A stretch of 64,000 nucleotides of DNA, from the NCBI GenBank assembly GCA_037441565.1, contig JBBIRW010000006.1, positions 71,441 through 135,440 of the forward strand, written 5' to 3'. Under the pieces are notes generated by a model, which was not told where the DNA came from, did not search any database, and worked only from the letters and a program-made list of their open reading frames with translations. The stretch comes from Deltaproteobacteria bacterium. Its GTDB lineage: Bacteria > Desulfobacterota > JBBIRW01. A program made the translations under genes and the position numbers. This document shows positions 1 through 64,000 of the stretch, piece after piece (positions within the stretch are counted from its first letter, which is position 1; every line of letters starts with the position of its first letter).

Positions 1-1
1 G

Positions 2-958
2 GAGAAGAAGATAAAAAGGGTTGTTTTTGAAATATTAAGTGAGGCAAAAAAAATCGCAGTGTCAAAAGGTGAGCCCCTGTGTGCAGTGCTTTTTGGCTAT
101 GGGATAAAAGACCTTTCCCCTGAACTTGCAGCATATGGTGCTGAGAAGATCTTTGTTGTGGATGATGAGATCCTGGATAGTTATTCCAATGAATCTTATT
201 CAGCTGTTCTTGCAGATCTTGCCCGAAACTATCAGCCATCAATTATCCTTGGTGGAGCCACCGCTATGGGGAAAGATTTTCTTCCAAGGGTTGCAGCAAA
301 ACTTGATACAGGTATCGCATCGGATTGTGTTTCTTTTTCAGTTGATGAAGATGGAAGGGTTACCTTCAGGAGACCAGTTTATGCTGGAAAGGCACTTATA
401 GATGTTTACTGTGATGGAATGCCACAGATGGCCACAATCAGACCAAACGTGCTCGACCTTGCAGAACCTGACAGTTCAAGGAAGTCAGAGATTATAGAAT
501 GGCAGGTTTCTCAGGATGCAAGAAAAATAAGGGCAAGGATCAAGGAAACCATAAAGGGTGCGAGCAGCAGACCGGATCTCACCGAAGCAAGGATCATTGT
601 CTCCGGGGGGAGGGCTATGAAAAGCGCTGATAATTTCAAAATCCTCTATGATCTTGCTGATCTACTGGGTGCAGCTGTTGGTGCTTCAAGGGCTGCAGTG
701 GACTCTGGTTATGCCTCCCATGACATGCAGGTAGGGCAGACGGGAAAAACAGTAACCCCCAATCTATACATCGCATGCGGAATCTCAGGCGCTATCCAGC
801 ATCTTGCAGGTATGAGGACATCAAAGTGTATCGTTGCAATAAATAAAGATCCTGAGGCACCAATATTTAAAATCGCAGACTATGGAATCGTGGGTGATCT
901 TTTTAAGATTGTTCCACTTCTTACAGAAGAACTGAAAAAGATTCTCAAGGAACAGTAA
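2..958 (+). CDS. etfA: Electron transfer flavoprotein alpha subunit (5' end outside window)
   Basis: [43 protein letters not shown] motifs; frame open from position 2. Confidence 0.95.
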
Positions 959-1040
959 GGTCACGCAGAAGTACTTCTTATATTAAAGGGATGGGTATAT
1001 ACTTGAAAATGCAAATAGTTCTGGTGTCATAGGGTATTGG

Positions 1041-2450
1041 ATGCTTGATGAAAAGATTAAAAGGGAATTAATAAGGATATTTGGCGAGGAAGGGTTTTCG
1101 GATAAGTTTGAGGACAGGGTATGTTACAGCTTTGATGCAACAAATCTGGAGTTTATACCTGATGCTATTACCTTTCCTGTTACATCAGAACAGATAAGCG
1201 AACTATTAAAGATCGCAAATGAGAACCTTATTCCTGTTACCCCAAGGGGTGCTGGAACAGGTTATACTGGAGGCTCTCTCCCTGCAAAGGGTGGGATAGT
1301 GGTCTGCTTTTCAAAGATGGACAGGATTCTCCGTATTGATAGAGAGAATCTCTATGCAGTGGTTGAGCCAGGTGTTATAACAGGTGTTCTACAGAGGGAG
1401 GTTGAAAAGTATGGCCTTTTTTACCCTCCTGATCCATCAAGTCTTAATGTTTGCACTATTGGAGGGAATGTTGCGGAGAATGCCGGCGGACCAAGGGCCG
1501 TAAAATATGGTGTTACAAGGGATTATGTAATGGCCCTTGAAGTGGTCCTGCCTGCAGGTGAAATTATAAACACGGGTGTTAAAACAAAGAAGGGTGTTGT
1601 GGGATATGATCTTACCCAGCTTCTTGTGGGATCTGAAGGAACACTGGGGATAATTACGAAGGTTTACCTGAGGCTGATTCCACTTCCCAAGGCAAGAAGA
1701 ACAATGGCCGCCCTATTTCCGGATCCGGAGAGTTCAGGTTCAGCAGTAGTTAAAATAGTTTCTTCAAGAATAGTTCCATCAACCCTTGAATTTATGGATG
1801 ATATATGCATGGATGTCGTGGAGCGCTATCTTGGAGAGAGATTATGGGGAGAGTCCGGTTGCATGCTTCTTATAGAGGTTGATGGGACAATGGACACAAT
1901 AGAGAAGGAATCAGAAGAGATAGAAAAGATATGCGCACTCTCCGGGGCTATAAGGTTCAGAAGTGCAAGGGAGAGGAAGGATGAGGAACTCCTCTGGAGG
2001 GCAAGGAGATCCATTTCGCCTGCGCTCTACAGGATCGGTCCTGAAAAGATTAATGAGGATGTTGTTGTTCCAAGAAGTGAACTTCCATCAGCACTTAAGA
2101 AATTCAGTGAAATTGGAAAGAAATACAGGCTATTCATGGCAAACTTCTCTCACGCAGGGGATGGGAATATCCACGTCAATATTATGATATCTGGAAAGGA
2201 TGATGATGAAAGAAGGAGGGCTTACAGGGCAGTCGAGGAGATCTTCGATATCACAATTAAACTTGGAGGAACTATTTCAGGTGAGCATGGCGTGGGGATA
2301 ACAAAGGCGCCCTTTTTGGGTAAGGAACTCACAACAGGGCAGATTGAATTGATGAAAAGGATAAAGAAAGTTTTTGATCCAAAGGGAATTTTGAATCCCG
2401 GCAAGATCTTTCCAGGGGATTGCCCGGATTTCCTTTCACAGCTTCATTAG
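1041..2450 (+). CDS. FAD-linked oxidase, GlcD/D-lactate dehydrogenase family
   Basis: PRGAGTG, PPDPSS, TIGGNVAENAGG, GSEGTLG, HAGDGNIH, GEHGVG, DPKGILNPGK. Confidence 0.9.
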   Translation: MLDEKIKRELIRIFGEEGFSDKFEDRVCYSFDATNLEFIPDAITFPVTSEQISELLKIANENLIPVTPRGAGTGYTGGSLPAKGGIVVCFSKMDRILRIDRENLYAVVEPGVITGVLQREVEKYGLFYPPDPSSLNVCTIGGNVAENAGGPRAVKYGVTRDYVMALEVVLPAGEIINTGVKTKKGVVGYDLTQLLVGSEGTLGIITKVYLRLIPLPKARRTMAALFPDPESSGSAVVKIVSSRIVPSTLEFMDDICMDVVERYLGERLWGESGCMLLIEVDGTMDTIEKESEEIEKICALSGAIRFRSARERKDEELLWRARRSISPALYRIGPEKINEDVVVPRSELPSALKKFSEIGKKYRLFMANFSHAGDGNIHVNIMISGKDDDERRRAYRAVEEIFDITIKLGGTISGEHGVGITKAPFLGKELTTGQIELMKRIKKVFDPKGILNPGKIFPGDCPDFLSQLH

Positions 2451-2538
2451 ATATGAGTGTCCTTTGATTAAGTGGATAAAATGGGATAAAATATTTACAC
2501 ATTTTAATTAAAAATATGTTTTATTTCTGGAGGTATAG

Positions 2539-4089
2539 ATGGGCATTGAGATGAATTTAAAGATCCTTGAAGAACTCCATCAGAAAGCAGAACTGGGCGG
2601 TGGGATTGATAAGATCGAAAGACAGCACAAGGCAGGCAAACTTACCGCAAGGGAGAGGATAGATCTTCTTCTTGATAAGGGATCCTTTGTGGAACTGGAC
2701 AAATTTGTTACTCACAGATGTACAGATTTTGGTATGGATAAGCAGAAGATACCTGGTGATGGTGTAATTACAGGCTACGGGTACATAGATGGCAGGCTTG
2801 TGTTTGTCTTTTCACAGGATTTTACCGTATTTGGGGGATCATTGAGTAAGGCATATGCTGAAAAGGTCTGTAAGATCATGGATCTCGCAATGAAAACGGG
2901 CGCACCTGTTATAGGTCTTAATGATTCAGGAGGGGCAAGAATCCAGGAAGGTGTTCAAAGCCTTGCAGGCTATGCGGATATATTTTTAAGAAACACCCTC
3001 GCATCAGGTGTTATACCACAGATCTCTGCAATCCTTGGCCCATGTGCAGGAGGTGCTGTATATTCTCCAGCGATAACAGATTTTGTATTCATGGTTAAGG
3101 ATATATCCTATATGTTTGTAACAGGCCCTGATGTAATAAAGGCAGTAACACATGAGGATATAACCAAAGAGGAACTCGGCGGTCCCCATGTACATGCAAC
3201 CTTGAGCGGTGTTGCGCATTTTGTTGCTGAGGATGAAAAGGAGTGTTTCATGATGATAAGGGAACTCATGAGTTTCCTTCCACTTAATAATATGGAGGAC
3301 CCACCTGTAAGGGAATGCACCGATGATATATTCAGAAGGGAAGAGAAACTCAAGTATATAGTGCCTGATAATCCCAACAAGCCCTATGATATAAAGGAAA
3401 TCATCAGGGCTGTTGTTGACGATGGGTACTTTTTTGAGGTTCAGGAGTACTTTGCAAAAAATATTGTAATAGGTTTTGCCCGATTCAATGGAAGACCTGT
3501 GGGTATTGTTGCCAATCAACCGGCAGTTCTCGCGGGATGTCTTGACATAAACTCATCAATTAAGGCTGCACGATTTGTAAGATTCTGCGATGCGTTTAAC
3601 ATTCCTATAGTGACATTTGAGGATGTTCCTGGATTCCTGCCTGGAACTGCACAGGAATTCGGAGGTATTATAAAGCATGGTGCAAAGCTCCTCTATGCTT
3701 ACTGTGAGGCCACTGTCCCGAGGATCACGGTTATTACAAGAAAGGCCTATGGGGGTGCATACTGTGTGATGTCAAGCAAGCATATACGTGGGGATATAAA
3801 TTACGCATACCCAACAGCAGAGATTGCAGTAATGGGTCCTGATGGCGCTGTAAATATCATATTTCGGAATCTACTTGCAAAGGCAGAGGATCCCGATAGG
3901 GAAAGGGAAAAGCTTATTCAGGAATACAGGGATAAGTTTGCCAATCCATTTGTAGCTGCAGAGCTTGGCTATATAGATGAAGTTATAAGGCCTGAGGATA
4001 CCCGGCCCAAGATCATCCAGGCCCTTGAGATGCTTAAAAATAAAAGGGATACCAATCCACCCAAAAAACATGGTAATATACCACTCTAA
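2539..4089 (+). CDS. pccB: Propionyl-/methylmalonyl-CoA carboxyltransferase subunit
   Basis: [39 protein letters not shown]-terminal KKHGNIPL. Confidence 0.92.
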
Positions 4090-4111
4090 TTGGTAGGAGG
4101 GTTGGTGAAGT

Positions 4112-5608
4112 ATGTTTAAAAAGGTCCTCATAGCTAACAGGGGGGAGATTGCAGTTCGCATCATAAGGGCTTGCAGAGAGCTCGGGATCAGTCCTGTTGC
4201 TGTTTATTCTGAACCTGACAGAAATGCACTTCATGTGAAGTATTCTGATGAATCATACTGCATAGGTCCTGCATCTTCCCAGCAGAGCTATCTCAATATG
4301 GAGAAGATTATTAAAGTTGCAGAGGAGGCAGGTGTTGAAGCAATCCATCCGGGTTACGGATTTCTTGCTGAAAATGCTAACTTTGCAAGGAGATGTGAGG
4401 AATGCGGTTTTGTATTTATAGGACCAAAGGCGGATACCATTGAAAAGATGGGTTACAAGGTGACTGCAAGAAAAACAATGATGGAGGCAGGCGTTCCTGT
4501 TGTTCCCGGGACAGTTGAACCAATAAAGGATGATAATGAAGCCTTTGAAATAGCATCTGAAATAGGATATCCAATTATACTCAAGGCTGCAGCGGGTGGT
4601 GGAGGAAAGGGGATGAGGCTTGTCAGGGATGAGAAGGAGATGAGAAGTGCCCTTCGTGGAGCAAGATCCGAGGCGCTTTCAGCATTTGGAGATGATGCAC
4701 TTTATATTGAAAAATATATTGAAAGACCAAGGCATATAGAGATACAGATCCTTTCGGATATGCATGGAAATACAGTCCATCTTTTCGAAAGGGAATGTTC
4801 GATACAGAGAAGACACCAGAAGGTGATAGAAGAGACCCCATCACCATTCATAAATGATGATATAAGAAAAAGGATGGGTGAGGTTGCTGTCAGGGCTGCC
4901 AGGGCTGCGCGCTATCTTGGTGCTGGAACTGTTGAGTTTATTGTTGACAGGGATAAAAACTTCTATTTCCTTGAAATGAATACAAGGATACAGGTAGAAC
5001 ATCCCATCACTGAAATGGTAACAGGTATAGATATCGTTAAAACACAGATAGAGATTGCTGCTGGAAAGGAGATACCATTTAAACAGGAGGATATCAGACA
5101 GCATGGATGGGCAATTGAATGCAGGATCTATGCAGAAGATCCTGAAAATAACTTTTTCCCAGCGCCGGGCAGGATCTATATCCTGAAGAATCCATCTGGT
5201 CCGGGGATAAGGGATGATTGTGGTATCTATGAAGGGTGCGAGGTTTCTGTCCATTACGATCCCCTGATATCCAAGCTTGTTGCATGGGGAAGAGACAGGA
5301 GAGAGGCAATAGAAAGGATGAAGCGCGCGCTCAGAGAATATGTAATAGTTGGTGTTAAAACGACCATACCATTTCATATATGGGCTCTTGAGGATGAAGA
5401 TTTCATAGCAGGAAATTTCGATACAACCTTTATTGAAAGAAAGTTCAAATCCATCCCGAGACAGAAGGAGGATAAGGAGGTTGCAGGCATCCTCAGCGCC
5501 ATTCTTACCCATATAAATGAAAAAACAAAAAAACCTACCGAAAAATCTTTATCTCAGGACTCTGCCTGGAAGATTGCAGGAAGAAGGATGCTCATGAACA
5601 GATTATAA
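4112..5608 (+). CDS. accC: Biotin carboxylase subunit
   Basis: IANRGEIA, HPGYGFLAEN, GGGGKGMR, RECSIQRRHQK, EMNTRIQVEHP. Confidence 0.93.
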   Translation: MFKKVLIANRGEIAVRIIRACRELGISPVAVYSEPDRNALHVKYSDESYCIGPASSQQSYLNMEKIIKVAEEAGVEAIHPGYGFLAENANFARRCEECGFVFIGPKADTIEKMGYKVTARKTMMEAGVPVVPGTVEPIKDDNEAFEIASEIGYPIILKAAAGGGGKGMRLVRDEKEMRSALRGARSEALSAFGDDALYIEKYIERPRHIEIQILSDMHGNTVHLFERECSIQRRHQKVIEETPSPFINDDIRKRMGEVAVRAARAARYLGAGTVEFIVDRDKNFYFLEMNTRIQVEHPITEMVTGIDIVKTQIEIAAGKEIPFKQEDIRQHGWAIECRIYAEDPENNFFPAPGRIYILKNPSGPGIRDDCGIYEGCEVSVHYDPLISKLVAWGRDRREAIERMKRALREYVIVGVKTTIPFHIWALEDEDFIAGNFDTTFIERKFKSIPRQKEDKEVAGILSAILTHINEKTKKPTEKSLSQDSAWKIAGRRMLMNRL

Positions 5609-5620
5609 GGAGAGCCTCAT

Positions 5621-6112
5621 ATGGCTTACGAAGTTGAGATAGATGGTGAGGTTTATAAGGTTGAGATTAATGAAGAGAGAGGCAGTATAATTGCAACTGT
5701 TAATGAAAAGCCATACCGTATAGGGGATATAAACATTGAGAAAAATGCAGTCTCCCTTTTTATTGGAAGGAAGGTTTTCGATGTATATTTCAATATTGAA
5801 AAGGATATTGTTCATCTCTATTTCGGAGGAAAATATTTCACAGCCCGTATAAGTGATGAAAGAAGATCAAGAAGGGAGAAAAAAGGGATTGTTTCTGGTA
5901 AACAGCTCATCTGTTCTATAATGCCAGGAAAGGTCCTTAAGATACTTGTTGATCCAGGAAAAGAGGTTCACCCTGATGAAGGCCTCATAGTGATAGAGGC
6001 TATGAAGATGGAAAATGAGATCAGATCACCCATTAAAGGGATTATAAGGGAAATATATGTAAAAGAAGGACAGGCTGTTGATACAGGCGAGAAGCTTGTC
6101 CTTGTTGAATGA
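5621..6112 (+). CDS. Biotin carboxyl carrier protein
   Basis: EAMKM biotinylation motif in C-terminal biotinyl domain; operon context. Confidence 0.9.
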
Positions 6113-6122
6113 GGGAGAGTCT

Positions 6123-7799
6123 ATGGGTGTTAATAGGAGTATGAAAGATGCTTTTGAAGCATGGGAAAGAAATACCCTCAAGGAATCACTTGCCCGACAG
6201 CCGGAAAGACAATCACAATTCGTTACTTCATCGGGCATTGTTGTGAACAGATTGTATTTACCATCGGATATCGATGATTTGGATTATCTGGAGGATATCG
6301 GGTTTCCTGGCCAGTACCCCTTTACAAGAGGTATTCAACCCACCATGTACAGGGGAAGGCTGTGGACAATGAGGCAGTATGCAGGGTTTGGGACAGCGGA
6401 GGAGACCAACAGAAGGTTTCTCTATCTCTTATCACAGGGACAAACAGGCCTCAGTGTTGCATTTGATCTGCCAACCCAGATGGGATATGATTCTGATCAT
6501 CCCATGGCAAGGGGTGAGGTCGGAAGAGTTGGTGTTGCGATTGACACTATCGAGGATATGGAGGTGCTTTTCCGTGATATACCCCTTGACAGGGTAAGCA
6601 CATCTATGACCATAAATGCAACGGCAGCAATCATCCTTGCAATGTATCTTGTGCTTGCCGAGAGGAGGGGTATTGACTGGAATAAGCTTGAGGGAACGAT
6701 ACAGAACGATATTCTCAAGGAATATGTTGCGAGAGGTTGCTACATATTCCCACCAGCTCCATCGATGAGGATAATCACAGACATATTTGCATTCTGCAGG
6801 GATTATGTTCCAAGGTGGAATACGATAAGTATAAGTGGATATCATATAAGAGAGGCTGGCGCAAATGCTGTTCAGGAGGTGGCATTTACACTTGCAAATG
6901 GTATCGCATATGTCCAGGCTGCTATAGATGCGGGGCTTAATGTGGATAGTTTTGCATCTCGTCTTTCATTCTTCTTTAATGTTCACAACAACTTCCTTGA
7001 GGAGATAGCGAAGTTCAGGGCTGCAAGGAGGCTCTGGGCAAGGATTATGAAAAATAGATTTGGTGCAAAGGACCCGCGATCACTGCTTCTGAGGTTTCAT
7101 ACACAGACTGCTGGATGCACACTTACTGCTCAACAGGTTGAAAATAATGTAGTCAGGGTTGCCATCCAGGCACTTGCAGCGGTGCTTGGAGGAACCCAGT
7201 CCCTTCACACAAATGCAAGGGATGAGGCACTTTCACTTCCTACAGAGGAGTCAGCAATGATAGCATTGAGAACCCAGCAGATAATCGCCTATGAGAGTGG
7301 AGTTACTGATACCATTGATCCTTTGGGTGGTTCATACTGCTTAGAATATCTCACTAAAAAGATTGAAGAAGAGGCATTGAGGTATATCAAAAAGATAGAT
7401 GAAATGGGTGGAGCTGTTGAGGCAGTTGAGGCTGGTTATATCCAGAAGGAGATAGAGGAGAGTGCCTACAGATATCAGATGGAGATAGAAAAGAAGGAGA
7501 GGATAATTGTTGGGGTCAACGAATTTTTAATGGATGAGGAGCCTATACAGAATATTCTGAGGGTTGATCCTGAATTGGAGAAGTTGCAGCGGGAAAGACT
7601 TAATGCCTTCAGGAAGAGGAGAAATTACAGGAATGTAGAGTTTGCACTGAATAGGGTTACAGATGCGGCCAGTGGTAGTGATAACCTGATGTTACCCATT
7701 ATAGAAGCAGTCAGGGAAGGAGCAACACTTGGTGAAATTTCCGATGCGCTGAGGTCTGTTTACGGGGAGTACAGGTCAACCGGATATTCGCTGTGTTAA
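6123..7799 (+). CDS. Methylmalonyl-CoA mutase substrate-binding (large) subunit, lacking the B12-binding domain
   Basis: [49 protein letters not shown]; no DxHxxG; ATG 6123 follows GAGGGAG. Confidence 0.9.
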
Positions 7800-7861
7800 C
7801 TTGCTTGATTTTATCAGGGATGTTTCTATAATTGAGATAAAAGAGAAAGGGAGTTTGAAAA

Positions 7862-8224
7862 TTGAAAAAGATACTTATTGCAGAAGATGAGGTGAATATA
7901 AGAAACCTGCTTTCATATCTTCTCACCAATGAGGGGTATAACGTAATTATTGCTTCGGATGGTGAGGAGGCGCTTAAAAAGACGTTTTTTGAAAAACCTG
8001 ATCTCTTGCTTCTCGATATAATGATGCCAAAGAGAAACGGCTATGAGGTTGCCTGTATACTGCGTGATCAGCCCGAATTTAAAAACCTTCCCATAATAAT
8101 GCTCACTGCGAGGGGTGGGGAGCTTGATCAAAGAATGGGATACGCAACCGGTGCTAACGAGTACATTGCAAAGCCCTTCGAACCATCGGAACTTATTGCA
8201 ACCATAAAAAAGTATCTTCCCTGA
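7862..8224 (+). CDS. Single-domain response regulator (receiver)
   Basis: ILIAEDE, LLDIMMP, MLTA, YIAKPF; TTG start. Confidence 0.9.
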   Translation: MKKILIAEDEVNIRNLLSYLLTNEGYNVIIASDGEEALKKTFFEKPDLLLLDIMMPKRNGYEVACILRDQPEFKNLPIIMLTARGGELDQRMGYATGANEYIAKPFEPSELIATIKKYLP

Positions 8225-8243
8225 AATTAAATAAGGGAGTCCA

Positions 8244-8816
8244 TTGAAATCAGAGGGAAAGAGGGTTAAAAAATCTCTTCCAGCAAGAAATATCCTACTG
8301 AATGAGAAACAAATAGAAAAGCGCGTAAGGGAGCTTGCAAAGATTCTTTCATCCGATTACATAGGGAAGACACCACTTCTTATCGGGATACTGAAAGGTA
8401 GTTTCATATTTCTTAGTGATCTCATAAGATTTATGTCAATTCCTGTGGAGGTGGATTTCCTTTCCGTATCATCCTATGGACACTTTACAGAGTCACAGGG
8501 GATCATCAAGATAAGAAAGGATCTTGATGCAGATATCACAGGGAGGGATGTAATTATTGTTGAGGATATAATAGACACAGGTTTAACATTGAGTTACATA
8601 ATCGATCTTCTCTCTGTAAGAAATCCTGCATCGCTGAGGACATGCGTTCTTTTTCTGAAGAGAAAGGAAAGAAGGATAACAATAGATCCGCACTATATCG
8701 GTTTTGAGATCCCCGATGTATTTGTTGTGGGATATGGCCTGGATTTTAAGGAAAAGTTCAGAAATCTTCGATTTCTATGCACGTTGAAAGAAGATCTGCA
8801 CTCTGCCCCATCTTGA
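8244..8816 (+). CDS. hpt: Hypoxanthine phosphoribosyltransferase
   Basis: ILKGS, VEDIIDTGLT PRPP motif, FVVGYGLD. Confidence 0.93.
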   Translation: MKSEGKRVKKSLPARNILLNEKQIEKRVRELAKILSSDYIGKTPLLIGILKGSFIFLSDLIRFMSIPVEVDFLSVSSYGHFTESQGIIKIRKDLDADITGRDVIIVEDIIDTGLTLSYIIDLLSVRNPASLRTCVLFLKRKERRITIDPHYIGFEIPDVFVVGYGLDFKEKFRNLRFLCTLKEDLHSAPS

Positions 8817-8827
8817 TCTTTAAATAA

Positions 8828-8867
8828 AATAGGGCTCCGAAAATATTTCCATTTCCGGAGCCCTATT
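8828..8867. terminator. Bidirectional intrinsic terminator hairpin
   Basis: AATAGGGCTCCG ... CGGAGCCCTATT inverted repeat between convergent genes. Confidence 0.75.
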
Positions 8868-8887
8868 AATTATGGCTTCTACCCTTC

Positions 8888-9340
8888 CTATTTCTTTTCG
8901 GGCTTTGCTGGTTCAGCAGGCTTTGCAGGTTTTGCCGGTTCAGCTGGTTTTGCAGGGGCCTCGAGCTTGCTTACAGACTTCGCAATGTTTTTACCCTTCT
9001 TTTCCGTATACTTGATCTCAACTTGATCTCCAGCCTTAAGATCCGTGAGCTTTATCTTCTTCTCTCCTGCCTTTACAGCAGATTTTTTGGGAACGGAAAA
9101 AGTAACCTCTTTCCCTTCAACCTTTACGACTATGCTCCTTGGCTTTGCGGAGACCTTAACGACCTCTCCCTTGGCTGTTTTCTCCTCTACCTTTGCAGCT
9201 GGTTTCTCCTCCTTTGCAGCGGGCTTTTCTGGGGCAGCAGGCTTCTCAGGAGCAGCAGGTTTCTGCTGTGCGAGAACAGATGCTGCAAGGCTCAAAGATG
9301 CAATAGCTACTACGAAAACAATTAAAATTCTCTTAAGCAT
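8888..9340 (-). CDS. Secreted Pro/Ala/Lys-rich protein with central small beta domain
   Basis: Signal peptide ending VLA; PAAPEK and PAKPAE repeats; strong AAGGAGGTG RBS. Confidence 0.75.
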   Translation of the reverse strand: MLKRILIVFVVAIASLSLAASVLAQQKPAAPEKPAAPEKPAAKEEKPAAKVEEKTAKGEVVKVSAKPRSIVVKVEGKEVTFSVPKKSAVKAGEKKIKLTDLKAGDQVEIKYTEKKGKNIAKSVSKLEAPAKPAEPAKPAKPAEPAKPEKK

Positions 9341-9383
9341 TCTTCACACCTCCTTTCCTGAAAATTTTTTTCAATTAAAATTA

Positions 9384-9399
9384 TGCAATGCTAATGCCA
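9384..9399 (-). promoter_or_regulatory. Sigma-54 (-24/-12) promoter
   Basis: Minus strand TGGCATTAGCATTGCA, GG-N10-GC spacing, upstream of the 8888-9340 gene. Confidence 0.65.
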
Positions 9400-9572
9400 T
9401 AGATAATGCTGAATGGGATTTATAATATATCGATTTTTAAGCATTTTTTCCAATAAGAGGATTAGAGGATTTCTTTGGAGTGAGTAGAAATGTCCCATTG
9501 GTTGATTAATGGGTAAAAATGCCACATTCTATCAATTTGACCGATAATCTATGTTCAATTAAGATAAATTAC

Positions 9573-10052
9573 ATGCTGATCATTGTTTTACTTATTTTAT
9601 GGCTCCCTGGGTGTTATAACTATTCAAGTGAGATGCTATTATATACCCTTTCGCCACCATCACCATCCTGGAGGGTAGAAAAGGGGCCTTATCAATCCAC
9701 GATATTTTTTCATGAGATTGAGAATGCAGCAATAGCTATAAGAAAGGATTGTGATAGATTTTATAAAAAGATATCTCCAGGATTGATTTCGGATAAACTC
9801 TTCATCGGTATTGGTGGGAAAAGGGAGGTTCTCAAGAGAGAGGATATCGTTTTCAAAAATATTCCTGCCCTGAGGACTGTGCAACTTTTAAGGGTTGAGG
9901 GGGGTTTGATAAAGGTTGAAAATATACTGGTAATGAGGGATGGATGTGTGCTTGATATCATTTTTCTTGCGGAAGAGAATGCCTTTGATCACCTCAAAAA
10001 TGATTTCAGGAGATTCCTGGACGGAATTGATATGGAGGTGATCATGAAATGA
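9573..10052 (+). CDS. Putative lipoprotein heading the Mla-type operon
   Basis: Hydrophobic N-terminus ending LPGC lipobox; ATG 9573 more likely than 9519; stop overlaps the mlaE start. Confidence 0.6.
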   Translation: MLIIVLLILWLPGCYNYSSEMLLYTLSPPSPSWRVEKGPYQSTIFFHEIENAAIAIRKDCDRFYKKISPGLISDKLFIGIGGKREVLKREDIVFKNIPALRTVQLLRVEGGLIKVENILVMRDGCVLDIIFLAEENAFDHLKNDFRRFLDGIDMEVIMK

Positions 10053-10849
10053 AGAGGCTTGAGGCACGTGCACGGAGGTATCTGAGGAAACTTGAATATT
10101 TTTTTGATTATATGGGGGAGCTTTTCTTTCTCGGCATCTCTGTTCTGCGCTCCATTTTTAAAAGACCCATATATTTAAATATAACTCTTGAGAACTTTTA
10201 CTGGATATGTGTTCAGTCAGTTCCCATAATAGCAACCACTGCCCTTTTTACCGGGATGGTAATGGGATTGCAATCTGCTTTCGTGCTATCAAAATACGGC
10301 GCAAAAAACTATATAGGCATTGCGATCCCCCTTTCTATGGTAAGGGAGCTTGGCCCGGTCCTTACATCCCTTCTTGTTGCTGGAAGGGTTGGATCTGGAA
10401 TAACATCGGAGATCGGCTCAATGAAGGTAACCGAGCAGATTGATGCTATGAGGGCAATAGGTATTGATCCTGTGAAAAGGATCGTTACACCGAAGGTTAT
10501 CGCAACCCTGATAGCCCTTCCAGTTCTGACCTTTATTTCAGATCTCATGGGGATCGTTGGCGGTCTCATTATTTCCGTCTATGAAATAAGGATAGGTGGT
10601 ATTTTTTATATAGAAATGGCTTTCAGTGCAATGAAACTCGGTGATTTTTTCAATGGCATTGCTAAAAGTATCTTTTTTGCCTTTGTCATATCACTGATAA
10701 GCTGTCATCAGGGGATGAGGGCAGAAGGTGGCACAGAAGGGGTTGGAAAAGCAACTACTGCCACTGTGGTTATATCATCAATAATAATCCTCGTTTCAGA
10801 TTTTTTTCTGACTAAATTACTCCGTGGGGTAGAGGAGTTCTGGATATGA
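10049..10849 (+). CDS. mlaE: MlaE-family ABC permease
   Basis: RELGPVLT, AGRVGS, EIGSMKVTEQIDAM, GVGKATT. Confidence 0.9.
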   Translation: MKRLEARARRYLRKLEYFFDYMGELFFLGISVLRSIFKRPIYLNITLENFYWICVQSVPIIATTALFTGMVMGLQSAFVLSKYGAKNYIGIAIPLSMVRELGPVLTSLLVAGRVGSGITSEIGSMKVTEQIDAMRAIGIDPVKRIVTPKVIATLIALPVLTFISDLMGIVGGLIISVYEIRIGGIFYIEMAFSAMKLGDFFNGIAKSIFFAFVISLISCHQGMRAEGGTEGVGKATTATVVISSIIILVSDFFLTKLLRGVEEFWI

Positions 10850-11592
10850 GTAGAGAACCCGTGATTAAGGTTGTGGATGTATATAAGTCTTTTTTAAGAC
10901 AGAAGGTGCTCGAAGGGGTGAGCTTTGAAGTATATCCAGGTGAGACCTTTACCATAATAGGCGGAAGCGGACAGGGCAAAAGCGTTCTCCTTAAGCTTTT
11001 GCTTGGTTTAATAAAACCAGAGAAAGGGAGCATCTTCCTGTGGGGAAAGGATATCGTGCCCCTTGATGAGGACGAGATCCTTCCCATGAGAAAGAGGATT
11101 GGAATGGTATTTCAGGCATCAGCACTTTTTGATTCCCTCACGGTTTATGAAAATATAGCCTTTCCTCTCCGGGAGCATACCAATTTGGAAGAGCCAGTGA
11201 TAGAAAAGAGGGTGAAAGAGGCGCTTGAACTTGTGGATTTAAGGGGTGTTTTGCAAAAACTCCCTTCTGAATTGAGTGGAGGAATGAAAAAGAGAGTGGC
11301 GCTTGCAAGGGCAATAGTTCTTGAGCCTGAAGTCATCCTGTACGATGAGCCCACCTCAGGGCTTGATCCACTTACAGCAAGGAGAATTGGTGAACTGATC
11401 ATGAGAATTTCCCAGAAAACAGAGTCCACAACATCAGTTATCGTAACCCACGATATAGAACTTGCGTTTCATGTCTCTGACCGCATAGGTATGCTTCATG
11501 ACAGAAGGATAATCTTTACTGGAAAACCCGAAGAGCTTCGTTCGCATGAGTCTCTTGTAATCAGGGAGTTTATCTCTGGAGAGTGGCATTAG
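10846..11592 (+). CDS. mlaF: MlaF-family ABC ATPase
   Basis: GGSGQGKS, LSGGMKKR, LYDEPTSGLDP, VTHD. Confidence 0.9.
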   Translation: MSREPVIKVVDVYKSFLRQKVLEGVSFEVYPGETFTIIGGSGQGKSVLLKLLLGLIKPEKGSIFLWGKDIVPLDEDEILPMRKRIGMVFQASALFDSLTVYENIAFPLREHTNLEEPVIEKRVKEALELVDLRGVLQKLPSELSGGMKKRVALARAIVLEPEVILYDEPTSGLDPLTARRIGELIMRISQKTESTTSVIVTHDIELAFHVSDRIGMLHDRRIIFTGKPEELRSHESLVIREFISGEWH

Positions 11593-11601
11593 GGGGTTTC
11601 C

Positions 11602-12606
11602 ATGAGAACACACAGAACACATATAAGGACAGGTTTATTTCTGGCTGTGGTGCTCATCCTGTTTATGTGGTTTATCTGGAAAATTGGAACCACACAACAA
11701 TATTTTGGTGAGAGGTATATTCTCAGGGCCTATTTTCCTGATGTAAGGGGGTTGATTGTTGGTGCCCCTGTAAGACTTGCGGGCGTGAGGGTGGGGAATG
11801 TTTCATCTATAAAATTTCCGGAATCACCGGAAAAAAAAGAGATCCTTGTTGAGCTTTCCATTGATAGGGATATTATGGAAAAGATAAGGGAGGATTCCCT
11901 TGCATCCATTAAGACAATGGGGTTGCTCGGGGACAAATATGTTGAAATAACGCTTGGTAGTGCTGATAAAACACCACTTAAAAATAATGATGTTATAAGG
12001 CGGTATGAGTCCATTGAATATGAGGAGATCATAGGGAAAGGGAGTGAGGCACTGGGAAATCTCGTAGAGATGAGCAGCAGACTGAATAACTTTCTGAGGG
12101 AGATCGAGCGGAGGGGAACTGTTGAGGATCTTTCAAGGGCAATAAAGGGTATGAGGAGTTTTTCAGAGGAACTGGAAAAAAGGAAGATAATTGCAAGGCT
12201 TGAAGGGTCCATTTCAAAGATAGATGAGATCGCCTCCGATATAAGAAATAATCAGGGTATCCTCAACTACATGATCTATGAGAAAAAGGGGGCTGAAATT
12301 ATAAACAACCTGAATGAAGTTATGCTTTCCTTAAAAGAGATTACCCAGGATCTAAAAACAAGAAAAGGTCTTTTCTATGAGCTTGTCTATGAGGAGGAGA
12401 ATAGAAAATTAATTGAAGATACAAGGAAGATTGCATCTGATCTGAGAGAGATTGCTGAGAGCCTGGAAAAGGGTGAGGGCTCGCTGGGTGCACTTATAAA
12501 AGACCCCTCTCTCTATGAACGTATTGTATCACTCCTTGAAGGGGCTGAGAGGAGCAGGCTTATGAAGTTTCTGCTCAGGCACTATATGGAGAAAGGTTCA
12601 AAATAG
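11602..12606 (+). CDS. MCE/MlaD-family protein with long helical extension
   Basis: N-terminal TM; GLIVGAPVRLAGVRVG; GLLGDKYVEI. Confidence 0.88.
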   Translation: MRTHRTHIRTGLFLAVVLILFMWFIWKIGTTQQYFGERYILRAYFPDVRGLIVGAPVRLAGVRVGNVSSIKFPESPEKKEILVELSIDRDIMEKIREDSLASIKTMGLLGDKYVEITLGSADKTPLKNNDVIRRYESIEYEEIIGKGSEALGNLVEMSSRLNNFLREIERRGTVEDLSRAIKGMRSFSEELEKRKIIARLEGSISKIDEIASDIRNNQGILNYMIYEKKGAEIINNLNEVMLSLKEITQDLKTRKGLFYELVYEEENRKLIEDTRKIASDLREIAESLEKGEGSLGALIKDPSLYERIVSLLEGAERSRLMKFLLRHYMEKGSK

Positions 12607-12667
12607 ATCAGCTATTGATTTTTAATAAACATATGGTTAAAGATTATGAGATTACGCAAATGGGGAG

Positions 12668-14662
12668 GTGCTGATGGAGGTTGTCGTAACAAGGGAGATT
12701 TTCTGGAATATATCCTATGGGAACAGGTTATCCTTTTATTTGCTTTCATCTGCCTCAATCTTGATATTCTCATATTTCCTTTTCTCACTTCTCCGTATCT
12801 TATGGAAAACCCATCTGGGATCCATTAAATCTGCCCTGAACCGGAGAATCTCTGATTTTATTAATTATGCATTGATTCAGCGAAAGATATGGAGGAAAAA
12901 ACTTCCAGGACTTATGCATTATGGCTTGTTCTGGCCTTTTCTTGCGCTTTTTATCGGGACATGCCTGGTTGCAATAGAGTATGATTTCGGGATCAGGTTT
13001 TTATATGGTAATTTCTATCTTATCTTTTCCTTTGTTCTTGATATTGCTGGTGTTATTTTAATATCTGGACTTTTAATTGCACTTTACAGGAGATTGATTG
13101 AGAGACCATTTTTTCTTGAAAACTCCTGGCAGGATGTGTATGTCATTTCCTCTTTGCTTATAGTTGCGATAAGTGGATTCATCACAGAGGGTTTGAGGAT
13201 TGCCTATAACAATCCATTTTTTGAGGTGTACTCCCCCATTGGTTATTCAATAGCTCAGCTATTAAGATCCCTGGGGATAGAGGGTGAAAGGGCGTCCTTC
13301 TTTCACTGGTATGCGTGGTGGTTTCACGCAGTTGTTTCACTTATTTTTATTGCATTTATTCCATATTCAAAAACATTTCACTTTTTGTTAGCAGGAATAA
13401 ACATCTTTCTCAGGCCTCACAACCATCCCGGGGCGCTTTCAACGCCTGACCTTGAGCATATGGAGAATATTGGAGTATCCAGGATATCTGATTTCAATGG
13501 CAAACAGATCCTTGATCTTTTTAGCTGCATGGAGTGTGGAAGGTGCAATGAGAACTGCCCAACACATATAACGGGGAAACCACTATCGCCGATGTACTAT
13601 ACAAGGGACCTCAGGAATTATCTTAAGGATAAAATCTATCATCTGAATAGGAAAGGATTTGAGAATCCCATAACGGGATCCCTTATCTCTCAGGATACTA
13701 TATGGGCATGCACCACATGCAGAAACTGCGAGGAAGCATGCCCTGTATTTATCTCCTATGTGGATAAGATTGTTGAGATGAGGAGATACCTTGTTCTCAT
13801 GGAGAGCAGGTTTCCCACGGAGGTGCAGATAGCATTCAGGGGGATGGAGAATAATAGTAATCCATGGAATATTTCATCTTCATCAAGGGCTGACTGGGCA
13901 AAGGACCTTGATATAAAAATACTTTCAGAAGGGCACAGACCAGAGTATCTATTCTGGGTAGGTTGTGCAGGTTCATTTGAAGAAAGGGGGAAGAGGATTT
14001 CAAAGGCATTTGTGAAGATCCTCAGGGAGGCTGATGTTGATTTTGGAATACTGGGGGTTGAGGAGGGATGCACTGGAGATTCAGCAAGGAGGATCGGCAA
14101 CGAATACCTGTTTCAGATTCTTGCGCAGAACAATATCGAAATGCTAAATAGATACGGGATCAAGAAGATTATTACAAACTGTCCTCACTGTTATAACACA
14201 CTGAAAAATGAATATCCTGTATTTGGTGGTAATTATGAAGTATACCATGGGACAGAATTTATACTTGCCCTTTTAAGGAAAGGAAGGATCAGATTTAAGG
14301 GAACATTTGAGAAGCGGATCACATATCACGATTCCTGCTATCTGGGGAGATACAATAATATTTATGATTCACCAAGGTTACTGTTGCAATCCATACCAGG
14401 GGTTAATATTGTAGAGATGGAGAGGAGCAGGGAAAACGGTCTATGTTGTGGGGCCGGAGGTGGAAGGATGTGGATGGAGGAGAAGCTTGGAACGAGGATA
14501 AACAGAAAAAGACTGGAGGATGTGCTGGGGGCAAGGGTTGAGGCCCTTTCCGTTGCGTGCCCATTCTGTATGATAATGCTGGGAAATCAGATAAGGGAGA
14601 TGGATATGGATAGTATAATTAAGCCGTATGATTTAATAGAGATTGTTGCATCAGCAATGTAA
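12668..14662 (+). CDS. Membrane Fe-S oxidoreductase (FadF/HdrD-like; TM + 2x[4Fe-4S] + 2 CCG domains)
   Basis: TM N-terminus; CMECGRCNENCP and CTTCRNCEEACP; WVGC, CPHC, YHDSC, CCGAGGG, ACPFC. Confidence 0.88.
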   Translation: MLMEVVVTREIFWNISYGNRLSFYLLSSASILIFSYFLFSLLRILWKTHLGSIKSALNRRISDFINYALIQRKIWRKKLPGLMHYGLFWPFLALFIGTCLVAIEYDFGIRFLYGNFYLIFSFVLDIAGVILISGLLIALYRRLIERPFFLENSWQDVYVISSLLIVAISGFITEGLRIAYNNPFFEVYSPIGYSIAQLLRSLGIEGERASFFHWYAWWFHAVVSLIFIAFIPYSKTFHFLLAGINIFLRPHNHPGALSTPDLEHMENIGVSRISDFNGKQILDLFSCMECGRCNENCPTHITGKPLSPMYYTRDLRNYLKDKIYHLNRKGFENPITGSLISQDTIWACTTCRNCEEACPVFISYVDKIVEMRRYLVLMESRFPTEVQIAFRGMENNSNPWNISSSSRADWAKDLDIKILSEGHRPEYLFWVGCAGSFEERGKRISKAFVKILREADVDFGILGVEEGCTGDSARRIGNEYLFQILAQNNIEMLNRYGIKKIITNCPHCYNTLKNEYPVFGGNYEVYHGTEFILALLRKGRIRFKGTFEKRITYHDSCYLGRYNNIYDSPRLLLQSIPGVNIVEMERSRENGLCCGAGGGRMWMEEKLGTRINRKRLEDVLGARVEALSVACPFCMIMLGNQIREMDMDSIIKPYDLIEIVASAM

Positions 14663-14687
14663 ATAATCAGCTAACAGGAGGGATACC

Positions 14688-15419
14688 ATGCAAATCATTA
14701 ATATAATTATGTTAATATTTTTTGTTTCTCTTTCAACTGCCTTTGCAACCGAAGGGAAATTTACTATAAAATATTTAGGTCATGCAAGCTTTCTAATTGT
14801 AAGCCCTGTTGGCGTGAAGATTGTTACGGATCCATTTGATCCATCGATTGGATATCCATTGAAGCATGTTTCTGCTGATGTAATTACAGTGAGTCACGAA
14901 CATTACGATCACAACTATATAAAGGCCATTGATGGAAGCCCAAAGGTGATCAGGGGGCTTAAAGAAGGTGGCAGGGACTGGAATATTGTTAGGGAGAAAA
15001 TTGGAGATGTAGAAATCACAAATATTGGTGTTTTTCATGATGATAGTGGAGGAACCAGAAGGGGTAAGAACAGTATTTTTATTTTGAATATATCAGGATT
15101 GAAAATTGTTCATCTTGGAGATCTCGGACATGTTTTGTCAGATCAACAGGTGAAATCATTGGGGAGAGTTGACATTCTCCTCATACCTGTTGGTGGGAAT
15201 TTCACGATAGGTTCAAAAGAGGCTGACAGGGTTGTCTCTCTTATAAAACCATCGGTTATCGTTCCCATGCATTACAAAACATCATGGGTAAATCTTCCAA
15301 TTGAGCCGATCGATCCATTTCTTAAAGGAAAGAAGAATATTGTTAGACTAAATGGGGATACATGGATATTCACAAAAAATGATATAAAGAAAGGAGGTAT
15401 TGTGGTATTTGAATATTGA
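14688..15419 (+). CDS. MBL-fold metallo-hydrolase, probably exported
   Basis: GHASF, SHEHYDH, HLGD, PMHY; signal-peptide-like N-terminus. Confidence 0.85.
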   Translation: MQIINIIMLIFFVSLSTAFATEGKFTIKYLGHASFLIVSPVGVKIVTDPFDPSIGYPLKHVSADVITVSHEHYDHNYIKAIDGSPKVIRGLKEGGRDWNIVREKIGDVEITNIGVFHDDSGGTRRGKNSIFILNISGLKIVHLGDLGHVLSDQQVKSLGRVDILLIPVGGNFTIGSKEADRVVSLIKPSVIVPMHYKTSWVNLPIEPIDPFLKGKKNIVRLNGDTWIFTKNDIKKGGIVVFEY

Positions 15420-15428
15420 AAGGCCTCC

Positions 15429-15845
15429 TTATTCAATTAGATTGTTGCATAAGTAACAGGATCTGTTTGAATGCCATCGATATTTCATCCCGCAATAAGG
15501 ACACACCCTGCTTTTTATACCTGAATTCATATTTCTTTTTACATACTGCTGGATCCTCTCAATACTCCTTCCATCGAGGTTATAAAATTTAAGCCCGATC
15601 CCTTTTCTTGCAGCATTCTCACTCCCATCATCCATCCATCTTATTTCAACCATTGCCCTTATCTGAAAAGGTGTTTCTGGAAGATTAAAAAATATATGTG
15701 TTTCACCCTGATATTCTTTCAGGGTTGCAGTATATTCAATCCCAACGCCACCAATACTTATATCCTTTGAGGGGATCCTGATCTCTTTATCACCTCTTTT
15801 TATCAGGACTGAGGTATTCATTGAAACTCGCGGATATTGTCTCAT
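15429..15845 (-). CDS. PilZ-domain protein with C-terminal Cys motifs
   Basis: RQYPR (RxxxR) and DISIGG; CPYC...CYLC tail. Confidence 0.8.
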   Translation of the reverse strand: MRQYPRVSMNTSVLIKRGDKEIRIPSKDISIGGVGIEYTATLKEYQGETHIFFNLPETPFQIRAMVEIRWMDDGSENAARKGIGLKFYNLDGRSIERIQQYVKRNMNSGIKSRVCPYCGMKYRWHSNRSCYLCNNLIE

Positions 15846-16249
15846 TAAGTTCCTTTTGCTAATTTCTCCTGAATTCTATTCATGAACTTAACTTTATCTA
15901 TCACAAATCTTTCATGGCTTCCCTCACCAATCTTTTCCCTGTCGTCGTAAGCTTCAACATTAAATACAAGTCTTCTTCTGTCAACCTCCTTAAGCATTGC
16001 CTTTACCCTTACATTGAACCCAATAGGGGTTGGGGCAAGATGAGAAATATTAACTCTGGTTCCGACAGAACTCTCACCATCATCAAGATATGGTTCAATC
16101 AGTTCACAGCAGGTTCTTTCAATAAACCCAACAAGCCATATCGTTGCAAAAACATCCGGGGTTTTTTCATAAACTTTTTGTGCGGTCATTTCAGGCTGAA
16201 CCTTTAAAGTAATCTCATGTGATAATCCGGCCTTCAATCCTTCTTTCAT
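15845..16249 (-). CDS. Hot-dog thioesterase (FlK-like)
   Basis: VFAT, E, SVG...HLAPTP, GSHERF pattern. Confidence 0.8.
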   Translation of the reverse strand: MKEGLKAGLSHEITLKVQPEMTAQKVYEKTPDVFATIWLVGFIERTCCELIEPYLDDGESSVGTRVNISHLAPTPIGFNVRVKAMLKEVDRRRLVFNVEAYDDREKIGEGSHERFVIDKVKFMNRIQEKLAKGT

Positions 16250-16274
16250 TCCTGACCTCCCTTATCAGTTTATT

Positions 16275-16538
16275 TTAGCCACCCTGCACGTAGTGAGGGT
16301 TATCCTTTATCCATTCATCATAGTTGTAAGCATTAACAATCTCCATTTCCGATTCATCGCACTGATAACATGGAATGGACAGAATTTCATCAATCTCAGA
16401 GTCACCTTTATTCAGTTCATCGGAATTTATAGTTCTGTAAAGGAGATAGCCGCACTCCCTGCAGTAATACTCAAGGGTTACTGCCTTCTTGCCTGTGAGT
16501 TTCTTTATTTTTTCAATAATAGCCTGATCCTTCATCAA
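16275..16538 (-). CDS. Small hypothetical Zn-ribbon protein
   Basis: CRECG...CYQC; packed in minus-strand operon. Confidence 0.55.
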   Translation of the reverse strand: MMKDQAIIEKIKKLTGKKAVTLEYYCRECGYLLYRTINSDELNKGDSEIDEILSIPCYQCDESEMEIVNAYNYDEWIKDNPHYVQGG

Positions 16539-16548
16539 TCATAAGCCC

Positions 16549-17529
16549 TTACATATGCAATTCTACTATATCGCCATCCTCAAGAACATAATCCCTTTTT
16601 ACTTTTTGGCCATTAAAGACCTTTTTCCCCCAGATTCTTGCATAGAGAAGTTTTTCAAGGAAATCCTTATGGATGGATCGCGCAACATCCTCTACCGTAC
16701 TGTTCTTATTGAGGATAAGGGGTTGATCCATTCTGGGCTTTTTCCCTGGGGATTTTGTATATACCCTGATTATATCCAGTATACTGAAGAGGTGTCTCTT
16801 CAAATCTTCAAGTCCGATCCCCTTCTTTGCGGAGATCGTAAGACAATGGATATTTTCGTTCCCGAGACTGACAAAGGTATCCAATATCTCTGATGGGATG
16901 TTTTCATCTACCTTGTTTCCCGCAAAAATTGCCCTTTTTATAATCAGGCCCTCCGAGGAACCTTCATCGCACACCCCCTTGATCCCTATCTTCCAGTTTC
17001 TGAGTTCCTCAATTATTATCCCCTGCTGTGTCTTTATATCCTCCGTAAGATCAATGATGATACAGAGGGCATCTGCATATCGCAGCTGGGCTGAAAGAGC
17101 ACCCTCCGTACCCTCAAACATAAGTGGAGGGGTGTCTATGAGCTGGATCATGATGTTTTCATATGGCATCATGCCTGCAAGGGATGATCTTGTTGAAAAT
17201 GGGTAATCAGCAATAACAGGTTTTGCATTTGTAAGTCTTGAAATCAGTGTAGATTTTCCGCAATTTGGAAGTCCAACAAGGGCTATCTGACCAGCACCTT
17301 CCTTCTTGATAAGGGTGCTGAACCCCCTTCTGGCACCTGTTGATCTTGATCTTTCTTCCTCAAGTCTTGCGATTTTTCTCTTGAGCTGCGCCTGGAGTTT
17401 TTCTGTTCCCTTATGTTTAGGCATTATTGCAAGCATCTTTTCAAGGGCGCTTATCTTCACCTCAATGCTCTTCGCCTCCCTGAATCTTCTCTCAGCCTCG
17501 AAGTACTGTGGAGGGAGATTGGCAGGCAT
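16549..17529 (-). CDS. DRG-like OBG-family GTPase with TGS domain
   Basis: PKHKGTEKL, GLPNCGKS, YPFST, DTPP, NKVD, ISAK, RVYTK, VLEDGDIVE. Confidence 0.85.
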   Translation of the reverse strand: MPANLPPQYFEAERRFREAKSIEVKISALEKMLAIMPKHKGTEKLQAQLKRKIARLEEERSRSTGARRGFSTLIKKEGAGQIALVGLPNCGKSTLISRLTNAKPVIADYPFSTRSSLAGMMPYENIMIQLIDTPPLMFEGTEGALSAQLRYADALCIIIDLTEDIKTQQGIIIEELRNWKIGIKGVCDEGSSEGLIIKRAIFAGNKVDENIPSEILDTFVSLGNENIHCLTISAKKGIGLEDLKRHLFSILDIIRVYTKSPGKKPRMDQPLILNKNSTVEDVARSIHKDFLEKLLYARIWGKKVFNGQKVKRDYVLEDGDIVELHM

Positions 17530-17530
17530 A

Positions 17531-18292
17531 TCAACAATCCTCCAGCATTTTCTTTAAAGAGAGAGCATTTTTTACTGCATAGCCCATAGCATCATTATTA
17601 AAATATATATAAGTGTCTATCCCTTTGTGAAGCCACATCATTATCTTTTCTGCCATCATTTCAAGTTCTTTCTGAGAATAAGATGATGCATATAGGGATC
17701 TTCCCGAAACACCATGTCTCCTGACATACATAAAGGGAAAAGGCAGATCACTTATATCAGGAAGATCTGGATAATCTGAAACACATATCGACATCCCGTT
17801 CTTCTTCACAATATCAATTATATCATCCCTGAATGCTGATCTATTTCTGAATTCAAAAACAGATTTTAATCCGAAAGGCCTCAGTTGTTCAATGAAGTTC
17901 TTCAGTCTCTCATGATCTACTTTCATTGAGGGTGGAAGTTGCCACAGGATGGGACCGAGCTTATCCCCAAGTAAGATAGCCCTCTTGATAAAGGCTTTGA
18001 GTGAATCTTCTGTTGACTTGAGCTTTTTCACATGAGTAATGAATCTGCTTCCTTTTAAAGAAAATATGAAGTCTGAAGGTGTTTTATCGCGCCATGTTAT
18101 AAAGGTATGCGGGGACGGTATTCGGTAAAAGGTAACGTTTAATTCAACAGTGGAGAAGAACCCTGTATAATATTCGAGCAGATTCCTGGATGAAATCCCT
18201 GGTGGATAGAAGATGCCATTTTTCCAGTGGTTATAATTGTAACCGCTGGTACCAATAAAGATTTTTCCCTTCCTCGGTGAATCCATTTTCAA
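17531..18292 (-). CDS. DUF72 family protein
   Basis: IGTSG, VELNVTFY, ITH, QLPP, EFR, YFNND. Confidence 0.85.
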   Translation of the reverse strand: MKMDSPRKGKIFIGTSGYNYNHWKNGIFYPPGISSRNLLEYYTGFFSTVELNVTFYRIPSPHTFITWRDKTPSDFIFSLKGSRFITHVKKLKSTEDSLKAFIKRAILLGDKLGPILWQLPPSMKVDHERLKNFIEQLRPFGLKSVFEFRNRSAFRDDIIDIVKKNGMSICVSDYPDLPDISDLPFPFMYVRRHGVSGRSLYASSYSQKELEMMAEKIMMWLHKGIDTYIYFNNDAMGYAVKNALSLKKMLEDC

Positions 18293-18360
18293 TTTTCCCT
18301 GCTATACTTTCCTAAATGCAATTTTCCTGATATTTTTAATTACAGGCAAGAGGAGGTAAG

Positions 18361-18959
18361 GTGGAAATCGAAGGTTATCCAAAGGAGATCTTCCTCAAGA
18401 ATGGTAAAAGGATAAGGATCAGACTGTTTGTTGAGGGAGACAGGGAAGGGTTGAAGAAATTTTTTTGGGGGCTTTCTGAGCAGGACAGGATGTTTCTCAA
18501 GGAGGATTTTTCGTCCGATGAGGCACTGGATGAATTAATACATGGTATGAGAACGGGAAGTATTCAGCCTTTAATTGCGGAGATAGATGGAGAAATTATC
18601 GGTTATTCATTGCTTCACAGGTACAGGTTCAGCTGGTTAAGACATATTGGAGAGATAAGGATTGCGGTTACAAAGGCATATAGAAAAAGGGGGCTGGGGA
18701 CACACCTTGCGAAGGAGATTTTCTATATGGCTTTAAGGGAAGGGCTTCAGAAGATCATTGCAGAGATGACGGTTGATCAGGTCGATGCTATAAGGGTATT
18801 TGAAAAATTGGGTTTTCAGAAGGAGGCAGTCCTCAAGAATCATGTAATCGATCTAAGAACAGAAATCGTGACCTGCTCATAATGTCGCAGGATCTCAGTG
18901 TTCTCTGGAGAAGGGTTGAGGATCTGATAATTTCTGAAGAGCAGAGGAGTCAGGAATAG
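18361..18959 (+). CDS. GNAT acetyltransferase, apparently frameshifted near 18855
   Basis: YRKRGLGT motif; in-frame stop at 18882, while the -1 frame continues NRNRDLLIMSQD... to TAG 18959, two bases before the next ATG. Confidence 0.75.
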
Positions 18960-18961
18960 AG

Positions 18962-19231
18962 ATGAAGTTTTATGAGCTCTTCAATATTTTTTATCTCCTT
19001 GAGGAATACTACAGGATCGACAGATGCAGAAGATGCGAGTGCCTTCATGGAGCACTATGGAGATTAAGGGCGCTTGTTGATTCAGTGGAGGATGGCGAAA
19101 GGAGGGAGTTTCTCCTTGTTTCGATTGATAGGCTTCTTAGTGCTTCAAACCTTAATCCATGTATGGGATGTGAACATTGTGAACCTGCAGATCTGATCGC
19201 TGTTATGGAAGAGAGAACTGCCAGGCTTTAA
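18962..19231 (+). CDS. Small Cys-rich hypothetical protein
   Basis: CRRCECLH and CMGCEHCEP motifs. Confidence 0.6.
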   Translation: MKFYELFNIFYLLEEYYRIDRCRRCECLHGALWRLRALVDSVEDGERREFLLVSIDRLLSASNLNPCMGCEHCEPADLIAVMEERTARL

Positions 19232-19885
19232 ATGGGTGTTTTTAAAGGGGGACATATGAAATCATCACTATTAGTGATTCAATCCATTATTTTTATGATA
19301 ATCTCAGTTTTACCCTGCGATGCAAAGATCTATAAATGGGTCGATGATGAGGGTGTGTGGAATTTTACCGATGATTATAACAGGATTCCAGAGAGATACA
19401 GGGATATTGTAAAGGAAGTAGAAAGCACTGAAGAGAGGGAGTATGAAGTCCATTTTGTAATATCAAAAGGTGAAGAAAAGAGAGAAATACAGCCTCCAGA
19501 GGTCAGGGAGGAGATAAGGGTTCCTGAGGAGGTTACAAGAAAGGCTGCAAGGAAGGCTTACGCACCAGGGGTAGGATGGTTTGTCGAGGAGATCGATCTT
19601 GGTCCGGGGGATGTGGTTTCGGGCGATATTATCATATACATAGATGGAAAGAGATTCCGTCTCATCAATGAAGAAGGGATTGAGGCAGATGAACTTAATT
19701 TCAGGGACAGGGAAAATATGAAAAAGGTCTACCTTCCAAAAGTGCTCGGTCCTCCATGGGTTTTATATGGGGGAAAGGTTGAGAAGAGGAATGAGTATCA
19801 GATACATCCTCGACTTGACAGGAAAAGCGGCTCTGATGTTATGAGGGAATTGATGAAAAATAAGGTATACAGGCATCTCTACTGA
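19232..19885 (+). CDS. Exported DUF4124-domain protein
   Basis: Signal peptide then IYKWVDDEGVWNFTD; start may be the later ATG (MKSS). Confidence 0.75.
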   Translation: MGVFKGGHMKSSLLVIQSIIFMIISVLPCDAKIYKWVDDEGVWNFTDDYNRIPERYRDIVKEVESTEEREYEVHFVISKGEEKREIQPPEVREEIRVPEEVTRKAARKAYAPGVGWFVEEIDLGPGDVVSGDIIIYIDGKRFRLINEEGIEADELNFRDRENMKKVYLPKVLGPPWVLYGGKVEKRNEYQIHPRLDRKSGSDVMRELMKNKVYRHLY

Positions 19886-19888
19886 TTG

Positions 19889-20842
19889 TTAACTTTTTAG
19901 ATTGGCACAGTAAAGGGGGGGAAGGCTCATTCTAACCCTTCTTATGTTTTCCGCAACAATCTTTCCTATTCCTGCATATGATTCCCTTGTAACACCACCT
20001 ATATGTGGGGTTGTAATAACATTGTATCTGAAAAGTTCATCATCAGGATCAATGGGCTCTTCCCAGAACACATCCAGTGCAGCTCCGGCAATTCTACCTT
20101 CTCTCAGTGCTGTAAGCAGTCCATCCTTTTCAACAACACCACCCCTTGCTACATTTATGATGAATGAGCCCTGCTTGATGATGGAAAACTCCCTCTCTCC
20201 TATCATGCCTTTCGTTTCAGGGGACATCACGCAACACAGTATGAGATAATCAACCTCTGGAAGTATCTTATGGAGATCCGATGGTGAGCCGCAGAAGGAG
20301 ATGCCAAGTTCCTTCCTCCTCTCCTCGGAGGGATTTTTTGTTATCCCAAGTATCCTTACATTGAATGGCTTTAATCTGTAAATAATCTCTCTTCCTATGT
20401 TTCCAAGCCCTACAATCCCTACAGTCTTATTTATGAGTGCACTTCCAACAGGTGTCCCGATCCTCTTCTCTTTTATGGAGATCTGGCATTGATTGAATTC
20501 CCTTCCGAGTGCAATCATGAAGAAGATAACAAGCTCTGCAACGGATTCTGCATTCCCTGTTCCTGTGCTTGGAACATTTGCAACATATACACCCTTTCTT
20601 GTTGCAGCATCAATATCTACACCCTCAAGACCAACGCCCCATTGTTGAATGAGTTTAAGTGAATTGCATGCATAGATTATCTCCTGTGTTATCCTTGCCA
20701 TTGCTGGCACAATTACATTGACATCCTGAAGGTATTCCATGATCTTTTCCTTAGGGCAAGAAAGAATTTCCAGCTCAGGGATAAGCTTTTTAAGTACATC
20801 CCTTGCATAACTAAAGCCTTCCTCACAAAAAAGAACCTTCAT
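19889..20842 (-). CDS. D-isomer-specific 2-hydroxyacid dehydrogenase
   Basis: GLGNIG, INVARG, LDVFWEEP, TPHIGG; start taken at MKVLF. Confidence 0.9.
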   Translation of the reverse strand: MKVLFCEEGFSYARDVLKKLIPELEILSCPKEKIMEYLQDVNVIVPAMARITQEIIYACNSLKLIQQWGVGLEGVDIDAATRKGVYVANVPSTGTGNAESVAELVIFFMIALGREFNQCQISIKEKRIGTPVGSALINKTVGIVGLGNIGREIIYRLKPFNVRILGITKNPSEERRKELGISFCGSPSDLHKILPEVDYLILCCVMSPETKGMIGEREFSIIKQGSFIINVARGGVVEKDGLLTALREGRIAGAALDVFWEEPIDPDDELFRYNVITTPHIGGVTRESYAGIGKIVAENIRRVRMSLPPLYCANLKS

Positions 20843-20899
20843 AGGGGATGCCTCAGATAAAAATTTCTTGATCTTTGTGAATACAACCTGAAAGATATA

Positions 20900-21700
20900 A
20901 TGAACGGTTCCATTATGCAATTCTATAATATTGAAAGATTCTCTAAAAGGCTACCGTGGGGATCAGTTTCCTATCTTAAGGCTGGGAAAGGCATTCCCTT
21001 CTTAATCTTCATTCATGGTGCAGGTAACAATGCAGAAGTATGGATGGATGTATTTCCATATCTTAAGGATATCGCCACAGCAATTGCTGTTGATCTTCCT
21101 GGACATGGGTACTCAGCCTATAGATCCATAAATGGGGTGGATGATTACAGTCGGTGCGTTATCGATTTTATAGAGACACTCGGGGTGGAAAGGCCTGTTC
21201 TTGTTGGACATTCAATGGGTGGTGCCATCTCGATAAAAATAGCAGCGCACTACCGAAACCTCAGTGGATTGATCCTTGTGGGAACAGGTGCACATCTTAA
21301 GGTAAATCCCAGGCTCCTTAAAATGCTTGAGGAGGATTTTTCCGGAGCAGTCGATCTCATGGCAAAGTGGTCATTCTTGAAAGATATTTCAGGAGATCTT
21401 ATTGAAAAGTCCAGGGAAATGCTTTTTCTTGCAGGGCAGGAGGTCTTACTTCAGGATATGAGGGTATGCGATGGCTACAGCGGTGAGACAGATCTTGAAA
21501 GGATAAAGATCCCCACACTTATTGTCTGCGGAAAGGAAGATGTAATGACACCTGTTTCCCTCTCCATGGAGCTTTATGAAAGGATAAGGGGATCTAAGAT
21601 TTCATTGATTGATGGTTCAGGACATATGGTGCAGCTTGAAAAATCAGGTGAGTTGGGAAGGATGATGGTTTCGTTCATAAGGGAATCGATCGAGGAATGA
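20900..21700 (+). CDS. Alpha/beta hydrolase
   Basis: IHGAG, DLPGHG, GHSMGG, GKED, SGHM. Confidence 0.9.
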   Translation: MNGSIMQFYNIERFSKRLPWGSVSYLKAGKGIPFLIFIHGAGNNAEVWMDVFPYLKDIATAIAVDLPGHGYSAYRSINGVDDYSRCVIDFIETLGVERPVLVGHSMGGAISIKIAAHYRNLSGLILVGTGAHLKVNPRLLKMLEEDFSGAVDLMAKWSFLKDISGDLIEKSREMLFLAGQEVLLQDMRVCDGYSGETDLERIKIPTLIVCGKEDVMTPVSLSMELYERIRGSKISLIDGSGHMVQLEKSGELGRMMVSFIRESIEE

Positions 21701-21804
21701 TGTGTGCCCTCAAAAGGGGTTAGTCGATTGTTCAGGGTCCTATTATAGTTAAGGTGGCTGAAGTTCTTCAAGGTAGGGGAACGTATAGTTATAGAGGGGA
21801 AAGT

Positions 21805-21836
21805 AAGGATGGAACTAATCAAGGATGGAACTAATC
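21805..21836 (+). repeat. 16-bp perfect tandem duplication
   Basis: AAGGATGGAACTAATC x2. Confidence 0.9.
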
Positions 21837-21917
21837 AGGGTATTATCTGAAAAATCTGGTATGAAATGAAAATTGGGGAGGATATTGAGTCCGCCCAATT
21901 TTTTTTGATAATTTAAT

Positions 21918-21937
21918 ATTCAATTGATCAATTGAAT
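21918..21937. promoter_or_regulatory. Perfect 20-bp palindrome, probable ArsR operator
   Basis: ATTCAATTGATCAATTGAAT immediately upstream of the ArsR-rhodanese gene. Confidence 0.7.
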
Positions 21938-21943
21938 TCTTAT

Positions 21944-22606
21944 ATGAATACAGGAATGGATTTTAAGAACAGATTGTTTGAATATTTCGCAATCGTTGCA
22001 AGGGCGCTTTCCAGCCCTAAAAGACTCGAGATCATAGATGTTCTTTGCCATGGCGAGAGAACCGTTGAGACCCTTGCAAAGGAGGTTGCTATAACCCTTG
22101 CAAATGCATCACGGCATCTTCAGATCCTGAAGGCTTCGCACCTCGTCGAGGCAAGAAGGGAAGGGACCTTTATCTACTACAGGCTTGCCGATGATTGCAT
22201 AAAGGATTTCTGGTTTTCATTAAGGGAACTTGGGAGGAGGAGAATCGCTGAGATTGAACAGCTTATAAATGCATTTTTTAAATCCCGTGATGAGCTCGAA
22301 CCAGTTGATAGAAATGAGCTCCTCGAACGATTGAAAACAGGAAGGGCTATCCTAATTGATGTACGTCCAAAGGAGGAATACCTCTCGGGGCATATCCCTG
22401 GTGCTATTTCTATTCCCATAAAAGAGCTTGAATCCCGTCTTAAAGAGCTTCCATGTGATGTGGAGATTGTTGCATATTGCAGGGGTCCTTACTGTGTATT
22501 TTCCGTTGAGGCAGTAAATATCCTAAGGAAAAATGGCTTCTCTGCCCGTCGGCTTCGAGAAGGGATTCATGAGTGGAGATCCCTTGGCCTTCCTCTCGAA
22601 AGATAA
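21944..22606 (+). CDS. ArsR-family regulator fused to a rhodanese domain
   Basis: ALSSPKRLEI...ASRHLQIL HTH; DVRP, GHIPGA, YCRGPYC; start ATG 21944 or 21956. Confidence 0.88.
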   Translation: MNTGMDFKNRLFEYFAIVARALSSPKRLEIIDVLCHGERTVETLAKEVAITLANASRHLQILKASHLVEARREGTFIYYRLADDCIKDFWFSLRELGRRRIAEIEQLINAFFKSRDELEPVDRNELLERLKTGRAILIDVRPKEEYLSGHIPGAISIPIKELESRLKELPCDVEIVAYCRGPYCVFSVEAVNILRKNGFSARRLREGIHEWRSLGLPLER

Positions 22607-22641
22607 AGGATCGGATGGATAATTCAAAAGGTGTGTAAATT

Positions 22642-23881
22642 GTGAAAAGGCCTCTCGTTCTCGGTTTGAAGGAGAATATAGGACAATTTTCTCCCTCGTT
22701 CTTATAAATCTCTTCGTTGGAATGATGGTAGAACTGGAGAGGACCGTTGTGCCCCTCATCGGTGAACAGGAATTCGGACTTGCATCAAAGACAGCCATCG
22801 TTTCCTTTATTATAAGCTTTGGAATAACTAAAGCGCTCTGCAATTTCTTTGCAGCACGGATCTCAGAAACATGGGGAAGAAAGAAGGTTCTTCTCCTGAG
22901 ATGGATAATCGGGATTCCTGTTCCCTTTATAATTATATTTGCAGATAGATGGTTCTGGTTTGATGTGGCAAATGTGCTCCTTGGAATTAATCAGGCACTA
23001 TGCTGGTCAATGACGGTTATTATGAAGGTGGATCTTGTTGGTCCCGCAAGAAGGGGACTTGCCCTTGGTCTCAATGAATTTGCAGGTTATATTGCAGTGG
23101 GATTTACAGCATGGATCACAGGTTATATATCATCAGTTTACACATTAAGACCCCATCCTTTTTACATGGGGATTGGTGTTGCATTTGCAGGATTCATACT
23201 CTCCTTCCTCACCCGGGAAACAAAGCCCTATGCCTTACTTGAATCAAAGATTCAGGGCTCTTCATCATCAATAGATCTGAAGAAGCCATCCACGTGGAGG
23301 ATCTTTACCCATACCTCCTGGAATGATAAAGCCCTTTTTGCATGCTGCCAGGCAGGGCTTGTTAATAATCTGAATGATGGTATGTCATGGGGAATATACC
23401 CCCTCTTTTTCTCCAGTTTTGAACTTGGTGTGAGTGCAATTGGTGTTATCAAGGCAGTATATCCTGCAACATGGGGAGTGATCCAGGTATTAACAGGTCC
23501 CCTGAGTGATCGTTTTGGAAGAAAATGGTTGATATCATCAGGAATGATTGTTCAGGCCCTGGGGATCTGGCTAACTGTTTTGATTCTCAATATTACTTCT
23601 GGATTGCGGGTGCTTTCCTTCAGGGGCTTCGCACAGCAATGGTCTATCCCACACTGCTTGCTGCCATAAGCGATGTTGCCGATCCGGGATGGAGGGCAAC
23701 CTCCATGGGTGTCTACAGGCTCTGGCGTGATTCGGGTTATGCAGTTGGGGCACTGCTTTCAGGAATAATTGCGGATCTCCTCGGGATGGGATATGCAATC
23801 CATGTAGTTGCCTTAATTACGCTTCTGTCAGGAGTGATTGTTGCATTCTCCATGCCCGAAACACTCAGATTAAGGCGCTAA
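22642..23881 (+). pseudogene. MFS transporter split by two frameshifts
   Basis: LGLKENIGQF in one frame, LVLINLFVG...LSDRFGRK in a second, SQYYFW...TAMVYPTLLAAISDVA in a third; shifts near 22690 and 23580. Confidence 0.75.
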
Positions 23882-23974
23882 TGTTGAATTGGTCATCATA
23901 ATATTTTGCTTCAATACTCTATATATATGGATGGGAATTAAATTGAGACATTTAAAAGGGTAGAATAGACGTGA

Positions 23975-24529
23975 TTGATTCAGAAAAAGAACATTATTAT
24001 AATTATGCACAAACCCATGCCAGGATCGATTGTACTCTGGATATTTTTGATTGTAGGTATAATCATAATCCTGGTATTCTGGTCAGTTTATAGAAAATCA
24101 AGGGATGGCTCAAGGCATATAAGTAATCCTGAAAAAATAAGACTCGTCATATTTCTCGGTATCGCTCTGATTTCAGCCATATATACGATCTTCACTTTAC
24201 CGAAGAATCCATATTTCAGTTATGCAGAAAAGCTCCCCGATAAAGTTATACTTGTTGAAGCACGGATGTTTAACTGGAATCTTAGTGGACCCGTGGATGA
24301 TATAAGGCCTGGTGATGTAGTTGAGTTTAGAGTAACAAGCAGTGATGTAAATCATGGGTTTGGACTCTATAATCCGGAAGGTATCATTATTGCACAGGTT
24401 CAGGCTATGCCAGGCTATGAGAACCGTCTCAGGGTGAGGTTTGAAAAACCAGGTAATTATACAATATTATGCATGGAATATTGTGGGGCGGCCCACTCCT
24501 ATATGTCTGGAAAAATAAGTGTAAGGTGA
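23975..24529 (+). CDS. Heme-copper oxidase family subunit II (CuA), NorS-like
   Basis: Two TM helices; DVNHGF and CMEYCGAAHSYM CuA ligands; exact start uncertain. Confidence 0.88.
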   Translation: MIQKKNIIIIMHKPMPGSIVLWIFLIVGIIIILVFWSVYRKSRDGSRHISNPEKIRLVIFLGIALISAIYTIFTLPKNPYFSYAEKLPDKVILVEARMFNWNLSGPVDDIRPGDVVEFRVTSSDVNHGFGLYNPEGIIIAQVQAMPGYENRLRVRFEKPGNYTILCMEYCGAAHSYMSGKISVR

Positions 24530-24539
24530 GATCCCATCC

Positions 24540-25961
24540 ATGAAGAGGATTACAGCCCTCTGGATTATAACCGGTCTGATCATTTTTCAACTGATGGTAA
24601 TCTTCGGAATACTGATGAGATTGGGTCAGGCTGGTTTGATTAATGTTGATCCTTTAAGACATTTTCAGATTTTAACCCTTCATGGTCTCGGTATGGTTGG
24701 TATACTTTTTCCCCTCGCAATGGCTGGGGTTAACTATTTTTTGACAAGATATGTTAACAGTACTCTCTGGCCCAATGCAACTGGTTATTTATTTACTGTT
24801 ATCGGTATCGTTTTAATCCTTTTTACGGTTTTTATAGGAGGACTTCATACAGGATGGTATTTTCTTTACCCCCTTCCTTATTTTGCCAGAACAGAGCAGT
24901 GGGCAACGATTCTATTTTTAATATCAATTGCTATACTGGGCACTGGATGGTTCATATGGTCAGCTGGGATGCTTGGATCCATTCTGAAAAGATACCCACT
25001 TTTTCGTGCACTGGGATGGCATCATATAGCTGGCATGACAGAGCCGAATACACCTCCCTTTATCCTGATATTAACAACAACACTTATTGGAGTAATTACA
25101 TGCCTGATTGCAGGTGTTGCGCTGATTATTCTTTGGATTATGGAAATTATAAATATGGGGAACCCAGGATGGCTTGATCCACTGCTTATGAAAAATCTCA
25201 CCTTTCTGTTTGGACATACACTTGTTAACGAAATGCTATATTTGGGTGTTGCATCCGTTTATGAATTATTTCCTTCTTTTGCAGACAAACCACCATATCG
25301 AACAAAGAGTTATGTGGCAATTGCATGGAACCTGATCCCCCTTGTTGTTCTTTTTGCATACTTCCACCACCTTTATATGGACTTTGTTCAACCATTAACT
25401 TTTCAATTCATAGGACAGATCGCCTCATGGATAGCCCCGATCCCCGCTGTTGCAGTGACGTTATTTACGGTTCTCAACACTGTTTATGGGAGCAGGGTGA
25501 GATGGGATATGTCGGTATCCTTCTTCTTTCTTGGTATCCTTTTCTGGATGATAGGTGGAGTTGGTGCAATACTTGATGCAACAATTGCCAATAATTTTAT
25601 CCTCCATAATACACTATGGGTCCCTGCTCACTTTCATACCTACAACCTTCTCGGAAATGTTTTCTTTACCTGCGGATATATAAGTTACTTTATTGCTGAG
25701 GGAGGTGTTAATAGTAGGGGTATGTCATGGCTTCCATTTTTGATAAGCATTTTCGGCTTTGGGTTTATTCTGATGTTTTACATATCTGGTGCATACTCTG
25801 TTCCCAGAAGGTATAATTTTTATCCTGATATTGTATCAACAGGAAGATTATTGGCAGGATGGGGGGCAATATTTGCGACATTTGTCTTTATCCTGTTTGC
25901 CCTTTTTTCTGTTTATGTTATCAGTGCTTCCATTAAAATATTATGGGACAGAGGGAAATGA
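24540..25961 (+). CDS. Heme-copper superfamily subunit I, sNOR (NorY)-like NO reductase candidate
   Basis: Highly hydrophobic; TLHG, FGHTLVN (Tyr replaced by Asn), FHHLY, AHFH, VPRRY. Confidence 0.8.
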   Translation: MKRITALWIITGLIIFQLMVIFGILMRLGQAGLINVDPLRHFQILTLHGLGMVGILFPLAMAGVNYFLTRYVNSTLWPNATGYLFTVIGIVLILFTVFIGGLHTGWYFLYPLPYFARTEQWATILFLISIAILGTGWFIWSAGMLGSILKRYPLFRALGWHHIAGMTEPNTPPFILILTTTLIGVITCLIAGVALIILWIMEIINMGNPGWLDPLLMKNLTFLFGHTLVNEMLYLGVASVYELFPSFADKPPYRTKSYVAIAWNLIPLVVLFAYFHHLYMDFVQPLTFQFIGQIASWIAPIPAVAVTLFTVLNTVYGSRVRWDMSVSFFFLGILFWMIGGVGAILDATIANNFILHNTLWVPAHFHTYNLLGNVFFTCGYISYFIAEGGVNSRGMSWLPFLISIFGFGFILMFYISGAYSVPRRYNFYPDIVSTGRLLAGWGAIFATFVFILFALFSVYVISASIKILWDRGK

Positions 25962-26656
25962 TAATTATAATTTTTATGTTCCTTGCAATTCTGACTTCAG
26001 ATGCCTTCTGTTACACAGAAGAATATGCATATATAAATAAGAATGTTCCTGACATATCAATAGATTCACTCGAAGGAAGTTTCAGGCTCTCTGAAATTGT
26101 AAGTAAAAAGCCTGTTCTGATGACATTTATATACACAAGGTGTCCACAGGCATGTTATGTATATTTGAACAGGCTTTCTGAATTTTTCAAAAAGAGGGAG
26201 ATCTTTTATAACGTGGCTGTAATGAGTTTTGATCCGAGGGACAGCCTTGATGATATGGGGAAGCTCAGGCAAATCCTTGCAACTAACTGGATATTCGGGA
26301 TTTCAAAGGATATAGAGGCTCTTTTAAGGGAAGTGGGCTTCGAATATAAGGAGGTCGATGGCAATTACGATCATCCTTTTCTGCTTGTTGCTTTAGATAG
26401 AGATTTAAAAATTGTAAGAAGGGTTAAAGATTTTGATGGTATTGAGATCATTCCACAGATTGAAAAGGATTTAAGAGGGGAATTTACTCCAAGGAGTAAA
26501 TTCCAGAAGGGAGGATTTTTGAGCTGCTTCAGATATGATCCGGCAACAGGGGACTTAAGGATTAGCTGGGGGTATCTCCTTATACTGATACCACCAATTC
26601 TTACTTCACTTGTCGTTGGCGTGATATCTGTCCTTTCGAGAAGTCTGCATGGTTGA
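25958..26656 (+). CDS. SCO1/SenC copper chaperone
   Basis: YTRCPQAC, YDHPF, C-terminal TM; ATG overlaps the preceding TGA. Confidence 0.85.
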   Translation: MIIIIFMFLAILTSDAFCYTEEYAYINKNVPDISIDSLEGSFRLSEIVSKKPVLMTFIYTRCPQACYVYLNRLSEFFKKREIFYNVAVMSFDPRDSLDDMGKLRQILATNWIFGISKDIEALLREVGFEYKEVDGNYDHPFLLVALDRDLKIVRRVKDFDGIEIIPQIEKDLRGEFTPRSKFQKGGFLSCFRYDPATGDLRISWGYLLILIPPILTSLVVGVISVLSRSLHG

Positions 26657-26668
26657 GGGAATATATAA

Positions 26669-26869
26669 AATCTTTCATCACTTGCAGTTATTTTTCTTTC
26701 CTTTACGTTTTCAGCGCTTGCTTTGATCAGGTTGTTAATTTCAAGAAGACAGAGTAATACTTTAAGAAACATTTATATTGCAGTGCTTGTTCTGGGGATA
26801 ATCCTTCTCTTCATTCAGGGAAGTATTGGAGGAAGGATCGTCTATGATTACCTTATAAAGATGGACTGA
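26669..26869 (+). pseudogene. Start-less membrane-protein remnant (DUF2231-like C-terminus)
   Basis: Frame reads LSSLAVIFLSF...LLFIQGSIGGRIVYDYLIKMD*, preceded by in-frame TAA with no start codon before the first helix. Confidence 0.45.
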
Positions 26870-26935
26870 GCATCACTTTATCACGAAACCATAATACTTT
26901 ATAGAGATGGTTGCAACTCAAAGAGAAAGGGTTGA

Positions 26936-27020
26936 TGCCGAAGCCGGGAGTTGAACCCGGACGGGGAAATTCCCCACTAGACCCTGAATCTAGCGCGTCT
27001 GCCATTTCCGCCACTTCGGC
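26936..27020 (-). tRNA. tRNA-Leu(CAG), CCA not encoded
   Basis: GCCGAAG/CTTCGGC acceptor stem, CTAGA-TTCAGGG-TCTAG anticodon arm, long variable arm, GGTTCAACTCC T-loop. Confidence 0.95.
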
Positions 27021-27267
27021 ATCATTGATAATACTCATGGAAATTATTAGAATAATAATTGAATTTTGTCAAGGAAGTCGGGCATCTCATATATCATATG
27101 GAAAGCCATCCATTATTAAGCCACCCCGAAATTTCCATTGTTCTTCTTAATAATGAAGGGAGAAACTCGTTGACAGTCTGGAGTTTTTTGTGTTAACAAT
27201 AGGCTTCAAGGAATTTTAAATTTTGCAGGTATTCACACCGGATACCTGGAACATTTTGGAGGCAGAT

Positions 27268-28260
27268 ATGCCGAAAAAAATACTTGTCGCAGATGATAGT
27301 ATTACAATCCAGACGGTCTTCAGAATGACCCTATCAAAAGAGGATTACGATTTGACCATAGTGGGTGATGGAAAAGAGGCGCTGGAGAAGGCACAGCAGA
27401 TCCATCCTGATCTTATAATTGTTGATGCCAATATGCCTGAAAAGACCGGATATGAGATATGCGAGGCTATAAAAAGGGATCCAGTTCTAAAGGATATTCC
27501 TGTCCTTATCCTTGCCGGTGCGCTTGAGGGTATTGATGAAAAGACCTTCATAAGGGTTGGTGGTGATGGTTATCTTCTTAAACCCTTTGAAACAAAAGAA
27601 CTTTTTGCAAAGGTAAGGGAACTGCTTGAGAAGAAGGAAAGGGGTGTAATTGCTGTTCCCAGTGAAGAGGTAATAGAAGAAGAGAAGTTTGCTGAAGCAG
27701 CACCGAAGGAGGAGATTCCAGTTGAGAAAGAGCCAGCAGTAAAGGAGATCACCCCACCCGAGGAGGAAGTATGGGATTTCAGCGATCTTGTGGAAGAGGA
27801 GGAGTTTATGGAGGAGATAGAGGACAGAAGCATAGATCTCAGCGAATTAGAAGCTGAAGAGGTAACAGAGGGGGAAATGGAGACAATTATAGAAGGCGAA
27901 CCCATTGAGGAAGAGCTACCGGAGATCGAATTTGAAAAAGAGGCAATATCACTTGAGGAAGAAGGAGAAGGAATCCCTGAAATAGCAGAGGAATTATATA
28001 TCGAAGAGGAGATACCTAAGAAAGAAGAACCTGTAAAGGAATTCATACGAGAGGAAGAGCCATCCATTTCTCATGAATTGCTTGAAATGAAAAGAAAAGA
28101 GCTTGTTGAGAAATTATCAAAAGAATTCTTCCCACATATCTCCGAACTTATCGTTGCAACAATAATTGAGAGGATAGAAAGGATAGCCTGGGAGGTTATT
28201 CCTGAAATAGCAGAGGCATTAGTGAAGGAGGAGATTCAGAGGATAAGACAGGCAAAATAA
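27268..28260 (+). CDS. RomR-like response regulator (receiver, Glu-rich linker, conserved C-terminal helix)
   Basis: ILVADDS, DANMP, LLKPF; acidic linker; ERIAWEVIPEIAEALVKEEI C-terminus; adjacent to valS. Confidence 0.75.
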   Translation: MPKKILVADDSITIQTVFRMTLSKEDYDLTIVGDGKEALEKAQQIHPDLIIVDANMPEKTGYEICEAIKRDPVLKDIPVLILAGALEGIDEKTFIRVGGDGYLLKPFETKELFAKVRELLEKKERGVIAVPSEEVIEEEKFAEAAPKEEIPVEKEPAVKEITPPEEEVWDFSDLVEEEEFMEEIEDRSIDLSELEAEEVTEGEMETIIEGEPIEEELPEIEFEKEAISLEEEGEGIPEIAEELYIEEEIPKKEEPVKEFIREEEPSISHELLEMKRKELVEKLSKEFFPHISELIVATIIERIERIAWEVIPEIAEALVKEEIQRIRQAK

Positions 28261-28274
28261 AAAAATTTCATAAA

Positions 28275-30956
28275 ATGGGGAGGGTTATGATTGAAAAGGT
28301 TTACAATCCTTCAAAAGTGGAGAGAAAGATCTATAGTTTCTGGGAAGGAAAGGGTATATTTACGGCTGATAATGAGTCAAAAAAACCCCCTTTTTCCATA
28401 GTAATTCCTCCCCCGAATGTTACGGGATCACTCCATATGGGCCATGCATTAAACAACACGCTTCAGGATATCGTGGTCAGATATAAAAGGATGAGGGGTT
28501 ACAATGTGCTATGGCTCCCGGGCACTGATCATGCAGGGATTGCAACGCAGAATGTGGTTGAAAGGGAGCTGGCAAAAGAAGGCCTGACAAGGCATGACCT
28601 CGGAAGGGAGAAATTTATCGAAAGGGTCTGGAGGTGGAAGGAGAAATATGGTGACATAATTATTGAACAGTTGAAGAGGCTGGGTGCATCATGCGATTGG
28701 AGTAGAAAGAAATTTACGATGGATGAAAACCTCTCTAAGGCAGTTAGAGAGGTTTTTGTGAGACTTTATGAAGAGGGATATATTTATAGGGACAACTACA
28801 TAATAAACTGGTGTCCAAGATGCCAGACAGCGCTTGCAGATATCGAGGTAGAGCATGAAGAGATTGATGGATTTCTTTATTACCTCAAATATCCCATTGC
28901 TCTAAAAGAAAATGAGTATATATGTGTTGCAACAACAAGACCGGAAACAATGCTCGGTGATACTGCAGTTGCTGTTAATCCTCATGATCCCCGATACAGA
29001 GATCTAATAGGCTCACTGGCTGTTCTTCCAATCATGGGGAGGCAGATCCCTATAATAGGTGATGAATCTGTTGAAATGGATTTCGGAACGGGTGCTGTAA
29101 AGGTTACACCGGCTCACGACTTCAGGGATTTTGAGATTGCAAAGAAACATGGCCTCGAGATCATAAGGGTAATGGATGATGTCGGGGTTATGAATGAAAA
29201 TGCGGGCAAATTCTGCGGAATGGATAGATTCCAGTGCAGGGAAGAGGTTATCGAAGAATTAAGGGAATTAAATCTTCTATCAAATATTGAAAGATACAGT
29301 TATCTTCTGGGTCACTGTTACAGATGCAAGAGCATTGTGGAGCCCCTTATTTCGAAGCAGTGGTTTGTTAAGACAAAACCCCTTGCAGAAGAGGCTATAA
29401 AGGCTGTTAAGGATGGAAGGACAAGGATAATCCCGGAGGGATGGCAGAAGATTTACTTTGATTGGCTCGAAGGGATAAGGGATTGGTGCATTTCAAGACA
29501 GATATGGTGGGGTCATCAGATACCTGCCTTGCATTGCAATTCCTGTTTAAAGACAACCGTAAGCAGAGAAGCAGTCTCACGCTGCCAGCATTGCGGATCC
29601 ACGGATATATACCAGGATCCGGATGTTCTTGATACATGGTTTAGCTCCGCACTGTGGCCTTTTTCTACACTGGGCTGGCCTGATAGAACAAAAGATCTTG
29701 AGATTTTCTATCCTACATCACTTCTTGTTACAGCTTTTGATATTCTTTTCTTCTGGGTCGCAAGGATGATGATGATGGGTATCAAATTTATGGGCGATGT
29801 CCCATTCCGCACCGTTTACATCCATGCACTCATAAGGGATGCTGAAGGTCAAAAGATGAGTAAATCTCGCGGGAATGTTATAGATCCACTAATAGTTATG
29901 GATAAATATGGAACGGATGCCTTCCGGTTTACACTAACAGCTATGGCAAGCCCTGGAAAAGATATAAAATTTTCTGAGGAAAGAATAGAAGGATATCGTA
30001 ATTTTGTTAATAAACTCTGGAATGCATCAAGATTTGTGCTCATCTCACTGAAGGATTTTAACCCATCATTCAAAGATTTCTCATATTCACTTCCTGATAG
30101 ATGGATCATGAGCAAAACAAACAAGACAATAAGGGAAGTAATACGTTCGCTCGAGGAATACCATTTTAATGAAGTATCTTATATCCTCTATCAATTTGTA
30201 TGGCATGAATTCTGTGACTGGTATGTTGAGATTGTAAAGGAAGATTTAAAAGAAAATGCAGATTATCACAGAAAATATACAGCCCAACATGTATTATTGA
30301 AAACAATTAAGGCCATCTTAAAGATGTTACATCCCATTATCCCATATGTTACAGAGGAGATATGGGGATATCTTCCAAAACTTCATGAGGAAAAGGAATG
30401 CATTGCAATCGAACCCTTTCCTCAGACAGACGAGTTTCCTCTGGATGAGATGGCAGAAAGGGAAATGGAGTTTTTAATGAACATTATAAGAAGTATAAGA
30501 AACATAAGATCAGAAATGAATATCCCTATATCCAGCAGAATTGATGTTTATTTCAGAGGTGAAGATCCATATAAGATTTTGCTCATTGAAAGATACCCAT
30601 CACTTATCAAAAACCTTGCTAAGGTTTCAAGGATATCATTTCTGGAAAAAGGTGGTGAGTTAAGATCATCAGCTGTTGCCATAACGGAGGGAATGGAGAT
30701 ATTTATTCCACTTGAGGGAATTATAAACCTTGACGAAGAGGAGAGGAGGTTGAGAAAGGAATTAAACGAGATCTCTGAGGAGCTTATTTTGGTTCAGAGA
30801 AAGCTCGCAAACGAAGAATTCTTGAGGAAGGCTCCTCAATCGGTGATAAAGAAGGAGAGGGAGAAGGAAAAGGAGATAGTGGAAATGAAAATGAAAGTTG
30901 AAGAGAATTTGAAAAAGATCATTAAATACAAAGGGAATCTGAGAAATAATGTTTAA
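28275..30956 (+). CDS. valS: Valine--tRNA ligase
   Basis: PPPNVTGSLHMGH, DWCISRQIWWGH, KMSKS, C-terminal coiled coil. Confidence 0.97.
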   Translation: MGRVMIEKVYNPSKVERKIYSFWEGKGIFTADNESKKPPFSIVIPPPNVTGSLHMGHALNNTLQDIVVRYKRMRGYNVLWLPGTDHAGIATQNVVERELAKEGLTRHDLGREKFIERVWRWKEKYGDIIIEQLKRLGASCDWSRKKFTMDENLSKAVREVFVRLYEEGYIYRDNYIINWCPRCQTALADIEVEHEEIDGFLYYLKYPIALKENEYICVATTRPETMLGDTAVAVNPHDPRYRDLIGSLAVLPIMGRQIPIIGDESVEMDFGTGAVKVTPAHDFRDFEIAKKHGLEIIRVMDDVGVMNENAGKFCGMDRFQCREEVIEELRELNLLSNIERYSYLLGHCYRCKSIVEPLISKQWFVKTKPLAEEAIKAVKDGRTRIIPEGWQKIYFDWLEGIRDWCISRQIWWGHQIPALHCNSCLKTTVSREAVSRCQHCGSTDIYQDPDVLDTWFSSALWPFSTLGWPDRTKDLEIFYPTSLLVTAFDILFFWVARMMMMGIKFMGDVPFRTVYIHALIRDAEGQKMSKSRGNVIDPLIVMDKYGTDAFRFTLTAMASPGKDIKFSEERIEGYRNFVNKLWNASRFVLISLKDFNPSFKDFSYSLPDRWIMSKTNKTIREVIRSLEEYHFNEVSYILYQFVWHEFCDWYVEIVKEDLKENADYHRKYTAQHVLLKTIKAILKMLHPIIPYVTEEIWGYLPKLHEEKECIAIEPFPQTDEFPLDEMAEREMEFLMNIIRSIRNIRSEMNIPISSRIDVYFRGEDPYKILLIERYPSLIKNLAKVSRISFLEKGGELRSSAVAITEGMEIFIPLEGIINLDEEERRLRKELNEISEELILVQRKLANEEFLRKAPQSVIKKEREKEKEIVEMKMKVEENLKKIIKYKGNLRNNV

Positions 30957-31776
30957 TATCGAAAATCTTATAGAGGATGCCCTGAGGGAAGATTTAGGTC
31001 ATGGAGATATAACGAGTCTTTCCATAGTAAGCAGAGGAACAAAGGCGGAGGCATGCATTGTTACACATGAAAATATAATCCTTGCTGGTAATTTTATACC
31101 TGAGTTGCTATACAGAAAACTGGACCCTGAAATAAAGATAACCTGCTATTATGATGATGGAGACCATATCAATTCGGGAAGTGAGATAATACGAATTAGC
31201 GGGGACGCAGCTTCCATTCTTATGGGTGAGAGGGTATGTCTGAATTTTCTTCAAAGACTCAGCGGAATAGCAACATACACAGCAAAATTTACAGAAAAGA
31301 TCAAAGGCTTTCCCGTAAAGATTCTTGATACAAGAAAAACAACTCCACTTCTTCGTCAACTTGAAAAATATGCTGTGAGGATGGGCGGTGGCCATAATCA
31401 CAGGATGGGCCTGTTCGATGGGATACTCATCAAGGACAATCATATAAAAATTGCAGGAGGCGTTAAGGAAGCTATAAGGCGCGTAAGGAAAAATAAAATC
31501 AACCCGCTTCTCAAAATAGAAGTTGAGGTCAGGAATTTAGATGAATTAAGGGATGCCATTGATGGGGGTGCAGATATAGTAATGCTGGATAATATGGGTG
31601 TTGATGAGATCAAGAAGGCTGTTTCAATTGCAAAGGGGAGGGTTATGATTGAGGTATCGGGCAGGATCACTCTTGAAAATATAAGGGATATTGCATCACT
31701 TGGAGTTGATTTCATTTCTGTTGGAGCCATAACTCACTCTGCCCCTTCAGCTGACTTAAGTATGGAGATTCTTTAA
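30949..31776 (+). CDS. nadC: Nicotinate-nucleotide pyrophosphorylase
   Basis: EDLGHGDIT, DTRKT, HRMGL, IKDNH, MLDN. Confidence 0.95.
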   Translation: MFNIENLIEDALREDLGHGDITSLSIVSRGTKAEACIVTHENIILAGNFIPELLYRKLDPEIKITCYYDDGDHINSGSEIIRISGDAASILMGERVCLNFLQRLSGIATYTAKFTEKIKGFPVKILDTRKTTPLLRQLEKYAVRMGGGHNHRMGLFDGILIKDNHIKIAGGVKEAIRRVRKNKINPLLKIEVEVRNLDELRDAIDGGADIVMLDNMGVDEIKKAVSIAKGRVMIEVSGRITLENIRDIASLGVDFISVGAITHSAPSADLSMEIL

Positions 31777-31778
31777 GC

Positions 31779-32774
31779 ATGTATGAAAGAGAAAGGGCAA
31801 CACTTGAACAGGTATTGAATATCTTGAAAAAGAACAGTGATAAATTTGTCTCAGGGGATTCCCTGAGCAGGGATCTATCCGTCTCCAGGACAGCAATATG
31901 GAAGCATATAAAGCAGCTTAAGAAAATGGGATACGAGATAGATTCAAAACCTGCAAAGGGATACAGATTGTTAAGCATCCCTGATACATTAACACCCCTT
32001 GAGCTGAAATCTCTATTGAAGACATCCCTGATAGGTTCAAGGATCCACTATTTTAGAGAAACAGACTCAACAAATGATGATGCATTCCGGATGGCAAGGA
32101 AAGGTGAAAGGGAAGGTACTGTTGTTATAGCTGAGGCACAGAGAAAAGGGAAGGGAAGGATGGGTAGAAGGTGGGAATCTCCACCAGGTGTGAATCTCTA
32201 CCTTTCCATAATCCTGCGTCCAAAGATCCCTCCATCACTAACCCCACAGATTACGCTAGTTGCTGCTATTTCTGTGCTCAGAGCTGTTCAGAATGTTACA
32301 GGGATGGAGCCAGAAATAAAATGGCCCAACGATCTTCTCATAAGGGGAAAGAAATTCTGCGGTATCCTTACCGAGATCGAGTCGGAAATGGATTTAATAA
32401 ATTTTGTAATCGTGGGAATCGGGGTGAACATTAATATGGACACGAGGGTGCTTCCCGCCGATATAAGACTGCATGCAACTTCACTTATGGAAGAGCTTGG
32501 AAGACCCATTGACAGAGGGTACTTTACATCACAGTTACTCAATGAATTTGAAAATCATTATACGATTTTTGTGGGAGAGGGGATATCCCCGATAATCAAT
32601 GAGATGTATCCCTATTTAAAGATGATGGGTAAGAAGGTAAAGGTTCAGTTTATGGATGAGGTGGTGGAGGGGGTTGCGGAGAGACTTGATCTCGATGGTG
32701 CCCTTTTATTGAAAAAAGAGGATGGATCAATAGAAAAGATACTTGCAGGGGATGTTACAATATTGAAGGAATAA
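31779..32774 (+). CDS. birA: Bifunctional biotin ligase/repressor
   Basis: N-terminal HTH; [26 protein letters not shown]. Confidence 0.95.
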
Positions 32775-32779
32775 AAAGG

Positions 32780-33553
32780 ATGAAAGTATTGCTTGTTATT
32801 GATGTTGGCAACACAAATATAGTTTTCGGTATATATGAGAGGGATCATCTCATAAAAAGCTGGAGGATATGGACGAGGCGCGATCAAACTCCGGATGAAT
32901 TTGCTATTGTCCTGGCAAACCTGTTTCTGCAGGAGTCACTCGATATGAAGAGTATAAAGGATGTGATTGTATCTTGTGTTGTTCCACCCCTTATTGAAGT
33001 GATAACAGGTTTTGCGAGAAAATATCTTAATCTTGAGCCTCTATTTGTTGGTCCTGGAATAAAAACAGGAATGCCTATTCTTTATGATAATCCAAGGGAT
33101 GTGGGCGCTGATAGGGTTGTAAATGCAGTGGCTGCATATGAGAAATATAAAAGGTCCTGTATAATTGTTGATTTTGGCACAGCAACAACCTTTGACTATG
33201 TATCTGAAAGGGGTGAGTATATTGGGGGTGCTATTGCACCAGGCATTCTCATATCAACAGAAGCACTCTTCCAGAGGGCATCAAAGCTACCGAGGATCGA
33301 GTTGGTAAAACCGAAGACTATAATTGGTAGAAATACGCCCCACAGCATGCAGGCAGGTATAATTTATGGTTATGTTGGTCTTGTTGATGGAATTGTAAAA
33401 AAGATGAAGGAGGAAGCAGGGGGAGATCCAATGGTTGTTGCAACGGGAGGTCTTGCAAAAATAATTGCATCAGAATCAGAGACGATAAAGGATGTAGATG
33501 AAAATTTGACTCTTGAGGGATTAAAAATAATATACTACAGGAATAGAGGATGA
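32780..33553 (+). CDS. coaX: Type III pantothenate kinase
   Basis: [23 protein letters not shown]. Confidence 0.93.
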
Positions 33554-33578
33554 TAAAAATATTGAATGGAGGAGAAGG

Positions 33579-35666
33579 ATGGGGAAATATCCGGTCGAAA
33601 GAATAAGAACAATTGTTCTCCTCGGTCATGGAGGTTCGGGTAAAACATCCCTTGCTGATGCAATGATTTATAATGCTGGTGCATCAGATAGACTGGGAAG
33701 GGTTGATGATGGTACCTCTATTATGGATTTTGAGCCTGAGGAGATAAGGCGGAAGATAACAATATCCGCTTCATTCCACGATTTTGAGTGGAATAAACAT
33801 CTGATACATATAATTGATACACCTGGTTATCCAAATTTCGAAACGGAGACAAAAACAGTGATGAGGGCAGCGGATGGTGCTGTGCTTATGGTAAGTGCCA
33901 TATCAGGTATAAAGATTCAAACGATTAAACTCTGGGATTATGCAAAAAGGCTTAATCTTCCTGGTATTGCATTTGTGGGGAAGATGGATAAGGAAAGGGC
34001 GGATTTTTATAAATCGATAGAGGAGATAGAAACACAGCTCGGGATAAAGCCGGTCTGTATACATATACCCATAGGTAAGGAAGCGGATTTCAGGGGGTTT
34101 ATAGATCTTATTTCAATGAAAGCATTCTATTTTGAAGAAGACCTGAAGGGGAATATGAAGGAGGGAGAGATTCCTTCAGAATTGATAGACAGGGTGGAGG
34201 AGTTCAGGAAGATCCTCCATGAGAATGTTGCAGAGCTTGATGACAGGCTCCTTGAGACATATCTTGATAAAGGCGAACTTGATGATAAAGATTTAAAGGA
34301 GGGACTGAGGAGTGGAACAATTGCGGGAAGGCTTATGCCTGTCCTTGTAGGATCACCAGTGAAAAATTTTGGCGTAAAAACAGTGATGGATGCAATTGTT
34401 GAACTTCTTCCATCGCCATCCGAGAGGGGTTATTTAAGACTCACATCGGCTGTCTCAGGTGAGAAGGTTGAGAGAAAGCCGTCAGAAAAGGAGCCATTTT
34501 GCGCCTTTGTAGTTAAGACCATTGCTGATCCCTTTGCAGGGAAGCTTTCCATATTTCGAGTATTTTCAGGTGTGATTCAATCGGACAGCACTGTCTTTAA
34601 TCCAGGAAAACAGGTAAAGGAGAGGATAGGCCAGGTATTTAAAATGGAAGGGAAAAGGCAGGTTCAGGTGGACTCACTTGGTCCCGGGGAGATAGGAGCA
34701 GTTGCAAAGCTAAAAGATACATCAACAGGTGATACATTATGTGATGAGAAATCTCAGGTGATTTTTGAGGGACTGGATGTTCAGAGTCCTGTAATTTCTT
34801 ATGCAATCCAGCCACGGGCAAAAGGTGACGAAGAGAAAATAGTTGCATCCCTGAACAGACTTACAGAAGAGGATCCAAGCATAAAGGTTTTCAGGGAACC
34901 ACAGACAAAAGAGGTTATACTCTCAGGTATGGGACAGGTTCATCTTGAGGTTATAGTGGAGAAATTGAAGAGAAAATTTGGTGTTGAAGTTGATCTTAAG
35001 ACACCAAAGGTTCCCTATAAGGAGACTATTAAAGGCATTGCCCAGGTTCAGGGGAAATATAAGAGGCAATCAGGTGGCAGAGGACAGTATGGTGATGTAT
35101 GGATAAAGATGGAGCCGCTCCCAAGGGGGGAGGGGTTTAAGTTTGTTGATGCCATTGTGGGTGGTGCAATCCCCAAAAACTACATTCCCGCTGTTGAAAA
35201 GGGTATAGTAGAGGCAATGCAAGAGGGTGTGCTTGCAGGGTATCCTGTTGTGGATTTTAAGGTGACCCTGTATGATGGCTCATACCATATTGTTGACTCA
35301 TCAGATCTTGCATTTAAAATAGCAGCCTCAATGGCCTTTAAAAAGGGGATGATGGAGGCAAAACCCGTGCTTCTTGAGCCCATCATGAGCTTAGAAATAG
35401 TTGTTCCTGATGAATGTGTAGGAGATATCATTGGGGATCTCAATGCAAGAAGGGGGAAGGTTATCGGTGTTGAGGCCCAGGGAGGAAGCCAGATAATTAA
35501 GGCACTTGTTCCCATGGCGGAGATCCTGAAGTACGACTCAGATCTCACCTCATTAACAAGCGGAAGGGGTTCATTCAGTGTGGAATTTTCCCACTATGAG
35601 GAGGTTCCATCCCATATTGCTGAAAGGATCATATCGGAGGCAAAAAAGGAAAAGGAGAAGGAGTGA
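33579..35666 (+). CDS. fusA: Elongation factor G paralog (EF-G2)
   Basis: GHGGSGKT, DTPGY, GMGQVHLE, QSGGRGQYG, DGSYHIVDSS; not in the rpsL-rpsG operon. Confidence 0.9.
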   Translation: MGKYPVERIRTIVLLGHGGSGKTSLADAMIYNAGASDRLGRVDDGTSIMDFEPEEIRRKITISASFHDFEWNKHLIHIIDTPGYPNFETETKTVMRAADGAVLMVSAISGIKIQTIKLWDYAKRLNLPGIAFVGKMDKERADFYKSIEEIETQLGIKPVCIHIPIGKEADFRGFIDLISMKAFYFEEDLKGNMKEGEIPSELIDRVEEFRKILHENVAELDDRLLETYLDKGELDDKDLKEGLRSGTIAGRLMPVLVGSPVKNFGVKTVMDAIVELLPSPSERGYLRLTSAVSGEKVERKPSEKEPFCAFVVKTIADPFAGKLSIFRVFSGVIQSDSTVFNPGKQVKERIGQVFKMEGKRQVQVDSLGPGEIGAVAKLKDTSTGDTLCDEKSQVIFEGLDVQSPVISYAIQPRAKGDEEKIVASLNRLTEEDPSIKVFREPQTKEVILSGMGQVHLEVIVEKLKRKFGVEVDLKTPKVPYKETIKGIAQVQGKYKRQSGGRGQYGDVWIKMEPLPRGEGFKFVDAIVGGAIPKNYIPAVEKGIVEAMQEGVLAGYPVVDFKVTLYDGSYHIVDSSDLAFKIAASMAFKKGMMEAKPVLLEPIMSLEIVVPDECVGDIIGDLNARRGKVIGVEAQGGSQIIKALVPMAEILKYDSDLTSLTSGRGSFSVEFSHYEEVPSHIAERIISEAKKEKEKE

Positions 35667-35677
35667 GGGTAATCTGA

Positions 35678-36175
35678 ATGGACGAAGAGATAAAGATACC
35701 TCCAGAGGATATAGAAAAGGAACTAATCGAGGAAAAGAAGGAATATACAGCCGATGAGAAGAAAACGATACTGCAAAAGATCCAGGGTATGAGTGTTCCT
35801 GAGAGGGTAAGGCTTGCACTGTGGGGAAACAGGGAGGTTAGAGGGATTCTGATAAGGGATCCGAATAAGGCGGTAAGGAATGCAGTTTTAAGTAGCCCAC
35901 GAATCACTGATAGTGAAATAATTCAGATTGCAAACTCAAGGAATACGGATGAGGATGTGTTGCGTCAGATCCCAAAAAATAGGAACTGGATGAGGAATTA
36001 CGGTGTTATTATGGCACTTGTAACAAATCCAAAAACCCCACTTTCAATCTCGACAGGCCTTCTATCTAAACTCAGGGAAAAGGACCTCGCATTCATTTCA
36101 AAGAGCAAGAATGTCCCAACCGCACTTCAAAGGGAGGCAAGGAGGCTTTACCTTATAAAGCTGGAGAGGCACTGA
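35678..36175 (+). CDS. Hypothetical helical protein
   Basis: Clear ORF with RBS between fusA and the GTPase; LVTNPKTP motif. Confidence 0.7.
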   Translation: MDEEIKIPPEDIEKELIEEKKEYTADEKKTILQKIQGMSVPERVRLALWGNREVRGILIRDPNKAVRNAVLSSPRITDSEIIQIANSRNTDEDVLRQIPKNRNWMRNYGVIMALVTNPKTPLSISTGLLSKLREKDLAFISKSKNVPTALQREARRLYLIKLERH

Positions 36176-36176
36176 A

Positions 36177-37133
36177 ATGCCGATAATCAACTATGCAAAA
36201 AGGGAGATCAATGCAAAGATTGTATATTATGGACCGGCCCTTTCAGGTAAGACCACCAATCTTGAATTCATTCACAGGGTATTGAAATCGGAACAGAAGG
36301 GAAAGTTGATATCACTTGCAACAGAGGGTGATAGAACGCTCTTTTTTGATTTTCTGCCTGTTGATATAGGAGATATATATGGTGTAAGAGTAAGATTTCA
36401 TCTTTATACAGTTCCGGGACAGATTTTTTACAATGAGACAAGGAAAATGGTTCTCAAAGGTGTTGATGGGATTGTTTTTGTTGCTGACTCGCAGAAAAGT
36501 ATGCTCGAACAAAATATAGAGAGTTTGGAGAATCTCCAGGATAATCTTGTTTCATTAGGAAGAGAACTGAGAACTATACCCCTTGTGTTTCAATATAATA
36601 AAAGGGATCTGGAGGATCTATGCACCATCGATGAGCTTAATTTAAAGCTTAATACATTTAACGCGGATTGGTTCGAGGGTATAGCCATAAGAGGAACAGG
36701 TGTACTGGAAACACTTTCTGCTATAACAGGGCAGGTCTACGAGAGTTTGAAGGAGCTTTCGGTATTCAGGCCGCAAAGAGAAAAGAGGATAAGATTGAGG
36801 GTGATTCCTGGAGAAGGGGAGGTCAGGAAGGTTGGGATAGGCGAGGAAGAGGATCTTGAATTTATCCCTTCCGAGGAACTCATACCTATTGAGGAGGCAT
36901 CTGATATCCTCTCCGGCATAGGCAATATTAATGTTGCTCCACAACAGTGGGAAGAAGTTGTCCCGATTAAGGAAGCATCAGAAGAACCAGCTCAGCCTGC
37001 CTTTGAAGGTGTGAGGTTTGGAACACCTGAGTATGAGGGAACAACAGACATGATAATACCGCTTACCATTATATTTTCAGATAAGAAGGCTCTTTCCATT
37101 AAATTAAAAATTTCCATAGAGAAGAAGGAATAA
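36177..37133 (+). CDS. MglA-like small GTPase with acidic C-terminal extension
   Basis: KIVYYGPALSGKTTN, RTLFFDF, YTVPGQ, QYNKRD. Confidence 0.88.
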   Translation: MPIINYAKREINAKIVYYGPALSGKTTNLEFIHRVLKSEQKGKLISLATEGDRTLFFDFLPVDIGDIYGVRVRFHLYTVPGQIFYNETRKMVLKGVDGIVFVADSQKSMLEQNIESLENLQDNLVSLGRELRTIPLVFQYNKRDLEDLCTIDELNLKLNTFNADWFEGIAIRGTGVLETLSAITGQVYESLKELSVFRPQREKRIRLRVIPGEGEVRKVGIGEEEDLEFIPSEELIPIEEASDILSGIGNINVAPQQWEEVVPIKEASEEPAQPAFEGVRFGTPEYEGTTDMIIPLTIIFSDKKALSIKLKISIEKKE

Positions 37134-37134
37134 T

Positions 37135-38925
37135 ATGGAGGATTATTTTCAACGGATCCTTGAATACTCAATCAGTATTTTTGATGCCGACGGCGGTGTG
37201 CTAAGGGATGTTAAAAAGGAATATGGATGGATGGATGTCTTAGTCCACAAAGGGCTTGACAGTGATGTGATGCCTTCAAAAATAGGGATTGGTGAAGGGA
37301 TCGCAGGGAGAGTAGCAAGGGATGGATATCCTGTAAGGCTTTCCGGAAAAGCAGTGGAAGGCTTGCAGGAGGAGAGCAGGTATCAGCACCTTCTCATATT
37401 TCCTGTGCCACATGATGGAGATATCCGCTTTGTTATAACACTTTTTAGAAAGGGTAATAAAGGGTTTGATGAAAATGCCCTTCTTCTTGCATCATCAATC
37501 TCCGGAATATTTTCAATGCTGATTGAGGCCATGGAGAAGATCGGGGTCTTAAAGGATGAAATTACAATGGGAAAGGTGCTTAATGGAATATATACTTCAT
37601 TTATTTCTCAAAGAAGAATAGATGAAAGGATCAAAGCTGTTGTTATTCAAGTCTCCTCACTATTTAATGATTCATATACGGAGTTTTATATCTTCGAAAA
37701 TGATGAGCCAGTTTTGATTGCAAGCAGTACAAGCTCCCCTCGGAGGGAGGAGGGGATACATGGATTTGTCAGAAATATATTTCGTGAAAAGAGGGAGATG
37801 TTCCTGAAGGATGAGGTCACAGACAGGGGGATTCTTTTTAAAAAATTCGGTATCCTCGGAAAAGATGGATTCATTGTTATTTATGGAAAGACAGTTGATA
37901 TTGAGGCCAGGATACGATATCTGCAGGTGATTCCCGAGATTATAAACAAACTTTCATCTGAAGAGGAGGAGAAAGCAGGGAAATTTGCGATAGAATCTGA
38001 ATATATAATAAAAGAGGGTCTCGGGATGCTTTCCCTGAGAGAACCGGAAGCAATATGGAAGAAATTTGGCGCCCTATCAATGGAACTCTGTAGCTCCGGC
38101 ATAACAATTATAAGGGTTTTTAATGAGGAGAAGAATACATTTGATCTCCTTCAAATAAATGGAATCTTTGATGATGATTTGAGCAAAAGGGTCATCGAAA
38201 TAGAGGAAAGGTATTTTAGAAGTGCGATTGATAGAGGTATGCCTGTTTTTATGAAGGAACTCCCTGATGATAAGGAGATCTCTGTTAAGTCTATAATGGT
38301 ATTCCCTATAAAAGTAAAGGATCGTATTTTTGGAGCACTATCAGCTATAAACCGTATTTCCTTGGATAGTATAATTCCGAAGTCCTTTTCAGAGGATGAT
38401 TTTAAGCGAATATGCATCCTTTCAGAATATGTCTCGAAGGCATTTGAGGTATCAATGGAGATAAAGAGGCTTAAGGAATTTGTGATGATAGATGAGAGGA
38501 CAGGTCTTCCAAACAGGAGATTTTTCGAGGCAAGGGCAATTGAGGAGATTAACAGATGTGTGAGGTTTTTCAGAAGGATTACCATGATACTGGTGGATGT
38601 GGAAATTGATGAAAGGGATAAAAGATTATATGAGATTGTGAAGATCATGGGTCAGGATTTGCGTAAATCTATAAGGAGTTATGATGTAATTTCAAGCATG
38701 GATGAGGGGAAGATAGCATTTCTCATACTGGAACCACTTGATGGTGAAATGGTTATAATTGAGAGACTGCGTGATATGATGAGAAAGAAAGGGTGGGAGT
38801 ATCTGGGGAAGGAGAAGCGGTTTCTTATTAGGATGGGATGGGCATCCTTTCCAAGAGATGGAAGTTCATTGGAGCATCTCATAAATAGTGCATGCGTGAG
38901 AATCCAGGAATTCAGCATCAACTGA
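37135..38925 (+). CDS. Multi-GAF protein with degenerate GGDEF domain
   Basis: GEGIAGRVA GAF; DERTGLPNRRFF; active-site position reads MDEGK. Confidence 0.75.
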   Translation: MEDYFQRILEYSISIFDADGGVLRDVKKEYGWMDVLVHKGLDSDVMPSKIGIGEGIAGRVARDGYPVRLSGKAVEGLQEESRYQHLLIFPVPHDGDIRFVITLFRKGNKGFDENALLLASSISGIFSMLIEAMEKIGVLKDEITMGKVLNGIYTSFISQRRIDERIKAVVIQVSSLFNDSYTEFYIFENDEPVLIASSTSSPRREEGIHGFVRNIFREKREMFLKDEVTDRGILFKKFGILGKDGFIVIYGKTVDIEARIRYLQVIPEIINKLSSEEEEKAGKFAIESEYIIKEGLGMLSLREPEAIWKKFGALSMELCSSGITIIRVFNEEKNTFDLLQINGIFDDDLSKRVIEIEERYFRSAIDRGMPVFMKELPDDKEISVKSIMVFPIKVKDRIFGALSAINRISLDSIIPKSFSEDDFKRICILSEYVSKAFEVSMEIKRLKEFVMIDERTGLPNRRFFEARAIEEINRCVRFFRRITMILVDVEIDERDKRLYEIVKIMGQDLRKSIRSYDVISSMDEGKIAFLILEPLDGEMVIIERLRDMMRKKGWEYLGKEKRFLIRMGWASFPRDGSSLEHLINSACVRIQEFSIN

Positions 38926-39020
38926 TTGGATGAGTAAAATCATATATTTGAAAATATATTGAAAATTTATTATATAGGCATATAATGCATAATTAGTTTT
39001 AAAGAAAGGAGGTGATGGGG

Positions 39021-39221
39021 ATGAAAAGGTTGTTGGCTCTAATTCTGACATTCATACTTGCAGTTTCTGTGGTGACAGTTGGGTGTGCAAAGAAGGAAGA
39101 GCCAAAGAAGCCAGAGGTAACAGCACCAGCACAGCCACCTGCGCAGCAACCTGCACCTCCAGCCGAGCAGAAGCCTGCTGAAGCGCCAAAGGCCCCTGAA
39201 AGACCAGCTGAAAAGAAATAA
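39021..39221 (+). CDS. Small Pro/Ala/Glu/Lys-rich lipoprotein
   Basis: MKRLL...TVGC lipobox; AAGGAGGTG RBS; start may be 39015. Confidence 0.75.
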   Translation: MKRLLALILTFILAVSVVTVGCAKKEEPKKPEVTAPAQPPAQQPAPPAEQKPAEAPKAPERPAEKK

Positions 39222-39243
39222 AAAGGTAAAGATAGAGGGGCAA

Positions 39244-40446
39244 TCATCTATCCATTAAGAGGGGGAGCATATCTTTCTCCCCCTTATCCATTTTTATCCA
39301 CTCAATGAGGATTGATGCGATTTCCATCCGTGTAATCTCTTGAGGGGGGAATATACCCTGCTTGAGCATATCCCTCAATCTTGTTCCACTGAGCATAATA
39401 TGATCCTCATCCGTATGGGGGCAGGTTTTGGGCGATGCCATATTTCCACAGACCTTGCAAAAGAAGGTATTGTCAAAAAAGAGTGGAGTGATGCCAAGTT
39501 CCTCAGGGGAGAATTCCGAAAATATATGCTGTGCATCAAAGGGGCCATAGTAGTTACCAACACCTGCATGGTCCCTCCCCACTATAAAGTGGGTGCATCC
39601 GTAGTTTTTCCTTACAATGGCATGGAATATGGCTTCCCTCGGCCCTGCATATCTCATATAGGCAGGATTCACAGCAAGAATGACCCTTTCGGTGGGGAAA
39701 TAGTTTTTTATGAGGATCTCGTAGCATTTCATCCTTATTTCAGCAGGGATATCGTCCTTTTTTGTTTCCCCTATTATGGGATGAATGAAAAGCCCATCCA
39801 CAATTTCAAGGGCGCATTTCTGAATATATTCATGAGCCCTGTGGATGGGGTTTCTCGTTTGAAACCCCACAATGGTCTTCCAACCCTTTTCTGAGAAGAT
39901 CCTTCTTGTCTCTCCCGGATCAAGCCAGTATTCCTGAAATGCCATCCATTTACCCCTATTTACGAGTGTTATTTTTCCGCCGAGATAAACATCCGGCGAT
40001 TTTTTTAGGCGGTAGACCCCTGGATGCCTGTCATCGGTTGTTCCATATACCAGTATTGCCTCCTTCTCCTTATCAAAAGTAAATCTCTCCTCAAGTTCAA
40101 GAACAGCTACAAGCTCCTTTTCTTCACTATAAAGGGGCACAATACTTCCTTCCCTCAGCTGATCAGCGATTTGCCTGTTGCACGGAAGGGTAATGGGTAT
40201 GGTCCATGGAAGTCCATCAGGGAGGCGCTTTTCATAGAGAACTGACATATATTGCTTTGAATTCATAAATCCTTCAAGAGGGCTTAAGGCACCATTTGCT
40301 ATCATTTCGAGATCACTCATGGTTCTGTTGTCAACAGTCAGACCTTTTGTATCTTTCACGCTTTCTAAGATTTTATCAACATCCGATGGTTTCGCCTTTC
40401 TACTGATAAGTCTTCCCCCATGGGGTTGTATCGATCGGTTCATCAT
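39244..40446 (-). CDS. sat: Sulfate adenylyltransferase (homo-oligomeric type, no APS-kinase domain)
   Basis: PHGG, SPLEGFM, QTRNPIHRAHEY, RYAGPREA, GRDHAG. Confidence 0.95.
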   Translation of the reverse strand: MMNRSIQPHGGRLISRKAKPSDVDKILESVKDTKGLTVDNRTMSDLEMIANGALSPLEGFMNSKQYMSVLYEKRLPDGLPWTIPITLPCNRQIADQLREGSIVPLYSEEKELVAVLELEERFTFDKEKEAILVYGTTDDRHPGVYRLKKSPDVYLGGKITLVNRGKWMAFQEYWLDPGETRRIFSEKGWKTIVGFQTRNPIHRAHEYIQKCALEIVDGLFIHPIIGETKKDDIPAEIRMKCYEILIKNYFPTERVILAVNPAYMRYAGPREAIFHAIVRKNYGCTHFIVGRDHAGVGNYYGPFDAQHIFSEFSPEELGITPLFFDNTFFCKVCGNMASPKTCPHTDEDHIMLSGTRLRDMLKQGIFPPQEITRMEIASILIEWIKMDKGEKDMLPLLMDR

Positions 40447-40763
40447 CCTACTTCCACCTCCTCCAGAATTTTTATGATGAATTCTTCGACAATTCCGCTG
40501 CTATCTTTCAGCGACCATTTTATGTAGTTTCCCTGTATAGATGGAATCAGCGTTGCTCCCCTGTCGGCAAGCTGAAAGGACAGGACTGATATGATTGCAC
40601 CTGATGGACATTCCTTCACGCAGGACATACAATCCCAGCAGTCCCTCTCGGATCTGAGGTACGACTTGTTTCTTTTTTCATCAAAGGCCATAAGATCGCC
40701 GGGGCATATCTCAACACATGATTTGCACCCCTTGCACTTCTCTTCTATCACCCTGACTGCCAT
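40443..40763 (-). CDS. aprB: Short AprB-like 2x[4Fe-4S] subunit
   Basis: CKGCKSCVEICP, CWDCMSCVKECP; lies between aprA and sat. Confidence 0.85.
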   Translation of the reverse strand: MAVRVIEEKCKGCKSCVEICPGDLMAFDEKRNKSYLRSERDCWDCMSCVKECPSGAIISVLSFQLADRGATLIPSIQGNYIKWSLKDSSGIVEEFIIKILEEVEVG

Positions 40764-40776
40764 CGTGAGTTCCTCC

Positions 40777-42501
40777 TTATTTTGGTAGATATCTGTCTCC
40801 AGGAACTATCTGTTCATATTTTCTTTCGATAATCTTGATTTCACCTGATTCTCTGTCCCTGACACTGTTTACAAACTTGAGCCAGTTGAAATCATCCCTT
40901 TCTGGATAATCAAGTCTTGTTTGAAATCCTGGCCATCTTGTTTCTTTTCTGTAAAGAAGGTGTTCAACAAGTACTTCAGCAACATCGATCCTATCTATAA
41001 CTTCATGGGCATGCATCAACTCGTGGTAATCCCTTGCAACAAGGAAATAAATCTGTCCTCTCATTCTTCTTAAATGTTTCCTTGCATAGAGAAGGCGTTC
41101 TTCATTAAGTTCATAAAATACATGGACACCTCCGGCATATTCATCCATGATCTTCTGAAGTCTCTCTTCCATTTGCTCGGGAAAAACACCATCTCTTAGT
41201 TTTTCATACCTGTGAATGGGTGCAAAAACCCTTTGTTCTTCCTGTGATATCTGTTCTTCATCAATGATTCCGAAGGATGAGGAGTATGCATATTTACCTG
41301 CTGACCTTGCTGCAATGATACCCTCTGCCCAGCATCCACTTATGAACTTATAGGGAGCACCACCTGCAACATCACCTGCAGCCCAGAGACCTTCGAGCGT
41401 TGTTTCTCTCTGTGTTGTTATCCAGTATCCTGACTGGCAGTGACCCCCAACTATGTATGGTTCTGTGCCGCATATTTCAACGGGTTCTTCAGAGGGATCA
41501 AATCGATTTGAAGCCCAGTAAAGCACAAGATCGGGATACATATTGAGATAAGATGCCTTCAGATCACGAACCTTTTCAGTAGGTATACCCCTTGTATCCA
41601 TGAAGCACGGTCCTCTGCCCTCCTTTATTTCCTGAACAGGACCATATACCCTTATACATGTTGGAGCACCATCTCCTCCGAGATGGGCGTACTTTTTTGC
41701 CATGAATCTTTCTCCCTTTGCATTCACCTGTGGTGCGCCGAAGCCAAGTGCAAGTGTTCCTGTTGGGGCAATGAGATCCTTGACCCTTAAGGCAATGAAA
41801 CGCATTTCGAAGGATGTCATTTCCGCACCGGCTCTTATACCCATTGCATAACCTGACCCCGTGTTAAAAGGGCTATACCACATTTTGTGATGGCATGTTC
41901 CATCATTATTCGGTCTGTATATTCCAGCAGCACCACCTGTTGCAATTATTGTTGCCTTTGATCTTATCACATAGAATTTTCCATCCCTCACACCAAAACC
42001 CATAACACCAATTACCCTGTTTCCGTGGAGAATAAAGTTTGTTACATTTATTCTATTAAGCACTGTTGTGCCTGATCTTATTGCTGCACGCGCTATTATC
42101 GGTTTAATATGCTCTCCCTCTATCTCAACATTCCATCTCCCCCTCCTCATGTATCTCCCATTCTTATCCTTTTTGATGGGGAGGCCCCATTTTTCGACTC
42201 TGTGAACAGCGTTGTTTATTTCCTCTGCCATTGAAAGGATAAGATCTTCCCTCACAAGCCCCATCGCGTCGAATCGAACATATTTCAGGAAGCTTTCAGG
42301 TGTTTCTCCAGGATGGAGATAAACATTTATTGCATTCATCCCGGCTGCAAGGCATCCGCTTCTCTTTATATGAGCCTTCTCAATTATCATGACCCTGAGA
42401 TCGGGATATCTCGTTTTAGCCTCAACAGCTGCCATACAACCTGCAGTTCCACCTCCGATTATTAAAATATCTGTTTCGAGGTATTCTCTTCTTAATTTCA
42501 T
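40777..42501 (-). CDS. aprA: Adenylylsulfate reductase alpha subunit-like flavoprotein
   Basis: IIGGGTAGC, RSGCLAAG, ATGGAAG, YLNMYP, KFISG, RLQKIMDEYAGG, RKETRWPG. Confidence 0.88.
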   Translation of the reverse strand: MKLRREYLETDILIIGGGTAGCMAAVEAKTRYPDLRVMIIEKAHIKRSGCLAAGMNAINVYLHPGETPESFLKYVRFDAMGLVREDLILSMAEEINNAVHRVEKWGLPIKKDKNGRYMRRGRWNVEIEGEHIKPIIARAAIRSGTTVLNRINVTNFILHGNRVIGVMGFGVRDGKFYVIRSKATIIATGGAAGIYRPNNDGTCHHKMWYSPFNTGSGYAMGIRAGAEMTSFEMRFIALRVKDLIAPTGTLALGFGAPQVNAKGERFMAKKYAHLGGDGAPTCIRVYGPVQEIKEGRGPCFMDTRGIPTEKVRDLKASYLNMYPDLVLYWASNRFDPSEEPVEICGTEPYIVGGHCQSGYWITTQRETTLEGLWAAGDVAGGAPYKFISGCWAEGIIAARSAGKYAYSSSFGIIDEEQISQEEQRVFAPIHRYEKLRDGVFPEQMEERLQKIMDEYAGGVHVFYELNEERLLYARKHLRRMRGQIYFLVARDYHELMHAHEVIDRIDVAEVLVEHLLYRKETRWPGFQTRLDYPERDDFNWLKFVNSVRDRESGEIKIIERKYEQIVPGDRYLPK

Positions 42502-42515
42502 CTAACCCTCCGTGA

Positions 42516-42980
42516 TTAGTCTTCTATAATCTGAATGGGACATGGCCTTAAATTAATGAGATCATCAACAACGGATTTGTGGATAATTCTCGAAAGTAAA
42601 GAACCCCTCTTTTTTGTGAGGATACAGAGATCAATGCTATATTTTTTTATAAATCTGATCGATTCAGAAACAAATTCTCCCTTTTCAAGATATATTTCAC
42701 AGGGTATTGAAAATCTCGTTGCCTTCTCTTTTATCTCCTGAAGCCTCCTGTATGCAGACTGTCTGTAGTCTTTCATGATAGCCTGTGTTAACTGCTCACT
42801 TGGTTTGCCACCGAGAAATCCTATGTCGGTTAATTTTTGAAGGATTGATTCCGGTATCTTGCTGTCAAGTATAAATAGAACAAAAAGTGATGCACATTCT
42901 TTCCTGGCTAAATCCATAGCGAAATCTTCTGCCTTCGGAGAATCTGATGCAGTTGAAAGAATTAGCATTATCCTTTTCAT
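42516..42980 (-). CDS. Universal stress protein
   Basis: MKRIML N-terminus, USP size, C-terminal PCPIQII. Confidence 0.7.
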   Translation of the reverse strand: MKRIMLILSTASDSPKAEDFAMDLARKECASLFVLFILDSKIPESILQKLTDIGFLGGKPSEQLTQAIMKDYRQSAYRRLQEIKEKATRFSIPCEIYLEKGEFVSESIRFIKKYSIDLCILTKKRGSLLSRIIHKSVVDDLINLRPCPIQIIED

Positions 42981-42982
42981 AT

Positions 42983-44413
42983 TTAATTAACCTGTAGACC
43001 CAGTAAAGGCCAGTAAATTTTTGCTGCGAGGTAAATTATTGCAAGTGCCATTATATTCATCAGAAAGCCCAACCTTGCCATATCGGAGATCCTTAGTAAT
43101 CCCGATGAATAAACAATTGCATTTGCTGGCGTTCCAACGGGAAGCATAAAAGCGAGCCCTGCTGAGAGCGTTATTAAAAGCGTAGCAATTCTTACATCAA
43201 AACCAAAAAAGGTGAAAAGGTTTATTCCAATGGGCAAAAGAACAGCGACAACGGATGCATTACTCATTGCTTCTGTGAGAAGCATGGAAGTAGCGATGAG
43301 AAATATTAAGATGGTATGAGGCGATGAAATCCAGTGTTTTACACTATTTTGAGTTAACCATGAAGCTGCACCGGTGGTTTCGAGTGCCTTTCCGAGACAG
43401 ATTGCTCCACCGTACATTAAAATTACACCCCAGTTGACATACTCCTCAAGATCTTTCCATCTGATCAATTTAAATATAAAAAGTGATATAGATGCGATAA
43501 ACGAAATATTTGCAAGACCAATTTCATGTCCATATGTTGACCATGCAATTACAGTCAGGAGAAGGATGAGCAAAATAAATTTTTCATCCATGCCCATCCT
43601 TCCAATCTGTTTGATTTTTTCTTCAATGACTCTCTTCATATCATTTATGCTAACACCTTCATAATTTGCGGATTTAAATATTAATACAAGAGCTATAATG
43701 CTTAAAGAAGCAACAGCTGGAAATGAGTAAGTTATCCATTCAAAAAATCCTATTTTTACTCCGCTCATCTCATAAAGTATTCCGATGGCAAGTGGTGTTC
43801 TCGCTCCCCCGAGAAATGTTGCAATGCCACCAATAATGCAACCCCATGATAAGGAGAGCATCAGATTTCTTGAATATTTTCTATTCATTAATGTTGGGTT
43901 GCAGGATTTTGCTAATTCCATTACAGTTGGAAACATGAAAGCTGCAACTGCATGCTCCGTGATAAAAAATGACATGATAGCGGAGATTATGAAAATGCTT
44001 ATAAGTAATCTTCTTGGTGATGTGGCAAATCTGTTTAGAACAAGAAGTGAAATCCTTGTGCTTATTCCTGATTTCATAACAGAAGCTCCAAGTATAAATG
44101 CGCCGAGTATAAAAAAGACTGCCTCATTGCCAAATAGCGAATACGCCTTTTTCGTATCCATTATCCCGAGGAGGGGGATAAGTGTTATAGCAAGAAGACC
44201 TGTTACTGCAGGCGGTAACAATGTAAAGACCCAGAGCGGAACGCATAATGCAAAAACGGCAAGAACCTTTTTCCCTTCAGGAGTTAAGCCGGTTGGCTGA
44301 GGAAGCTGAAGTATGTAGAGAAAAATCGCCGCTATAACTGCGAAAGCTAAATACCGTGAAAACCTGCTGAGTATAACAATAAGTATGGGCCTTTTATCAA
44401 TTACATATTCCAT
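42983..44413 (-). CDS. DASS/SLC13 anion symporter (sulfate candidate)
   Basis: Multi-TM; IGGIATFLGGART, TEAMSNAS, FMLPVGTPANA. Confidence 0.85.
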   Translation of the reverse strand: MEYVIDKRPILIVILSRFSRYLAFAVIAAIFLYILQLPQPTGLTPEGKKVLAVFALCVPLWVFTLLPPAVTGLLAITLIPLLGIMDTKKAYSLFGNEAVFFILGAFILGASVMKSGISTRISLLVLNRFATSPRRLLISIFIISAIMSFFITEHAVAAFMFPTVMELAKSCNPTLMNRKYSRNLMLSLSWGCIIGGIATFLGGARTPLAIGILYEMSGVKIGFFEWITYSFPAVASLSIIALVLIFKSANYEGVSINDMKRVIEEKIKQIGRMGMDEKFILLILLLTVIAWSTYGHEIGLANISFIASISLFIFKLIRWKDLEEYVNWGVILMYGGAICLGKALETTGAASWLTQNSVKHWISSPHTILIFLIATSMLLTEAMSNASVVAVLLPIGINLFTFFGFDVRIATLLITLSAGLAFMLPVGTPANAIVYSSGLLRISDMARLGFLMNIMALAIIYLAAKIYWPLLGLQVN

Positions 44414-44420
44414 AGTGAAA

Positions 44421-45641
44421 TTAATCCTCGGAGATTTTCTTCACCCTCAAAAATCTTCTAAGATTTGAAATACTTTTCTGGATTTTTATTCCAAAAGAGG
44501 ATTTCGAAAGATTATTTATTATATCAAAGAGGGCTGCGCTTTCTCCTGAAAAGAATCTTCCCTCTATAGGTGTTGCAATGATACTTACTTCTTTTATCCA
44601 GTTCATATTTAGTTTATTTTTCCTAACCCTTTTATAAAGATGGATGTATACCGGGATGAGATCTTCTGGCTTGATCTCCTTGAATGGAGTGATAAAACTA
44701 TCAAAATAATTAAAGATGGGAAGGATAGGTATTATACCCCTTTTTGTAAGATAGTCTATCGCCTGAATGGTTGATTCAACAGATTCGAGACCGACAAAGA
44801 TATTTGTTGAGACTGCGCCGGAAGGAAAAGCAGTTGTTGCATACTCAAGGGCTTCAAGATACCTTTCCCTTCCTATTATTGCGGATCTGAGGGGGAGCAG
44901 AAGTGAAAAAACATCGGGATCAAAGACAAACATATTATATCTTATAGAATCCACTCCAATAGCATAACTCCAATCTATCCACTCATTTATCTTTGGTGGA
45001 AATGCGTCAACAGAGATCATGAGGCCAAAATTTTTTCTTATAGATCTTATATATGGCTGAAGGATAAATATCCCCCTGTCTTCTGAATCAACATAACCCA
45101 TTGAGAGATGAACTATCTCAATCCTTTTTTCCTTAAGACAGGTTTCTATGGTTTCCATTATTTCATCAAGGGGCTTTATTGATCTCTTCAGTTCACCCTT
45201 TAGCATCATCTCCTCGCACTGAATGCATTCCATATGGTTAAAGGAAAGCTTGCATCTTCCCATGGGGAAGATTGTGAGAAGATTTCCATGGAAGGAGCAT
45301 ATTTCACCGATAAGCGTTCCCCATCGCGTTCTTTTAAAATAAAAGTCAGGGAACTGCGAGATCTGGACCGGAATCTGGATTCCATCTTTTATGAGAAAGT
45401 ATCTGTCCTCTTTTTTCTCCAGTAGATAAGGAGATGAGGATAAAAAGGTATTATAGAGCGGGGCTGCTACAGGGGTGCTGTCATTAATTATTATATCAAG
45501 GGAATTGATCAATCCATCAGCGATAGCTTCATTTCTTATTGATCCGTTTTCGATAACTGAAGGGTGAATGTGAACCCCGCTTATCAGAAGATCGAGTTTC
45601 AGATATCCTGGATTTAAACGCAGTTCCTCTAAATTTTTCAT
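44421..45641 (-). CDS. Radical SAM-like protein with non-canonical Cx8Cx2C motif
   Basis: CKLSFNHMECIQC; IFVGLES barrel segment. Confidence 0.65.
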   Translation of the reverse strand: MKNLEELRLNPGYLKLDLLISGVHIHPSVIENGSIRNEAIADGLINSLDIIINDSTPVAAPLYNTFLSSSPYLLEKKEDRYFLIKDGIQIPVQISQFPDFYFKRTRWGTLIGEICSFHGNLLTIFPMGRCKLSFNHMECIQCEEMMLKGELKRSIKPLDEIMETIETCLKEKRIEIVHLSMGYVDSEDRGIFILQPYIRSIRKNFGLMISVDAFPPKINEWIDWSYAIGVDSIRYNMFVFDPDVFSLLLPLRSAIIGRERYLEALEYATTAFPSGAVSTNIFVGLESVESTIQAIDYLTKRGIIPILPIFNYFDSFITPFKEIKPEDLIPVYIHLYKRVRKNKLNMNWIKEVSIIATPIEGRFFSGESAALFDIINNLSKSSFGIKIQKSISNLRRFLRVKKISED

Positions 45642-45655
45642 CCCTTACTCCACGA

Positions 45656-45904
45656 TTAACTGCTTGATTTTCTTATAACTATCTGCCAGTCCGTTTCGTT
45701 TATCTGGCTGACATCTAAAATTTCGTGCCCTTCCATCTCCATACTCCTTGGAACATTCTGGGTTGCAGGAATATGGTCAACTATAACCTTGAGGATTGTG
45801 CCAGGTTCCATCTCCTCAAGGGCAAGTTTTGATTTAACAAAAGTATAAGGACACACTTCACCTTTAAGATCTAATTCCCTATCCGCAACTATTTCCTTTT
45901 TCAT
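45656..45904 (-). CDS. tusA: TusA-family sulfurtransferase
   Basis: LDLKGEVCPYT. Confidence 0.88.
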   Translation of the reverse strand: MKKEIVADRELDLKGEVCPYTFVKSKLALEEMEPGTILKVIVDHIPATQNVPRSMEMEGHEILDVSQINETDWQIVIRKSSS

Positions 45905-46972
45905 AGTTTTTATCCTCCTTTAAAAGGATTTCTTCAATCCTTATTTCTTTCAATATCCTTCCGATGTCATCCTGTTGGGGCAAGAATGGATAGTTTCTGA
46001 AGGGTTTGCCAGGCCTTGTGTGGGCAAAAGGTCTGTTGCATGCAAGTTCTCCTGATAAATCAGGGCAACCTGATGTCATAAATGGTTTCCCTGTTAGAAT
46101 CAAGTCATGAATTATTTGAGGATCTATGTTTATTGAAGATATTCTTCCCTTGTTATCAAATCTGATGTCTTTCTCCGATAAAATATGATTTTTCTCTACC
46201 ATGTATCTTATAAGTTGAATCCTTCTGTATCTCTTCATTGAAGGTGTTCTTCTCTTCTCAAGCACAGTTCCCTTTTCAGGTGTGAAACTGAAGAGATGAC
46301 ACATAATTTTATTTCTTTTAAGGAAAAAGAAGATATCCACAAGTTCCTTATCCGTTTCGCCAAGGCCAACGACGATATGGCAGCTTACCTTCTCATCTCC
46401 AAAAATCTCAACACCATCAATCAGCGTTTCCACATACCTTTCCCACCGCAGTGAGGCTTTTACACCACTTCCCCTTCGTTTCTCAAAGACCCTCTTTGAT
46501 GGCGCATCAAGACCAACACCGAGGATATCGAATCCATTTTCTTTAATAGTGATCAACTTATCCTTATTGATACACATGGGGGAAATGAGCGCAGAGAGTG
46601 GAATTGATGTTATCTTTCTTAACTTTCTTCCAATCTCTAAGAGATCCTTATATGCATATGGATGGTTTATCATGGATATACAAATCCTTTTTATTTTTGA
46701 TTCATAACGAATGATTCTTCTCAATATCTCATCAAAAGGATAGAGTGGCCAGTCTACCCTGATAAAGGTTTTTTCACCAAAGTTTCCAGATCGTGAAAAG
46801 GAAAGGCCGCAATATGCACAACTTCCATAGCATCCTTCTTCATATGAGAGGAGCAGGTTAAGGCATCGTGGATATGCATCTCTAAAAAATCTGCCACCCA
46901 TCAGTTTCAGCATCATAACGCCTGCCAGCGATGTCCTTATATAAAGGGAAGAGATTTTATTTTCCATCTTCA
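45879..46972 (-). CDS. lipS2: Radical SAM lipoyl synthase, LipS2-type
   Basis: CYGSCAYC; C-terminal TSGCPD...CNRP; adjacent to the ligase; start approximate. Confidence 0.75.
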
Positions 46973-48102
46973 TTTCCCATTTCGAACTCTTCAAATACGG
47001 ATTGATCGATAAAGCATGATGAAGGATAGTAGTTGTTTAAGGATAGAAGATGATCTCCTGCCTCAATGATTATGGATGCAAGTGTTTCCGGATCAATGCC
47101 TAGTATCCATCCGTTTTTATCGTATTCCTCACTAATTGTTCTAAGTAAACCCTCTTTTGTGAATTCTTTTCCTACAATATTTTCTTCAATACCCTTTAGT
47201 GTTGATGGATTTGAAAAGAAGTCTCCATATATTTTTACCGATGTAATCAATCCATTATGGATTTTTATTGATACACGAACAAGGCCTGCATCTGTCTTCT
47301 TAATGAATTCCTTCTTTTCTGGTTCATGGTCTCCACTGAATATCCAGATGGGGTTGGCGTATTTTCTCTTCTCAAGGATTTTTACTTTTCTGATTTCTGA
47401 ATAATTAAGTGGGCGAGAGATAAACTTAATACCAAGATTTTTTTCAAAGCCTCTTTTTATGTATTCCCTTACATGTTTTGTTGATACATTGTAGCCAAGC
47501 TCTCTGCGAACCGTTGTTAATCTTTCATTGAGTGCAACAATGCTTCTTTCTGATAGCTTCTCCTTTGGAAGTTTGAGGAGTTTCAGCATAAGTGATATAT
47601 CGAAATCAACAAGCAGGCTTGCATGAAATAGCCAGGAATCCATCTCGTTTGCATATATACCAAGGCCCGCTATCTTCCTCCCATTTACAGTAAGGTCATT
47701 CTTAATCCGGAAGGCTGATCCGATACCTAAAGATTTTAATCCTTCAGATATGCATTTGCTGAAGTGAATAAAGGCTTCCCTCGGATTTTTTATATTTTTA
47801 AAATTATCGCCACGCATGACAAAGGCAATGCCCAGTTGATCTTCCCCCATTAATATTGTTCCACCACCTGTGGGTCTCCTGCTTATTTCAAAACCCATCC
47901 TTCTGCATTCCTCTATGTTTATCTCCCTGTAGACATCTTGAAACGAGCCTGCAAGAACACAGTTTGATCTGTATGTGTAAAGCCTGAGGGTTGGAGGCTC
48001 AGGATTAGATGGGCTGCTGTAATAGCCCATCAGGAATTCATCTACAGCAAGACCATATGATGCACTTACAGCATCCTCTTCTATATACCTTCCTGCTATC
48101 AA
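46957..48102 (-). CDS. Lipoate--protein ligase with C-terminal accessory domain
   Basis: LAVDE, RRPTGGGTI, NDL, RKIAG, HASLL, IYGDFF. Confidence 0.9.
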   Translation of the reverse strand: MIAGRYIEEDAVSASYGLAVDEFLMGYYSSPSNPEPPTLRLYTYRSNCVLAGSFQDVYREINIEECRRMGFEISRRPTGGGTILMGEDQLGIAFVMRGDNFKNIKNPREAFIHFSKCISEGLKSLGIGSAFRIKNDLTVNGRKIAGLGIYANEMDSWLFHASLLVDFDISLMLKLLKLPKEKLSERSIVALNERLTTVRRELGYNVSTKHVREYIKRGFEKNLGIKFISRPLNYSEIRKVKILEKRKYANPIWIFSGDHEPEKKEFIKKTDAGLVRVSIKIHNGLITSVKIYGDFFSNPSTLKGIEENIVGKEFTKEGLLRTISEEYDKNGWILGIDPETLASIIIEAGDHLLSLNNYYPSSCFIDQSVFEEFEMGNEDGK

Positions 48103-48198
48103 GGCAACAATTCTCCTCCCTATAGGTTCTGCCTTCCTTCAGTTAAACAAATACAATCTATATCAGCCCACTGACGCTTTTCTGACTTTTTAGGGGAT

Positions 48199-49104
48199 TC
48201 AAAGGCTCAATCCATTGGGGAATAACCCGCAGCAGTATTCCCTGACACTAACCTTGAACCCTTTTTCTTTTAGATAGGATCCTGTTCCCTCTGCTGGATA
48301 AGCGATACCATCAAGACCTGTATCAATTGCAGCAAGATCAATCTTCAGTTTGTCCGGTCCATAAGGTCTGGCGCATCCGAGAAATATGGGTCTCTTTGGT
48401 ATAAGACTTCGCGCTTCATAAAAAATGTTTTGGATTTCGTTGATATCAGGCGGTTTTATTCCGAACATGGGCGTTCCCTGGATAGGTGTTATAACCACAA
48501 GCACCAGTGATGAGATGGGATATCGGGAGATGATTTCAAGCGCTTTATGCTCCCCTATTATCCTTCCATAATGAAGTCCAATCACAATATGTGGTGTTAC
48601 ATTCAGCCCTTCTTCGATAAGATTTATCAACGATGATTCAAAATCCCTCACTGTCGCCCAAAGGTGATAAATCTTTCTTATAGTTTCATCAGAACCAATT
48701 ATATCTATCATAACCCCATCAACACCTATATCGGAAAGCATCCTCGCATATTCTTTCCCCACAAGACCGGTATGCAGGAGTATCTTAACATTCAGTTCAT
48801 CTTTCACCCTTTTTATCTCTTCATAGAATTCCCATATACTAACTTCCCCGCTTTCATTTGAACCTCCGGATAGAAGAAAACCCCTTGTTCCTTCAAGTGA
48901 TTTTTTTTTGCAAAAATCGAAAAGCTCATCCTTTTTTACACTTTTCATGTATGATAGTATTTTTCCTCTACAGTGATCACAGTTAAGTGCACATTTTTTT
49001 CCTGTTAGACTTATTGGAATGAATTGATCGGGATTGGAAGGTGAAAATTCCTCTGTTTCATATCTTTTTATTCCGGGAATAAAGATACTGAATTCCTTTG
49101 CCAT
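48199..49104 (-). CDS. lipS1: Radical SAM lipoyl synthase, LipS1-type
   Basis: CALNCDHC; LGCARP and YCC motifs. Confidence 0.75.
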   Translation of the reverse strand: MAKEFSIFIPGIKRYETEEFSPSNPDQFIPISLTGKKCALNCDHCRGKILSYMKSVKKDELFDFCKKKSLEGTRGFLLSGGSNESGEVSIWEFYEEIKRVKDELNVKILLHTGLVGKEYARMLSDIGVDGVMIDIIGSDETIRKIYHLWATVRDFESSLINLIEEGLNVTPHIVIGLHYGRIIGEHKALEIISRYPISSLVLVVITPIQGTPMFGIKPPDINEIQNIFYEARSLIPKRPIFLGCARPYGPDKLKIDLAAIDTGLDGIAYPAEGTGSYLKEKGFKVSVREYCCGLFPNGLSL

Positions 49105-49553
49105 TATTCTTCAGGTAGAAGTCCCTTTTCTCTGTATTCCTTTATTTCTAATTCCAGCCATGCCTTTACTTCATCTTCACCATGGACAAGATCCATAAGG
49201 TCTTCCTCAAGGTTTTCCGGTTCTATAATAACAAACCATCCCTCACCATATGGATCTGTATTGACAAGTGATGGTTGTTCAATCACCCTGTTGTTTGTTA
49301 TAAGTATTGTTCCACTAACAGGTGCTTTCAGGGGTCCAACATATTTTCCAGCTTCGAGTGATCCGAACGCCTTCCCCTTTTTCACCTTTTTCCCTGGTGG
49401 CATGAGCTTTATGTATGCAACATTTCCAGCAGCCTTCTGACCAAACATATCAAGTCCTACCCTAACATTGCCGTTTTCAATTCTTGCCCATAAGTGATCC
49501 TTCCTATCATAGTAAAGATCCCCGGGTAAAAAGAATCCCTCCACCTCTGCCAT
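49104..49553 (-). CDS. GcvH/LbpA-like lipoyl carrier protein
   Basis: HLWA, VRVG, LEAGKYVGP lipoyl-Lys, APVSG, NTDPYGEGW; no Cys. Confidence 0.88.
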   Translation of the reverse strand: MAEVEGFFLPGDLYYDRKDHLWARIENGNVRVGLDMFGQKAAGNVAYIKLMPPGKKVKKGKAFGSLEAGKYVGPLKAPVSGTILITNNRVIEQPSLVNTDPYGEGWFVIIEPENLEEDLMDLVHGEDEVKAWLELEIKEYREKGLLPEE

Positions 49554-49586
49554 TGAGCTTTACCCCTCTGATTCTGTGATGATAGA

Positions 49587-49835
49587 TTAATCGGTCTTTT
49601 TTATGTAGATCCTGAAATGGCTGCCTTCTTCTATTACCTCGTAAGGATATTTTTTCTTTTCACAGAAACCGGGGATGGTTTCCTTAGCTGCAGGAGGATG
49701 ATCGCATATCACCTCCAGCACCTCTCCCGGATGCATGGTTTTCAACTTCTCCCTTGTTTCTATAAGGGTATAGGGACATATTTTACCCCTTATGTCGATC
49801 CTCTCGGAGATATTGCTCTTATCTATCGGTTCCAT
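49587..49835 (-). CDS. tusA: TusA-family sulfurtransferase
   Basis: IDIRGKICPYT. Confidence 0.88.
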   Translation of the reverse strand: MEPIDKSNISERIDIRGKICPYTLIETREKLKTMHPGEVLEVICDHPPAAKETIPGFCEKKKYPYEVIEEGSHFRIYIKKTD

Positions 49836-49844
49836 TCTAACCCC

Positions 49845-50117
49845 TTAAGCAAAATTTATTATCTTTTCGTGTTTTAATATTATATTAACCAATTCATGAT
49901 AATCTATAATCCTTGCCCTATCTTTTATTTTTTCCTTTATTCCTCTTCTAACAACATCATGCTCAATAGCATAAACCTCTTTGAACTTTCCGTAAGCGTC
50001 TGGATCCAGATAAACTCCATCCTGTATCAGGACAATCACTGCTTCGCTGTCAAGGGATGCCATCTTGAGTGCTATTTCACCTTTCGGCTTGTCTATAAGA
50101 TAAAGTGCCATACTCAC
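49845..50117 (-). CDS. DsrH/TusB-like protein (set 2)
   Basis: LIQDGVY, DVVRRG, IIDYHELV. Confidence 0.75.
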   Translation of the reverse strand: MSMALYLIDKPKGEIALKMASLDSEAVIVLIQDGVYLDPDAYGKFKEVYAIEHDVVRRGIKEKIKDRARIIDYHELVNIILKHEKIINFA

Positions 50118-50138
50118 CTCCTCTGAAACTTCATATCC

Positions 50139-50489
50139 TTAAAAATCTATTGTGTGATTTGCATCAAGTAAGAGTCGGAGAGCCTCTTTCCTGCTTATAA
50201 CCCTCACAAAAGGGGAAAGCTCTTTGCTGTTTATCCCTCTTTCCTTCAGGGATTCCTCTTCCGCATATATACTGGAATTTATTCCTGTAAGCGTCTGGAT
50301 ATATTTTGCAGAATCCTTTCTGTCAACATTATTTAATGCATAATAAACACCATCACCTAAAAGTAGCACATCAACGGTGTGCTCATCGATACCGGATGTA
50401 ACACCAACTGCTGCCCTTAGCCCCTCGGTGTAATATATGGAACCAAAGGGTGGATGGGTTATCATGACAACAACCTTTTTTTCAGCCAT
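50139..50489 (-). CDS. DsrF/TusC-like protein (set 2)
   Basis: HPPFGS, EGLR, GDGVY, ESLKERG. Confidence 0.78.
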   Translation of the reverse strand: MAEKKVVVMITHPPFGSIYYTEGLRAAVGVTSGIDEHTVDVLLLGDGVYYALNNVDRKDSAKYIQTLTGINSSIYAEEESLKERGINSKELSPFVRVISRKEALRLLLDANHTIDF

Positions 50490-50500
50490 TTCCTACCTCC

Positions 50501-50854
50501 TTAAAGTGTAATAATCCTGTCCACTTCGCCGATTATCTCAGCGAAGTCAGGAAGCCCTCCGACCTTGACCTGGTCAATATAATCCTTTCCATTCTCAAGA
50601 CCACGGGCATTTACACATATTCCACATGCTATTATCTTACCCCCCTTCTTCAGGATATCAGCCCAGCAATCCTTGGGTAGCGTTTCCATATCAGGAAACT
50701 TCTGATACCTTATGGGATTATAAACGCCATCGAGATAGTAAAAAATAAGCACATCATGTTTCATCTCAAGTGCAGCGTTTGCTATATGATATGCCGTTTC
50801 CCAGTTTTCAAACTGATATGGCCCAAGTGTAAGTAGAATTCCGATCTTTGCCAT
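50501..50854 (-). CDS. DsrE/TusD-like protein (set 2)
   Basis: GPY, YLDGVY, ACGICVNARG, GGLPDF. Confidence 0.8.
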   Translation of the reverse strand: MAKIGILLTLGPYQFENWETAYHIANAALEMKHDVLIFYYLDGVYNPIRYQKFPDMETLPKDCWADILKKGGKIIACGICVNARGLENGKDYIDQVKVGGLPDFAEIIGEVDRIITL

Positions 50855-50932
50855 TTTTCCCTCCTTAGATAAAATTAAGAATCTAATATTAAAAATTTTA
50901 TGTCAAATATCTGACCTTTTCCTGACTTATCA

Positions 50933-51193
50933 CTACCAGCATATTACCCTGTCATGGGAAAAAATAAGGTCAACAATCTGATCATAATCCAGGGATTTGT
51001 CAATATTAAGTCCTCTTGCCTGAAGATCATCCCTGCAGAAGAAAACCCTGAGGGGGTAATTCATCTCCTTCCTCAACGAATATACCCCATCATGGATAAA
51101 AAGAAGCGAGACCTCGTGTTTCTCTGATTGTTCAAGAGCAACCTTCAGTGCGGTTTCATCATCCGGGTTTCTCAAAATATGAAGTATTTTCAT
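50933..51193 (-). CDS. DsrH/TusB-like protein (set 1)
   Basis: MKILHI, HDGVY, DDLQARG, DYDQIV, VICW. Confidence 0.75.
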   Translation of the reverse strand: MKILHILRNPDDETALKVALEQSEKHEVSLLFIHDGVYSLRKEMNYPLRVFFCRDDLQARGLNIDKSLDYDQIVDLIFSHDRVICW

Positions 51194-51196
51194 TGC

Positions 51197-51541
51197 TTAA
51201 TAGACGATCAATATATCGCTTTTTGCAATCTCCTCAATTATCTCTTTCCTTTTCTTTAGCTCTACATTGTAAGGGATATCATTTATAAGTCTCTTTTTCA
51301 CGTCCTCCTGATCGGCAATTATCATACCTTTCAGATGCGGTAGTGTTTCAAGATGCTTTGAAAGATCATTCATATTGATTATTTCTGGCTTTAATCTGGT
51401 TATGGCATATGTGCCATTTTCCAGGAAGATTACCTGAATTTTATCGTCTGATAGTGTTAAACCTACACCCATTCGCAAGGCTTCAGAAACCCTTGTTGTA
51501 TTAAGTGGAAGACTTCTTATAAGAACAGTTATTGTTCTCAT
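51197..51541 (-). CDS. DsrF-like protein (set 1)
   Basis: EALRMGVGL, FLENGTY. Confidence 0.7.
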   Translation of the reverse strand: MRTITVLIRSLPLNTTRVSEALRMGVGLTLSDDKIQVIFLENGTYAITRLKPEIINMNDLSKHLETLPHLKGMIIADQEDVKKRLINDIPYNVELKKRKEIIEEIAKSDILIVY

Positions 51542-51548
51542 CCCTCAC

Positions 51549-51857
51549 TCAATTAAAAGAAAGAAATCTGTCAGCAGTGTGTGCAATCTGCGCAAGATCC
51601 CACTGACTTCCCCAGACAACCTCATCAATTTTGTTTATACCTCTTTCAATTGCATTGTGGGCACAGACAACGATACGGACACCCTTTGATGAAAGTTTGA
51701 TGAAGTTTTCAAATTTCAGATTATATACACCATCAGCCATAAGAAATATTTCCACATGCATATTTTTTCTAAGTGCAGCTTCAGATAATTTAATAACGGT
51801 TCTCACATCCTCACTCTCAGATGATGTTGTGAGCAGTATACCAAGTTTCTTTCTCAT
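51549..51857 (-). CDS. DsrE-like protein (set 1)
   Basis: FLMADGVY, VCAHNAIERG, GSQWDL. Confidence 0.78.
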   Translation of the reverse strand: MRKKLGILLTTSSESEDVRTVIKLSEAALRKNMHVEIFLMADGVYNLKFENFIKLSSKGVRIVVCAHNAIERGINKIDEVVWGSQWDLAQIAHTADRFLSFN

Positions 51858-52270
51858 ACGATCTCAATTTCCTCCTCTTCAAATTCCCCATCCTCATCTT
51901 GAAGAACCCATGATCTGGCTGTTTTGAATCTTCCCTCGTTAATGGAAACAATTATGTAGGAATAGAGGGGCCAGGCCCTCTTTCTATCAAAGATTGAAGG
52001 AAATGGGGGATTATCAGGGTGGGAATGAAAAAAGCCGATTATCTCCTTTCCGCAAGCCCTTATCTTCTCTTCAGTTCTAAGGATCTCCCTCGGGTCAATT
52101 TCATACCTATCCCTGGCCCTTTCCCTATTTATGTTTTCTGTTGGATATACCATGGATACCCTTTTTTTATTCTTTTCTATCTTCCCCACAAGGATACCGC
52201 AGACTTCAAATGGATATCCTTGTTCGGATAATTTTATTATTTCCTCCCAGACCTCCTTTTCTATCTCCAT
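51854..52270 (-). CDS. JAB/MPN (M67) metallopeptidase, Mec-like
   Basis: YPFEVCGIL, HSHPD...PS.FD JAMM motif. Confidence 0.9.
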   Translation of the reverse strand: MEIEKEVWEEIIKLSEQGYPFEVCGILVGKIEKNKKRVSMVYPTENINRERARDRYEIDPREILRTEEKIRACGKEIIGFFHSHPDNPPFPSIFDRKRAWPLYSYIIVSINEGRFKTARSWVLQDEDGEFEEEEIEIV

Positions 52271-52274
52271 CCCT

Positions 52275-53216
52275 TTAATAAATCTCCCAGAGCCTGCTAC
52301 TCAGATATTTATCGCCACCATCTGGGAATATTGTTACAATAACACCTTCGTCCAGATCTTTTATTATCTGCAGCACACCAGCAAGTGCAGCACCTGATGA
52401 AATCCCTACCAGAAGTCCTTCCTCCCTTGCAAGTCTCTTCACACACTCATAAGCCTCCTCTGTTTTTACCTTTATTATGCCATCAAGGAATTTTTCGTCG
52501 AATATACCTGGAATAATTGCAGTCTCCATATGTTTGAGGCCTTCTATTCCATGAAGGGAGGTGTCAGGCTCTACACCTATAACTTTTATCTTTTTGTTGA
52601 ATTCCTTAAGTCTTCTTCCCGTTCCCATTATCGTCCCGCCTGTTCCCACACCGGCGACAAAGTGCGTTATCCTTCCTTCAGTTTGAAGGATAATCTCAGG
52701 GCCTGTTGATTCGTAATGTGCAAGTGGATTGCACGGGTTGTTATATTGATCGGGCATGAAATATTTATCAGGGTTTTCCATATATCTCCTGTGGGCTTCC
52801 TTTATTGCCCCATCGGTTCCTTCAAGTGGATCTGTATATATAATTTCTGCACCATATGCCTTAAGGATCTTTTTTCGTTCCTCACTCGCATTCTTCGGCA
52901 TCACAAGTTCGACCCTGTATCCCTTTATAGCTGCGATCATCGCATATGCAATTCCTGTATTGCCGGAGGTCGAATCAAGTATTATCTTATCCTTTGTTAA
53001 CTTTCCTGTTCTTTCACCATCAAGGATCATCTTTAGTGCAGGCCTGTCTTTTACCGATCCTCCGGGATTGAACCATTCAAGCTTTGCATAAACCTCAACC
53101 TTTTTAAAATCTCTTGTTATGTTGTTTAATTTTATAAGCGGTGTGTTTCCAACAAGATCCAGTATGTTTCTTGTGCGAAAGTTTTTATCAGGCTCAACAT
53201 TAAGTCCTTTTTTCAT
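52275..53216 (-). CDS. cysM: Cysteine synthase (CysM/CysK family)
   Basis: GNTPL, NPGGSVKDR, TSGNTG, GVGTGGT, FPDGGDKYLS. Confidence 0.88.
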   Translation of the reverse strand: MKKGLNVEPDKNFRTRNILDLVGNTPLIKLNNITRDFKKVEVYAKLEWFNPGGSVKDRPALKMILDGERTGKLTKDKIILDSTSGNTGIAYAMIAAIKGYRVELVMPKNASEERKKILKAYGAEIIYTDPLEGTDGAIKEAHRRYMENPDKYFMPDQYNNPCNPLAHYESTGPEIILQTEGRITHFVAGVGTGGTIMGTGRRLKEFNKKIKVIGVEPDTSLHGIEGLKHMETAIIPGIFDEKFLDGIIKVKTEEAYECVKRLAREEGLLVGISSGAALAGVLQIIKDLDEGVIVTIFPDGGDKYLSSRLWEIY

Positions 53217-53240
53217 AATAGTTGCTCCGGATCAGGATTT

Positions 53241-54050
53241 TTAATGTCTGATATTGCAGAATTCATCATAATCTATAAGCTGCCTGATGGTCGGATTATC
53301 TCCACACAGAGGACATTGAGGGTTTTTCTTTAACTTTAATTCACGAAAAGACATCTTCAGTGCATCGAAAATGAGCAACCTTCCAGTTAATGTCTTCCCT
53401 ATTCCAAGGAGGATCTTTATTGTTTCAACTGCCTGTATTGTCCCGATAATTCCCGGAAGCACACCGAGAACGCCTGCCTCCTGACAGCTTGGAACCATAC
53501 CGGGCGGCGGGGGTTCTGGATAGAGGCATCTGTAACAGGGCCCATTCTTTGGATCAAAAACCGTTGCCTGACCTTCAAATCTGAATATGCTTCCGTGAAT
53601 ATTTACCTTTCCTGAAAGCACACAGGCATCATTGACAAGATATCTTGTAGGAAAGTTGTCACATCCATCAACAATAACATCATAATCCTTTATTATTCCA
53701 AAAATGTTTTCTGAGGTAAGTTTTTCTTTATAGGAGATAACCTTTATATCGGGATTGAGCGCAGTTAAAGTCTCCTTTGCAGATTCAACCTTTGGCTTGC
53801 CTATATCGTTTGTTGAATGAAGGATCTGTCTCTGAAGGTTTGAGATATCAACGATATCAAAATCAACAATACCTATTGTTCCTATACCAGCTGCAGCGAG
53901 GTAGTATGCAGCCGGTGAACCAAGTCCACCTGCTCCTATAAGGAGGACCCTGGATGAAAGAAGTTTTTTCTGACCCTTCCCTCCAACTTCCGGAAGGATG
54001 ATATGGCGGCTGTATCTTTTTATCTGGTCTTCAGTAAATGACATCTTCAA
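53241..54050 (-). CDS. MoeB/ThiF adenylyltransferase (no rhodanese domain)
   Basis: RYSRH, GAGGLG, SNLQRQ, CYRC, PSCQEAG, CPLC. Confidence 0.92.
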   Translation of the reverse strand: MKMSFTEDQIKRYSRHIILPEVGGKGQKKLLSSRVLLIGAGGLGSPAAYYLAAAGIGTIGIVDFDIVDISNLQRQILHSTNDIGKPKVESAKETLTALNPDIKVISYKEKLTSENIFGIIKDYDVIVDGCDNFPTRYLVNDACVLSGKVNIHGSIFRFEGQATVFDPKNGPCYRCLYPEPPPPGMVPSCQEAGVLGVLPGIIGTIQAVETIKILLGIGKTLTGRLLIFDALKMSFRELKLKKNPQCPLCGDNPTIRQLIDYDEFCNIRH

Positions 54051-54067
54051 CCCTCTCTATTATTTTT

Positions 54068-54310
54068 CTATTCAATTATGTTCAATTCAACAGGTTCTAC
54101 TTTTATCTCTTTTTCTTTGAGAAAATTTATTGCCTTTTCCAGTTCCTCCCTTTCCCCCTCCATTTCAAGAGCAACAATACCAATCTCATCTGAAACACTT
54201 GCCTGTCTTATGTTTGTTATAACATCAAAATTTTTGCCCACCATCCATATGATGGGTTCCTTTATAAGCTTCTGGGGAAATGTTAACCATACTTTAATCT
54301 TTTCCCTCAT
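54068..54310 (-). CDS. Stand-alone NIL-domain protein
   Basis: LTFP...EPII...TNIRQA pattern, 80 aa. Confidence 0.75.
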   Translation of the reverse strand: MREKIKVWLTFPQKLIKEPIIWMVGKNFDVITNIRQASVSDEIGIVALEMEGEREELEKAINFLKEKEIKVEPVELNIIE

Positions 54311-54319
54311 AGTTACCCC

Positions 54320-54601
54320 TCAAATAACTCCTCCTGCTATTGCAGGAACAATGGAGATTTCATCTCCATCATTTAGTTTCGTTGTTATATTATCGAGAAA
54401 TCTGATATCCTCCTGATTTACATAGATGTTTACAAATTTTTTAACTTCACCATTTTCATCACAGATCCTTTCCTTCATCCCTGGAAATTCCCTGTCCAGA
54501 TATTCGATGACCTCCGCCACTGTACTCCCTTCAGCCTTTACCTCCTCCAGACCCTTTGTTAGTCTTCTTAAAGGTGTTGGAATCCTCACTGTTACTCCCA
54601 T
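54320..54601 (-). CDS. MoaD/CysO-like ubiquitin-fold sulfur carrier with GG-VI C-terminus
   Basis: VRIPTPLR, FVNIYVN, VPAIAGG followed by VI. Confidence 0.9.
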   Translation of the reverse strand: MGVTVRIPTPLRRLTKGLEEVKAEGSTVAEVIEYLDREFPGMKERICDENGEVKKFVNIYVNQEDIRFLDNITTKLNDGDEISIVPAIAGGVI

Positions 54602-54629
54602 AACGTATCATCCTCCTTGTTTAAGAACT

Positions 54630-55877
54630 TTATTTCTTTGAATGTTTTTTTCTTTCCTTTAGAAACTGATCAAATTCCGAAAGCTTGGCATTTATAATCA
54701 CAGGATCGGGAATCCTTCCATAAACGGCTTCCTGTGTCTTTAAACCATTTCCAGTTATACATAGCACAATGGATTCATCACGCGGGATTATGCGTTTATC
54801 TATCAATTTCTTTGCAACACCAACAGTAACTCCACCGGCAGTTTCTGCAAATATACCTTCTGTTTTTGCGAGTATTTTAATTCCTTCAATAATTTCCTCA
54901 TCGGATACATCTTCACCATATCCACCACTTTCCTTCATGGTCTTGATTGCATAATATCCGTCTGCAGGATTTCCTATAGCAAGCGATTTTGCAATTGTTG
55001 ATGGTTTAACAGGTGTGAATATATCCTTCCCCTGTTTTATAGCAGTCACTATTGGTGCACACCCTGAAGCCTGTGCGCCGTATATCTTTGCTTCATTCTT
55101 TTTTATAAAACCGAGCTTTTCAAATTCAATAAATGCTTTCCAGATCTTTGTTATGAGAGAACCTCCAGCCATAGGAACTACTATGTGCCTTGGTGTCCTC
55201 CAGCCAAGCTGCTCCATGATTTCGTATCCGAAGGCCTTGGACCCCTCTGCATAATAAGGTCTGATGTTGATATTTACAAACGCCCAGCCGTATTTGCCAG
55301 CTATTTCGCTGCAGAGTCTGTTTACCTCATCATAAGTACCCCTGATACCTATAAGGCAGGCACCGTAAATGCTCGTTCCGATTATTTTCCCCTGCTCCAG
55401 ATCCGCTGGAATAAATATATAGCTTTCCATTCCGCTTTGAGCAGCCTGTGCGGCAACAGAGTTGGCGAGATTTCCCGTTGATGCGCATGCAACAATTTGA
55501 AAACCGAACTCCCTTGCCTTTGATATAGCAACAGAAACCACTCGATCTTTAAATGAAAGGGTTGGATGATTTACTGCATCATTTTTAATGTAAAGTTCCT
55601 TTACTCCAAGCACCTTTGCCAGATTGTTTGCTCTGATCAGCGGAGTAAATCCAACATCCACACCCACAGTTGGTGGAAAATCAAGGGGGAGCAGTTCCCT
55701 GTATCTCCACATGTTTGCAGGACGCCTTACAATGGTCTCCCGTGTAAGCGACTTTTTTATCTCATCATATTTGTAGACAACCTCGAGAGGACCGAAACAG
55801 AATTCGCATACATGTAGCGGTTCTTTGGGATATTCCCTTCCACATTCCCTGCATCTTAGACCTTTTACAAAGCTCAT
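54630..55877 (-). CDS. Threonine synthase-like PLP enzyme with N-terminal Zn ribbon
   Basis: CRECG...CEFC; PTLSFKDR; ASTGN; ITGNGLK. Confidence 0.85.
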   Translation of the reverse strand: MSFVKGLRCRECGREYPKEPLHVCEFCFGPLEVVYKYDEIKKSLTRETIVRRPANMWRYRELLPLDFPPTVGVDVGFTPLIRANNLAKVLGVKELYIKNDAVNHPTLSFKDRVVSVAISKAREFGFQIVACASTGNLANSVAAQAAQSGMESYIFIPADLEQGKIIGTSIYGACLIGIRGTYDEVNRLCSEIAGKYGWAFVNINIRPYYAEGSKAFGYEIMEQLGWRTPRHIVVPMAGGSLITKIWKAFIEFEKLGFIKKNEAKIYGAQASGCAPIVTAIKQGKDIFTPVKPSTIAKSLAIGNPADGYYAIKTMKESGGYGEDVSDEEIIEGIKILAKTEGIFAETAGGVTVGVAKKLIDKRIIPRDESIVLCITGNGLKTQEAVYGRIPDPVIINAKLSEFDQFLKERKKHSKK

Positions 55878-55917
55878 CCCTCTTCTCCTTTCTGCTCAAA
55901 GCAAGCAGTATAAAAGT

Positions 55918-56745
55918 TTAATTTCCAGAGGCACATAACATCTCTCCTGCAGTTCTAATTGGTTTTCTGATTGAGGCATGAGGTCCACAGACAGGACAAC
56001 TGCTATTTCTTTTTATTTTAATTTCGCTAAAAGAAAGATAGAAGGCATCTATGAAAAGTATTCTATCAATAAGAAAATCCCCTATCGAAAGGATTACCTT
56101 TATAACCTCGGCTGCCTGTATGAGTCCTGCTATTCCTGCAACCGGTCCCAGTATTCCCGCTTCCTGACATGTTGGGACAGCTCCTTCAGGAGGTGGTGAT
56201 GGGATTAAACAGCGATAACAGGCACTTCTTCCCGGAAGAACCGTCATAACATGACCAAATAGCCTGACTACAGCGGCTATTACAAGAGGTTTGCCTGATA
56301 GGATAGATGCATCATTGACAAGCAGTTTTGTCGGGATATTATCAGAGCCTTCAGCTATTACATCATATCCATCTATGATATCCATTATATTTTTTTCATC
56401 GATCCTGAGATCGTAAGTCTCAACTTTTACATCAGGGTTGAGGGTGGTGATCTTTTCACAGGCGGAAAGTGTCTTTGGTTTTCCTATGTCCTTTGTAAAA
56501 TGGATTATCTGACGATGTAGATTTGATAACTCAACCCTGTCTCCATCCACAATCCCTATCCTGCCTACCCCGGCTGCCGCAAGGTAAAGTGCGGCAGGTG
56601 AACCGAGTCCTCCTGCTCCGACAATCAGCACGCTGGATGCGAGAAGCTTCTTCTGCCCCTTCCCTCCAAGTTCTGGAAGGATGATATGCCTGCTATATCT
56701 TCTTATCCTTTCTTCGGTAAGTTCATTAAGCATAGATTGGGCCAT
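55918..56745 (-). CDS. Second MoeB/ThiF adenylyltransferase
   Basis: RYSRH, GAGGLG, SNLHRQ, CYRC, PTCQEAG, CPVC; start taken at ATG just after the Rrf2 stop. Confidence 0.9.
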   Translation of the reverse strand: MAQSMLNELTEERIRRYSRHIILPELGGKGQKKLLASSVLIVGAGGLGSPAALYLAAAGVGRIGIVDGDRVELSNLHRQIIHFTKDIGKPKTLSACEKITTLNPDVKVETYDLRIDEKNIMDIIDGYDVIAEGSDNIPTKLLVNDASILSGKPLVIAAVVRLFGHVMTVLPGRSACYRCLIPSPPPEGAVPTCQEAGILGPVAGIAGLIQAAEVIKVILSIGDFLIDRILFIDAFYLSFSEIKIKRNSSCPVCGPHASIRKPIRTAGEMLCASGN

Positions 56746-56746
56746 T

Positions 56747-57235
56747 CTATATAAATTCTGCTTCCCCATTTTTTATTGATTCCAGTCCGAGCTTTTTCCC
56801 CTTCTGACAGAGATCCTTTATGCTTATTGAATCAAAGAATTCACTTATCCGATCCTCAAGCTCCTTCCATATTGGGGTTGTGATACATTTATCGGCGCAA
56901 TTTGTTTTTAGATTACAGTTTGGTCTGATGGAGAACCGGGGAGTCTTCCTGAATTCGTCACAGAATACAAGCCTTATGGGTCCTTCAGTAGCCCTGATTA
57001 TGTCACCGATTGTAATTTTTTCCGGTTCCCTGACAAGAAAATATCCTCCTGACCTCCCCCTTCTGCTCCTCACAATCTCGGCCCTTTTCAATTTCTGGAA
57101 GATCTGTTCAAGATAACGCGGAGGTATCTTCTGCCTTTTAGAGATGTCTTTTATCTGGGCACATTTTCCATCAGCGTAGTATGCAATATCAAAAACAGCC
57201 CTTACCCCGTATCTTATCTTTGTATTAAGCCTCAT
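56747..57235 (-). CDS. Rrf2-family regulator (IscR/CymR-like) with Cys-rich segment
   Basis: RYG, YLEQIF, SRRGRSGGY, C...C...C...C before PIW. Confidence 0.9.
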   Translation of the reverse strand: MRLNTKIRYGVRAVFDIAYYADGKCAQIKDISKRQKIPPRYLEQIFQKLKRAEIVRSRRGRSGGYFLVREPEKITIGDIIRATEGPIRLVFCDEFRKTPRFSIRPNCNLKTNCADKCITTPIWKELEDRISEFFDSISIKDLCQKGKKLGLESIKNGEAEFI

Positions 57236-57254
57236 TTTTATTAAAGAATTTTAA

Positions 57255-57290
57255 GGTAATTTATTTAAATAAGTTTACCATTTTTGTCAA
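57255..57290 (-). promoter_or_regulatory. Sigma-70-like promoter with overlapping inverted repeat (candidate Rrf2 operator)
   Basis: TTGACA at 57290-57285; GGTAA-TTTATTTAAATAAG-TTTACC dyad with a perfect TTATTTAAATAA core over the -10 region. Confidence 0.55.
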
Positions 57291-57318
57291 GAAAAAAATA
57301 CTGTCCTTTTGAAAAATT

Positions 57319-58011
57319 TCACTCGTTCCACTTACCCTTCTTTTTTCCTCCCTTAATTTTCCCCTTTCCTCCTTTTCCCTCTTTGTGACCTTTCCCTTCA
57401 TAACCCCTTTCATGCTCCTTCATTTTTGCCTTTTCAAATTTTTCAGGATGTCTTTCAAGTTCACCGCTGATTATTCTTAAATAGGGCTCCCTTTCCCTCC
57501 TTTTTAGTACCTCCTCAGGCTTTATTTTATAATACTCTGAGGCAATTCTAAGATGGATAAATTCCCTTATTTCCTCATCGGAGAGCTTTATTTTTAAATG
57601 CTTATGTTTCCTCCAGTAACCGTAAGCCCTTCCATAGGGCGGGCCGACATTAATGTGGGCAGGTATGGGAACGATATATATATCAGGCTTTAGCCTTAGC
57701 TTGATCGTTATTTCATACCAGCTCATACCCGCAAGGCGCCATTTAATTATAACTTCCGGCTTTACCCGGCCTTTCTTAGAGAGAAAAAGGACAACAGGAA
57801 CCTCTTCCACTGGAATCCCCATATGCTCACAGTGGTAGATAACATCGGGCTCAACATTATAATAATCGCTATAGACGAATCTTATCCTTGCCTCAGGCGT
57901 GGAGATACCTATGGAGAATTGAACGGTGGCTTGGGCAATAGATGTTAGAATGAATATAAAGATGGTTAGAGTGGCTACTGTTTTTAATTTAGGATTCATA
58001 ATGCCCCCCAT
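57319..58011 (-). CDS. Exported hypothetical protein with Lys/Gly-rich tail
   Basis: Signal peptide ending AQA; GPPYGRAYGYW; GK-rich C-terminus. Confidence 0.7.
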   Translation of the reverse strand: MGGIMNPKLKTVATLTIFIFILTSIAQATVQFSIGISTPEARIRFVYSDYYNVEPDVIYHCEHMGIPVEEVPVVLFLSKKGRVKPEVIIKWRLAGMSWYEITIKLRLKPDIYIVPIPAHINVGPPYGRAYGYWRKHKHLKIKLSDEEIREFIHLRIASEYYKIKPEEVLKRREREPYLRIISGELERHPEKFEKAKMKEHERGYEGKGHKEGKGGKGKIKGGKKKGKWNE

Positions 58012-58689
58012 TCATTTAAGTATTTTACCAGTCTTTATGCTCCAGAGAAGCAGATCCAGTTCATCGACCGGGATGCCTATAGATTTTGAGAAACGAATAA
58101 ATTTTTCTTCCATTTCGAGATACTCCCTCCTTGTGGAGGGTCTTTTTGGTCTTTCAATGATACCCAATTCCCACATAGTATTGATGATGTGTTTATCAAG
58201 GATCGCATATCCATTGAATCCTATGTTTCTCAAAAAATGGCTTGCCTCCTTAAATCCAACACCCTTTATCCCTGGATTCAGTGCTATTATATCCCTCCTC
58301 TTTATCCTGTTGGTTATAGCTGAAAGCCTCTCACCTATTACAAATCCCCATTTTTCATTTATATAATTTCTTGTTTCCCATATATACAATGCCCTTGTTC
58401 TCCAGTATCTATGTCTGCCCCTCAATTTTTCCATAAGTTCAGATGGTTTGGCTGTAAATATGGAGTCACCAAGATGGGATATGCAGTTAATCCCCATAAT
58501 TGCACTTGCCCCTGCTGTGAGTATACAGAAGCAAAGCTCCTTGAATATTTCCCTGTCTCCTTTTTTAAATACCTCTTTAAACTCCTTCAGTCTTTCCCGG
58601 ATCAGGAATTTCTTTTTTTCGTAATCGTAAAGGATTTCATCGAGTAAGGACATATTATATAAGGTAGTTATCGATTTTAATAAAATCAA
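58012..58689 (-). CDS. ogg: 8-oxoguanine DNA glycosylase/AP lyase (Ogg2/archaeal-type)
   Basis: ELCFCILTA, GVGFKEASHFLRNIG, AILDKH, DLLLW...TGKILK; start probably the internal ATG (MSLL). Confidence 0.85.
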   Translation of the reverse strand: MILLKSITTLYNMSLLDEILYDYEKKKFLIRERLKEFKEVFKKGDREIFKELCFCILTAGASAIMGINCISHLGDSIFTAKPSELMEKLRGRHRYWRTRALYIWETRNYINEKWGFVIGERLSAITNRIKRRDIIALNPGIKGVGFKEASHFLRNIGFNGYAILDKHIINTMWELGIIERPKRPSTRREYLEMEEKFIRFSKSIGIPVDELDLLLWSIKTGKILK

Positions 58690-58710
58690 GAAAACTTTTA
58701 CATGGTTTTA

Positions 58711-58739
58711 TTGACGCCTCCATTTTTTGGTGGTATATT
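58711..58739 (+). promoter_or_regulatory. Sigma-70 promoter for the carD operon
   Basis: TTGACG-17 bp-TATATT with TG extended -10. Confidence 0.7.
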
Positions 58740-58781
58740 AAAAAAATATAAATCTATTGGTTTTTCGCGAGTTTAGAGGAA

Positions 58782-59267
58782 ATGTTTAAGATCGGTGATA
58801 TAGGTGTTATTCCAATGCACGGTGTGGGGGTGCTTGAGGATATAAGGGAAGAGGAGGTATCCGGTGTCTCTTATAAATTTTACGTATTCAGGCTTTACAA
58901 TGGCGGGATGACTGTAATGATACCTGTGGAAAATGCCGAGACTACAGGATTGAGGGGGGTTATCGATAAGAAGGAGATTCCAAAAATTTATAAAATACTT
59001 CAGGAAAGGAGCCCCCATTCAAATAATAATCATACGTGGAACAAAAGATACAGGGAGTATATGGAGAAATTAAAAAGTGGTTCAATTTTTGATGTGGCAG
59101 CTGTGGTGAGGGATCTCTGTTTGTTACAGGTTGAAAAGCCTCTCTCCTTCGGAGAGAAAAAAATGCTGGAAGCAGCAAGGAACCTCCTTGTAATGGAGAT
59201 CTCCATAGCAAAAAATATTAATGAAGAGATGGTCGAAAAAGAGATAATGAGGATTATAAAGCCTTAA
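58782..59267 (+). CDS. carD: CarD-family transcription factor
   Basis: FKIGD..V.PMHGVG, WNKRYR, LSFGEKK. Confidence 0.9.
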
Positions 59268-59280
59268 ATCCCCAGCATGC

Positions 59281-60351
59281 ATGTTCCAGAAAAAGGAGGT
59301 GATAAGTAAACAGATGGGTTTAAGAATAATAAAGGCCCTTTTCATACTTATAAGTTCAATAATAGGGTATTTTATCGCATATGCCATATACGAGAGCCTG
59401 TATACCAGTTTGATAGGCTCAGCAATCGGTATCATTTTATCCTTTACAGTGATTTCCCTTGAAAGATCAATAATGAGGCTTCCTCTAAAGGTCATACTCG
59501 GTGGTTTTATCGGTCTTGTTATGGGTTTGATTGCGTCGAGATATCTTGCGGGGATTCTCCTTCTCGATATTTATAGAAATCCAACACTTGTTACCTCCCT
59601 ATATCTTCTGATAAGTGTGATTGTTGGGTATCTCGGGCTTTCAATAGGGGTGAAAAAGGGAGAGGAGGTAGATTTTACAAAGATTAAATGGTTTTCTGGA
59701 AAGATTTACTCAAAGGGTGATAATGCAAAGATCCTGGATACAAGTGCAATAATAGATGGAAGGATCGCTGATATATGTGAGGTGGGTTTCATGGAGGGCG
59801 CACTTATAATACCACAGTTTATATTAAAGGAGCTCCAGCATATAGCAGACTCCTCGGATTCTATAAAGAGGGCAAGGGGAAGAAGGGGTCTTGAGGTACT
59901 GCAGAGATTACAGAAGCTTGAGGGTGTCGAGGTGAGGATATCAGATCATGATTTCCCTAAGCATAAAGATGTGGACACAAAACTTGTTTCCCTTGCAAAG
60001 AAACTTGGCGTGAAAATAATAACTAATGATTATAATCTCAACAAGGTTGCCGAATTGCAGGGTGTTAGTGTGCTGAATATAAATCAGCTGGCCAACGCAT
60101 TAAAGCCTGTCGTGCTTCCAGGAGAGGTAATGAATATAAAGGTTCTTAAAGAAGGGAAAGAGCATGGACAGGGCGTTGGATATCTTGATGATGGCACAAT
60201 GGTTGTTGTTGATAATGCAAAAAAATATATGGGGAAGAATGTTGAAGTTGCTGTTACGAGTGTATTACAGACAGCAGCTGGAAGGATGATCTTCTGCAAG
60301 ATAAAGGATGAGTTGAAAGAAGATGTTGTGGAGGAGGCAGTTGGTAACTGA
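59281..60351 (+). CDS. Membrane PIN/TRAM-domain protein (YacL-like)
   Basis: Four TM; [37 protein letters not shown]. Confidence 0.9.
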
Positions 60352-60369
60352 GATTTAAGCATTGCTATT

Positions 60370-60401
60370 AACCCACGGGGATTGCCTCCCGTGGGTTTTT
60401 T
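60370..60401 (+). terminator. Intrinsic terminator
   Basis: AACCCACGGG...CCCGTGGGTT hairpin followed by a T run. Confidence 0.8.
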
Positions 60402-60413
60402 GACGGTGGAGAA

Positions 60414-61118
60414 TTGTTACAGGTTTCATTGATTCTCGTTGCTGCCGGTAAAGGAAACAGAATGGGAGCAACAAAAAAGCAGTTTCTTCCTCTTGGGGAG
60501 CTTCCACTCTATATTCACTCGCTCAGGATATTCGATAGATGCGGATTAATTAACGATGGAGTTATTGTTGTTCCTGAGGAGGATAGGGAAAGGGTATCCG
60601 GAGAGATCTCGGGTCTGGATCTGAAGAAGGATTACCTGGTTGTCAGTGGAGGTATTCGAAGGCAAGATTCTGTGAGAATGGGGTTGCATGCAATTTCATC
60701 AGATATTGTTGTAATCCATGATGCAGTAAGACCCTTTGTTTTTGAAAAGATGATAGAGGATTGCGTGATGGAGGCGAAGAAGGAAGGTGCAGCAGTAGTT
60801 GCAATACCATCTGTTGATAGTCTTAAGGAGATTTCAGAGGATCTATATATCTGTGCTTCAGTACCGAGGGATAAGATATGGCATGCTCAGACTCCCCAGG
60901 CATTCAGATATACCATGCTTAAAATGGCAATGGAATATGCGGAAAAAAATTACCTCAACTTCTCCGACGAGGCATCTCTCTTCACACATCTTGGTATAAA
61001 GGTGAAGGTTGTTCCTGGTTCTTCCTTGAATATGAAAATCACAACTGAGAGTGATTACATAATTGCAAGGGCAGTATACGGAAGCATGATAAAAGATGAG
61101 AATTGGAATAGGGTTTGA
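60414..61118 (+). CDS. ispD: MEP cytidylyltransferase
   Basis: AAGKGNRM, KQFL, RQDSV, IHDAVRP, QTPQAF, NMKITT. Confidence 0.93.
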   Translation: MLQVSLILVAAGKGNRMGATKKQFLPLGELPLYIHSLRIFDRCGLINDGVIVVPEEDRERVSGEISGLDLKKDYLVVSGGIRRQDSVRMGLHAISSDIVVIHDAVRPFVFEKMIEDCVMEAKKEGAAVVAIPSVDSLKEISEDLYICASVPRDKIWHAQTPQAFRYTMLKMAMEYAEKNYLNFSDEASLFTHLGIKVKVVPGSSLNMKITTESDYIIARAVYGSMIKDENWNRV

Positions 61119-61578
61119 TGCTCACCAGCTGGTTCCCAACAGGAAATTAATCCTTGGTGGTGTAGAGATTCCTTTTGAAAAAGGGCTTCAGGGACATTCC
61201 GATGCTGATGTGCTTGTTCATGCCATATGTGATGCACTTCTTGGTTCAATGGGAAAGACTGACATAGGGCATCATTTTCCTGATGATGATCCATCATTTA
61301 AGGATGCCTCAAGTCTGGGTTTCCTCTTGAGAATAGGAAGGATGGTGGGGCAAGAAGGGATGGAGATTATAAACATAGATAGCACCATAGTGGCGGAGAA
61401 GCCGAAGCTAAGGGAATATATACCAAAGATGATAGAGAATCTTGCAGAGGTGCTATGTATTGATAGAAGAAGAATAAATATAAAGGCAAAGACAACAGAA
61501 GGGCTCGGATTTACGGGAAGAGGAGAGGGCATTGCAGCTTATGCTGTTGCACTTATAAGGGATAAGAAGGAAGATTGA
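61096..61578 (+). CDS. ispF: MEcPP synthase
   Basis: RIGIGFDAH, GHSDADV, DIGHHFP, KAKTTEGLG. Confidence 0.95.
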   Translation: MRIGIGFDAHQLVPNRKLILGGVEIPFEKGLQGHSDADVLVHAICDALLGSMGKTDIGHHFPDDDPSFKDASSLGFLLRIGRMVGQEGMEIINIDSTIVAEKPKLREYIPKMIENLAEVLCIDRRRINIKAKTTEGLGFTGRGEGIAAYAVALIRDKKED

Positions 61579-61588
61579 GGAGAAAATT

Positions 61589-63085
61589 ATGGGCTTGAGG
61601 GTTTTCAATACATTGACAAAAAAGAAAGAGGAATTTGTTCCGCTCGAGAAAAATAGGGTAAGGATATATGTTTGCGGCGTTACTGTGTATGATCTCTGCC
61701 ATATAGGTCATGCAAGGTCCGCAATCGTTTTTGATGTAATATACAGGTATCTTAAATTTATTGGTTATGATGTTGTATTTGTGAAGAATTTCACTGATAT
61801 TGATGACAAGATAATAAACAGGGCAAACCAGGAAGGAACAAAATGTGAAGAAATAGCTGAGAGATACATCAGGGAATATTATGAGGATATGGATGGGCTT
61901 GGTCTCATGAGGCCCACATATGAACCAAGGGCAACCCAGTATATTCAGGAGATGATAAAGATTATAGAAAAACTTATTGAGAAGGGATTTGCCTATGTTG
62001 TTGATGGAAACGTTTATTTTCGTGTGGAGAAATTCAGTCCCTATGGAAAACTATCGGGAAAAAGACTGGATGAACTTATTGTCGGGGCAAGGGTGGAGGT
62101 AGAGGAGGGAAAGGAGAACCCCCTCGATTTTGCGCTCTGGAAGAGGAGTAAACCGGATGAACCGTGGTGGGATTCTCCATGGGGAAAGGGCAGACCTGGA
62201 TGGCATATTGAATGTTCTGCAATGGGATTGACTCTTCTTGGAGAAACATTTGATATCCATGGTGGTGGAATGGACCTTATCTTTCCTCATCATGAGAACG
62301 AGATAGCACAGTCAGAGGCAACAACAGGGAAGCACTTCGTGAGATACTGGCTTCATAACGGTTTTGTCAATATAAGAAAGGAGAAGATGTCCAAATCCCT
62401 TGGAAATATTGTAACGATAAAGGAGATCCTTTCCATCTATCATCCGGAGGTTGTTCGAAGCTTCATCCTTTCAAGTCATTACAGAAACCCCATCGATTAT
62501 ACTCCTGATGCAATGGAGGAGCACGCAAAGAGTCTGGAAAGATTCTATTCGACGATGAAGGTTGTAAATAGCCTGATAGAAGAGCAGCCCGAGGAAGAGC
62601 ATGACAATGGTTTCACAGAGGAGGCGAGGGAAGCATCGGAAAAGCTGAGTATGCTTGTTGAAAAATTCAGGAATGCGATGGATGATGATTTCAATACAGC
62701 TCAGGCAATAGGATATATACATGATGCGGTTAGATCCCTAAATAGATGGATCAATGCATCCTCTTTCAGGTTAACAGATAAAGTACGTTCAATCCTTAAA
62801 ATGGGAAAGGAGAATATAAGAAAGGTTGGAAATGTGCTCGGCATCTTCATATCTGACCCTGAAGTGTATCTTGAGGATTTGAAAAACAGGGAATTAAAAA
62901 GAAGGGGGCTCTCAAGGGAGGAGATCGAAAGATTGATAGAAGAGAGGATGAGAGCAAGGAAGGCCCGACAGTTTGATAAAGCAGACAGTATAAGGGAAGA
63001 TCTCCTTAATAAGGGGGTTATTCTGGAAGATACACCCAGGGGGACGATCTGGCGCATAAAGCTTACATCTGAGGACAAAACCTGA
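61589..63085 (+). CDS. cysS: Cysteine--tRNA ligase
   Basis: YVCGVTVY, HIGH, GRPGWHIECS, KMSKSLGN. Confidence 0.97.
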   Translation: MGLRVFNTLTKKKEEFVPLEKNRVRIYVCGVTVYDLCHIGHARSAIVFDVIYRYLKFIGYDVVFVKNFTDIDDKIINRANQEGTKCEEIAERYIREYYEDMDGLGLMRPTYEPRATQYIQEMIKIIEKLIEKGFAYVVDGNVYFRVEKFSPYGKLSGKRLDELIVGARVEVEEGKENPLDFALWKRSKPDEPWWDSPWGKGRPGWHIECSAMGLTLLGETFDIHGGGMDLIFPHHENEIAQSEATTGKHFVRYWLHNGFVNIRKEKMSKSLGNIVTIKEILSIYHPEVVRSFILSSHYRNPIDYTPDAMEEHAKSLERFYSTMKVVNSLIEEQPEEEHDNGFTEEAREASEKLSMLVEKFRNAMDDDFNTAQAIGYIHDAVRSLNRWINASSFRLTDKVRSILKMGKENIRKVGNVLGIFISDPEVYLEDLKNRELKRRGLSREEIERLIEERMRARKARQFDKADSIREDLLNKGVILEDTPRGTIWRIKLTSEDKT

Positions 63086-63094
63086 TATAAATCC

Positions 63095-64000
63095 ATGGAT
63101 AGATTCAAGCTTATCAGTGATTTAAAACCAAGGGGTGATCAGCCTGAAGCAATATCACTCCTTGTGAGTGGCATCCTCGATGGTTTAAAACATCAGGTTC
63201 TTCTTGGTGTAACAGGAAGTGGAAAGACATATACTATGGCATGTGTGATTGAGAAACTAAACAGACCGACACTTGTCATATCTCATAACAAAACGCTTGC
63301 AGCCCAGCTTTATGGTGAATTTAAGAGTTTCTTTCCTTACAATGCTGTTGAGTATTTTGTGAGTTATTATGATTACTACCAGCCAGAGGCATATGTTCCA
63401 CAAACAGATACATACATAGAAAAGGACGCTTCTATAAATGATGCAATCGACAAAATGCGCCATTCTGCAACTCGCTCTCTCCTCGAAAGAAGGGATGTTA
63501 TAATTGTTGCAAGTGTTTCATGCATTTATGGGCTTGGAGAGCCCGATGTTTACTACGATATGTCAATCAAGTTAAGAGAAGGAGACAGGATAAGCAGGGA
63601 GGAAATTCTCGAAAGACTTGTTGAGATTCAGTATGAAAGGAAGGATTATGACTTCCACAGGGGAACATTCCGCGTAAGGGGTGATGTGGTTGAGGTTTTC
63701 CCGTCGCATGAAGAAAATGCTGCATTGAGGATAGAACTTTCCGACGAAACTGTTGAAACAATATGGGAGTTTGATCCTGTAAGGGGGAAGAAAAGAGGGA
63801 GGCTAAGAAAGGTGATAATTTATCCTGCAAGCCATTATGTGACCCCGAGGAATTGGTTAAAGATTGCGATAGAAAATATTAGAAAAGAGCTTTATGAGAG
63901 GGTTCAGGAACTGAAAAGACAGAATAAAGTTCTCGAAGCAGAGCGCCTCGAGCAGAGAACCCTTTTTGATCTCGAGTTGCTTGAGGAGATGGGTTACTGC
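63095..64000 (+). CDS. uvrB: Excinuclease ABC subunit B (runs off window end)
   Basis: MDRFKL...[49 protein letters not shown]. Confidence 0.95.

Follow-up and report, generated by a model that had tools for sequence, protein, structure and literature searches.

The 26 genes at positions 39244-57235 of the window (the whole stretch of 64,000 nucleotides analysed) form a real, conserved operon leading from sulfate to cysteine and homocysteine via sulfur-carrier proteins; its new element is a lipoate-protein/sulfur-relay module situated inside this sulfate-to-cysteine operon, where lipoate is not needed as a replacement for sulfite reductase. All 26 ORFs tiling this region are co-directional and closely spaced, no intergenic gap exceeding 96 bp and seven neighbouring pairs overlapping by 1-38 bp, and all were assigned to a Pfam family at E <= 0.001 (Table 1). 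Their order is Rrf2, ThiF/MoeB, PALP (ThrC-like), ThiS/MoaD, NIL, ThiF/MoeB, PALP (CysM), JAB, DsrE-DsrE-DsrH, DsrE-DsrE-DsrH, TusA, GCV_H, radical SAM, lipoate ligase, radical SAM, TusA, radical SAM, DASS, Usp, FAD flavoprotein, 2x[4Fe-4S] ferredoxin and ATP sulfurylase; the gene number, order and families given in an initial annotation of this DNA were borne out by the ORF list, Pfam and NCBIfam. In the following, G000 is the Deltaproteobacteria bacterium genome studied (with contigs C1, C2 and C16), G001 the sole congeneric genome and G026 a genome of another family of the same phylum, other G-numbers being further genomes and L-numbers loci that were compared. The whole 18-kb cluster is 94% identical in G001 (query positions 7-17992), where all 26 genes are present with 85-100% protein identity, and its gene set is syntenic in G026, so that the arrangement is not due to chance. 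The regulator at its head stays under both the IscR and the CymR equivalog cut-offs.

Table 1. Genes of the cluster, from the operon head downstream, with window coordinates and profile matches
Feature	Position	Strand	Evidence
Rrf2-family regulator, operon head	56747..57235	-	PF02082 125.9 bits; TIGR00738 127 bits vs cut-off 73
MoeB/ThiF-type E1-like adenylyltransferase 1	55918..56769	-	PF00899 260 bits, residues 25-260 of 283
ThrC-like PLP enzyme, N-terminal Cys-rich ribbon	54630..55877	-	PALP 231 bits; TIGR00260 294 vs cut-off 167
MoaD/ThiS-fold sulfur-carrier protein, end AIAGG-VI	54320..54601	-	PF02597 67 bits
NIL-domain protein, 80 aa, no cysteine	54068..54310	-	PF09383 49.8 bits
MoeB/ThiF-type adenylyltransferase 2	53241..54050	-	PF00899 303 bits
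CysM-type cysteine synthase	52275..53216	-	TIGR01138 402.7 bits vs cut-off 394.2
JAB/MPN metalloprotease (Mec/HcyD-like)	51854..52270	-	PF14464 79.9 bits
DsrE/DsrF/DsrH-like set 1, three genes	50933..51857	-	PF02635, PF02635, PF04077
DsrE/DsrF/DsrH-like set 2, three genes	49845..50854	-	PF02635 72 bits, PF02635, PF04077
TusA 1, active-site motif GKICPYT	49587..49835	-	PF01206 74.7 bits
LbpA-type lipoate-binding protein, distinct subfamily, no cysteine	49104..49553	-	PF01597 111 bits
LipS1 lipoyl synthase	48199..49104	-	NF053742 233.6 bits vs cut-off 230
Lipoate-protein ligase (LplA catalytic + C-terminal domain)	46957..48102	-	PF21948, PF10437
LipS2-like radical SAM protein	45879..46994	-	NF053743 top match, 211.5 bits, under cut-off 270
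TusA 2, motif GEVCPYT	45656..45904	-	PF01206 79.9 bits
Variant radical-SAM protein (Cx8CxxC)	44421..45641	-	NF045502 'variant_rSAM' 125.5 vs cut-off 125
DASS-family anion symporter	42983..44413	-	PF00939 216 bits; TIGR00785 247 vs cut-off 199
Universal stress protein	42516..42980	-	PF00582 30.7 bits
APS-reductase alpha subunit, short assimilatory (MtPAPSR-like) clade	40777..42501	-	NF005331 813.6 vs cut-off 557
Beta subunit, 2x[4Fe-4S], short form, 106 aa	40443..40763	-	TIGR02060 73 bits, under cut-off 136
ATP sulfurylase (Sat)	39244..40446	-	PF01747 325 bits + PUA_2; NF003166 562 vs cut-off 387

The reading preferred here, tentatively and with a rough probability of 0.45, is that of one assimilatory operon in which sulfate reaches cysteine and homocysteine via protein-bound sulfur, not free sulfide, and a quinone-linked lipoyl relay supplies MoeB/MoaD with sulfane sulfur. 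By family membership, the DASS protein would bring in sulfate, Sat would form APS and the short AprAB of the assimilatory clade would convert it to sulfite, to be reduced by a siroheme reductase (in G000 a Sir-TusA fusion encoded elsewhere, in relatives a small in-cluster Sir beside tusA). The reduced sulfur may then be taken up by TusA as a persulfide and handed on by DsrEFH set 1 and TusA2 to MoeB/MoaD. Again by family membership, MoeB1 and MoeB2 would adenylate the MoaD-type carrier, JAB would remove the two residues past the carrier GG and free the products, and the MoaD-thiocarboxylate would be used by CysM for cysteine and by the ThrC-like (MetM-type) enzyme for homocysteine. The lipoate block would be a separate, widely conserved module in which DsrEFH set 2, TusA1 and LbpA, matured by LipS1, LipS2 and the ligase, are joined by a DsrM-like membrane protein and a CCG protein of the DsrK/HdrD type; this DsrMK-like pair would have been relocated to contig C1 in G000. 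The lipoyl arm of LbpA might dock on the iron-sulfur site formed by the CCG motifs, with the dithiol/disulfide (or persulfide) state of this arm coupled to the menaquinone pool; through such coupling the cell could generate, retain or resolve persulfides on proteins as needed to form thiocarboxylates. Because the midpoint potentials are about -0.29 V for lipoamide and about -0.07 V for menaquinone, oxidation of dihydrolipoyl-LbpA by the quinone would be the easier direction, which is consistent with a conversion of sulfide to protein persulfide.

Concerning sulfate import and activation, the DASS symporter is a candidate sulfate importer. AprA reaches 469 bits with TIGR02061, short of the cut-off of 642, and among PDB chains scores 673 bits against 8a8o_A and 405 bits against the AprA of A. 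fulgidus; AprB, with eight cysteines, has 8a8o_C as its top PDB match (80 bits). AprAB falls into the same assimilatory clade as the PAPS reductase of Methanothermococcus (M. thermolithotrophicus, 8A8O) but retains an APS-type motif, R122-W123-N124 of AprA occupying the position of K120-R121-S122 in MtPAPSR. The earlier claim that Sat and AprAB give sulfite agrees with their being the sole sulfite-forming route detected in G000, where CysC and CysH of a relative, used as tblastn queries, gave no match at 1e-4. Neither QmoC (top score 36 bits, cut-off 300) nor a YeeE/YedE importer was found in this genome. In the homologous cluster of G018, APS kinase and PAPS reductase (CysC/CysH) occupy the position of AprAB; this replacement, the 8A8O-like AprAB and the lack of QmoC, CysC and CysH suggest that the core of the operon is assimilatory.

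Within the thiocarboxylate part, MoeB1 lacks a rhodanese domain and possesses two CxxC pairs and a PTCQEAG cysteine, and in 14 of 80 metagenome loci a homologue of MoeB2 (55-71% identity) lies next to dsrEFH or tusA. The ThrC-like enzyme, with threonine synthases as top PDB matches (around 200 bits) and a second paralogue on contig C1 (37% identity), is a candidate MetM-type homocysteine synthase; according to the GapMind 2026 preprint, MetM resembles ThrC. The carrier exceeds the cut-offs of both SAMP1 and moaD_arch, with a C-terminal GG plus two residues, and the NIL-domain protein is probably its split-off partner, MoaD::NIL fusions being found in five other loci (G026, G023, G020, G022, L134). 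The top PDB match of CysM is CysM 2bhs (261 bits), and that of M. tuberculosis (3dwg) scores 205 bits.

LbpA stays under both GcvH cut-offs, and its predicted lipoyl-Lys70, within LEAGK, is invariant in two alignments (A2, A5); identity is 54-72% to its own subfamily, whereas it is 33-39% to the LbpAs of sHdr-type loci. The ligase reaches 168 bits with TIGR00545, under the cut-off of 280. G000 additionally encodes LipA (353 bits), two better GcvH paralogues and lipoamide dehydrogenase, and LbpA is probably served by a dedicated maturation system (LipS1, LipS2 and ligase). Of the DsrE-type proteins, DsrE1 (set 1) carries a single Cys65 and DsrE2 (set 2) Cys63/77/80. Set 1 accompanies moeB, JAB or tusA in G020 and G024, and the tusA2-moeB pair recurs in G026, L117, L119, L124, L125, L134, L135 and L170.

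Between tusA1 and lbpA, G026 encodes a 643-aa NarI+FeS+2xCCG protein, whose split orthologue in G000 is a DsrMK-like pair on contig C1 (46% and 39% identity), unlinked to the cluster and amid unrelated genes. In the DsrK-like protein, two [4Fe-4S] and two CCG motifs together comprise 18 cysteines, every one of which is invariant across 29 sequences, and the closest solved relative (219 bits) is 9ojn, a 1042-aa 'iron-sulfur-binding reductase' that we take to be of the quinone-reducing EtfD/EMO kind. Three runs of a complex model of LbpA with the DsrK-like protein gave ipSAE values of 0.67, 0.47 and 0.69 (median 0.67), compared with 0.00 for the best of three controls; this score expresses model confidence with self-made alignments and is not a measurement. 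In the calibration of the tool, 58 of 80 solved complexes and 2 of 110 mismatched pairs attained the mark for this score. Contact agreement of the runs was at least 80% and partner pLDDT at least 88. The interface is modelled at residues 46-52, 55, 62-67 and 72-74 of LbpA, surrounding Lys70, and at residues 133-148, 171-176 and 370-374 of the DsrK-like protein, beside Cys167; the lipoyl-lysine hairpin is accordingly predicted to dock on the CCG site. The PDB match lists of the two proteins have no entry in common. Five CCG-domain loci were found in G000, i.e., the single HdrB-like gene beside split glutamate-synthase genes, a GlcF-like gene, an EMO-like gene, the DsrMK-like pair and a weak match on contig C16; a canonical sHdr gene set was not found among these five loci, of which four are annotated.

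By family likeness, LbpA, Hdr-like CCG proteins, TusA and DsrE-type proteins are otherwise known together only from dissimilatory sulfur oxidation, which speaks against the preferred reading. The block might be the sHdr-LbpA system in a minimal, membrane-bound form, in which TusA, DsrEFH, LbpA and the DsrMK-like proteins would convert protein-bound sulfane sulfur to sulfite with electrons passing to menaquinone, AprAB and Sat would run in reverse to sulfate and ATP, DASS would export the sulfate, and the thiocarboxylate genes would share the persulfide pool. The favoured flow of electrons from dihydrolipoamide to quinone and the presumably quinone-reducing relative 9ojn would suit such an oxidative role, as would the DsrAB-like pairs of G204 and G205, two MAGs that possess a related module. 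Furthermore, the parts mirror published sHdr systems (LbpA, dedicated LipS1/LipS2/ligase, TusA, DsrE-family and CCG iron-sulfur catalytic proteins). We nevertheless consider this oxidative role unlikely: AprA and AprB belong to the 8A8O clade and stay under the dissimilatory cut-offs, their positional equivalents in G018 are assimilatory in type (APS kinase and PAPS reductase), neither QmoC nor a YeeE/YedE importer was found, the operon is headed by an Rrf2 regulator and interleaved with genes for the biosynthesis of cysteine and homocysteine, a futile cycle would arise with the sulfite reductase encoded in the same genome or cluster, and apr or sat is near the module in none of 80 loci.

Concerning the sulfite reductase, the earlier statement that siroheme sulfite reductase, DsrAB and sHdr genes are absent holds for the cluster (Pfam, 26 ORFs); for the genome it holds for the canonical sHdr set (judged from the four annotated of five CCG-domain loci) but not for the reductase, as one NIR_SIR protein is encoded on contig C2. 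This is a 784-aa NirA/Sir-family siroheme protein with a TusA domain fused at the C-terminus, all equivalog scores of which are under the cut-offs, such that sequence scores do not separate sulfite from nitrite reductase; G001 has a similar frame of 792 aa (NIR_SIR part compared). Small NIR_SIR proteins adjoin tusA within the homologous clusters of G026, G018, G023 and G022, as does a Sir in L134, G026 and L134 containing the lipoate block as well; the order is Sir, tusA, cysH in G201, and Sir, cysM, JAB and tusA form a single run in G206. Sir and TusA are thereby apparently coupled, by fusion in G000 and by adjacency in relatives. G026 otherwise possesses the gene set of G000, plus an extra tusA and the 643-aa protein, and the cluster of G018 consists of thrC-like, small Sir, tusA, moaD, NIL, cysM, JAB and moeB, and of rSAM, DASS, usp, APS kinase, PAPS reductase and sat. 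The Sirs of G000 and G026 (338 aa) share 26% identity across 149 aa and are not orthologous, which argues for a generic sulfite reduction step. For assimilatory sulfite reductases, one publication reports S0 as the product.

In an amended form of the idea behind the initial annotation, lipoyl-LbpA would serve the siroheme reductase as co-substrate in the way that DsrC serves DsrAB, with sulfite being reduced to S0 bound to the lipoyl group (persulfide or trisulfide), the DsrMK-like proteins balancing redox with menaquinol, and DsrEFH and TusA carrying sulfane sulfur to MoeB/MoaD. We hold this to be decidedly unlikely, given the clusters with Sir and TusA but without LbpA in G018, G023 and G022, the lack of orthology just mentioned, and a Sir within reach in just 1 of 22 long LbpA-module loci, even though the set of analogues is complete (Sat, AprAB, siroheme Sir(-TusA), DsrMK-like, DsrEFH, TusA), LbpA is present with no DsrC/TusE match in a genome that is 98% complete, the docking model sets the lipoyl hairpin at the CCG site, and Sir, tusA, both dsrEFH sets, the DsrMK-like gene(s) and lbpA share one cluster in G026 and L134.

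The module as a whole (dsrEFH, tusA, membrane DsrM-like, DsrK/HdrD-like CCG protein, LbpA subfamily and lipoylation genes) appears to be undescribed; as surmised in the initial annotation, no literature was found joining a thiocarboxylate cluster with a lipoate/DsrEFH/TusA block. Among 80 metagenome contigs with the LbpA subfamily, a DsrK-like (DsrMK-like) gene precedes LbpA in all 24 loci whose upstream sequence spans at least 4 kb, and such a gene is present in 31 of the 32 with 2.5 kb or more; of those 24, 21 have tusA and 20 have dsrEFH set 2. Of the 22 long loci, 18 carry lipoylation genes and 9 have at least one thiocarboxylate-type gene nearby (none within reach in 13). Named genome contigs bearing the module belong to Nitrospinota (adjoining cysM-JAB), Brocadiales and a Desulfobacteraceae MAG. 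The expected neighbourhood linkage is therefore found in other genomes and phyla for the lipoate block and thiocarboxylate genes, but not for sat/apr, neither aprA, aprB nor sat being near LbpA on any of the 80 contigs; linkage with sat/apr seems confined to this lineage.

The block might also be a self-contained module of other purpose (e.g., persulfide/polysulfide detoxification, or a general LbpA:quinone couple) that is merely inserted. First-tier LbpA is absent from G018, G023, G005, G022 and G020, all with thiocarboxylate genes, so the module is not required for thiocarboxylate formation as such, and in the first three of these an otherwise homologous thiocarboxylate-DASS-(sat) cluster lacks the block. 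In L172, with no thiocarboxylate gene within reach, the annotated genes flanking the module are unrelated, and a looser pairing of LbpA-like and DsrK/HdrD-like genes without DsrEFH/TusA occurs in 12 of 12 fetched loci from other genomes of the phylum. Mere insertion is nonetheless very unlikely, since adjacency to MoeB, CysM, JAB or MoaD recurs across several phyla (9 of the 22 long loci, plus Nitrospinota L049, L134 and L177), and in G000 and G026 the block lies mid-operon, tightly packed and co-directional, flanked by thiocarboxylate genes and tusA2/moeB.

Largely refuted, with hardly any probability left, is the original proposal that the lipoate/DsrEFH/TusA/rSAM block stands in for a missing sulfite reductase: the 18-kb cluster of G000 and G001 indeed lacks a NIR_SIR gene, but the Sir-TusA fusion on another contig (with a similar NIR_SIR frame in G001) and the in-cluster Sir and tusA of four relatives leave no missing step for lipoate to fill, G026 and L134 have both the block and a Sir in one cluster, and the third radical-SAM gene goes with DASS and not with the lipoate genes. 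To judge from its gene content, the genome has a siroheme sulfite/nitrite reductase, and lipoate is not needed as its replacement. The third radical-SAM gene accompanies DASS in G026, G018, G023 and G005, even without lipoate genes, and in the first three of these four relatives Usp as well; its product scores 28.6 bits in Pfam, short of the cut-off of 29.5, and the Atlas gives only unnamed radical-SAM clusters for it.

The cluster is real and conserved. Its 26 open reading frames all lie on the minus strand, with gaps of at most 96 bp and seven pairs overlapping by 1-38 bp. A Pfam family could be given to each of the 26, and their order and families agree exactly, frame by frame, with those proposed in the initial annotation. 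Concerning the NCBIfam models, Sat and LipS1 exceed their cut-offs; LipS2 and the ligase are best hits, yet under the cut-offs. The bacterial genome was assembled as 24 contigs of 1.87 Mb in total, with a completeness of 98%. The sequencing runs with this DNA are labelled as subsurface metagenome, and an expression search listed no RNA run containing the locus. In a BLASTN comparison of the 18 kb with 30 relatives, the entire stretch was found in the single congener (G001; 94% identity), which possesses all 26 genes with 85-100% protein identity. A genome of another family of the phylum (G026) exhibits the same genes in the same order on a single contig, with three additions: between the thrC-like gene and moaD, a 338-aa NIR_SIR/ferredoxin protein and an 84-aa TusA are encoded; tusA1 and lbpA are separated by the gene for a 643-aa protein that combines a NarI-like membrane part with two [4Fe-4S] motifs and two CCG domains; and a second moeB-cysM pair is present. 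Consensus scans for promoters (53 sites, shuffle mean 49.9) and terminators (21 sites, shuffle mean 15.7) yielded no excess and are uninformative on transcription units. Just past sat, and convergent with it, a gene for a GAF-GGDEF protein is situated; in the relative G018, a GAF-GGDEF gene is found between those for APS kinase and PAPS reductase.

Positions of the cluster and of further genes discussed in the text (window; contigs C of the genome under study; fetched loci L)
Feature	Position	Strand	Remarks
Cluster under study	window 39244-57235	-	26 open reading frames
Variant radical-SAM, DASS, and Usp genes	window 42516-45641	-	Cx8CxxC motif in the radical-SAM protein
GAF-GGDEF gene	window 37135-38925	+	
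GAF-GGDEF gene of G018	L025:13693-14784		
CCG protein, 664 aa	window 12668-14662	+	
NarI-like gene, 255 aa	C1:350540-351307		PF02665
CCG gene, 397 aa	C1:351309-352502		Fer4 + 2x CCG
HdrB-/HdrC-like and split glutamate-synthase genes	C4:27527-32242 (L015:7528-12243)		
NirA/Sir-family siroheme protein-TusA fusion	C2:300894-303248 (= L012:8895-11249)	-	outside the window
Further tusA	C2:304203-304418		about 1 kb from the siroheme gene
MoaD::NIL fusion	L023:3020-3535		AIAGG at junction
MoaD::NIL fusion	L026:8989-9504		AIAGG at junction
MoaD::NIL fusion	L027:10615-11136		AIAGG at junction
MoaD::NIL fusion	L028:11833-12348		AIAGG at junction
MoaD::NIL fusion	L134:16313-16831		AIAGG at junction
Module variant	L171:4197-7176		no DsrM-like gene
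AIR-synthase-related gene	L134:8781-9770		PurM/SelD/ThiL-type
Radical SAM/SPASM gene	L134:1709-2902		
Proteasome ATPase gene	C8:9247-10962		TIGR03689
Pup ligase gene	C1:347957-349378		PF03136

The core of the cluster is an assimilatory sulfate-to-thiocarboxylate operon. In G018, the order is thrC-like, small Sir, tusA, moaD, NIL, cysM, JAB, moeB, rSAM, DASS, usp, APS kinase, GGDEF, PAPS reductase, and sat, with no lipoate, DsrEFH or Apr genes in the cluster, and the clusters of two further relatives (G023 and G005) resemble it. It follows from these gene orders that AprAB occupies the place of CysC/CysH in a relative, that the lipoate/DsrEFH block is an insert present in some lineages and absent from others, and that the third radical-SAM gene is associated with DASS, and where Usp was observed also with it, rather than with the lipoate block. 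DASS adjoins the variant radical-SAM gene in four relatives (loci L025, L026, L030, and L023), in three of them together with Usp, and this linkage is independent of lipoate genes; for the third radical-SAM protein, an Atlas look-up returned unnamed radical-SAM clusters only.

Both Apr subunits resemble the assimilatory 'PAPS reductase' of Methanothermococcus thermolithotrophicus (PDB 8a8o) much more closely than dissimilatory enzymes: AprA finds its best PDB match in 8a8o_A (673 bits over residues 8-567, versus 405 bits for A. fulgidus AprA) and AprB in 8a8o_C (80 bits). With 813.6 bits, AprA exceeds the cut-off (557) of NF005331, the short assimilatory AprAB-like family; the scores with the dissimilatory models TIGR02061 (AprA; 469 bits, cut-off 642) and TIGR02060 (AprB; 73 bits, cut-off 136) are below threshold. 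No QmoC was found in the genome (best score 36 bits, cut-off 300), nor were homologues of APS kinase or CysH by tblastn at 1e-4. For the reductase of Methanothermococcus thermolithotrophicus (MtPAPSR), Lys120, Arg121, and Ser122 are named as conferring PAPS traits (PMC10322725). At the position of this K120-R121-S122 triplet the present AprA exhibits R122-W123-N124, i.e., the residues proposed to specify PAPS are absent; the AprA of G026 possesses Arg-Trp-Asn as well, and A. fulgidus AprA has Gln-Trp-Gln, sharing the Trp. Because R-W-N replaces K-R-S and keeps the Trp of A. fulgidus AprA, the substrate is probably APS, and we infer that AprAB is an APS-reducing member of the assimilatory clade. 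As described for M. thermolithotrophicus (PMC10322725), Sat is combined with a heteromeric FAD/[4Fe-4S] reductase of dissimilatory ancestry in assimilatory use; the differences are the lack of a tblastn match for APS kinase, the R-W-N triplet, and the reduction of sulfite, which is assigned to Fsr in that account and here to a NirA/Sir-type protein fused to TusA. The present enzyme would be a bacterial APS-type version of the short assimilatory AprAB, a form first found in a methanogen.

Concerning the thiocarboxylate genes, the MoaD-like carrier (PF02597, 67 bits; cut-offs of SAMP1 and moaD_arch exceeded) ends in AIAGG-VI, i.e., two residues past Gly-Gly. In the window, moaD and the NIL gene are separate and 9 bp apart; in G026, G023, G020, G022, and on contig L134, MoaD and NIL are fused directly after AIAGG. 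Both features imply that the Gly-Gly terminus has to be freed by the JAB protease (PF14464, 79.9 bits). The two ThiF/MoeB proteins (269-283 aa) consist of the ThiF domain only and score 270 and 382 bits with the MoeZ models (cut-off 647); since neither possesses a rhodanese domain, sulfur must arrive from separate carriers. CysM exceeds the cut-off of TIGR01138 (402.7 versus 394.2 bits) and the ThrC-like protein that of TIGR00260 (294 versus 167 bits), a second ThrC paralogue being situated elsewhere in the genome. Family membership thus supports sulfate activation, APS reduction, carrier adenylation, carrier trimming, and PLP-dependent C-S bond formation as the predicted steps.

Cysteine synthesis in Mycobacterium tuberculosis proceeds via CysO-CysM-Mec-MoeZ, and Wolinella succinogenes possesses the methionine cluster HcyS-HcyD-HcyF-MetY. 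The present cluster shares with that of Wolinella the sulfate-activation genes and a thiocarboxylate carrier needing a JAB protease at its C-terminus, whereas it has the ThrC-like enzyme in place of MetY and is extended by a cysteine branch, two DsrEFH-like sets, TusA proteins, and the lipoate module. The homocysteine route of Streptomyces is given as MetO-MetM-Mec-MoeZ, with MetM a threonine-synthase homologue often misannotated as threonine synthase (GapMind 2026 preprint), and the ThrC-like enzyme, judged by its family, fits the MetM type. It had also been likened to the methanogen protein MA1821, a comparison dropped because MA1821 is a DUF39 protein and MetM the better counterpart. Equally to the CysO and MetO routes, the cluster encodes a GG-containing carrier of the MoaD fold, an E1-like adenylating enzyme, a JAB hydrolase, and CysM-type and ThrC-like PLP enzymes; unlike MoeZ of these routes, both E1-like proteins are without rhodanese domain, the carrier either is fused with a NIL domain or has one as its neighbour, and one operon unites both branches with sulfate activation.

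A whole-genome search with PF01077 yielded one protein, encoded on contig C2. It comprises 784 aa with two NIR_SIR_ferr (2x PF03460) and two NIR_SIR domains (2x PF01077) and a TusA domain at residues 714-781; among NCBIfam models it is closest to NirA, and its scores with the NirA, Sir, and CysI equivalogs are all under the cut-offs. The TusA fusion and the further tusA nearby favour sulfite over nitrite as its substrate. The congener possesses a comparable NIR_SIR frame of 792 aa, and in G026, G018, G023, G022, and on L134, a small Sir gene and tusA are neighbours or belong to one run of genes. Together with a Planctomycetota genome (run Sir-cysM-JAB-tusA) and a Nitrospinota genome (order Sir-tusA-cysH), the adjacency of Sir and tusA extends to at least seven other genomes or contigs from three phyla. 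The missing sulfite-reduction step on which the initial annotation was built is therefore not supported, neither for the genome as a whole, given the fusion on C2, nor for the clusters of relatives, given their in-cluster small Sir. The repeated pairing of Sir with TusA suggests that reduced sulfur is handed on as persulfide, and fits a recent report (2026 abstract) that assimilatory sulfite reductases yield S0 directly.

The genome encodes LipA, lipoamide dehydrogenase, and two better GcvH paralogues elsewhere, so that the ligase, LipS1, and LipS2 of the cluster constitute an additional, dedicated lipoylation system like that of sHdr organisms. DsrEFH sets 1 and 2 each consist of three adjacent genes of the DsrE, DsrE(F), and DsrH Pfam families, with the DsrE cysteines Cys65 (set 1) and Cys77/80 (set 2); TIGR03012 scores 39.9 bits (cut-off 89). 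When genome contigs were scanned with LipS1, 407 relatives were confirmed and 80 of these retained. Most of these 80 loci represent sHdr-like or plain lipoylation contexts; in seven, a module-type LbpA is accompanied by a DsrMK-like gene, and in the majority of these seven also by tusA and dsrEFH set 2. They comprise a G001-like contig, the G026 contig, a Nitrospinota contig (with cysM-JAB adjoining), two Planctomycetota/Brocadiales contigs, a Pseudomonadota-labelled MAG, and a Desulfobacteraceae MAG. Identity among LbpAs amounts to 54-72% inside this subfamily and to 33-39% with the LbpAs of sHdr-type loci, and the lipoyl-lysine K70 in LEAGK is invariant in the alignments.

A metagenome scan with the LbpA subfamily gave 162 confirmed relatives, and the following counts refer to the 80 of them that were kept. 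The DsrMK-like gene occurs in 51 of the 58 loci whose upstream flank measures at least 600 bp, in 31 of 32 if the flank is at least 2.5 kb long, and in all 24 if it is at least 4 kb long; the latter also contain tusA (21/24), dsrEFH set 2 (20/24), and moeB (9/24). Where the total flank reaches at least 8 kb, lipoylation genes are found in 18 of 22 loci and at least one thiocarboxylate-type gene in nine. Near LbpA, aprA, aprB, and sat were found in none of the 80 loci. Two loci (L171 and L184) represent a variant without DsrM-like gene, in which a lipoamide-dehydrogenase-like flavoprotein and an LplA-radical-SAM fusion are encoded upstream of the DsrK-like gene and lbpA. On L134, an AIR-synthase-related gene is situated between the DsrK-like gene and lbpA, and a radical SAM/SPASM gene follows the thrC-like gene.

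In the genome under study, the orthologue of the 643-aa protein of G026 is split into the pair on C1, among unrelated genes. This pair exhibits the DsrMK/HdrED-type architecture of a NarI-like membrane subunit (five hydrophobic segments) and a two-[4Fe-4S]/CCG protein, and all 18 cysteines of the two ferredoxin-type [4Fe-4S] and the two CCG motifs are invariant among 29 sequences; the score with the DsrK equivalog NF045796 is 98 bits (cut-off 400). The 664-aa CCG protein of the window, which likewise combines a NarI/QmoC-like membrane part with two Fe-S motifs and two CCG domains, was rejected as partner of LbpA, since the split orthologue on C1 is closer to the G026 protein (46% versus 33% identity, tblastn). 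Its gene stands alone after mla genes, it shares 33% identity with 716-725-aa proteins beside etfAB-sized genes in type II sHdr-like loci (L039 and L048), and it is probably an EMO/EtfD-type quinone oxidoreductase outside the module. The five CCG loci of the genome are HdrB-like, GlcF-like, EMO-like without adjacent etfAB, the DsrMK-like pair, and a weak match on C16. On C4, HdrB- and HdrC-like genes are found just upstream of three genes, each of which matches a different portion of the glutamate synthase large subunit, the HdrB-like gene being the only one of the genome.

Complex prediction for LbpA and the CCG protein, with own alignments of 29 and 33 rows, gave model confidences of 0.67, 0.47, and 0.69 (median 0.67; best control 0.00); in the calibration of the method, 58 of 80 solved complexes attained this mark, as did 2 of 110 mismatched pairs. 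At least 80% of the contacts agree among runs, and partner pLDDT is at least 88. The modelled interface comprises residues 46-52, 55, 62-67, and 72-74 of LbpA, around Lys70, and residues 133-148, 171-176, and 370-374 of the CCG protein, beside the invariant Cys167, Ser170, Ser172, Pro173, and Gln176. Since no PDB entry is common to the sequence searches of both chains, a remembered complex is an unlikely source of this result. The model places the lipoyl hairpin of LbpA at the CCG site, and the CCG protein may act on it.

Our preferred reading, to which we assign a probability of roughly 0.45, is that the module serves as a biosynthetic relay. The product of Sir would pass to TusA, and TusA2 and DsrEFH set 1 would carry sulfur to MoeB/MoaD; the tusA2-moeB pair recurs across relatives and metagenome loci, and DsrEFH set 1 is found with moeB, JAB or tusA in G020 and G024. 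LbpA, DsrEFH set 2, TusA1, and the DsrMK-like enzyme would then form a quinone-linked lipoyl redox and sulfur relay. Judged by redox potentials, the oxidation of dihydrolipoyl-LbpA by quinone would be easier than the reverse. Running from dihydrolipoyl-LbpA to quinone, the relay would suit the formation of protein persulfide from sulfide, and in the reductive direction the resolving of acyl-disulfides or lipoyl-bound S0. Against this reading stand five relatives that possess thiocarboxylate genes and are without first-tier LbpA (i.e., of the module subfamily), and 13 of the 22 long loci, among the 80 of 162 LbpA relatives, that are without a nearby thiocarboxylate gene.

Among the alternatives, an oxidative role of the module like that of sHdr fares best, albeit as an unlikely one. 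Sulfur oxidation by sHdr and LbpA is described for Hyphomicrobium, Thioalkalivibrio, and Aquifex (PMC6067878; PMC10332631; PMC11094781), and according to these accounts it shares with the present module a GcvH-like lipoate-binding protein with its own ligase and LipS1/LipS2, as well as TusA, DsrE-family transferases, and CCG-type Fe-S proteins as the likely catalytic partner. The differences are as follows: the partner is here a NarI-like membrane protein with an HdrD/DsrK-like protein, and neither shdrC1B1AHC2B2 nor the type II set shdr-etfAB-emo was found among the five CCG loci; the DsrEFH-like proteins form three-gene sets instead of single DsrE3-type genes; and LbpA belongs to a separate subfamily in a biosynthetic context.

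A full lipoate-dependent sulfur assimilation, in which LbpA would take the part of DsrC, S0 would derive from the TusA-coupled Sir or from sulfide, the DsrMK-like enzyme would be menaquinone-linked, and DsrEFH/TusA would load MoeB/MoaD, is rather improbable; if true, anaerobes would possess a dedicated route to protein persulfide without cysteine desulfurase, and lipoate would gain a role as biosynthetic sulfur carrier. Still more doubtful is a DsrC-like role of LbpA together with Sir. In the DsrMK(JOP)-DsrC system of dissimilatory sulfur metabolism, as presented in PNAS 2024 (PMC10861901), a membrane quinone-interacting subunit and a cytoplasmic CCG subunit likewise serve a small dithiol carrier with DsrEFH/TusA feeders, whereas here the DsrK model is not reached, both CCG motifs are complete, the carrier would be a lipoyl arm instead of two cysteines, and neither DsrAB nor DsrC/TusE (PF04358) was matched in the 98% complete genome. 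That the lipoate block is merely a neighbour of the assimilation genes would accord with the relatives and loci in which only one of the two is present, and less with their shared order in G026 or the Nitrospinota contig, and we hold it for a poor explanation. The original idea that the lipoate block replaces a missing sulfite reductase is very improbable and not supported, the genome possessing the Sir-TusA protein on C2.

Thiocarboxylate cysteine and homocysteine synthesis, the short assimilatory AprAB, LbpA with LipS1/S2, DsrEFH/TusA, and HdrED/DsrMK-type enzymes are all of known kinds; the module of LbpA, DsrMK-like enzyme, DsrEFH, and TusA is undescribed in the main texts searched, with a recurrent link to sulfur-carrier-protein biosynthesis. 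To our knowledge, lipoate-binding LbpA proteins have so far been known as parts of sHdr dissimilatory sulfur oxidation. Here, a distinct LbpA subfamily pairs with a presumably quinone-linked DsrMK/HdrED-like enzyme, DsrEFH-like proteins, and TusA, in several phyla, often beside genes for the protein thiocarboxylates used in cysteine and homocysteine synthesis, and in genomes in which no canonical sHdr set and no DsrC match were found. If the module feeds the carriers, this bears on how anaerobes convert sulfide or sulfite into protein persulfide when cysteine is the product. In the main texts of the literature, we found no association of LbpA with thiocarboxylates, of LbpA with HdrD, DsrK or DsrMK, or of TusA with assimilatory Sir and thiocarboxylates, while the supplements of PMC10332631, PMC11094781, and PMC13293266 may list LbpA/DsrEFH contexts without sHdr or DsrAB.

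In 37 of 201 sampled genomes of the phylum, LbpA-like proteins of a looser, second tier are present, which score 113-142 bits with the subfamily profile. In twelve such loci (L191-L202), DsrK/HdrD-like CCG genes are adjacent throughout and LipS1 and LipS2 are both nearby in four; DsrEFH and TusA were found in none of the twelve. The couple of LbpA and CCG protein may be wider than sulfur metabolism. NCBIfam includes a model named 'GcvH_rel_desulf'. AprA-like proteins of at least 45% identity are found in 20 of the 201 genomes, three of these with first-tier and eight with second-tier LbpA, a co-occurrence (40 genomes with either tier) that carries no weight, as the tiers were set after the scores were seen and kin are not independent. 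The genome, whose near relatives carry the label Thermodesulfobacteriota, also possesses genes of the Pup system, i.e., a proteasome ATPase (641 bits) and a Pup ligase (454 bits).

Follow-up and report, generated by a model that had tools for sequence, protein, structure and literature searches.

Protein-bound lipoate is known from the 2-oxoacid dehydrogenases, from glycine cleavage and, since 2018, from sHdr-based sulfur oxidation. The LbpA carriers of the last system occur as type I in Hyphomicrobium, Aquifex, and Thioalkalivibrio and as type II in Sulfobacillus and Alicyclobacillus. Elsewhere in sulfur metabolism, DsrC acts with DsrMK(JOP), DsrEFH, and TusA in dissimilatory sulfite reduction and in the reverse Dsr pathway, and TusE acts with TusBCD. 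Cysteine synthesis by CysO, CysM, Mec, and MoeZ and homocysteine synthesis dependent on a ThiS-type thiocarboxylate have also been described.

LbpA is known only from sulfur oxidation, and two cysteines are conserved in the LbpA proteins of sHdr systems (Cao 2018). In the published sHdr-LbpA model, the dithiol of the carrier is recycled by dihydrolipoamide dehydrogenase (Lpd). A pI above 4.5 and a basic lipoylation surface have been given as features that discriminate LbpA from GcvH (2026 preprint).

The lipoyl carrier and its gene string

The DNA examined here is a stretch of 64,000 nucleotides from the genome of a member of the Deltaproteobacteria, referred to below as the window. A gene on the minus strand (49104..49553) encodes a protein of 149 amino acids that was identified as a cysteine-free, LbpA-like lipoyl carrier from the open reading frame, Pfam and NCBIfam models, alignment with PDB sequences, and a tree. 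The product has the GCV_H fold (Pfam GCV_H, 3.4e-32). A sequence search of the PDB retrieved GcvH entries only, with no LbpA structure by name, and placed Lys70 of the carrier at the lipoyl lysine position of GcvH structures such as 1onl; this residue was invariant across 24 members of the carrier family. The original prediction had pointed to the motif EAGKYVGP and to a complete lack of cysteine, and both are present in the translation, in which Lys70 is the lysine of the motif. The chance of finding no cysteine in a single protein of this length is approximately 0.15, and 5 of the 22 window ORFs of 100-200 amino acids are cysteine-free. The absence of cysteine is therefore not unusual alone, and takes its meaning from the comparison with homologs.

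The carrier gene lies in a long string of genes on the minus strand, headed by an Rrf2-family regulator (56747..57235). The regulator is followed by a ThiF-type adenylyltransferase (55918..56769), a threonine-synthase-like PLP enzyme with an N-terminal zinc ribbon that is a candidate homocysteine synthase (54630..55877), a ThiS/MoaD/SAMP-type sulfur carrier ending in GG-V-I and thus a candidate thiocarboxylate carrier (54320..54601), a NIL-domain protein (54068..54310), another adenylyltransferase of the ThiF/MoeB/MoeZ type (53241..54050), the cysteine synthase CysM (52275..53216; passes TIGR01138), and a JAB/Mec-type metalloprotease (51854..52270). Two DsrE/DsrF/DsrH-like sets come next, the first at 50933..51857 (51549-51857, 51197-51541, and 50933-51193) and the second at 49845..50854 (50501-50854, 50139-50489, and 49845-50117), and the E subunit of the latter keeps a cysteine in the segment ACGICVNARG. 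As predicted, a TusA-type sulfur carrier with a CPY motif (49587..49835) directly precedes the lipoyl carrier and ends 33 nt from it.

The predicted lipoylation genes were likewise found downstream and in order. Right at the stop of the carrier gene begins the gene for a radical SAM lipoyl synthase of the LipS1 family (48199..49104; 301 amino acids; 233.6 bits against an NCBIfam cut-off of 230). Then come a divergent lipoate-protein ligase of fused LplA/LplB type that falls below the NCBIfam cut-offs (46957..48102; 381 amino acids) and a radical SAM protein of 371 amino acids that is LipS2-like (45879..46994), LipS2 being its best match at 211.5 bits, under the cut-off of 270. By sequence, the carrier thus appears to have its own sLpl(AB)-LipS1/LipS2 maturation genes beside it in the manner of LbpA, with the activity predicted.

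The string continues with a second TusA-type carrier (45656..45904), a variant radical SAM protein (44421..45641; NF045502, 125.5 against 125), a transporter of the DASS/Na-sulfate symporter family (42983..44413), a universal stress protein family member (42516..42980), the alpha subunit of adenylyl-sulfate reductase, AprA (40777..42501; 813.6 bits against a cut-off of 557), a short AprB-like ferredoxin subunit of 106 amino acids (40443..40763; 73 bits, below the cut-off of 135.65), and the sulfate adenylyltransferase Sat (39244..40446). A scan for promoters and terminators gave counts at the level of shuffled sequence (50 versus 48.6; 19 versus 14.2) and is uninformative on the operon limits.

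Comparison with glycine cleavage H proteins

The carrier shares the fold and the position of the lipoyl lysine with GcvH, and its homologs are named glycine cleavage H protein in their source annotations. Nonetheless, it scored below both NCBIfam GcvH cut-offs (82.9 against 115.85 for TIGR00527 and 109.7 against 117 for NF002270), whereas two GcvH paralogs encoded in the same genome passed both models (162.2 and 170.6 for one, 136.2 and 155.0 for the other). The carrier has a pI of 4.90, compared to 4.41 and 4.05 for the paralogs, and a net charge of +5 around the lipoyl site, where the paralogs have 0. The corresponding local charge ranged from +3 to +6 in type II LbpAs and from 0 to -6 in GcvHs, giving the carrier a basic lipoylation surface in contrast to the acidic one of GcvH. 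Four residues after the lipoyl lysine, the carrier has proline and GcvH has aspartate, a difference that the 2026 preprint also names as separating LbpA from GcvH. In a quick tree with SH-aLRT support only, both paralogs and the GcvHs encoded beside gcvT/gcvP fell into a clade other than that of the carrier.

GcvP (PF02347) and GcvT (PF01571) had no match anywhere in the genome, which is 98.1% complete and in which the controls were detected. The original prediction that the protein is LbpA-like and not a working GcvH is borne out by its scores under the cut-offs, by its placement outside the GcvH clade, and by a genome that has no gcvP or gcvT and two other gcvH genes. The prediction had also listed gcvP, gcvT, and a dihydrolipoamide dehydrogenase gene as missing from the window, and none of these, nor any sHdr gene, was found there. 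For Lpd this holds within the window only, as a tblastn search of the genome placed three Lpd-like genes on other contigs.

The carrier might instead serve as an ordinary GcvH or, for central metabolism, as a scaffold in lipoyl relay, as its fold and the names of its homologs would suggest, and the genome does encode a lipoate-requiring 2-oxoacid dehydrogenase E2. We regard this as highly improbable given the absence of GcvP and GcvT, the presence of two better GcvH copies, the separate clade, and the basic lipoylation surface. The genome also has canonical LipA and two further genes of the LplA/LipB type, apart from the carrier-linked set. The placement outside GcvH corrects the widespread annotation of this family.

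Comparison with LbpA proteins

The carrier resembles the LbpA of sHdr systems in several sequence features and in its gene surroundings. Both are single lipoyl domains of the H-protein fold with the motif ExGK[WY]xGP, a basic patch before the lipoyl lysine, and a C-terminal extension, and both have their own sLpl(AB)-LipS1/S2 genes, TusA and DsrE-type neighbors, and a redox partner with CCG domains. The carrier differs in having neither of the conserved cysteines, which were observed also in a type II sHdr cluster. None of the best 120 homologs of the carrier had the N-terminal cysteine motif, 3 had the C-terminal cysteine, and 101 were cysteine-free; the best 120 homologs of a type II sHdr LbpA included 113 with the N-terminal cysteine, 110 with the C-terminal cysteine, and a single cysteine-free protein. 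The best 120 of that LbpA homolog listing were type II-like Firmicutes proteins only.

The tree (159 rows, 149 columns, quick search) was built with LbpA references of type II, and the separation it gives applies to that type. The carrier clade comprised 78 of the 159 rows with an SH-aLRT of 98, separate from GcvH and from the type II LbpA clade (6 rows, SH-aLRT 98). The carrier is a cysteine-free relative of LbpA in a distinct clade, as judged by these sequence comparisons. Relatives with 63-75% identity were found in Chloroflexota, Brocadiales, Methylomirabilales, and Desulfobacterota-like MAGs. A sample of 151 genomes from the phylum Methylomirabilota held no carrier at E <= 1e-45, and the family is therefore sparse there. 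A search for loci with the GcvH pattern returned canonical or type II proteins only, at most 47% identical, among the matches listed, and these were used solely as references.

The carrier also differs from LbpA in that no sHdrA/B/C and no Etf accompany it. The genome has five CCG loci, none with the sHdr gene order, and tblastn gave no match in it for an HdrA-like protein or FlpD. In line with the original prediction, the terminal cysteines of LbpA and sHdr partners are both missing, and the genome has no sHdr operon. Finally, the ThiS/ThiF/CysM context of the carrier is biosynthetic, while that of LbpA is dissimilatory.

A CCG-domain protein as candidate redox partner

Examination of related loci revealed a gene that the window operon does not have. 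Among the 45 metagenome loci with at least 1 kb of upstream sequence, 40 had a same-strand gene for a DsrMK/HdrD-like CCG-domain protein no more than 700 nt upstream of the carrier. Three had no upstream CCG gene, and the other two (L173 and L151) were artefacts of ORF start, with a CCG match present. The CCG gene was also directly upstream of the carrier in four genomes of two phyla (G026, G532, G746, and G810). The original prediction of a carrier having no glycine-cleavage or sHdr partners stands as regards GcvP/GcvT and sHdr, but a carrier without any partner is not supported, since its relatives have this CCG gene upstream. The candidate partner combines CCG domains with ferredoxin-like clusters and a membrane part of the cytochrome-b type, and both CCG motifs were invariant in 24 sequences.

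In the genome studied here, the best homolog of the partner is a split pair on another contig, C1, unlinked to the carrier (48% identity, 5.6e-125). Best match and structure modelling suggest that this pair is the ortholog of the carrier-linked CCG enzyme. An EMO-like paralog within the window (12668-14662) was considered as the ortholog and rejected, as its identity to the carrier-linked G026 protein is 32-34%, compared to 48% for the C1 pair.

Structure prediction of the carrier-CCG complex gave ipSAE values of 0.62, 0.62, and 0.57, compared to 0.00 for the best control. Of 157 solved complexes, 116 attained the mark used for such predictions, as did 2 of 215 mismatched pairs. The runs shared at least 77% of contacts, with a partner pLDDT of at least 88. 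The predicted interface is formed on the carrier side by residues 46-49, 51-52, 55, 62, 64-67, and 72-74, which flank Lys70, and on the CCG side by residues 133-146, 171-176, and 367-371, which adjoin the CCG cysteines. In the predicted docking mode, the lipoyl hairpin would rest on the CCG loops of a DsrMK/HdrD-like protein. The carrier probably works with a membrane iron-sulfur disulfide reductase.

EtfD/EMO share the architecture of this candidate partner in its membrane part, clusters, and CCG domains. The part of the literature on EtfD/EMO available to us reports these as ETF:quinone enzymes that take electrons from ETF and, within that part, they are not known to reduce a disulfide. The CCG protein might accordingly be EtfD/EMO-like and carry out no thiol chemistry, leaving the carrier dithiol to be recycled by an NAD-linked Lpd encoded elsewhere. 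Such a reading would fit the three Lpd-like genes of the genome, the reported ETF:quinone activity, and the type II sHdr clusters, in which the gene order is etfBA, EMO-like gene, lbpA, with the EMO-like membrane CCG gene directly upstream of lbpA as in the carrier relatives. Yet in the sulfur-type loci examined the CCG-carrier pair has no adjoining Etf genes, both CCG motifs show full conservation, and the model places the lipoyl hairpin on the CCG loops. We therefore consider an EtfD/EMO-like partner unlikely.

Gene company and the sulfur pathway

The order Rrf2-ThiS-ThiF-TusA-(CysM)-DsrEFH-TusA-DsrM-DsrK-carrier-DsrEFH was found again in two Chloroflexota genomes. The Rrf2 gene held the same position in G026, G532, and G746, and the G026 locus additionally had Sat, AprAB, and a small sulfite reductase next to TusA. 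The closest relatives of the carrier were always accompanied by TusA, DsrEFH, ThiS, ThiF, and CysM. The five metagenome loci with ThiF or CysM were those nearest the window protein (60-72% identity). Of the sulfur-type metagenome loci, 16 had 4.5 kb or more of upstream sequence, and these five are the only ones among them with either gene. The string combines the ThiS-like carrier, ThiF-type adenylyltransferases, CysM, JAB protease, and ThrC-like enzyme of the CysO-CysM-Mec-MoeZ and ThiS systems, which as described have no lipoyl carrier, CCG reductase, or DsrEFH sets.

On balance, we lean towards a function of the carrier as a shuttle, cycling between lipoyl dithiol and disulfide, that connects a quinone-linked CCG reductase with a persulfide relay for thiocarboxylate-dependent cysteine synthesis. 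This proposal draws directly on the family placement, the gene company, the absence of GcvP/GcvT, DsrC, and sHdr, and the predicted docking mode. Weighing against it are the location of the CCG gene outside the operon in this genome, the three metagenome loci with no such gene upstream, the EtfD/EMO-like architecture of the partner, the small share of metagenome loci with ThiF or CysM, the lack of Sat, Apr, Sir, and transporter genes in all 77 of them, and a sister subclade in a setting without sulfur genes. The adjacent sLpl(AB)-type ligase and LipS1/LipS2 would lipoylate the carrier, and the dithiolane/dithiol arm would be the redox substrate of the DsrMK/HdrD-like enzyme, with its cytochrome-b anchor and an Fe-S subunit bearing two complete CCG motifs. 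Together, carrier and CCG enzyme would act with a TusA-DsrEFH persulfide relay that loads ThiS/CysO-type carriers by way of ThiF, and the loaded carriers would then serve CysM in making cysteine and the ThrC-like enzyme in making homocysteine. Sulfur would reach the relay in this genome through the sulfate transporter, Sat, AprAB, and the one NIR_SIR protein encoded, an assimilatory-type sulfite reductase fused to TusA. Electrons would flow to or from quinone, and the carrier might act as a reductant in resolving persulfide or acyl-disulfide intermediates, as an oxidant in converting sulfide to carrier-bound sulfane sulfur, or as a DsrC-like acceptor of sulfur.

The last of these options can be elaborated. 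DsrC (PF04358) had no match in this genome and was missing from five of six sulfur-type carrier genomes. The partner types around the carrier are those of the DsrC system, namely a cytochrome-b and CCG protein, DsrEFH-like heterotrimers, TusA, and sulfite reductase. By this analogy the lipoyl dithiol may plausibly take over the job of the two cysteines of DsrC. The carrier matches GCV_H only and has no relation in sequence or fold to DsrC/TusE, so that any likeness would be functional alone, with the lipoyl dithiol as the redox pair in place of two cysteines. The sulfite reductase would place zero-valent sulfur on the dihydrolipoyl arm, forming a cyclic trisulfide or a persulfide. From there DsrEFH and TusA would pass the sulfur to ThiS/CysO, activated by ThiF, for the synthesis of cysteine and homocysteine, and the DsrMK-like CCG enzyme would use the quinone pool to reset the arm. 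Sulfate assimilation could then do without both free sulfide and a cysteine desulfurase. The full scheme, in which the dithiol replaces DsrC in assimilation, is doubtful in our estimate. The DsrMK-like protein, the two DsrEFH sets, TusA, the sulfite reductase-TusA fusion, and the DsrC-lacking genomes fit the idea of a DsrC substitute, and the sixth carrier genome, G746, which has DsrC, counts against it.

AprAB and Sat could also point in the opposite direction, with the carrier serving dissimilatory sulfur oxidation without sHdr, in which sulfane sulfur bound to TusA/DsrEFH would be oxidized via the lipoyl arm and sulfate would be formed by AprAB and Sat operating in the reverse direction. 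The restriction of LbpA to sulfur oxidation, the presence of TusA, DsrE-type proteins, and AprAB-Sat in the operon, and the terminal-oxidase and multihaem cytochrome genes of the genome agree with this. However, no enzyme was found that would take sulfane sulfur to sulfite in a genome lacking sHdr, DsrAB, and DsrC, and the sole NIR_SIR protein is of the assimilatory, TusA-fused type. The company of Rrf2, CysM, ThiS, ThiF, JAB protease, and the ThrC-like enzyme is biosynthetic, and it recurs in Chloroflexota without AprAB or Sat. We judge the oxidative role to be quite improbable.

Alternatively, the dihydrolipoyl carrier could be the electron donor of AprAB, substituting for the Qmo complex in assimilatory APS reduction. 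AprAB and Sat share the gene string of the carrier here and in G026, AprB is shortened, and no other donor is encoded nearby. Genes for Sat, Apr, Sir, and the transporter were nevertheless found in none of the 77 metagenome loci, and AprAB in none of the three Chloroflexota carrier loci. The core role of a family that is mostly without AprAB cannot depend on it, and we find such a donor function very unlikely.

Sequence and gene context describe a well-conserved branch of carriers without the LbpA cysteines, paired with a DsrMK/HdrD-like enzyme and, under the favored shuttle between CCG reductase and persulfide relay, wired into thiocarboxylate-dependent cysteine synthesis. We found no description of this gene module in the literature searched, and subscription journals or supplements may hold one. 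If correct, the proposal would extend the role of lipoate to sulfur assimilation, give a class of bacterial CCG enzymes a concrete disulfide substrate, and make it possible to test cleanly where the chemistry of sHdr takes place, on the LbpA cysteines or on the lipoyl arm. The pairing itself reaches beyond sulfur metabolism. A sister subclade of 14 rows has the same type of carrier and a CCG protein together with a 2-oxoacid dehydrogenase E2 and Lpd and no sulfur genes, so that nothing in the carrier-CCG pair as such ties it to sulfur.

The carrier is a cysteine-free relative of LbpA

The open reading frame at 49104-49553 on the minus strand translates to 149 residues that include the motif EAGKYVGP and no cysteine. 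The protein matched Pfam GCV_H at 3.4e-32, and its Lys70 occupies, in an alignment with solved GcvH structures, the position of their lipoyl lysine. The translation and the Pfam and NCBIfam matches confirmed the observation of the original prediction, a Cys-free EAGKYVGP carrier with TusA upstream. One Cys-free protein of such size is unremarkable (P ~0.15; 5 of the 22 window ORFs of 100-200 aa are Cys-free); the significance of the missing cysteines is comparative.

The genome assembly (1.87 Mb in 24 contigs, 98.1% complete) encodes three GCV_H proteins. The carrier scored below both GcvH equivalog cut-offs (82.9 versus 115.85 and 109.7 versus 117), whereas the two others, each of 130 aa, scored above them. 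One of these paralogs (C3:224030-224389; L005:9519-9911, minus strand) has Asn at the lipoyl-lysine position (ESTNTV), still exceeds the equivalog cut-offs, and is encoded next to cytochrome c maturation genes. Searches for GcvP, GcvT and DsrC gave zero matches in this genome, and control genomes were positive for each. The nearest named homologs of its ValRS (58-60% identity) came from MAGs of Deltaproteobacteria or Thermodesulfobacteriota, that is, of Desulfobacterota type; a Pup ligase is encoded on contig C1 (L019:3958-5379) and a proteasomal ATPase on contig C8 (L018:4248-5963).

A locus of Alicyclobacillus tolerans (L024) proved to be a type II sHdr cluster, which runs B3-like CCG protein, EtfB, EtfA, EMO-like membrane CCG protein, two LbpAs, ligase and DsrE proteins. 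In both LbpAs, the motif ESGKWVG[SP] is accompanied by an N-terminal and a C-terminal Cys. The carrier shares with them the type of motif and a C-terminal extension, but lacks both cysteines. Two further LbpA-like traits are a basic segment preceding the lysine (net +5 versus 0 in its own GcvH paralog) and a pI of 4.90 (4.41 and 4.05 in the GcvH paralogs); such features are reported in a 2026 preprint as discriminators for recognition by sLpl(AB).

The best 120 homologs of the carrier were 63-97% identical and 140-172 aa long, and their named sources were MAGs of Dehalococcoidia or Chloroflexota, Brocadiales and Methylomirabilales; all named entries were labelled glycine cleavage H protein, except one "hypothetical protein". 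None of these 120 had the N-terminal Cys motif, 3 had a C-terminal Cys and 101 were Cys-free; among the best 120 homologs of a type II LbpA, the counts were 113, 110 and 1, respectively. A wider set of 184 EAGKY[IV]GP proteins contained 138 that were Cys-free and a subgroup of 21 that have an internal and a penultimate Cys; Cys at the N-terminal LbpA column was seen in none. Close members are sparse: of 301 genomes in the window's phylum, 3 have one (its own genome counted), as do 5 of 401 Chloroflexota and none of 151 in a sample of the phylum Methylomirabilota.

In a quick IQ-TREE analysis (159 rows, 149 columns, SH-aLRT support only, LbpA represented by type II only), the carrier family formed a 78-row clade with support 98. 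The canonical GcvH group took in both paralogs and the rows encoded beside gcvT/gcvP, six type II LbpA rows grouped with support 98, and 13 ESGKW rows from the window's own phylum stood apart. From this phylum, L132, L135 and L137 (genomes G069, G033 and G052) encode a second group of H-protein-like carriers, with motif ESGKW[VL]G[KR] and 40-47% identity to the window protein, adjoining HdrB, HdrC and HdrD-like proteins, FAD-linked oxidases and lipoate ligases.

The carrier is a variant of the LbpA kind, and it comes with a testable proposed mechanism. In the literature searched, we found no description of a Cys-free LbpA branch, its DsrMK-like pairing or its place in cysteine biosynthesis; a term search of Neukirchen 2023 gave no match for lipoate or GcvH.

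Gene neighborhood of the carrier

Every gene from 57235 down to 39244 is on the minus strand. The string starts at 57235 with an Rrf2 regulator, followed by ThiF, a ThrC-like PLP enzyme carrying a zinc ribbon, a ThiS/MoaD-type carrier, a NIL-domain protein, a second ThiF, CysM (above the TIGR01138 cut-off), a JAB protease, two DsrE/F/H-like sets and TusA (49587-49835), which ends 33 nt upstream of the carrier. The start of a 301-aa LipS1 radical-SAM protein, above the NCBIfam LipS1 cut-off, abuts the carrier stop codon; then come a fused LplA/LplB-type ligase, a LipS2-like gene scoring under its cut-off, a second TusA, a variant radical-SAM protein, a DASS-family transporter, a Usp protein, AprA, a short AprB and, ending at 39244, Sat. 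Together these genes make up the set for protein-thiocarboxylate-dependent synthesis of cysteine (CysO-CysM-Mec-MoeZ type) and homocysteine, joined to sulfate uptake and activation.

AprA was clearly above its cut-off, whereas AprB (40443-40763, minus strand) has only 106 aa, scored 73 bits where the cut-off is 135.65, and seems to be without the usual C-terminal part. The variant radical-SAM protein (44421-45641, minus strand; 406 aa; NF045502, MSMEG_0568-like) has the second TusA gene on one side and that of the sulfate transporter on the other; at the corresponding position, genome G026, which belongs to the window's phylum, has an unassigned 331-aa ORF without a Pfam match.

Because a canonical LipA and two more LplA/LipB-type genes are located elsewhere in the genome, along with an E1-E2-Lpd cluster and additional Lpd-like genes, the carrier has a private lipoylation gene set besides the housekeeping one. 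Cao 2018 describes a private set in addition to the housekeeping one in sHdr organisms too.

A CCG protein is a candidate partner of the carrier

The G026 carrier is 67% identical to that of the window, within a nearly identical gene string that also has a small sulfite reductase adjoining TusA inside the carrier operon. Directly upstream of the G026 carrier is encoded a 643-aa protein in which a NarI-like membrane part is joined to ferredoxin clusters and two CCG domains. Scanning metagenome contigs for a DNA pattern yielded 80 loci with 74 family members, 45 of them with at least 1 kb upstream. A same-strand CCG gene was found within 700 nt upstream of the carrier in 40 of the 45, two more had the gene but were missed as start-codon artefacts, and three had only TusA upstream, as in the window. 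The pair also occurs in three Chloroflexota genomes. The original interpretation was partly supported, in that the carrier is LbpA-like, but the idea that it has no partners was not supported as worded, a CCG gene adjoining the carrier in most of its relatives.

The window's genome has five CCG-domain loci, none in sHdr gene order, and tblastn detected no HdrA-like or FlpD protein in it. Its best homolog of the partner is encoded on contig C1 as a split pair, DsrM-like and DsrK-like (36% and 48% identity; 5.6e-125). Both CCG motifs, CX34CCX35CXXC and CX35CCX36CXXC, were invariant in 24 of 24 aligned partners. Complex prediction for the C1 subunit with the carrier gave 0.62, 0.62 and 0.57 (best control, 0.00), with contact agreement between runs of at least 77% and partner pLDDT of at least 88; of 157 solved complexes 116 attained the mark for such predictions, as did 2 of 215 mismatched pairs, counts that are only a rough guide, own alignments having been used. 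The predicted interface places carrier residues flanking Lys70 against loops adjoining the CCG cysteines, and the modelling supports the carrier as a candidate binding partner of the C1 CCG subunit.

The window itself encodes an EMO/EtfD-like membrane protein (12668-14662, plus strand) whose NarI-like part, ferredoxin clusters and two CCG domains reproduce the architecture of the relatives' carrier-linked enzyme. We rejected it as the ortholog of that enzyme, its identity being only 32-34% versus 48% for the C1 protein. EtfA (59-958) and an FAD-linked oxidase (1041-2450) are also encoded in the window. On contig C4 (L017:9528-14243), genes for HdrB-like (302 aa) and HdrC-like (146 aa) proteins precede three split glutamate-synthase-type genes (GATase_2, Glu_synthase with ferredoxin, and GXGXG), and no lipoyl carrier gene adjoins the HdrB/HdrC-like genes at this locus.

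Proposed roles of the lipoyl arm

Of the family loci, 29 had 3 kb or more of upstream sequence; DsrE or TusA genes were present in 19 of them, 2-oxoacid dehydrogenase E2 or Lpd in 7, neither in 3 and both in none. Upstream sequence extended to 4.5 kb or more in 16 sulfur-type metagenome loci. Five of these had ThiF or CysM, and their carriers were the closest to the window protein (60-72% identity); across 77 metagenome loci, no Sat, Apr, Sir or transporter gene was found. Two of the Chloroflexota genomes with a CCG gene upstream of the carrier, G532 and G746, share the order Rrf2, ThiS, ThiF, TusA, (ThiS, CysM), DsrEFH, TusA, DsrM, DsrK, carrier, DsrEFH.

The conserved core comprises a quinone-linked CCG enzyme, the lipoyl carrier, a DsrEFH-TusA relay and the ThiF/ThiS/CysM set. 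We propose that the lipoyl arm would serve the CCG enzyme as its dithiol/disulfide substrate and would be the redox partner of the persulfide relay through which the thiocarboxylate carrier is sulfurated. The reduced arm might resolve persulfide or acyl-disulfide intermediates and be re-reduced by quinol; the oxidized arm might turn sulfide into carrier-bound sulfane sulfur, with electrons passing to quinone; or the arm might take sulfur from a sulfite reductase, in the DsrC-like role originally suggested. All three directions would fit, and the DsrC-like one matches the partner set. It agrees with the absence of a DsrC gene from genomes G000, G002, G026, G532 and G810, with G746, where one is present, as the exception. 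The sole NIR_SIR protein of the window's genome (contig C2, about 300.9-303.2 kb; L020:6895-9249, minus strand) is an assimilatory-type sulfite or nitrite reductase of 784 aa with a C-terminal TusA domain.

In the quick IQ-TREE analysis, the E2/Lpd loci made up a 14-row subclade (support 95), and the window protein fell in the 64-row remainder. As this subclade shows, the carrier-CCG pair is not inherently dedicated to sulfur; proteins of the CCG-enzyme architecture, as listed in the literature, include ETF:quinone enzymes, which are not known for thiol chemistry. At metagenome loci L154, L161, L206 and L217, the Cys-free carrier of this sister subclade again has the CCG protein upstream, its neighbors are 2-oxoacid dehydrogenase E2, Lpd and a fused ligase/radical-SAM gene, and no sulfur genes lie beside it. 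The sister subclade may represent an alternative route for re-oxidation of the lipoyl group.
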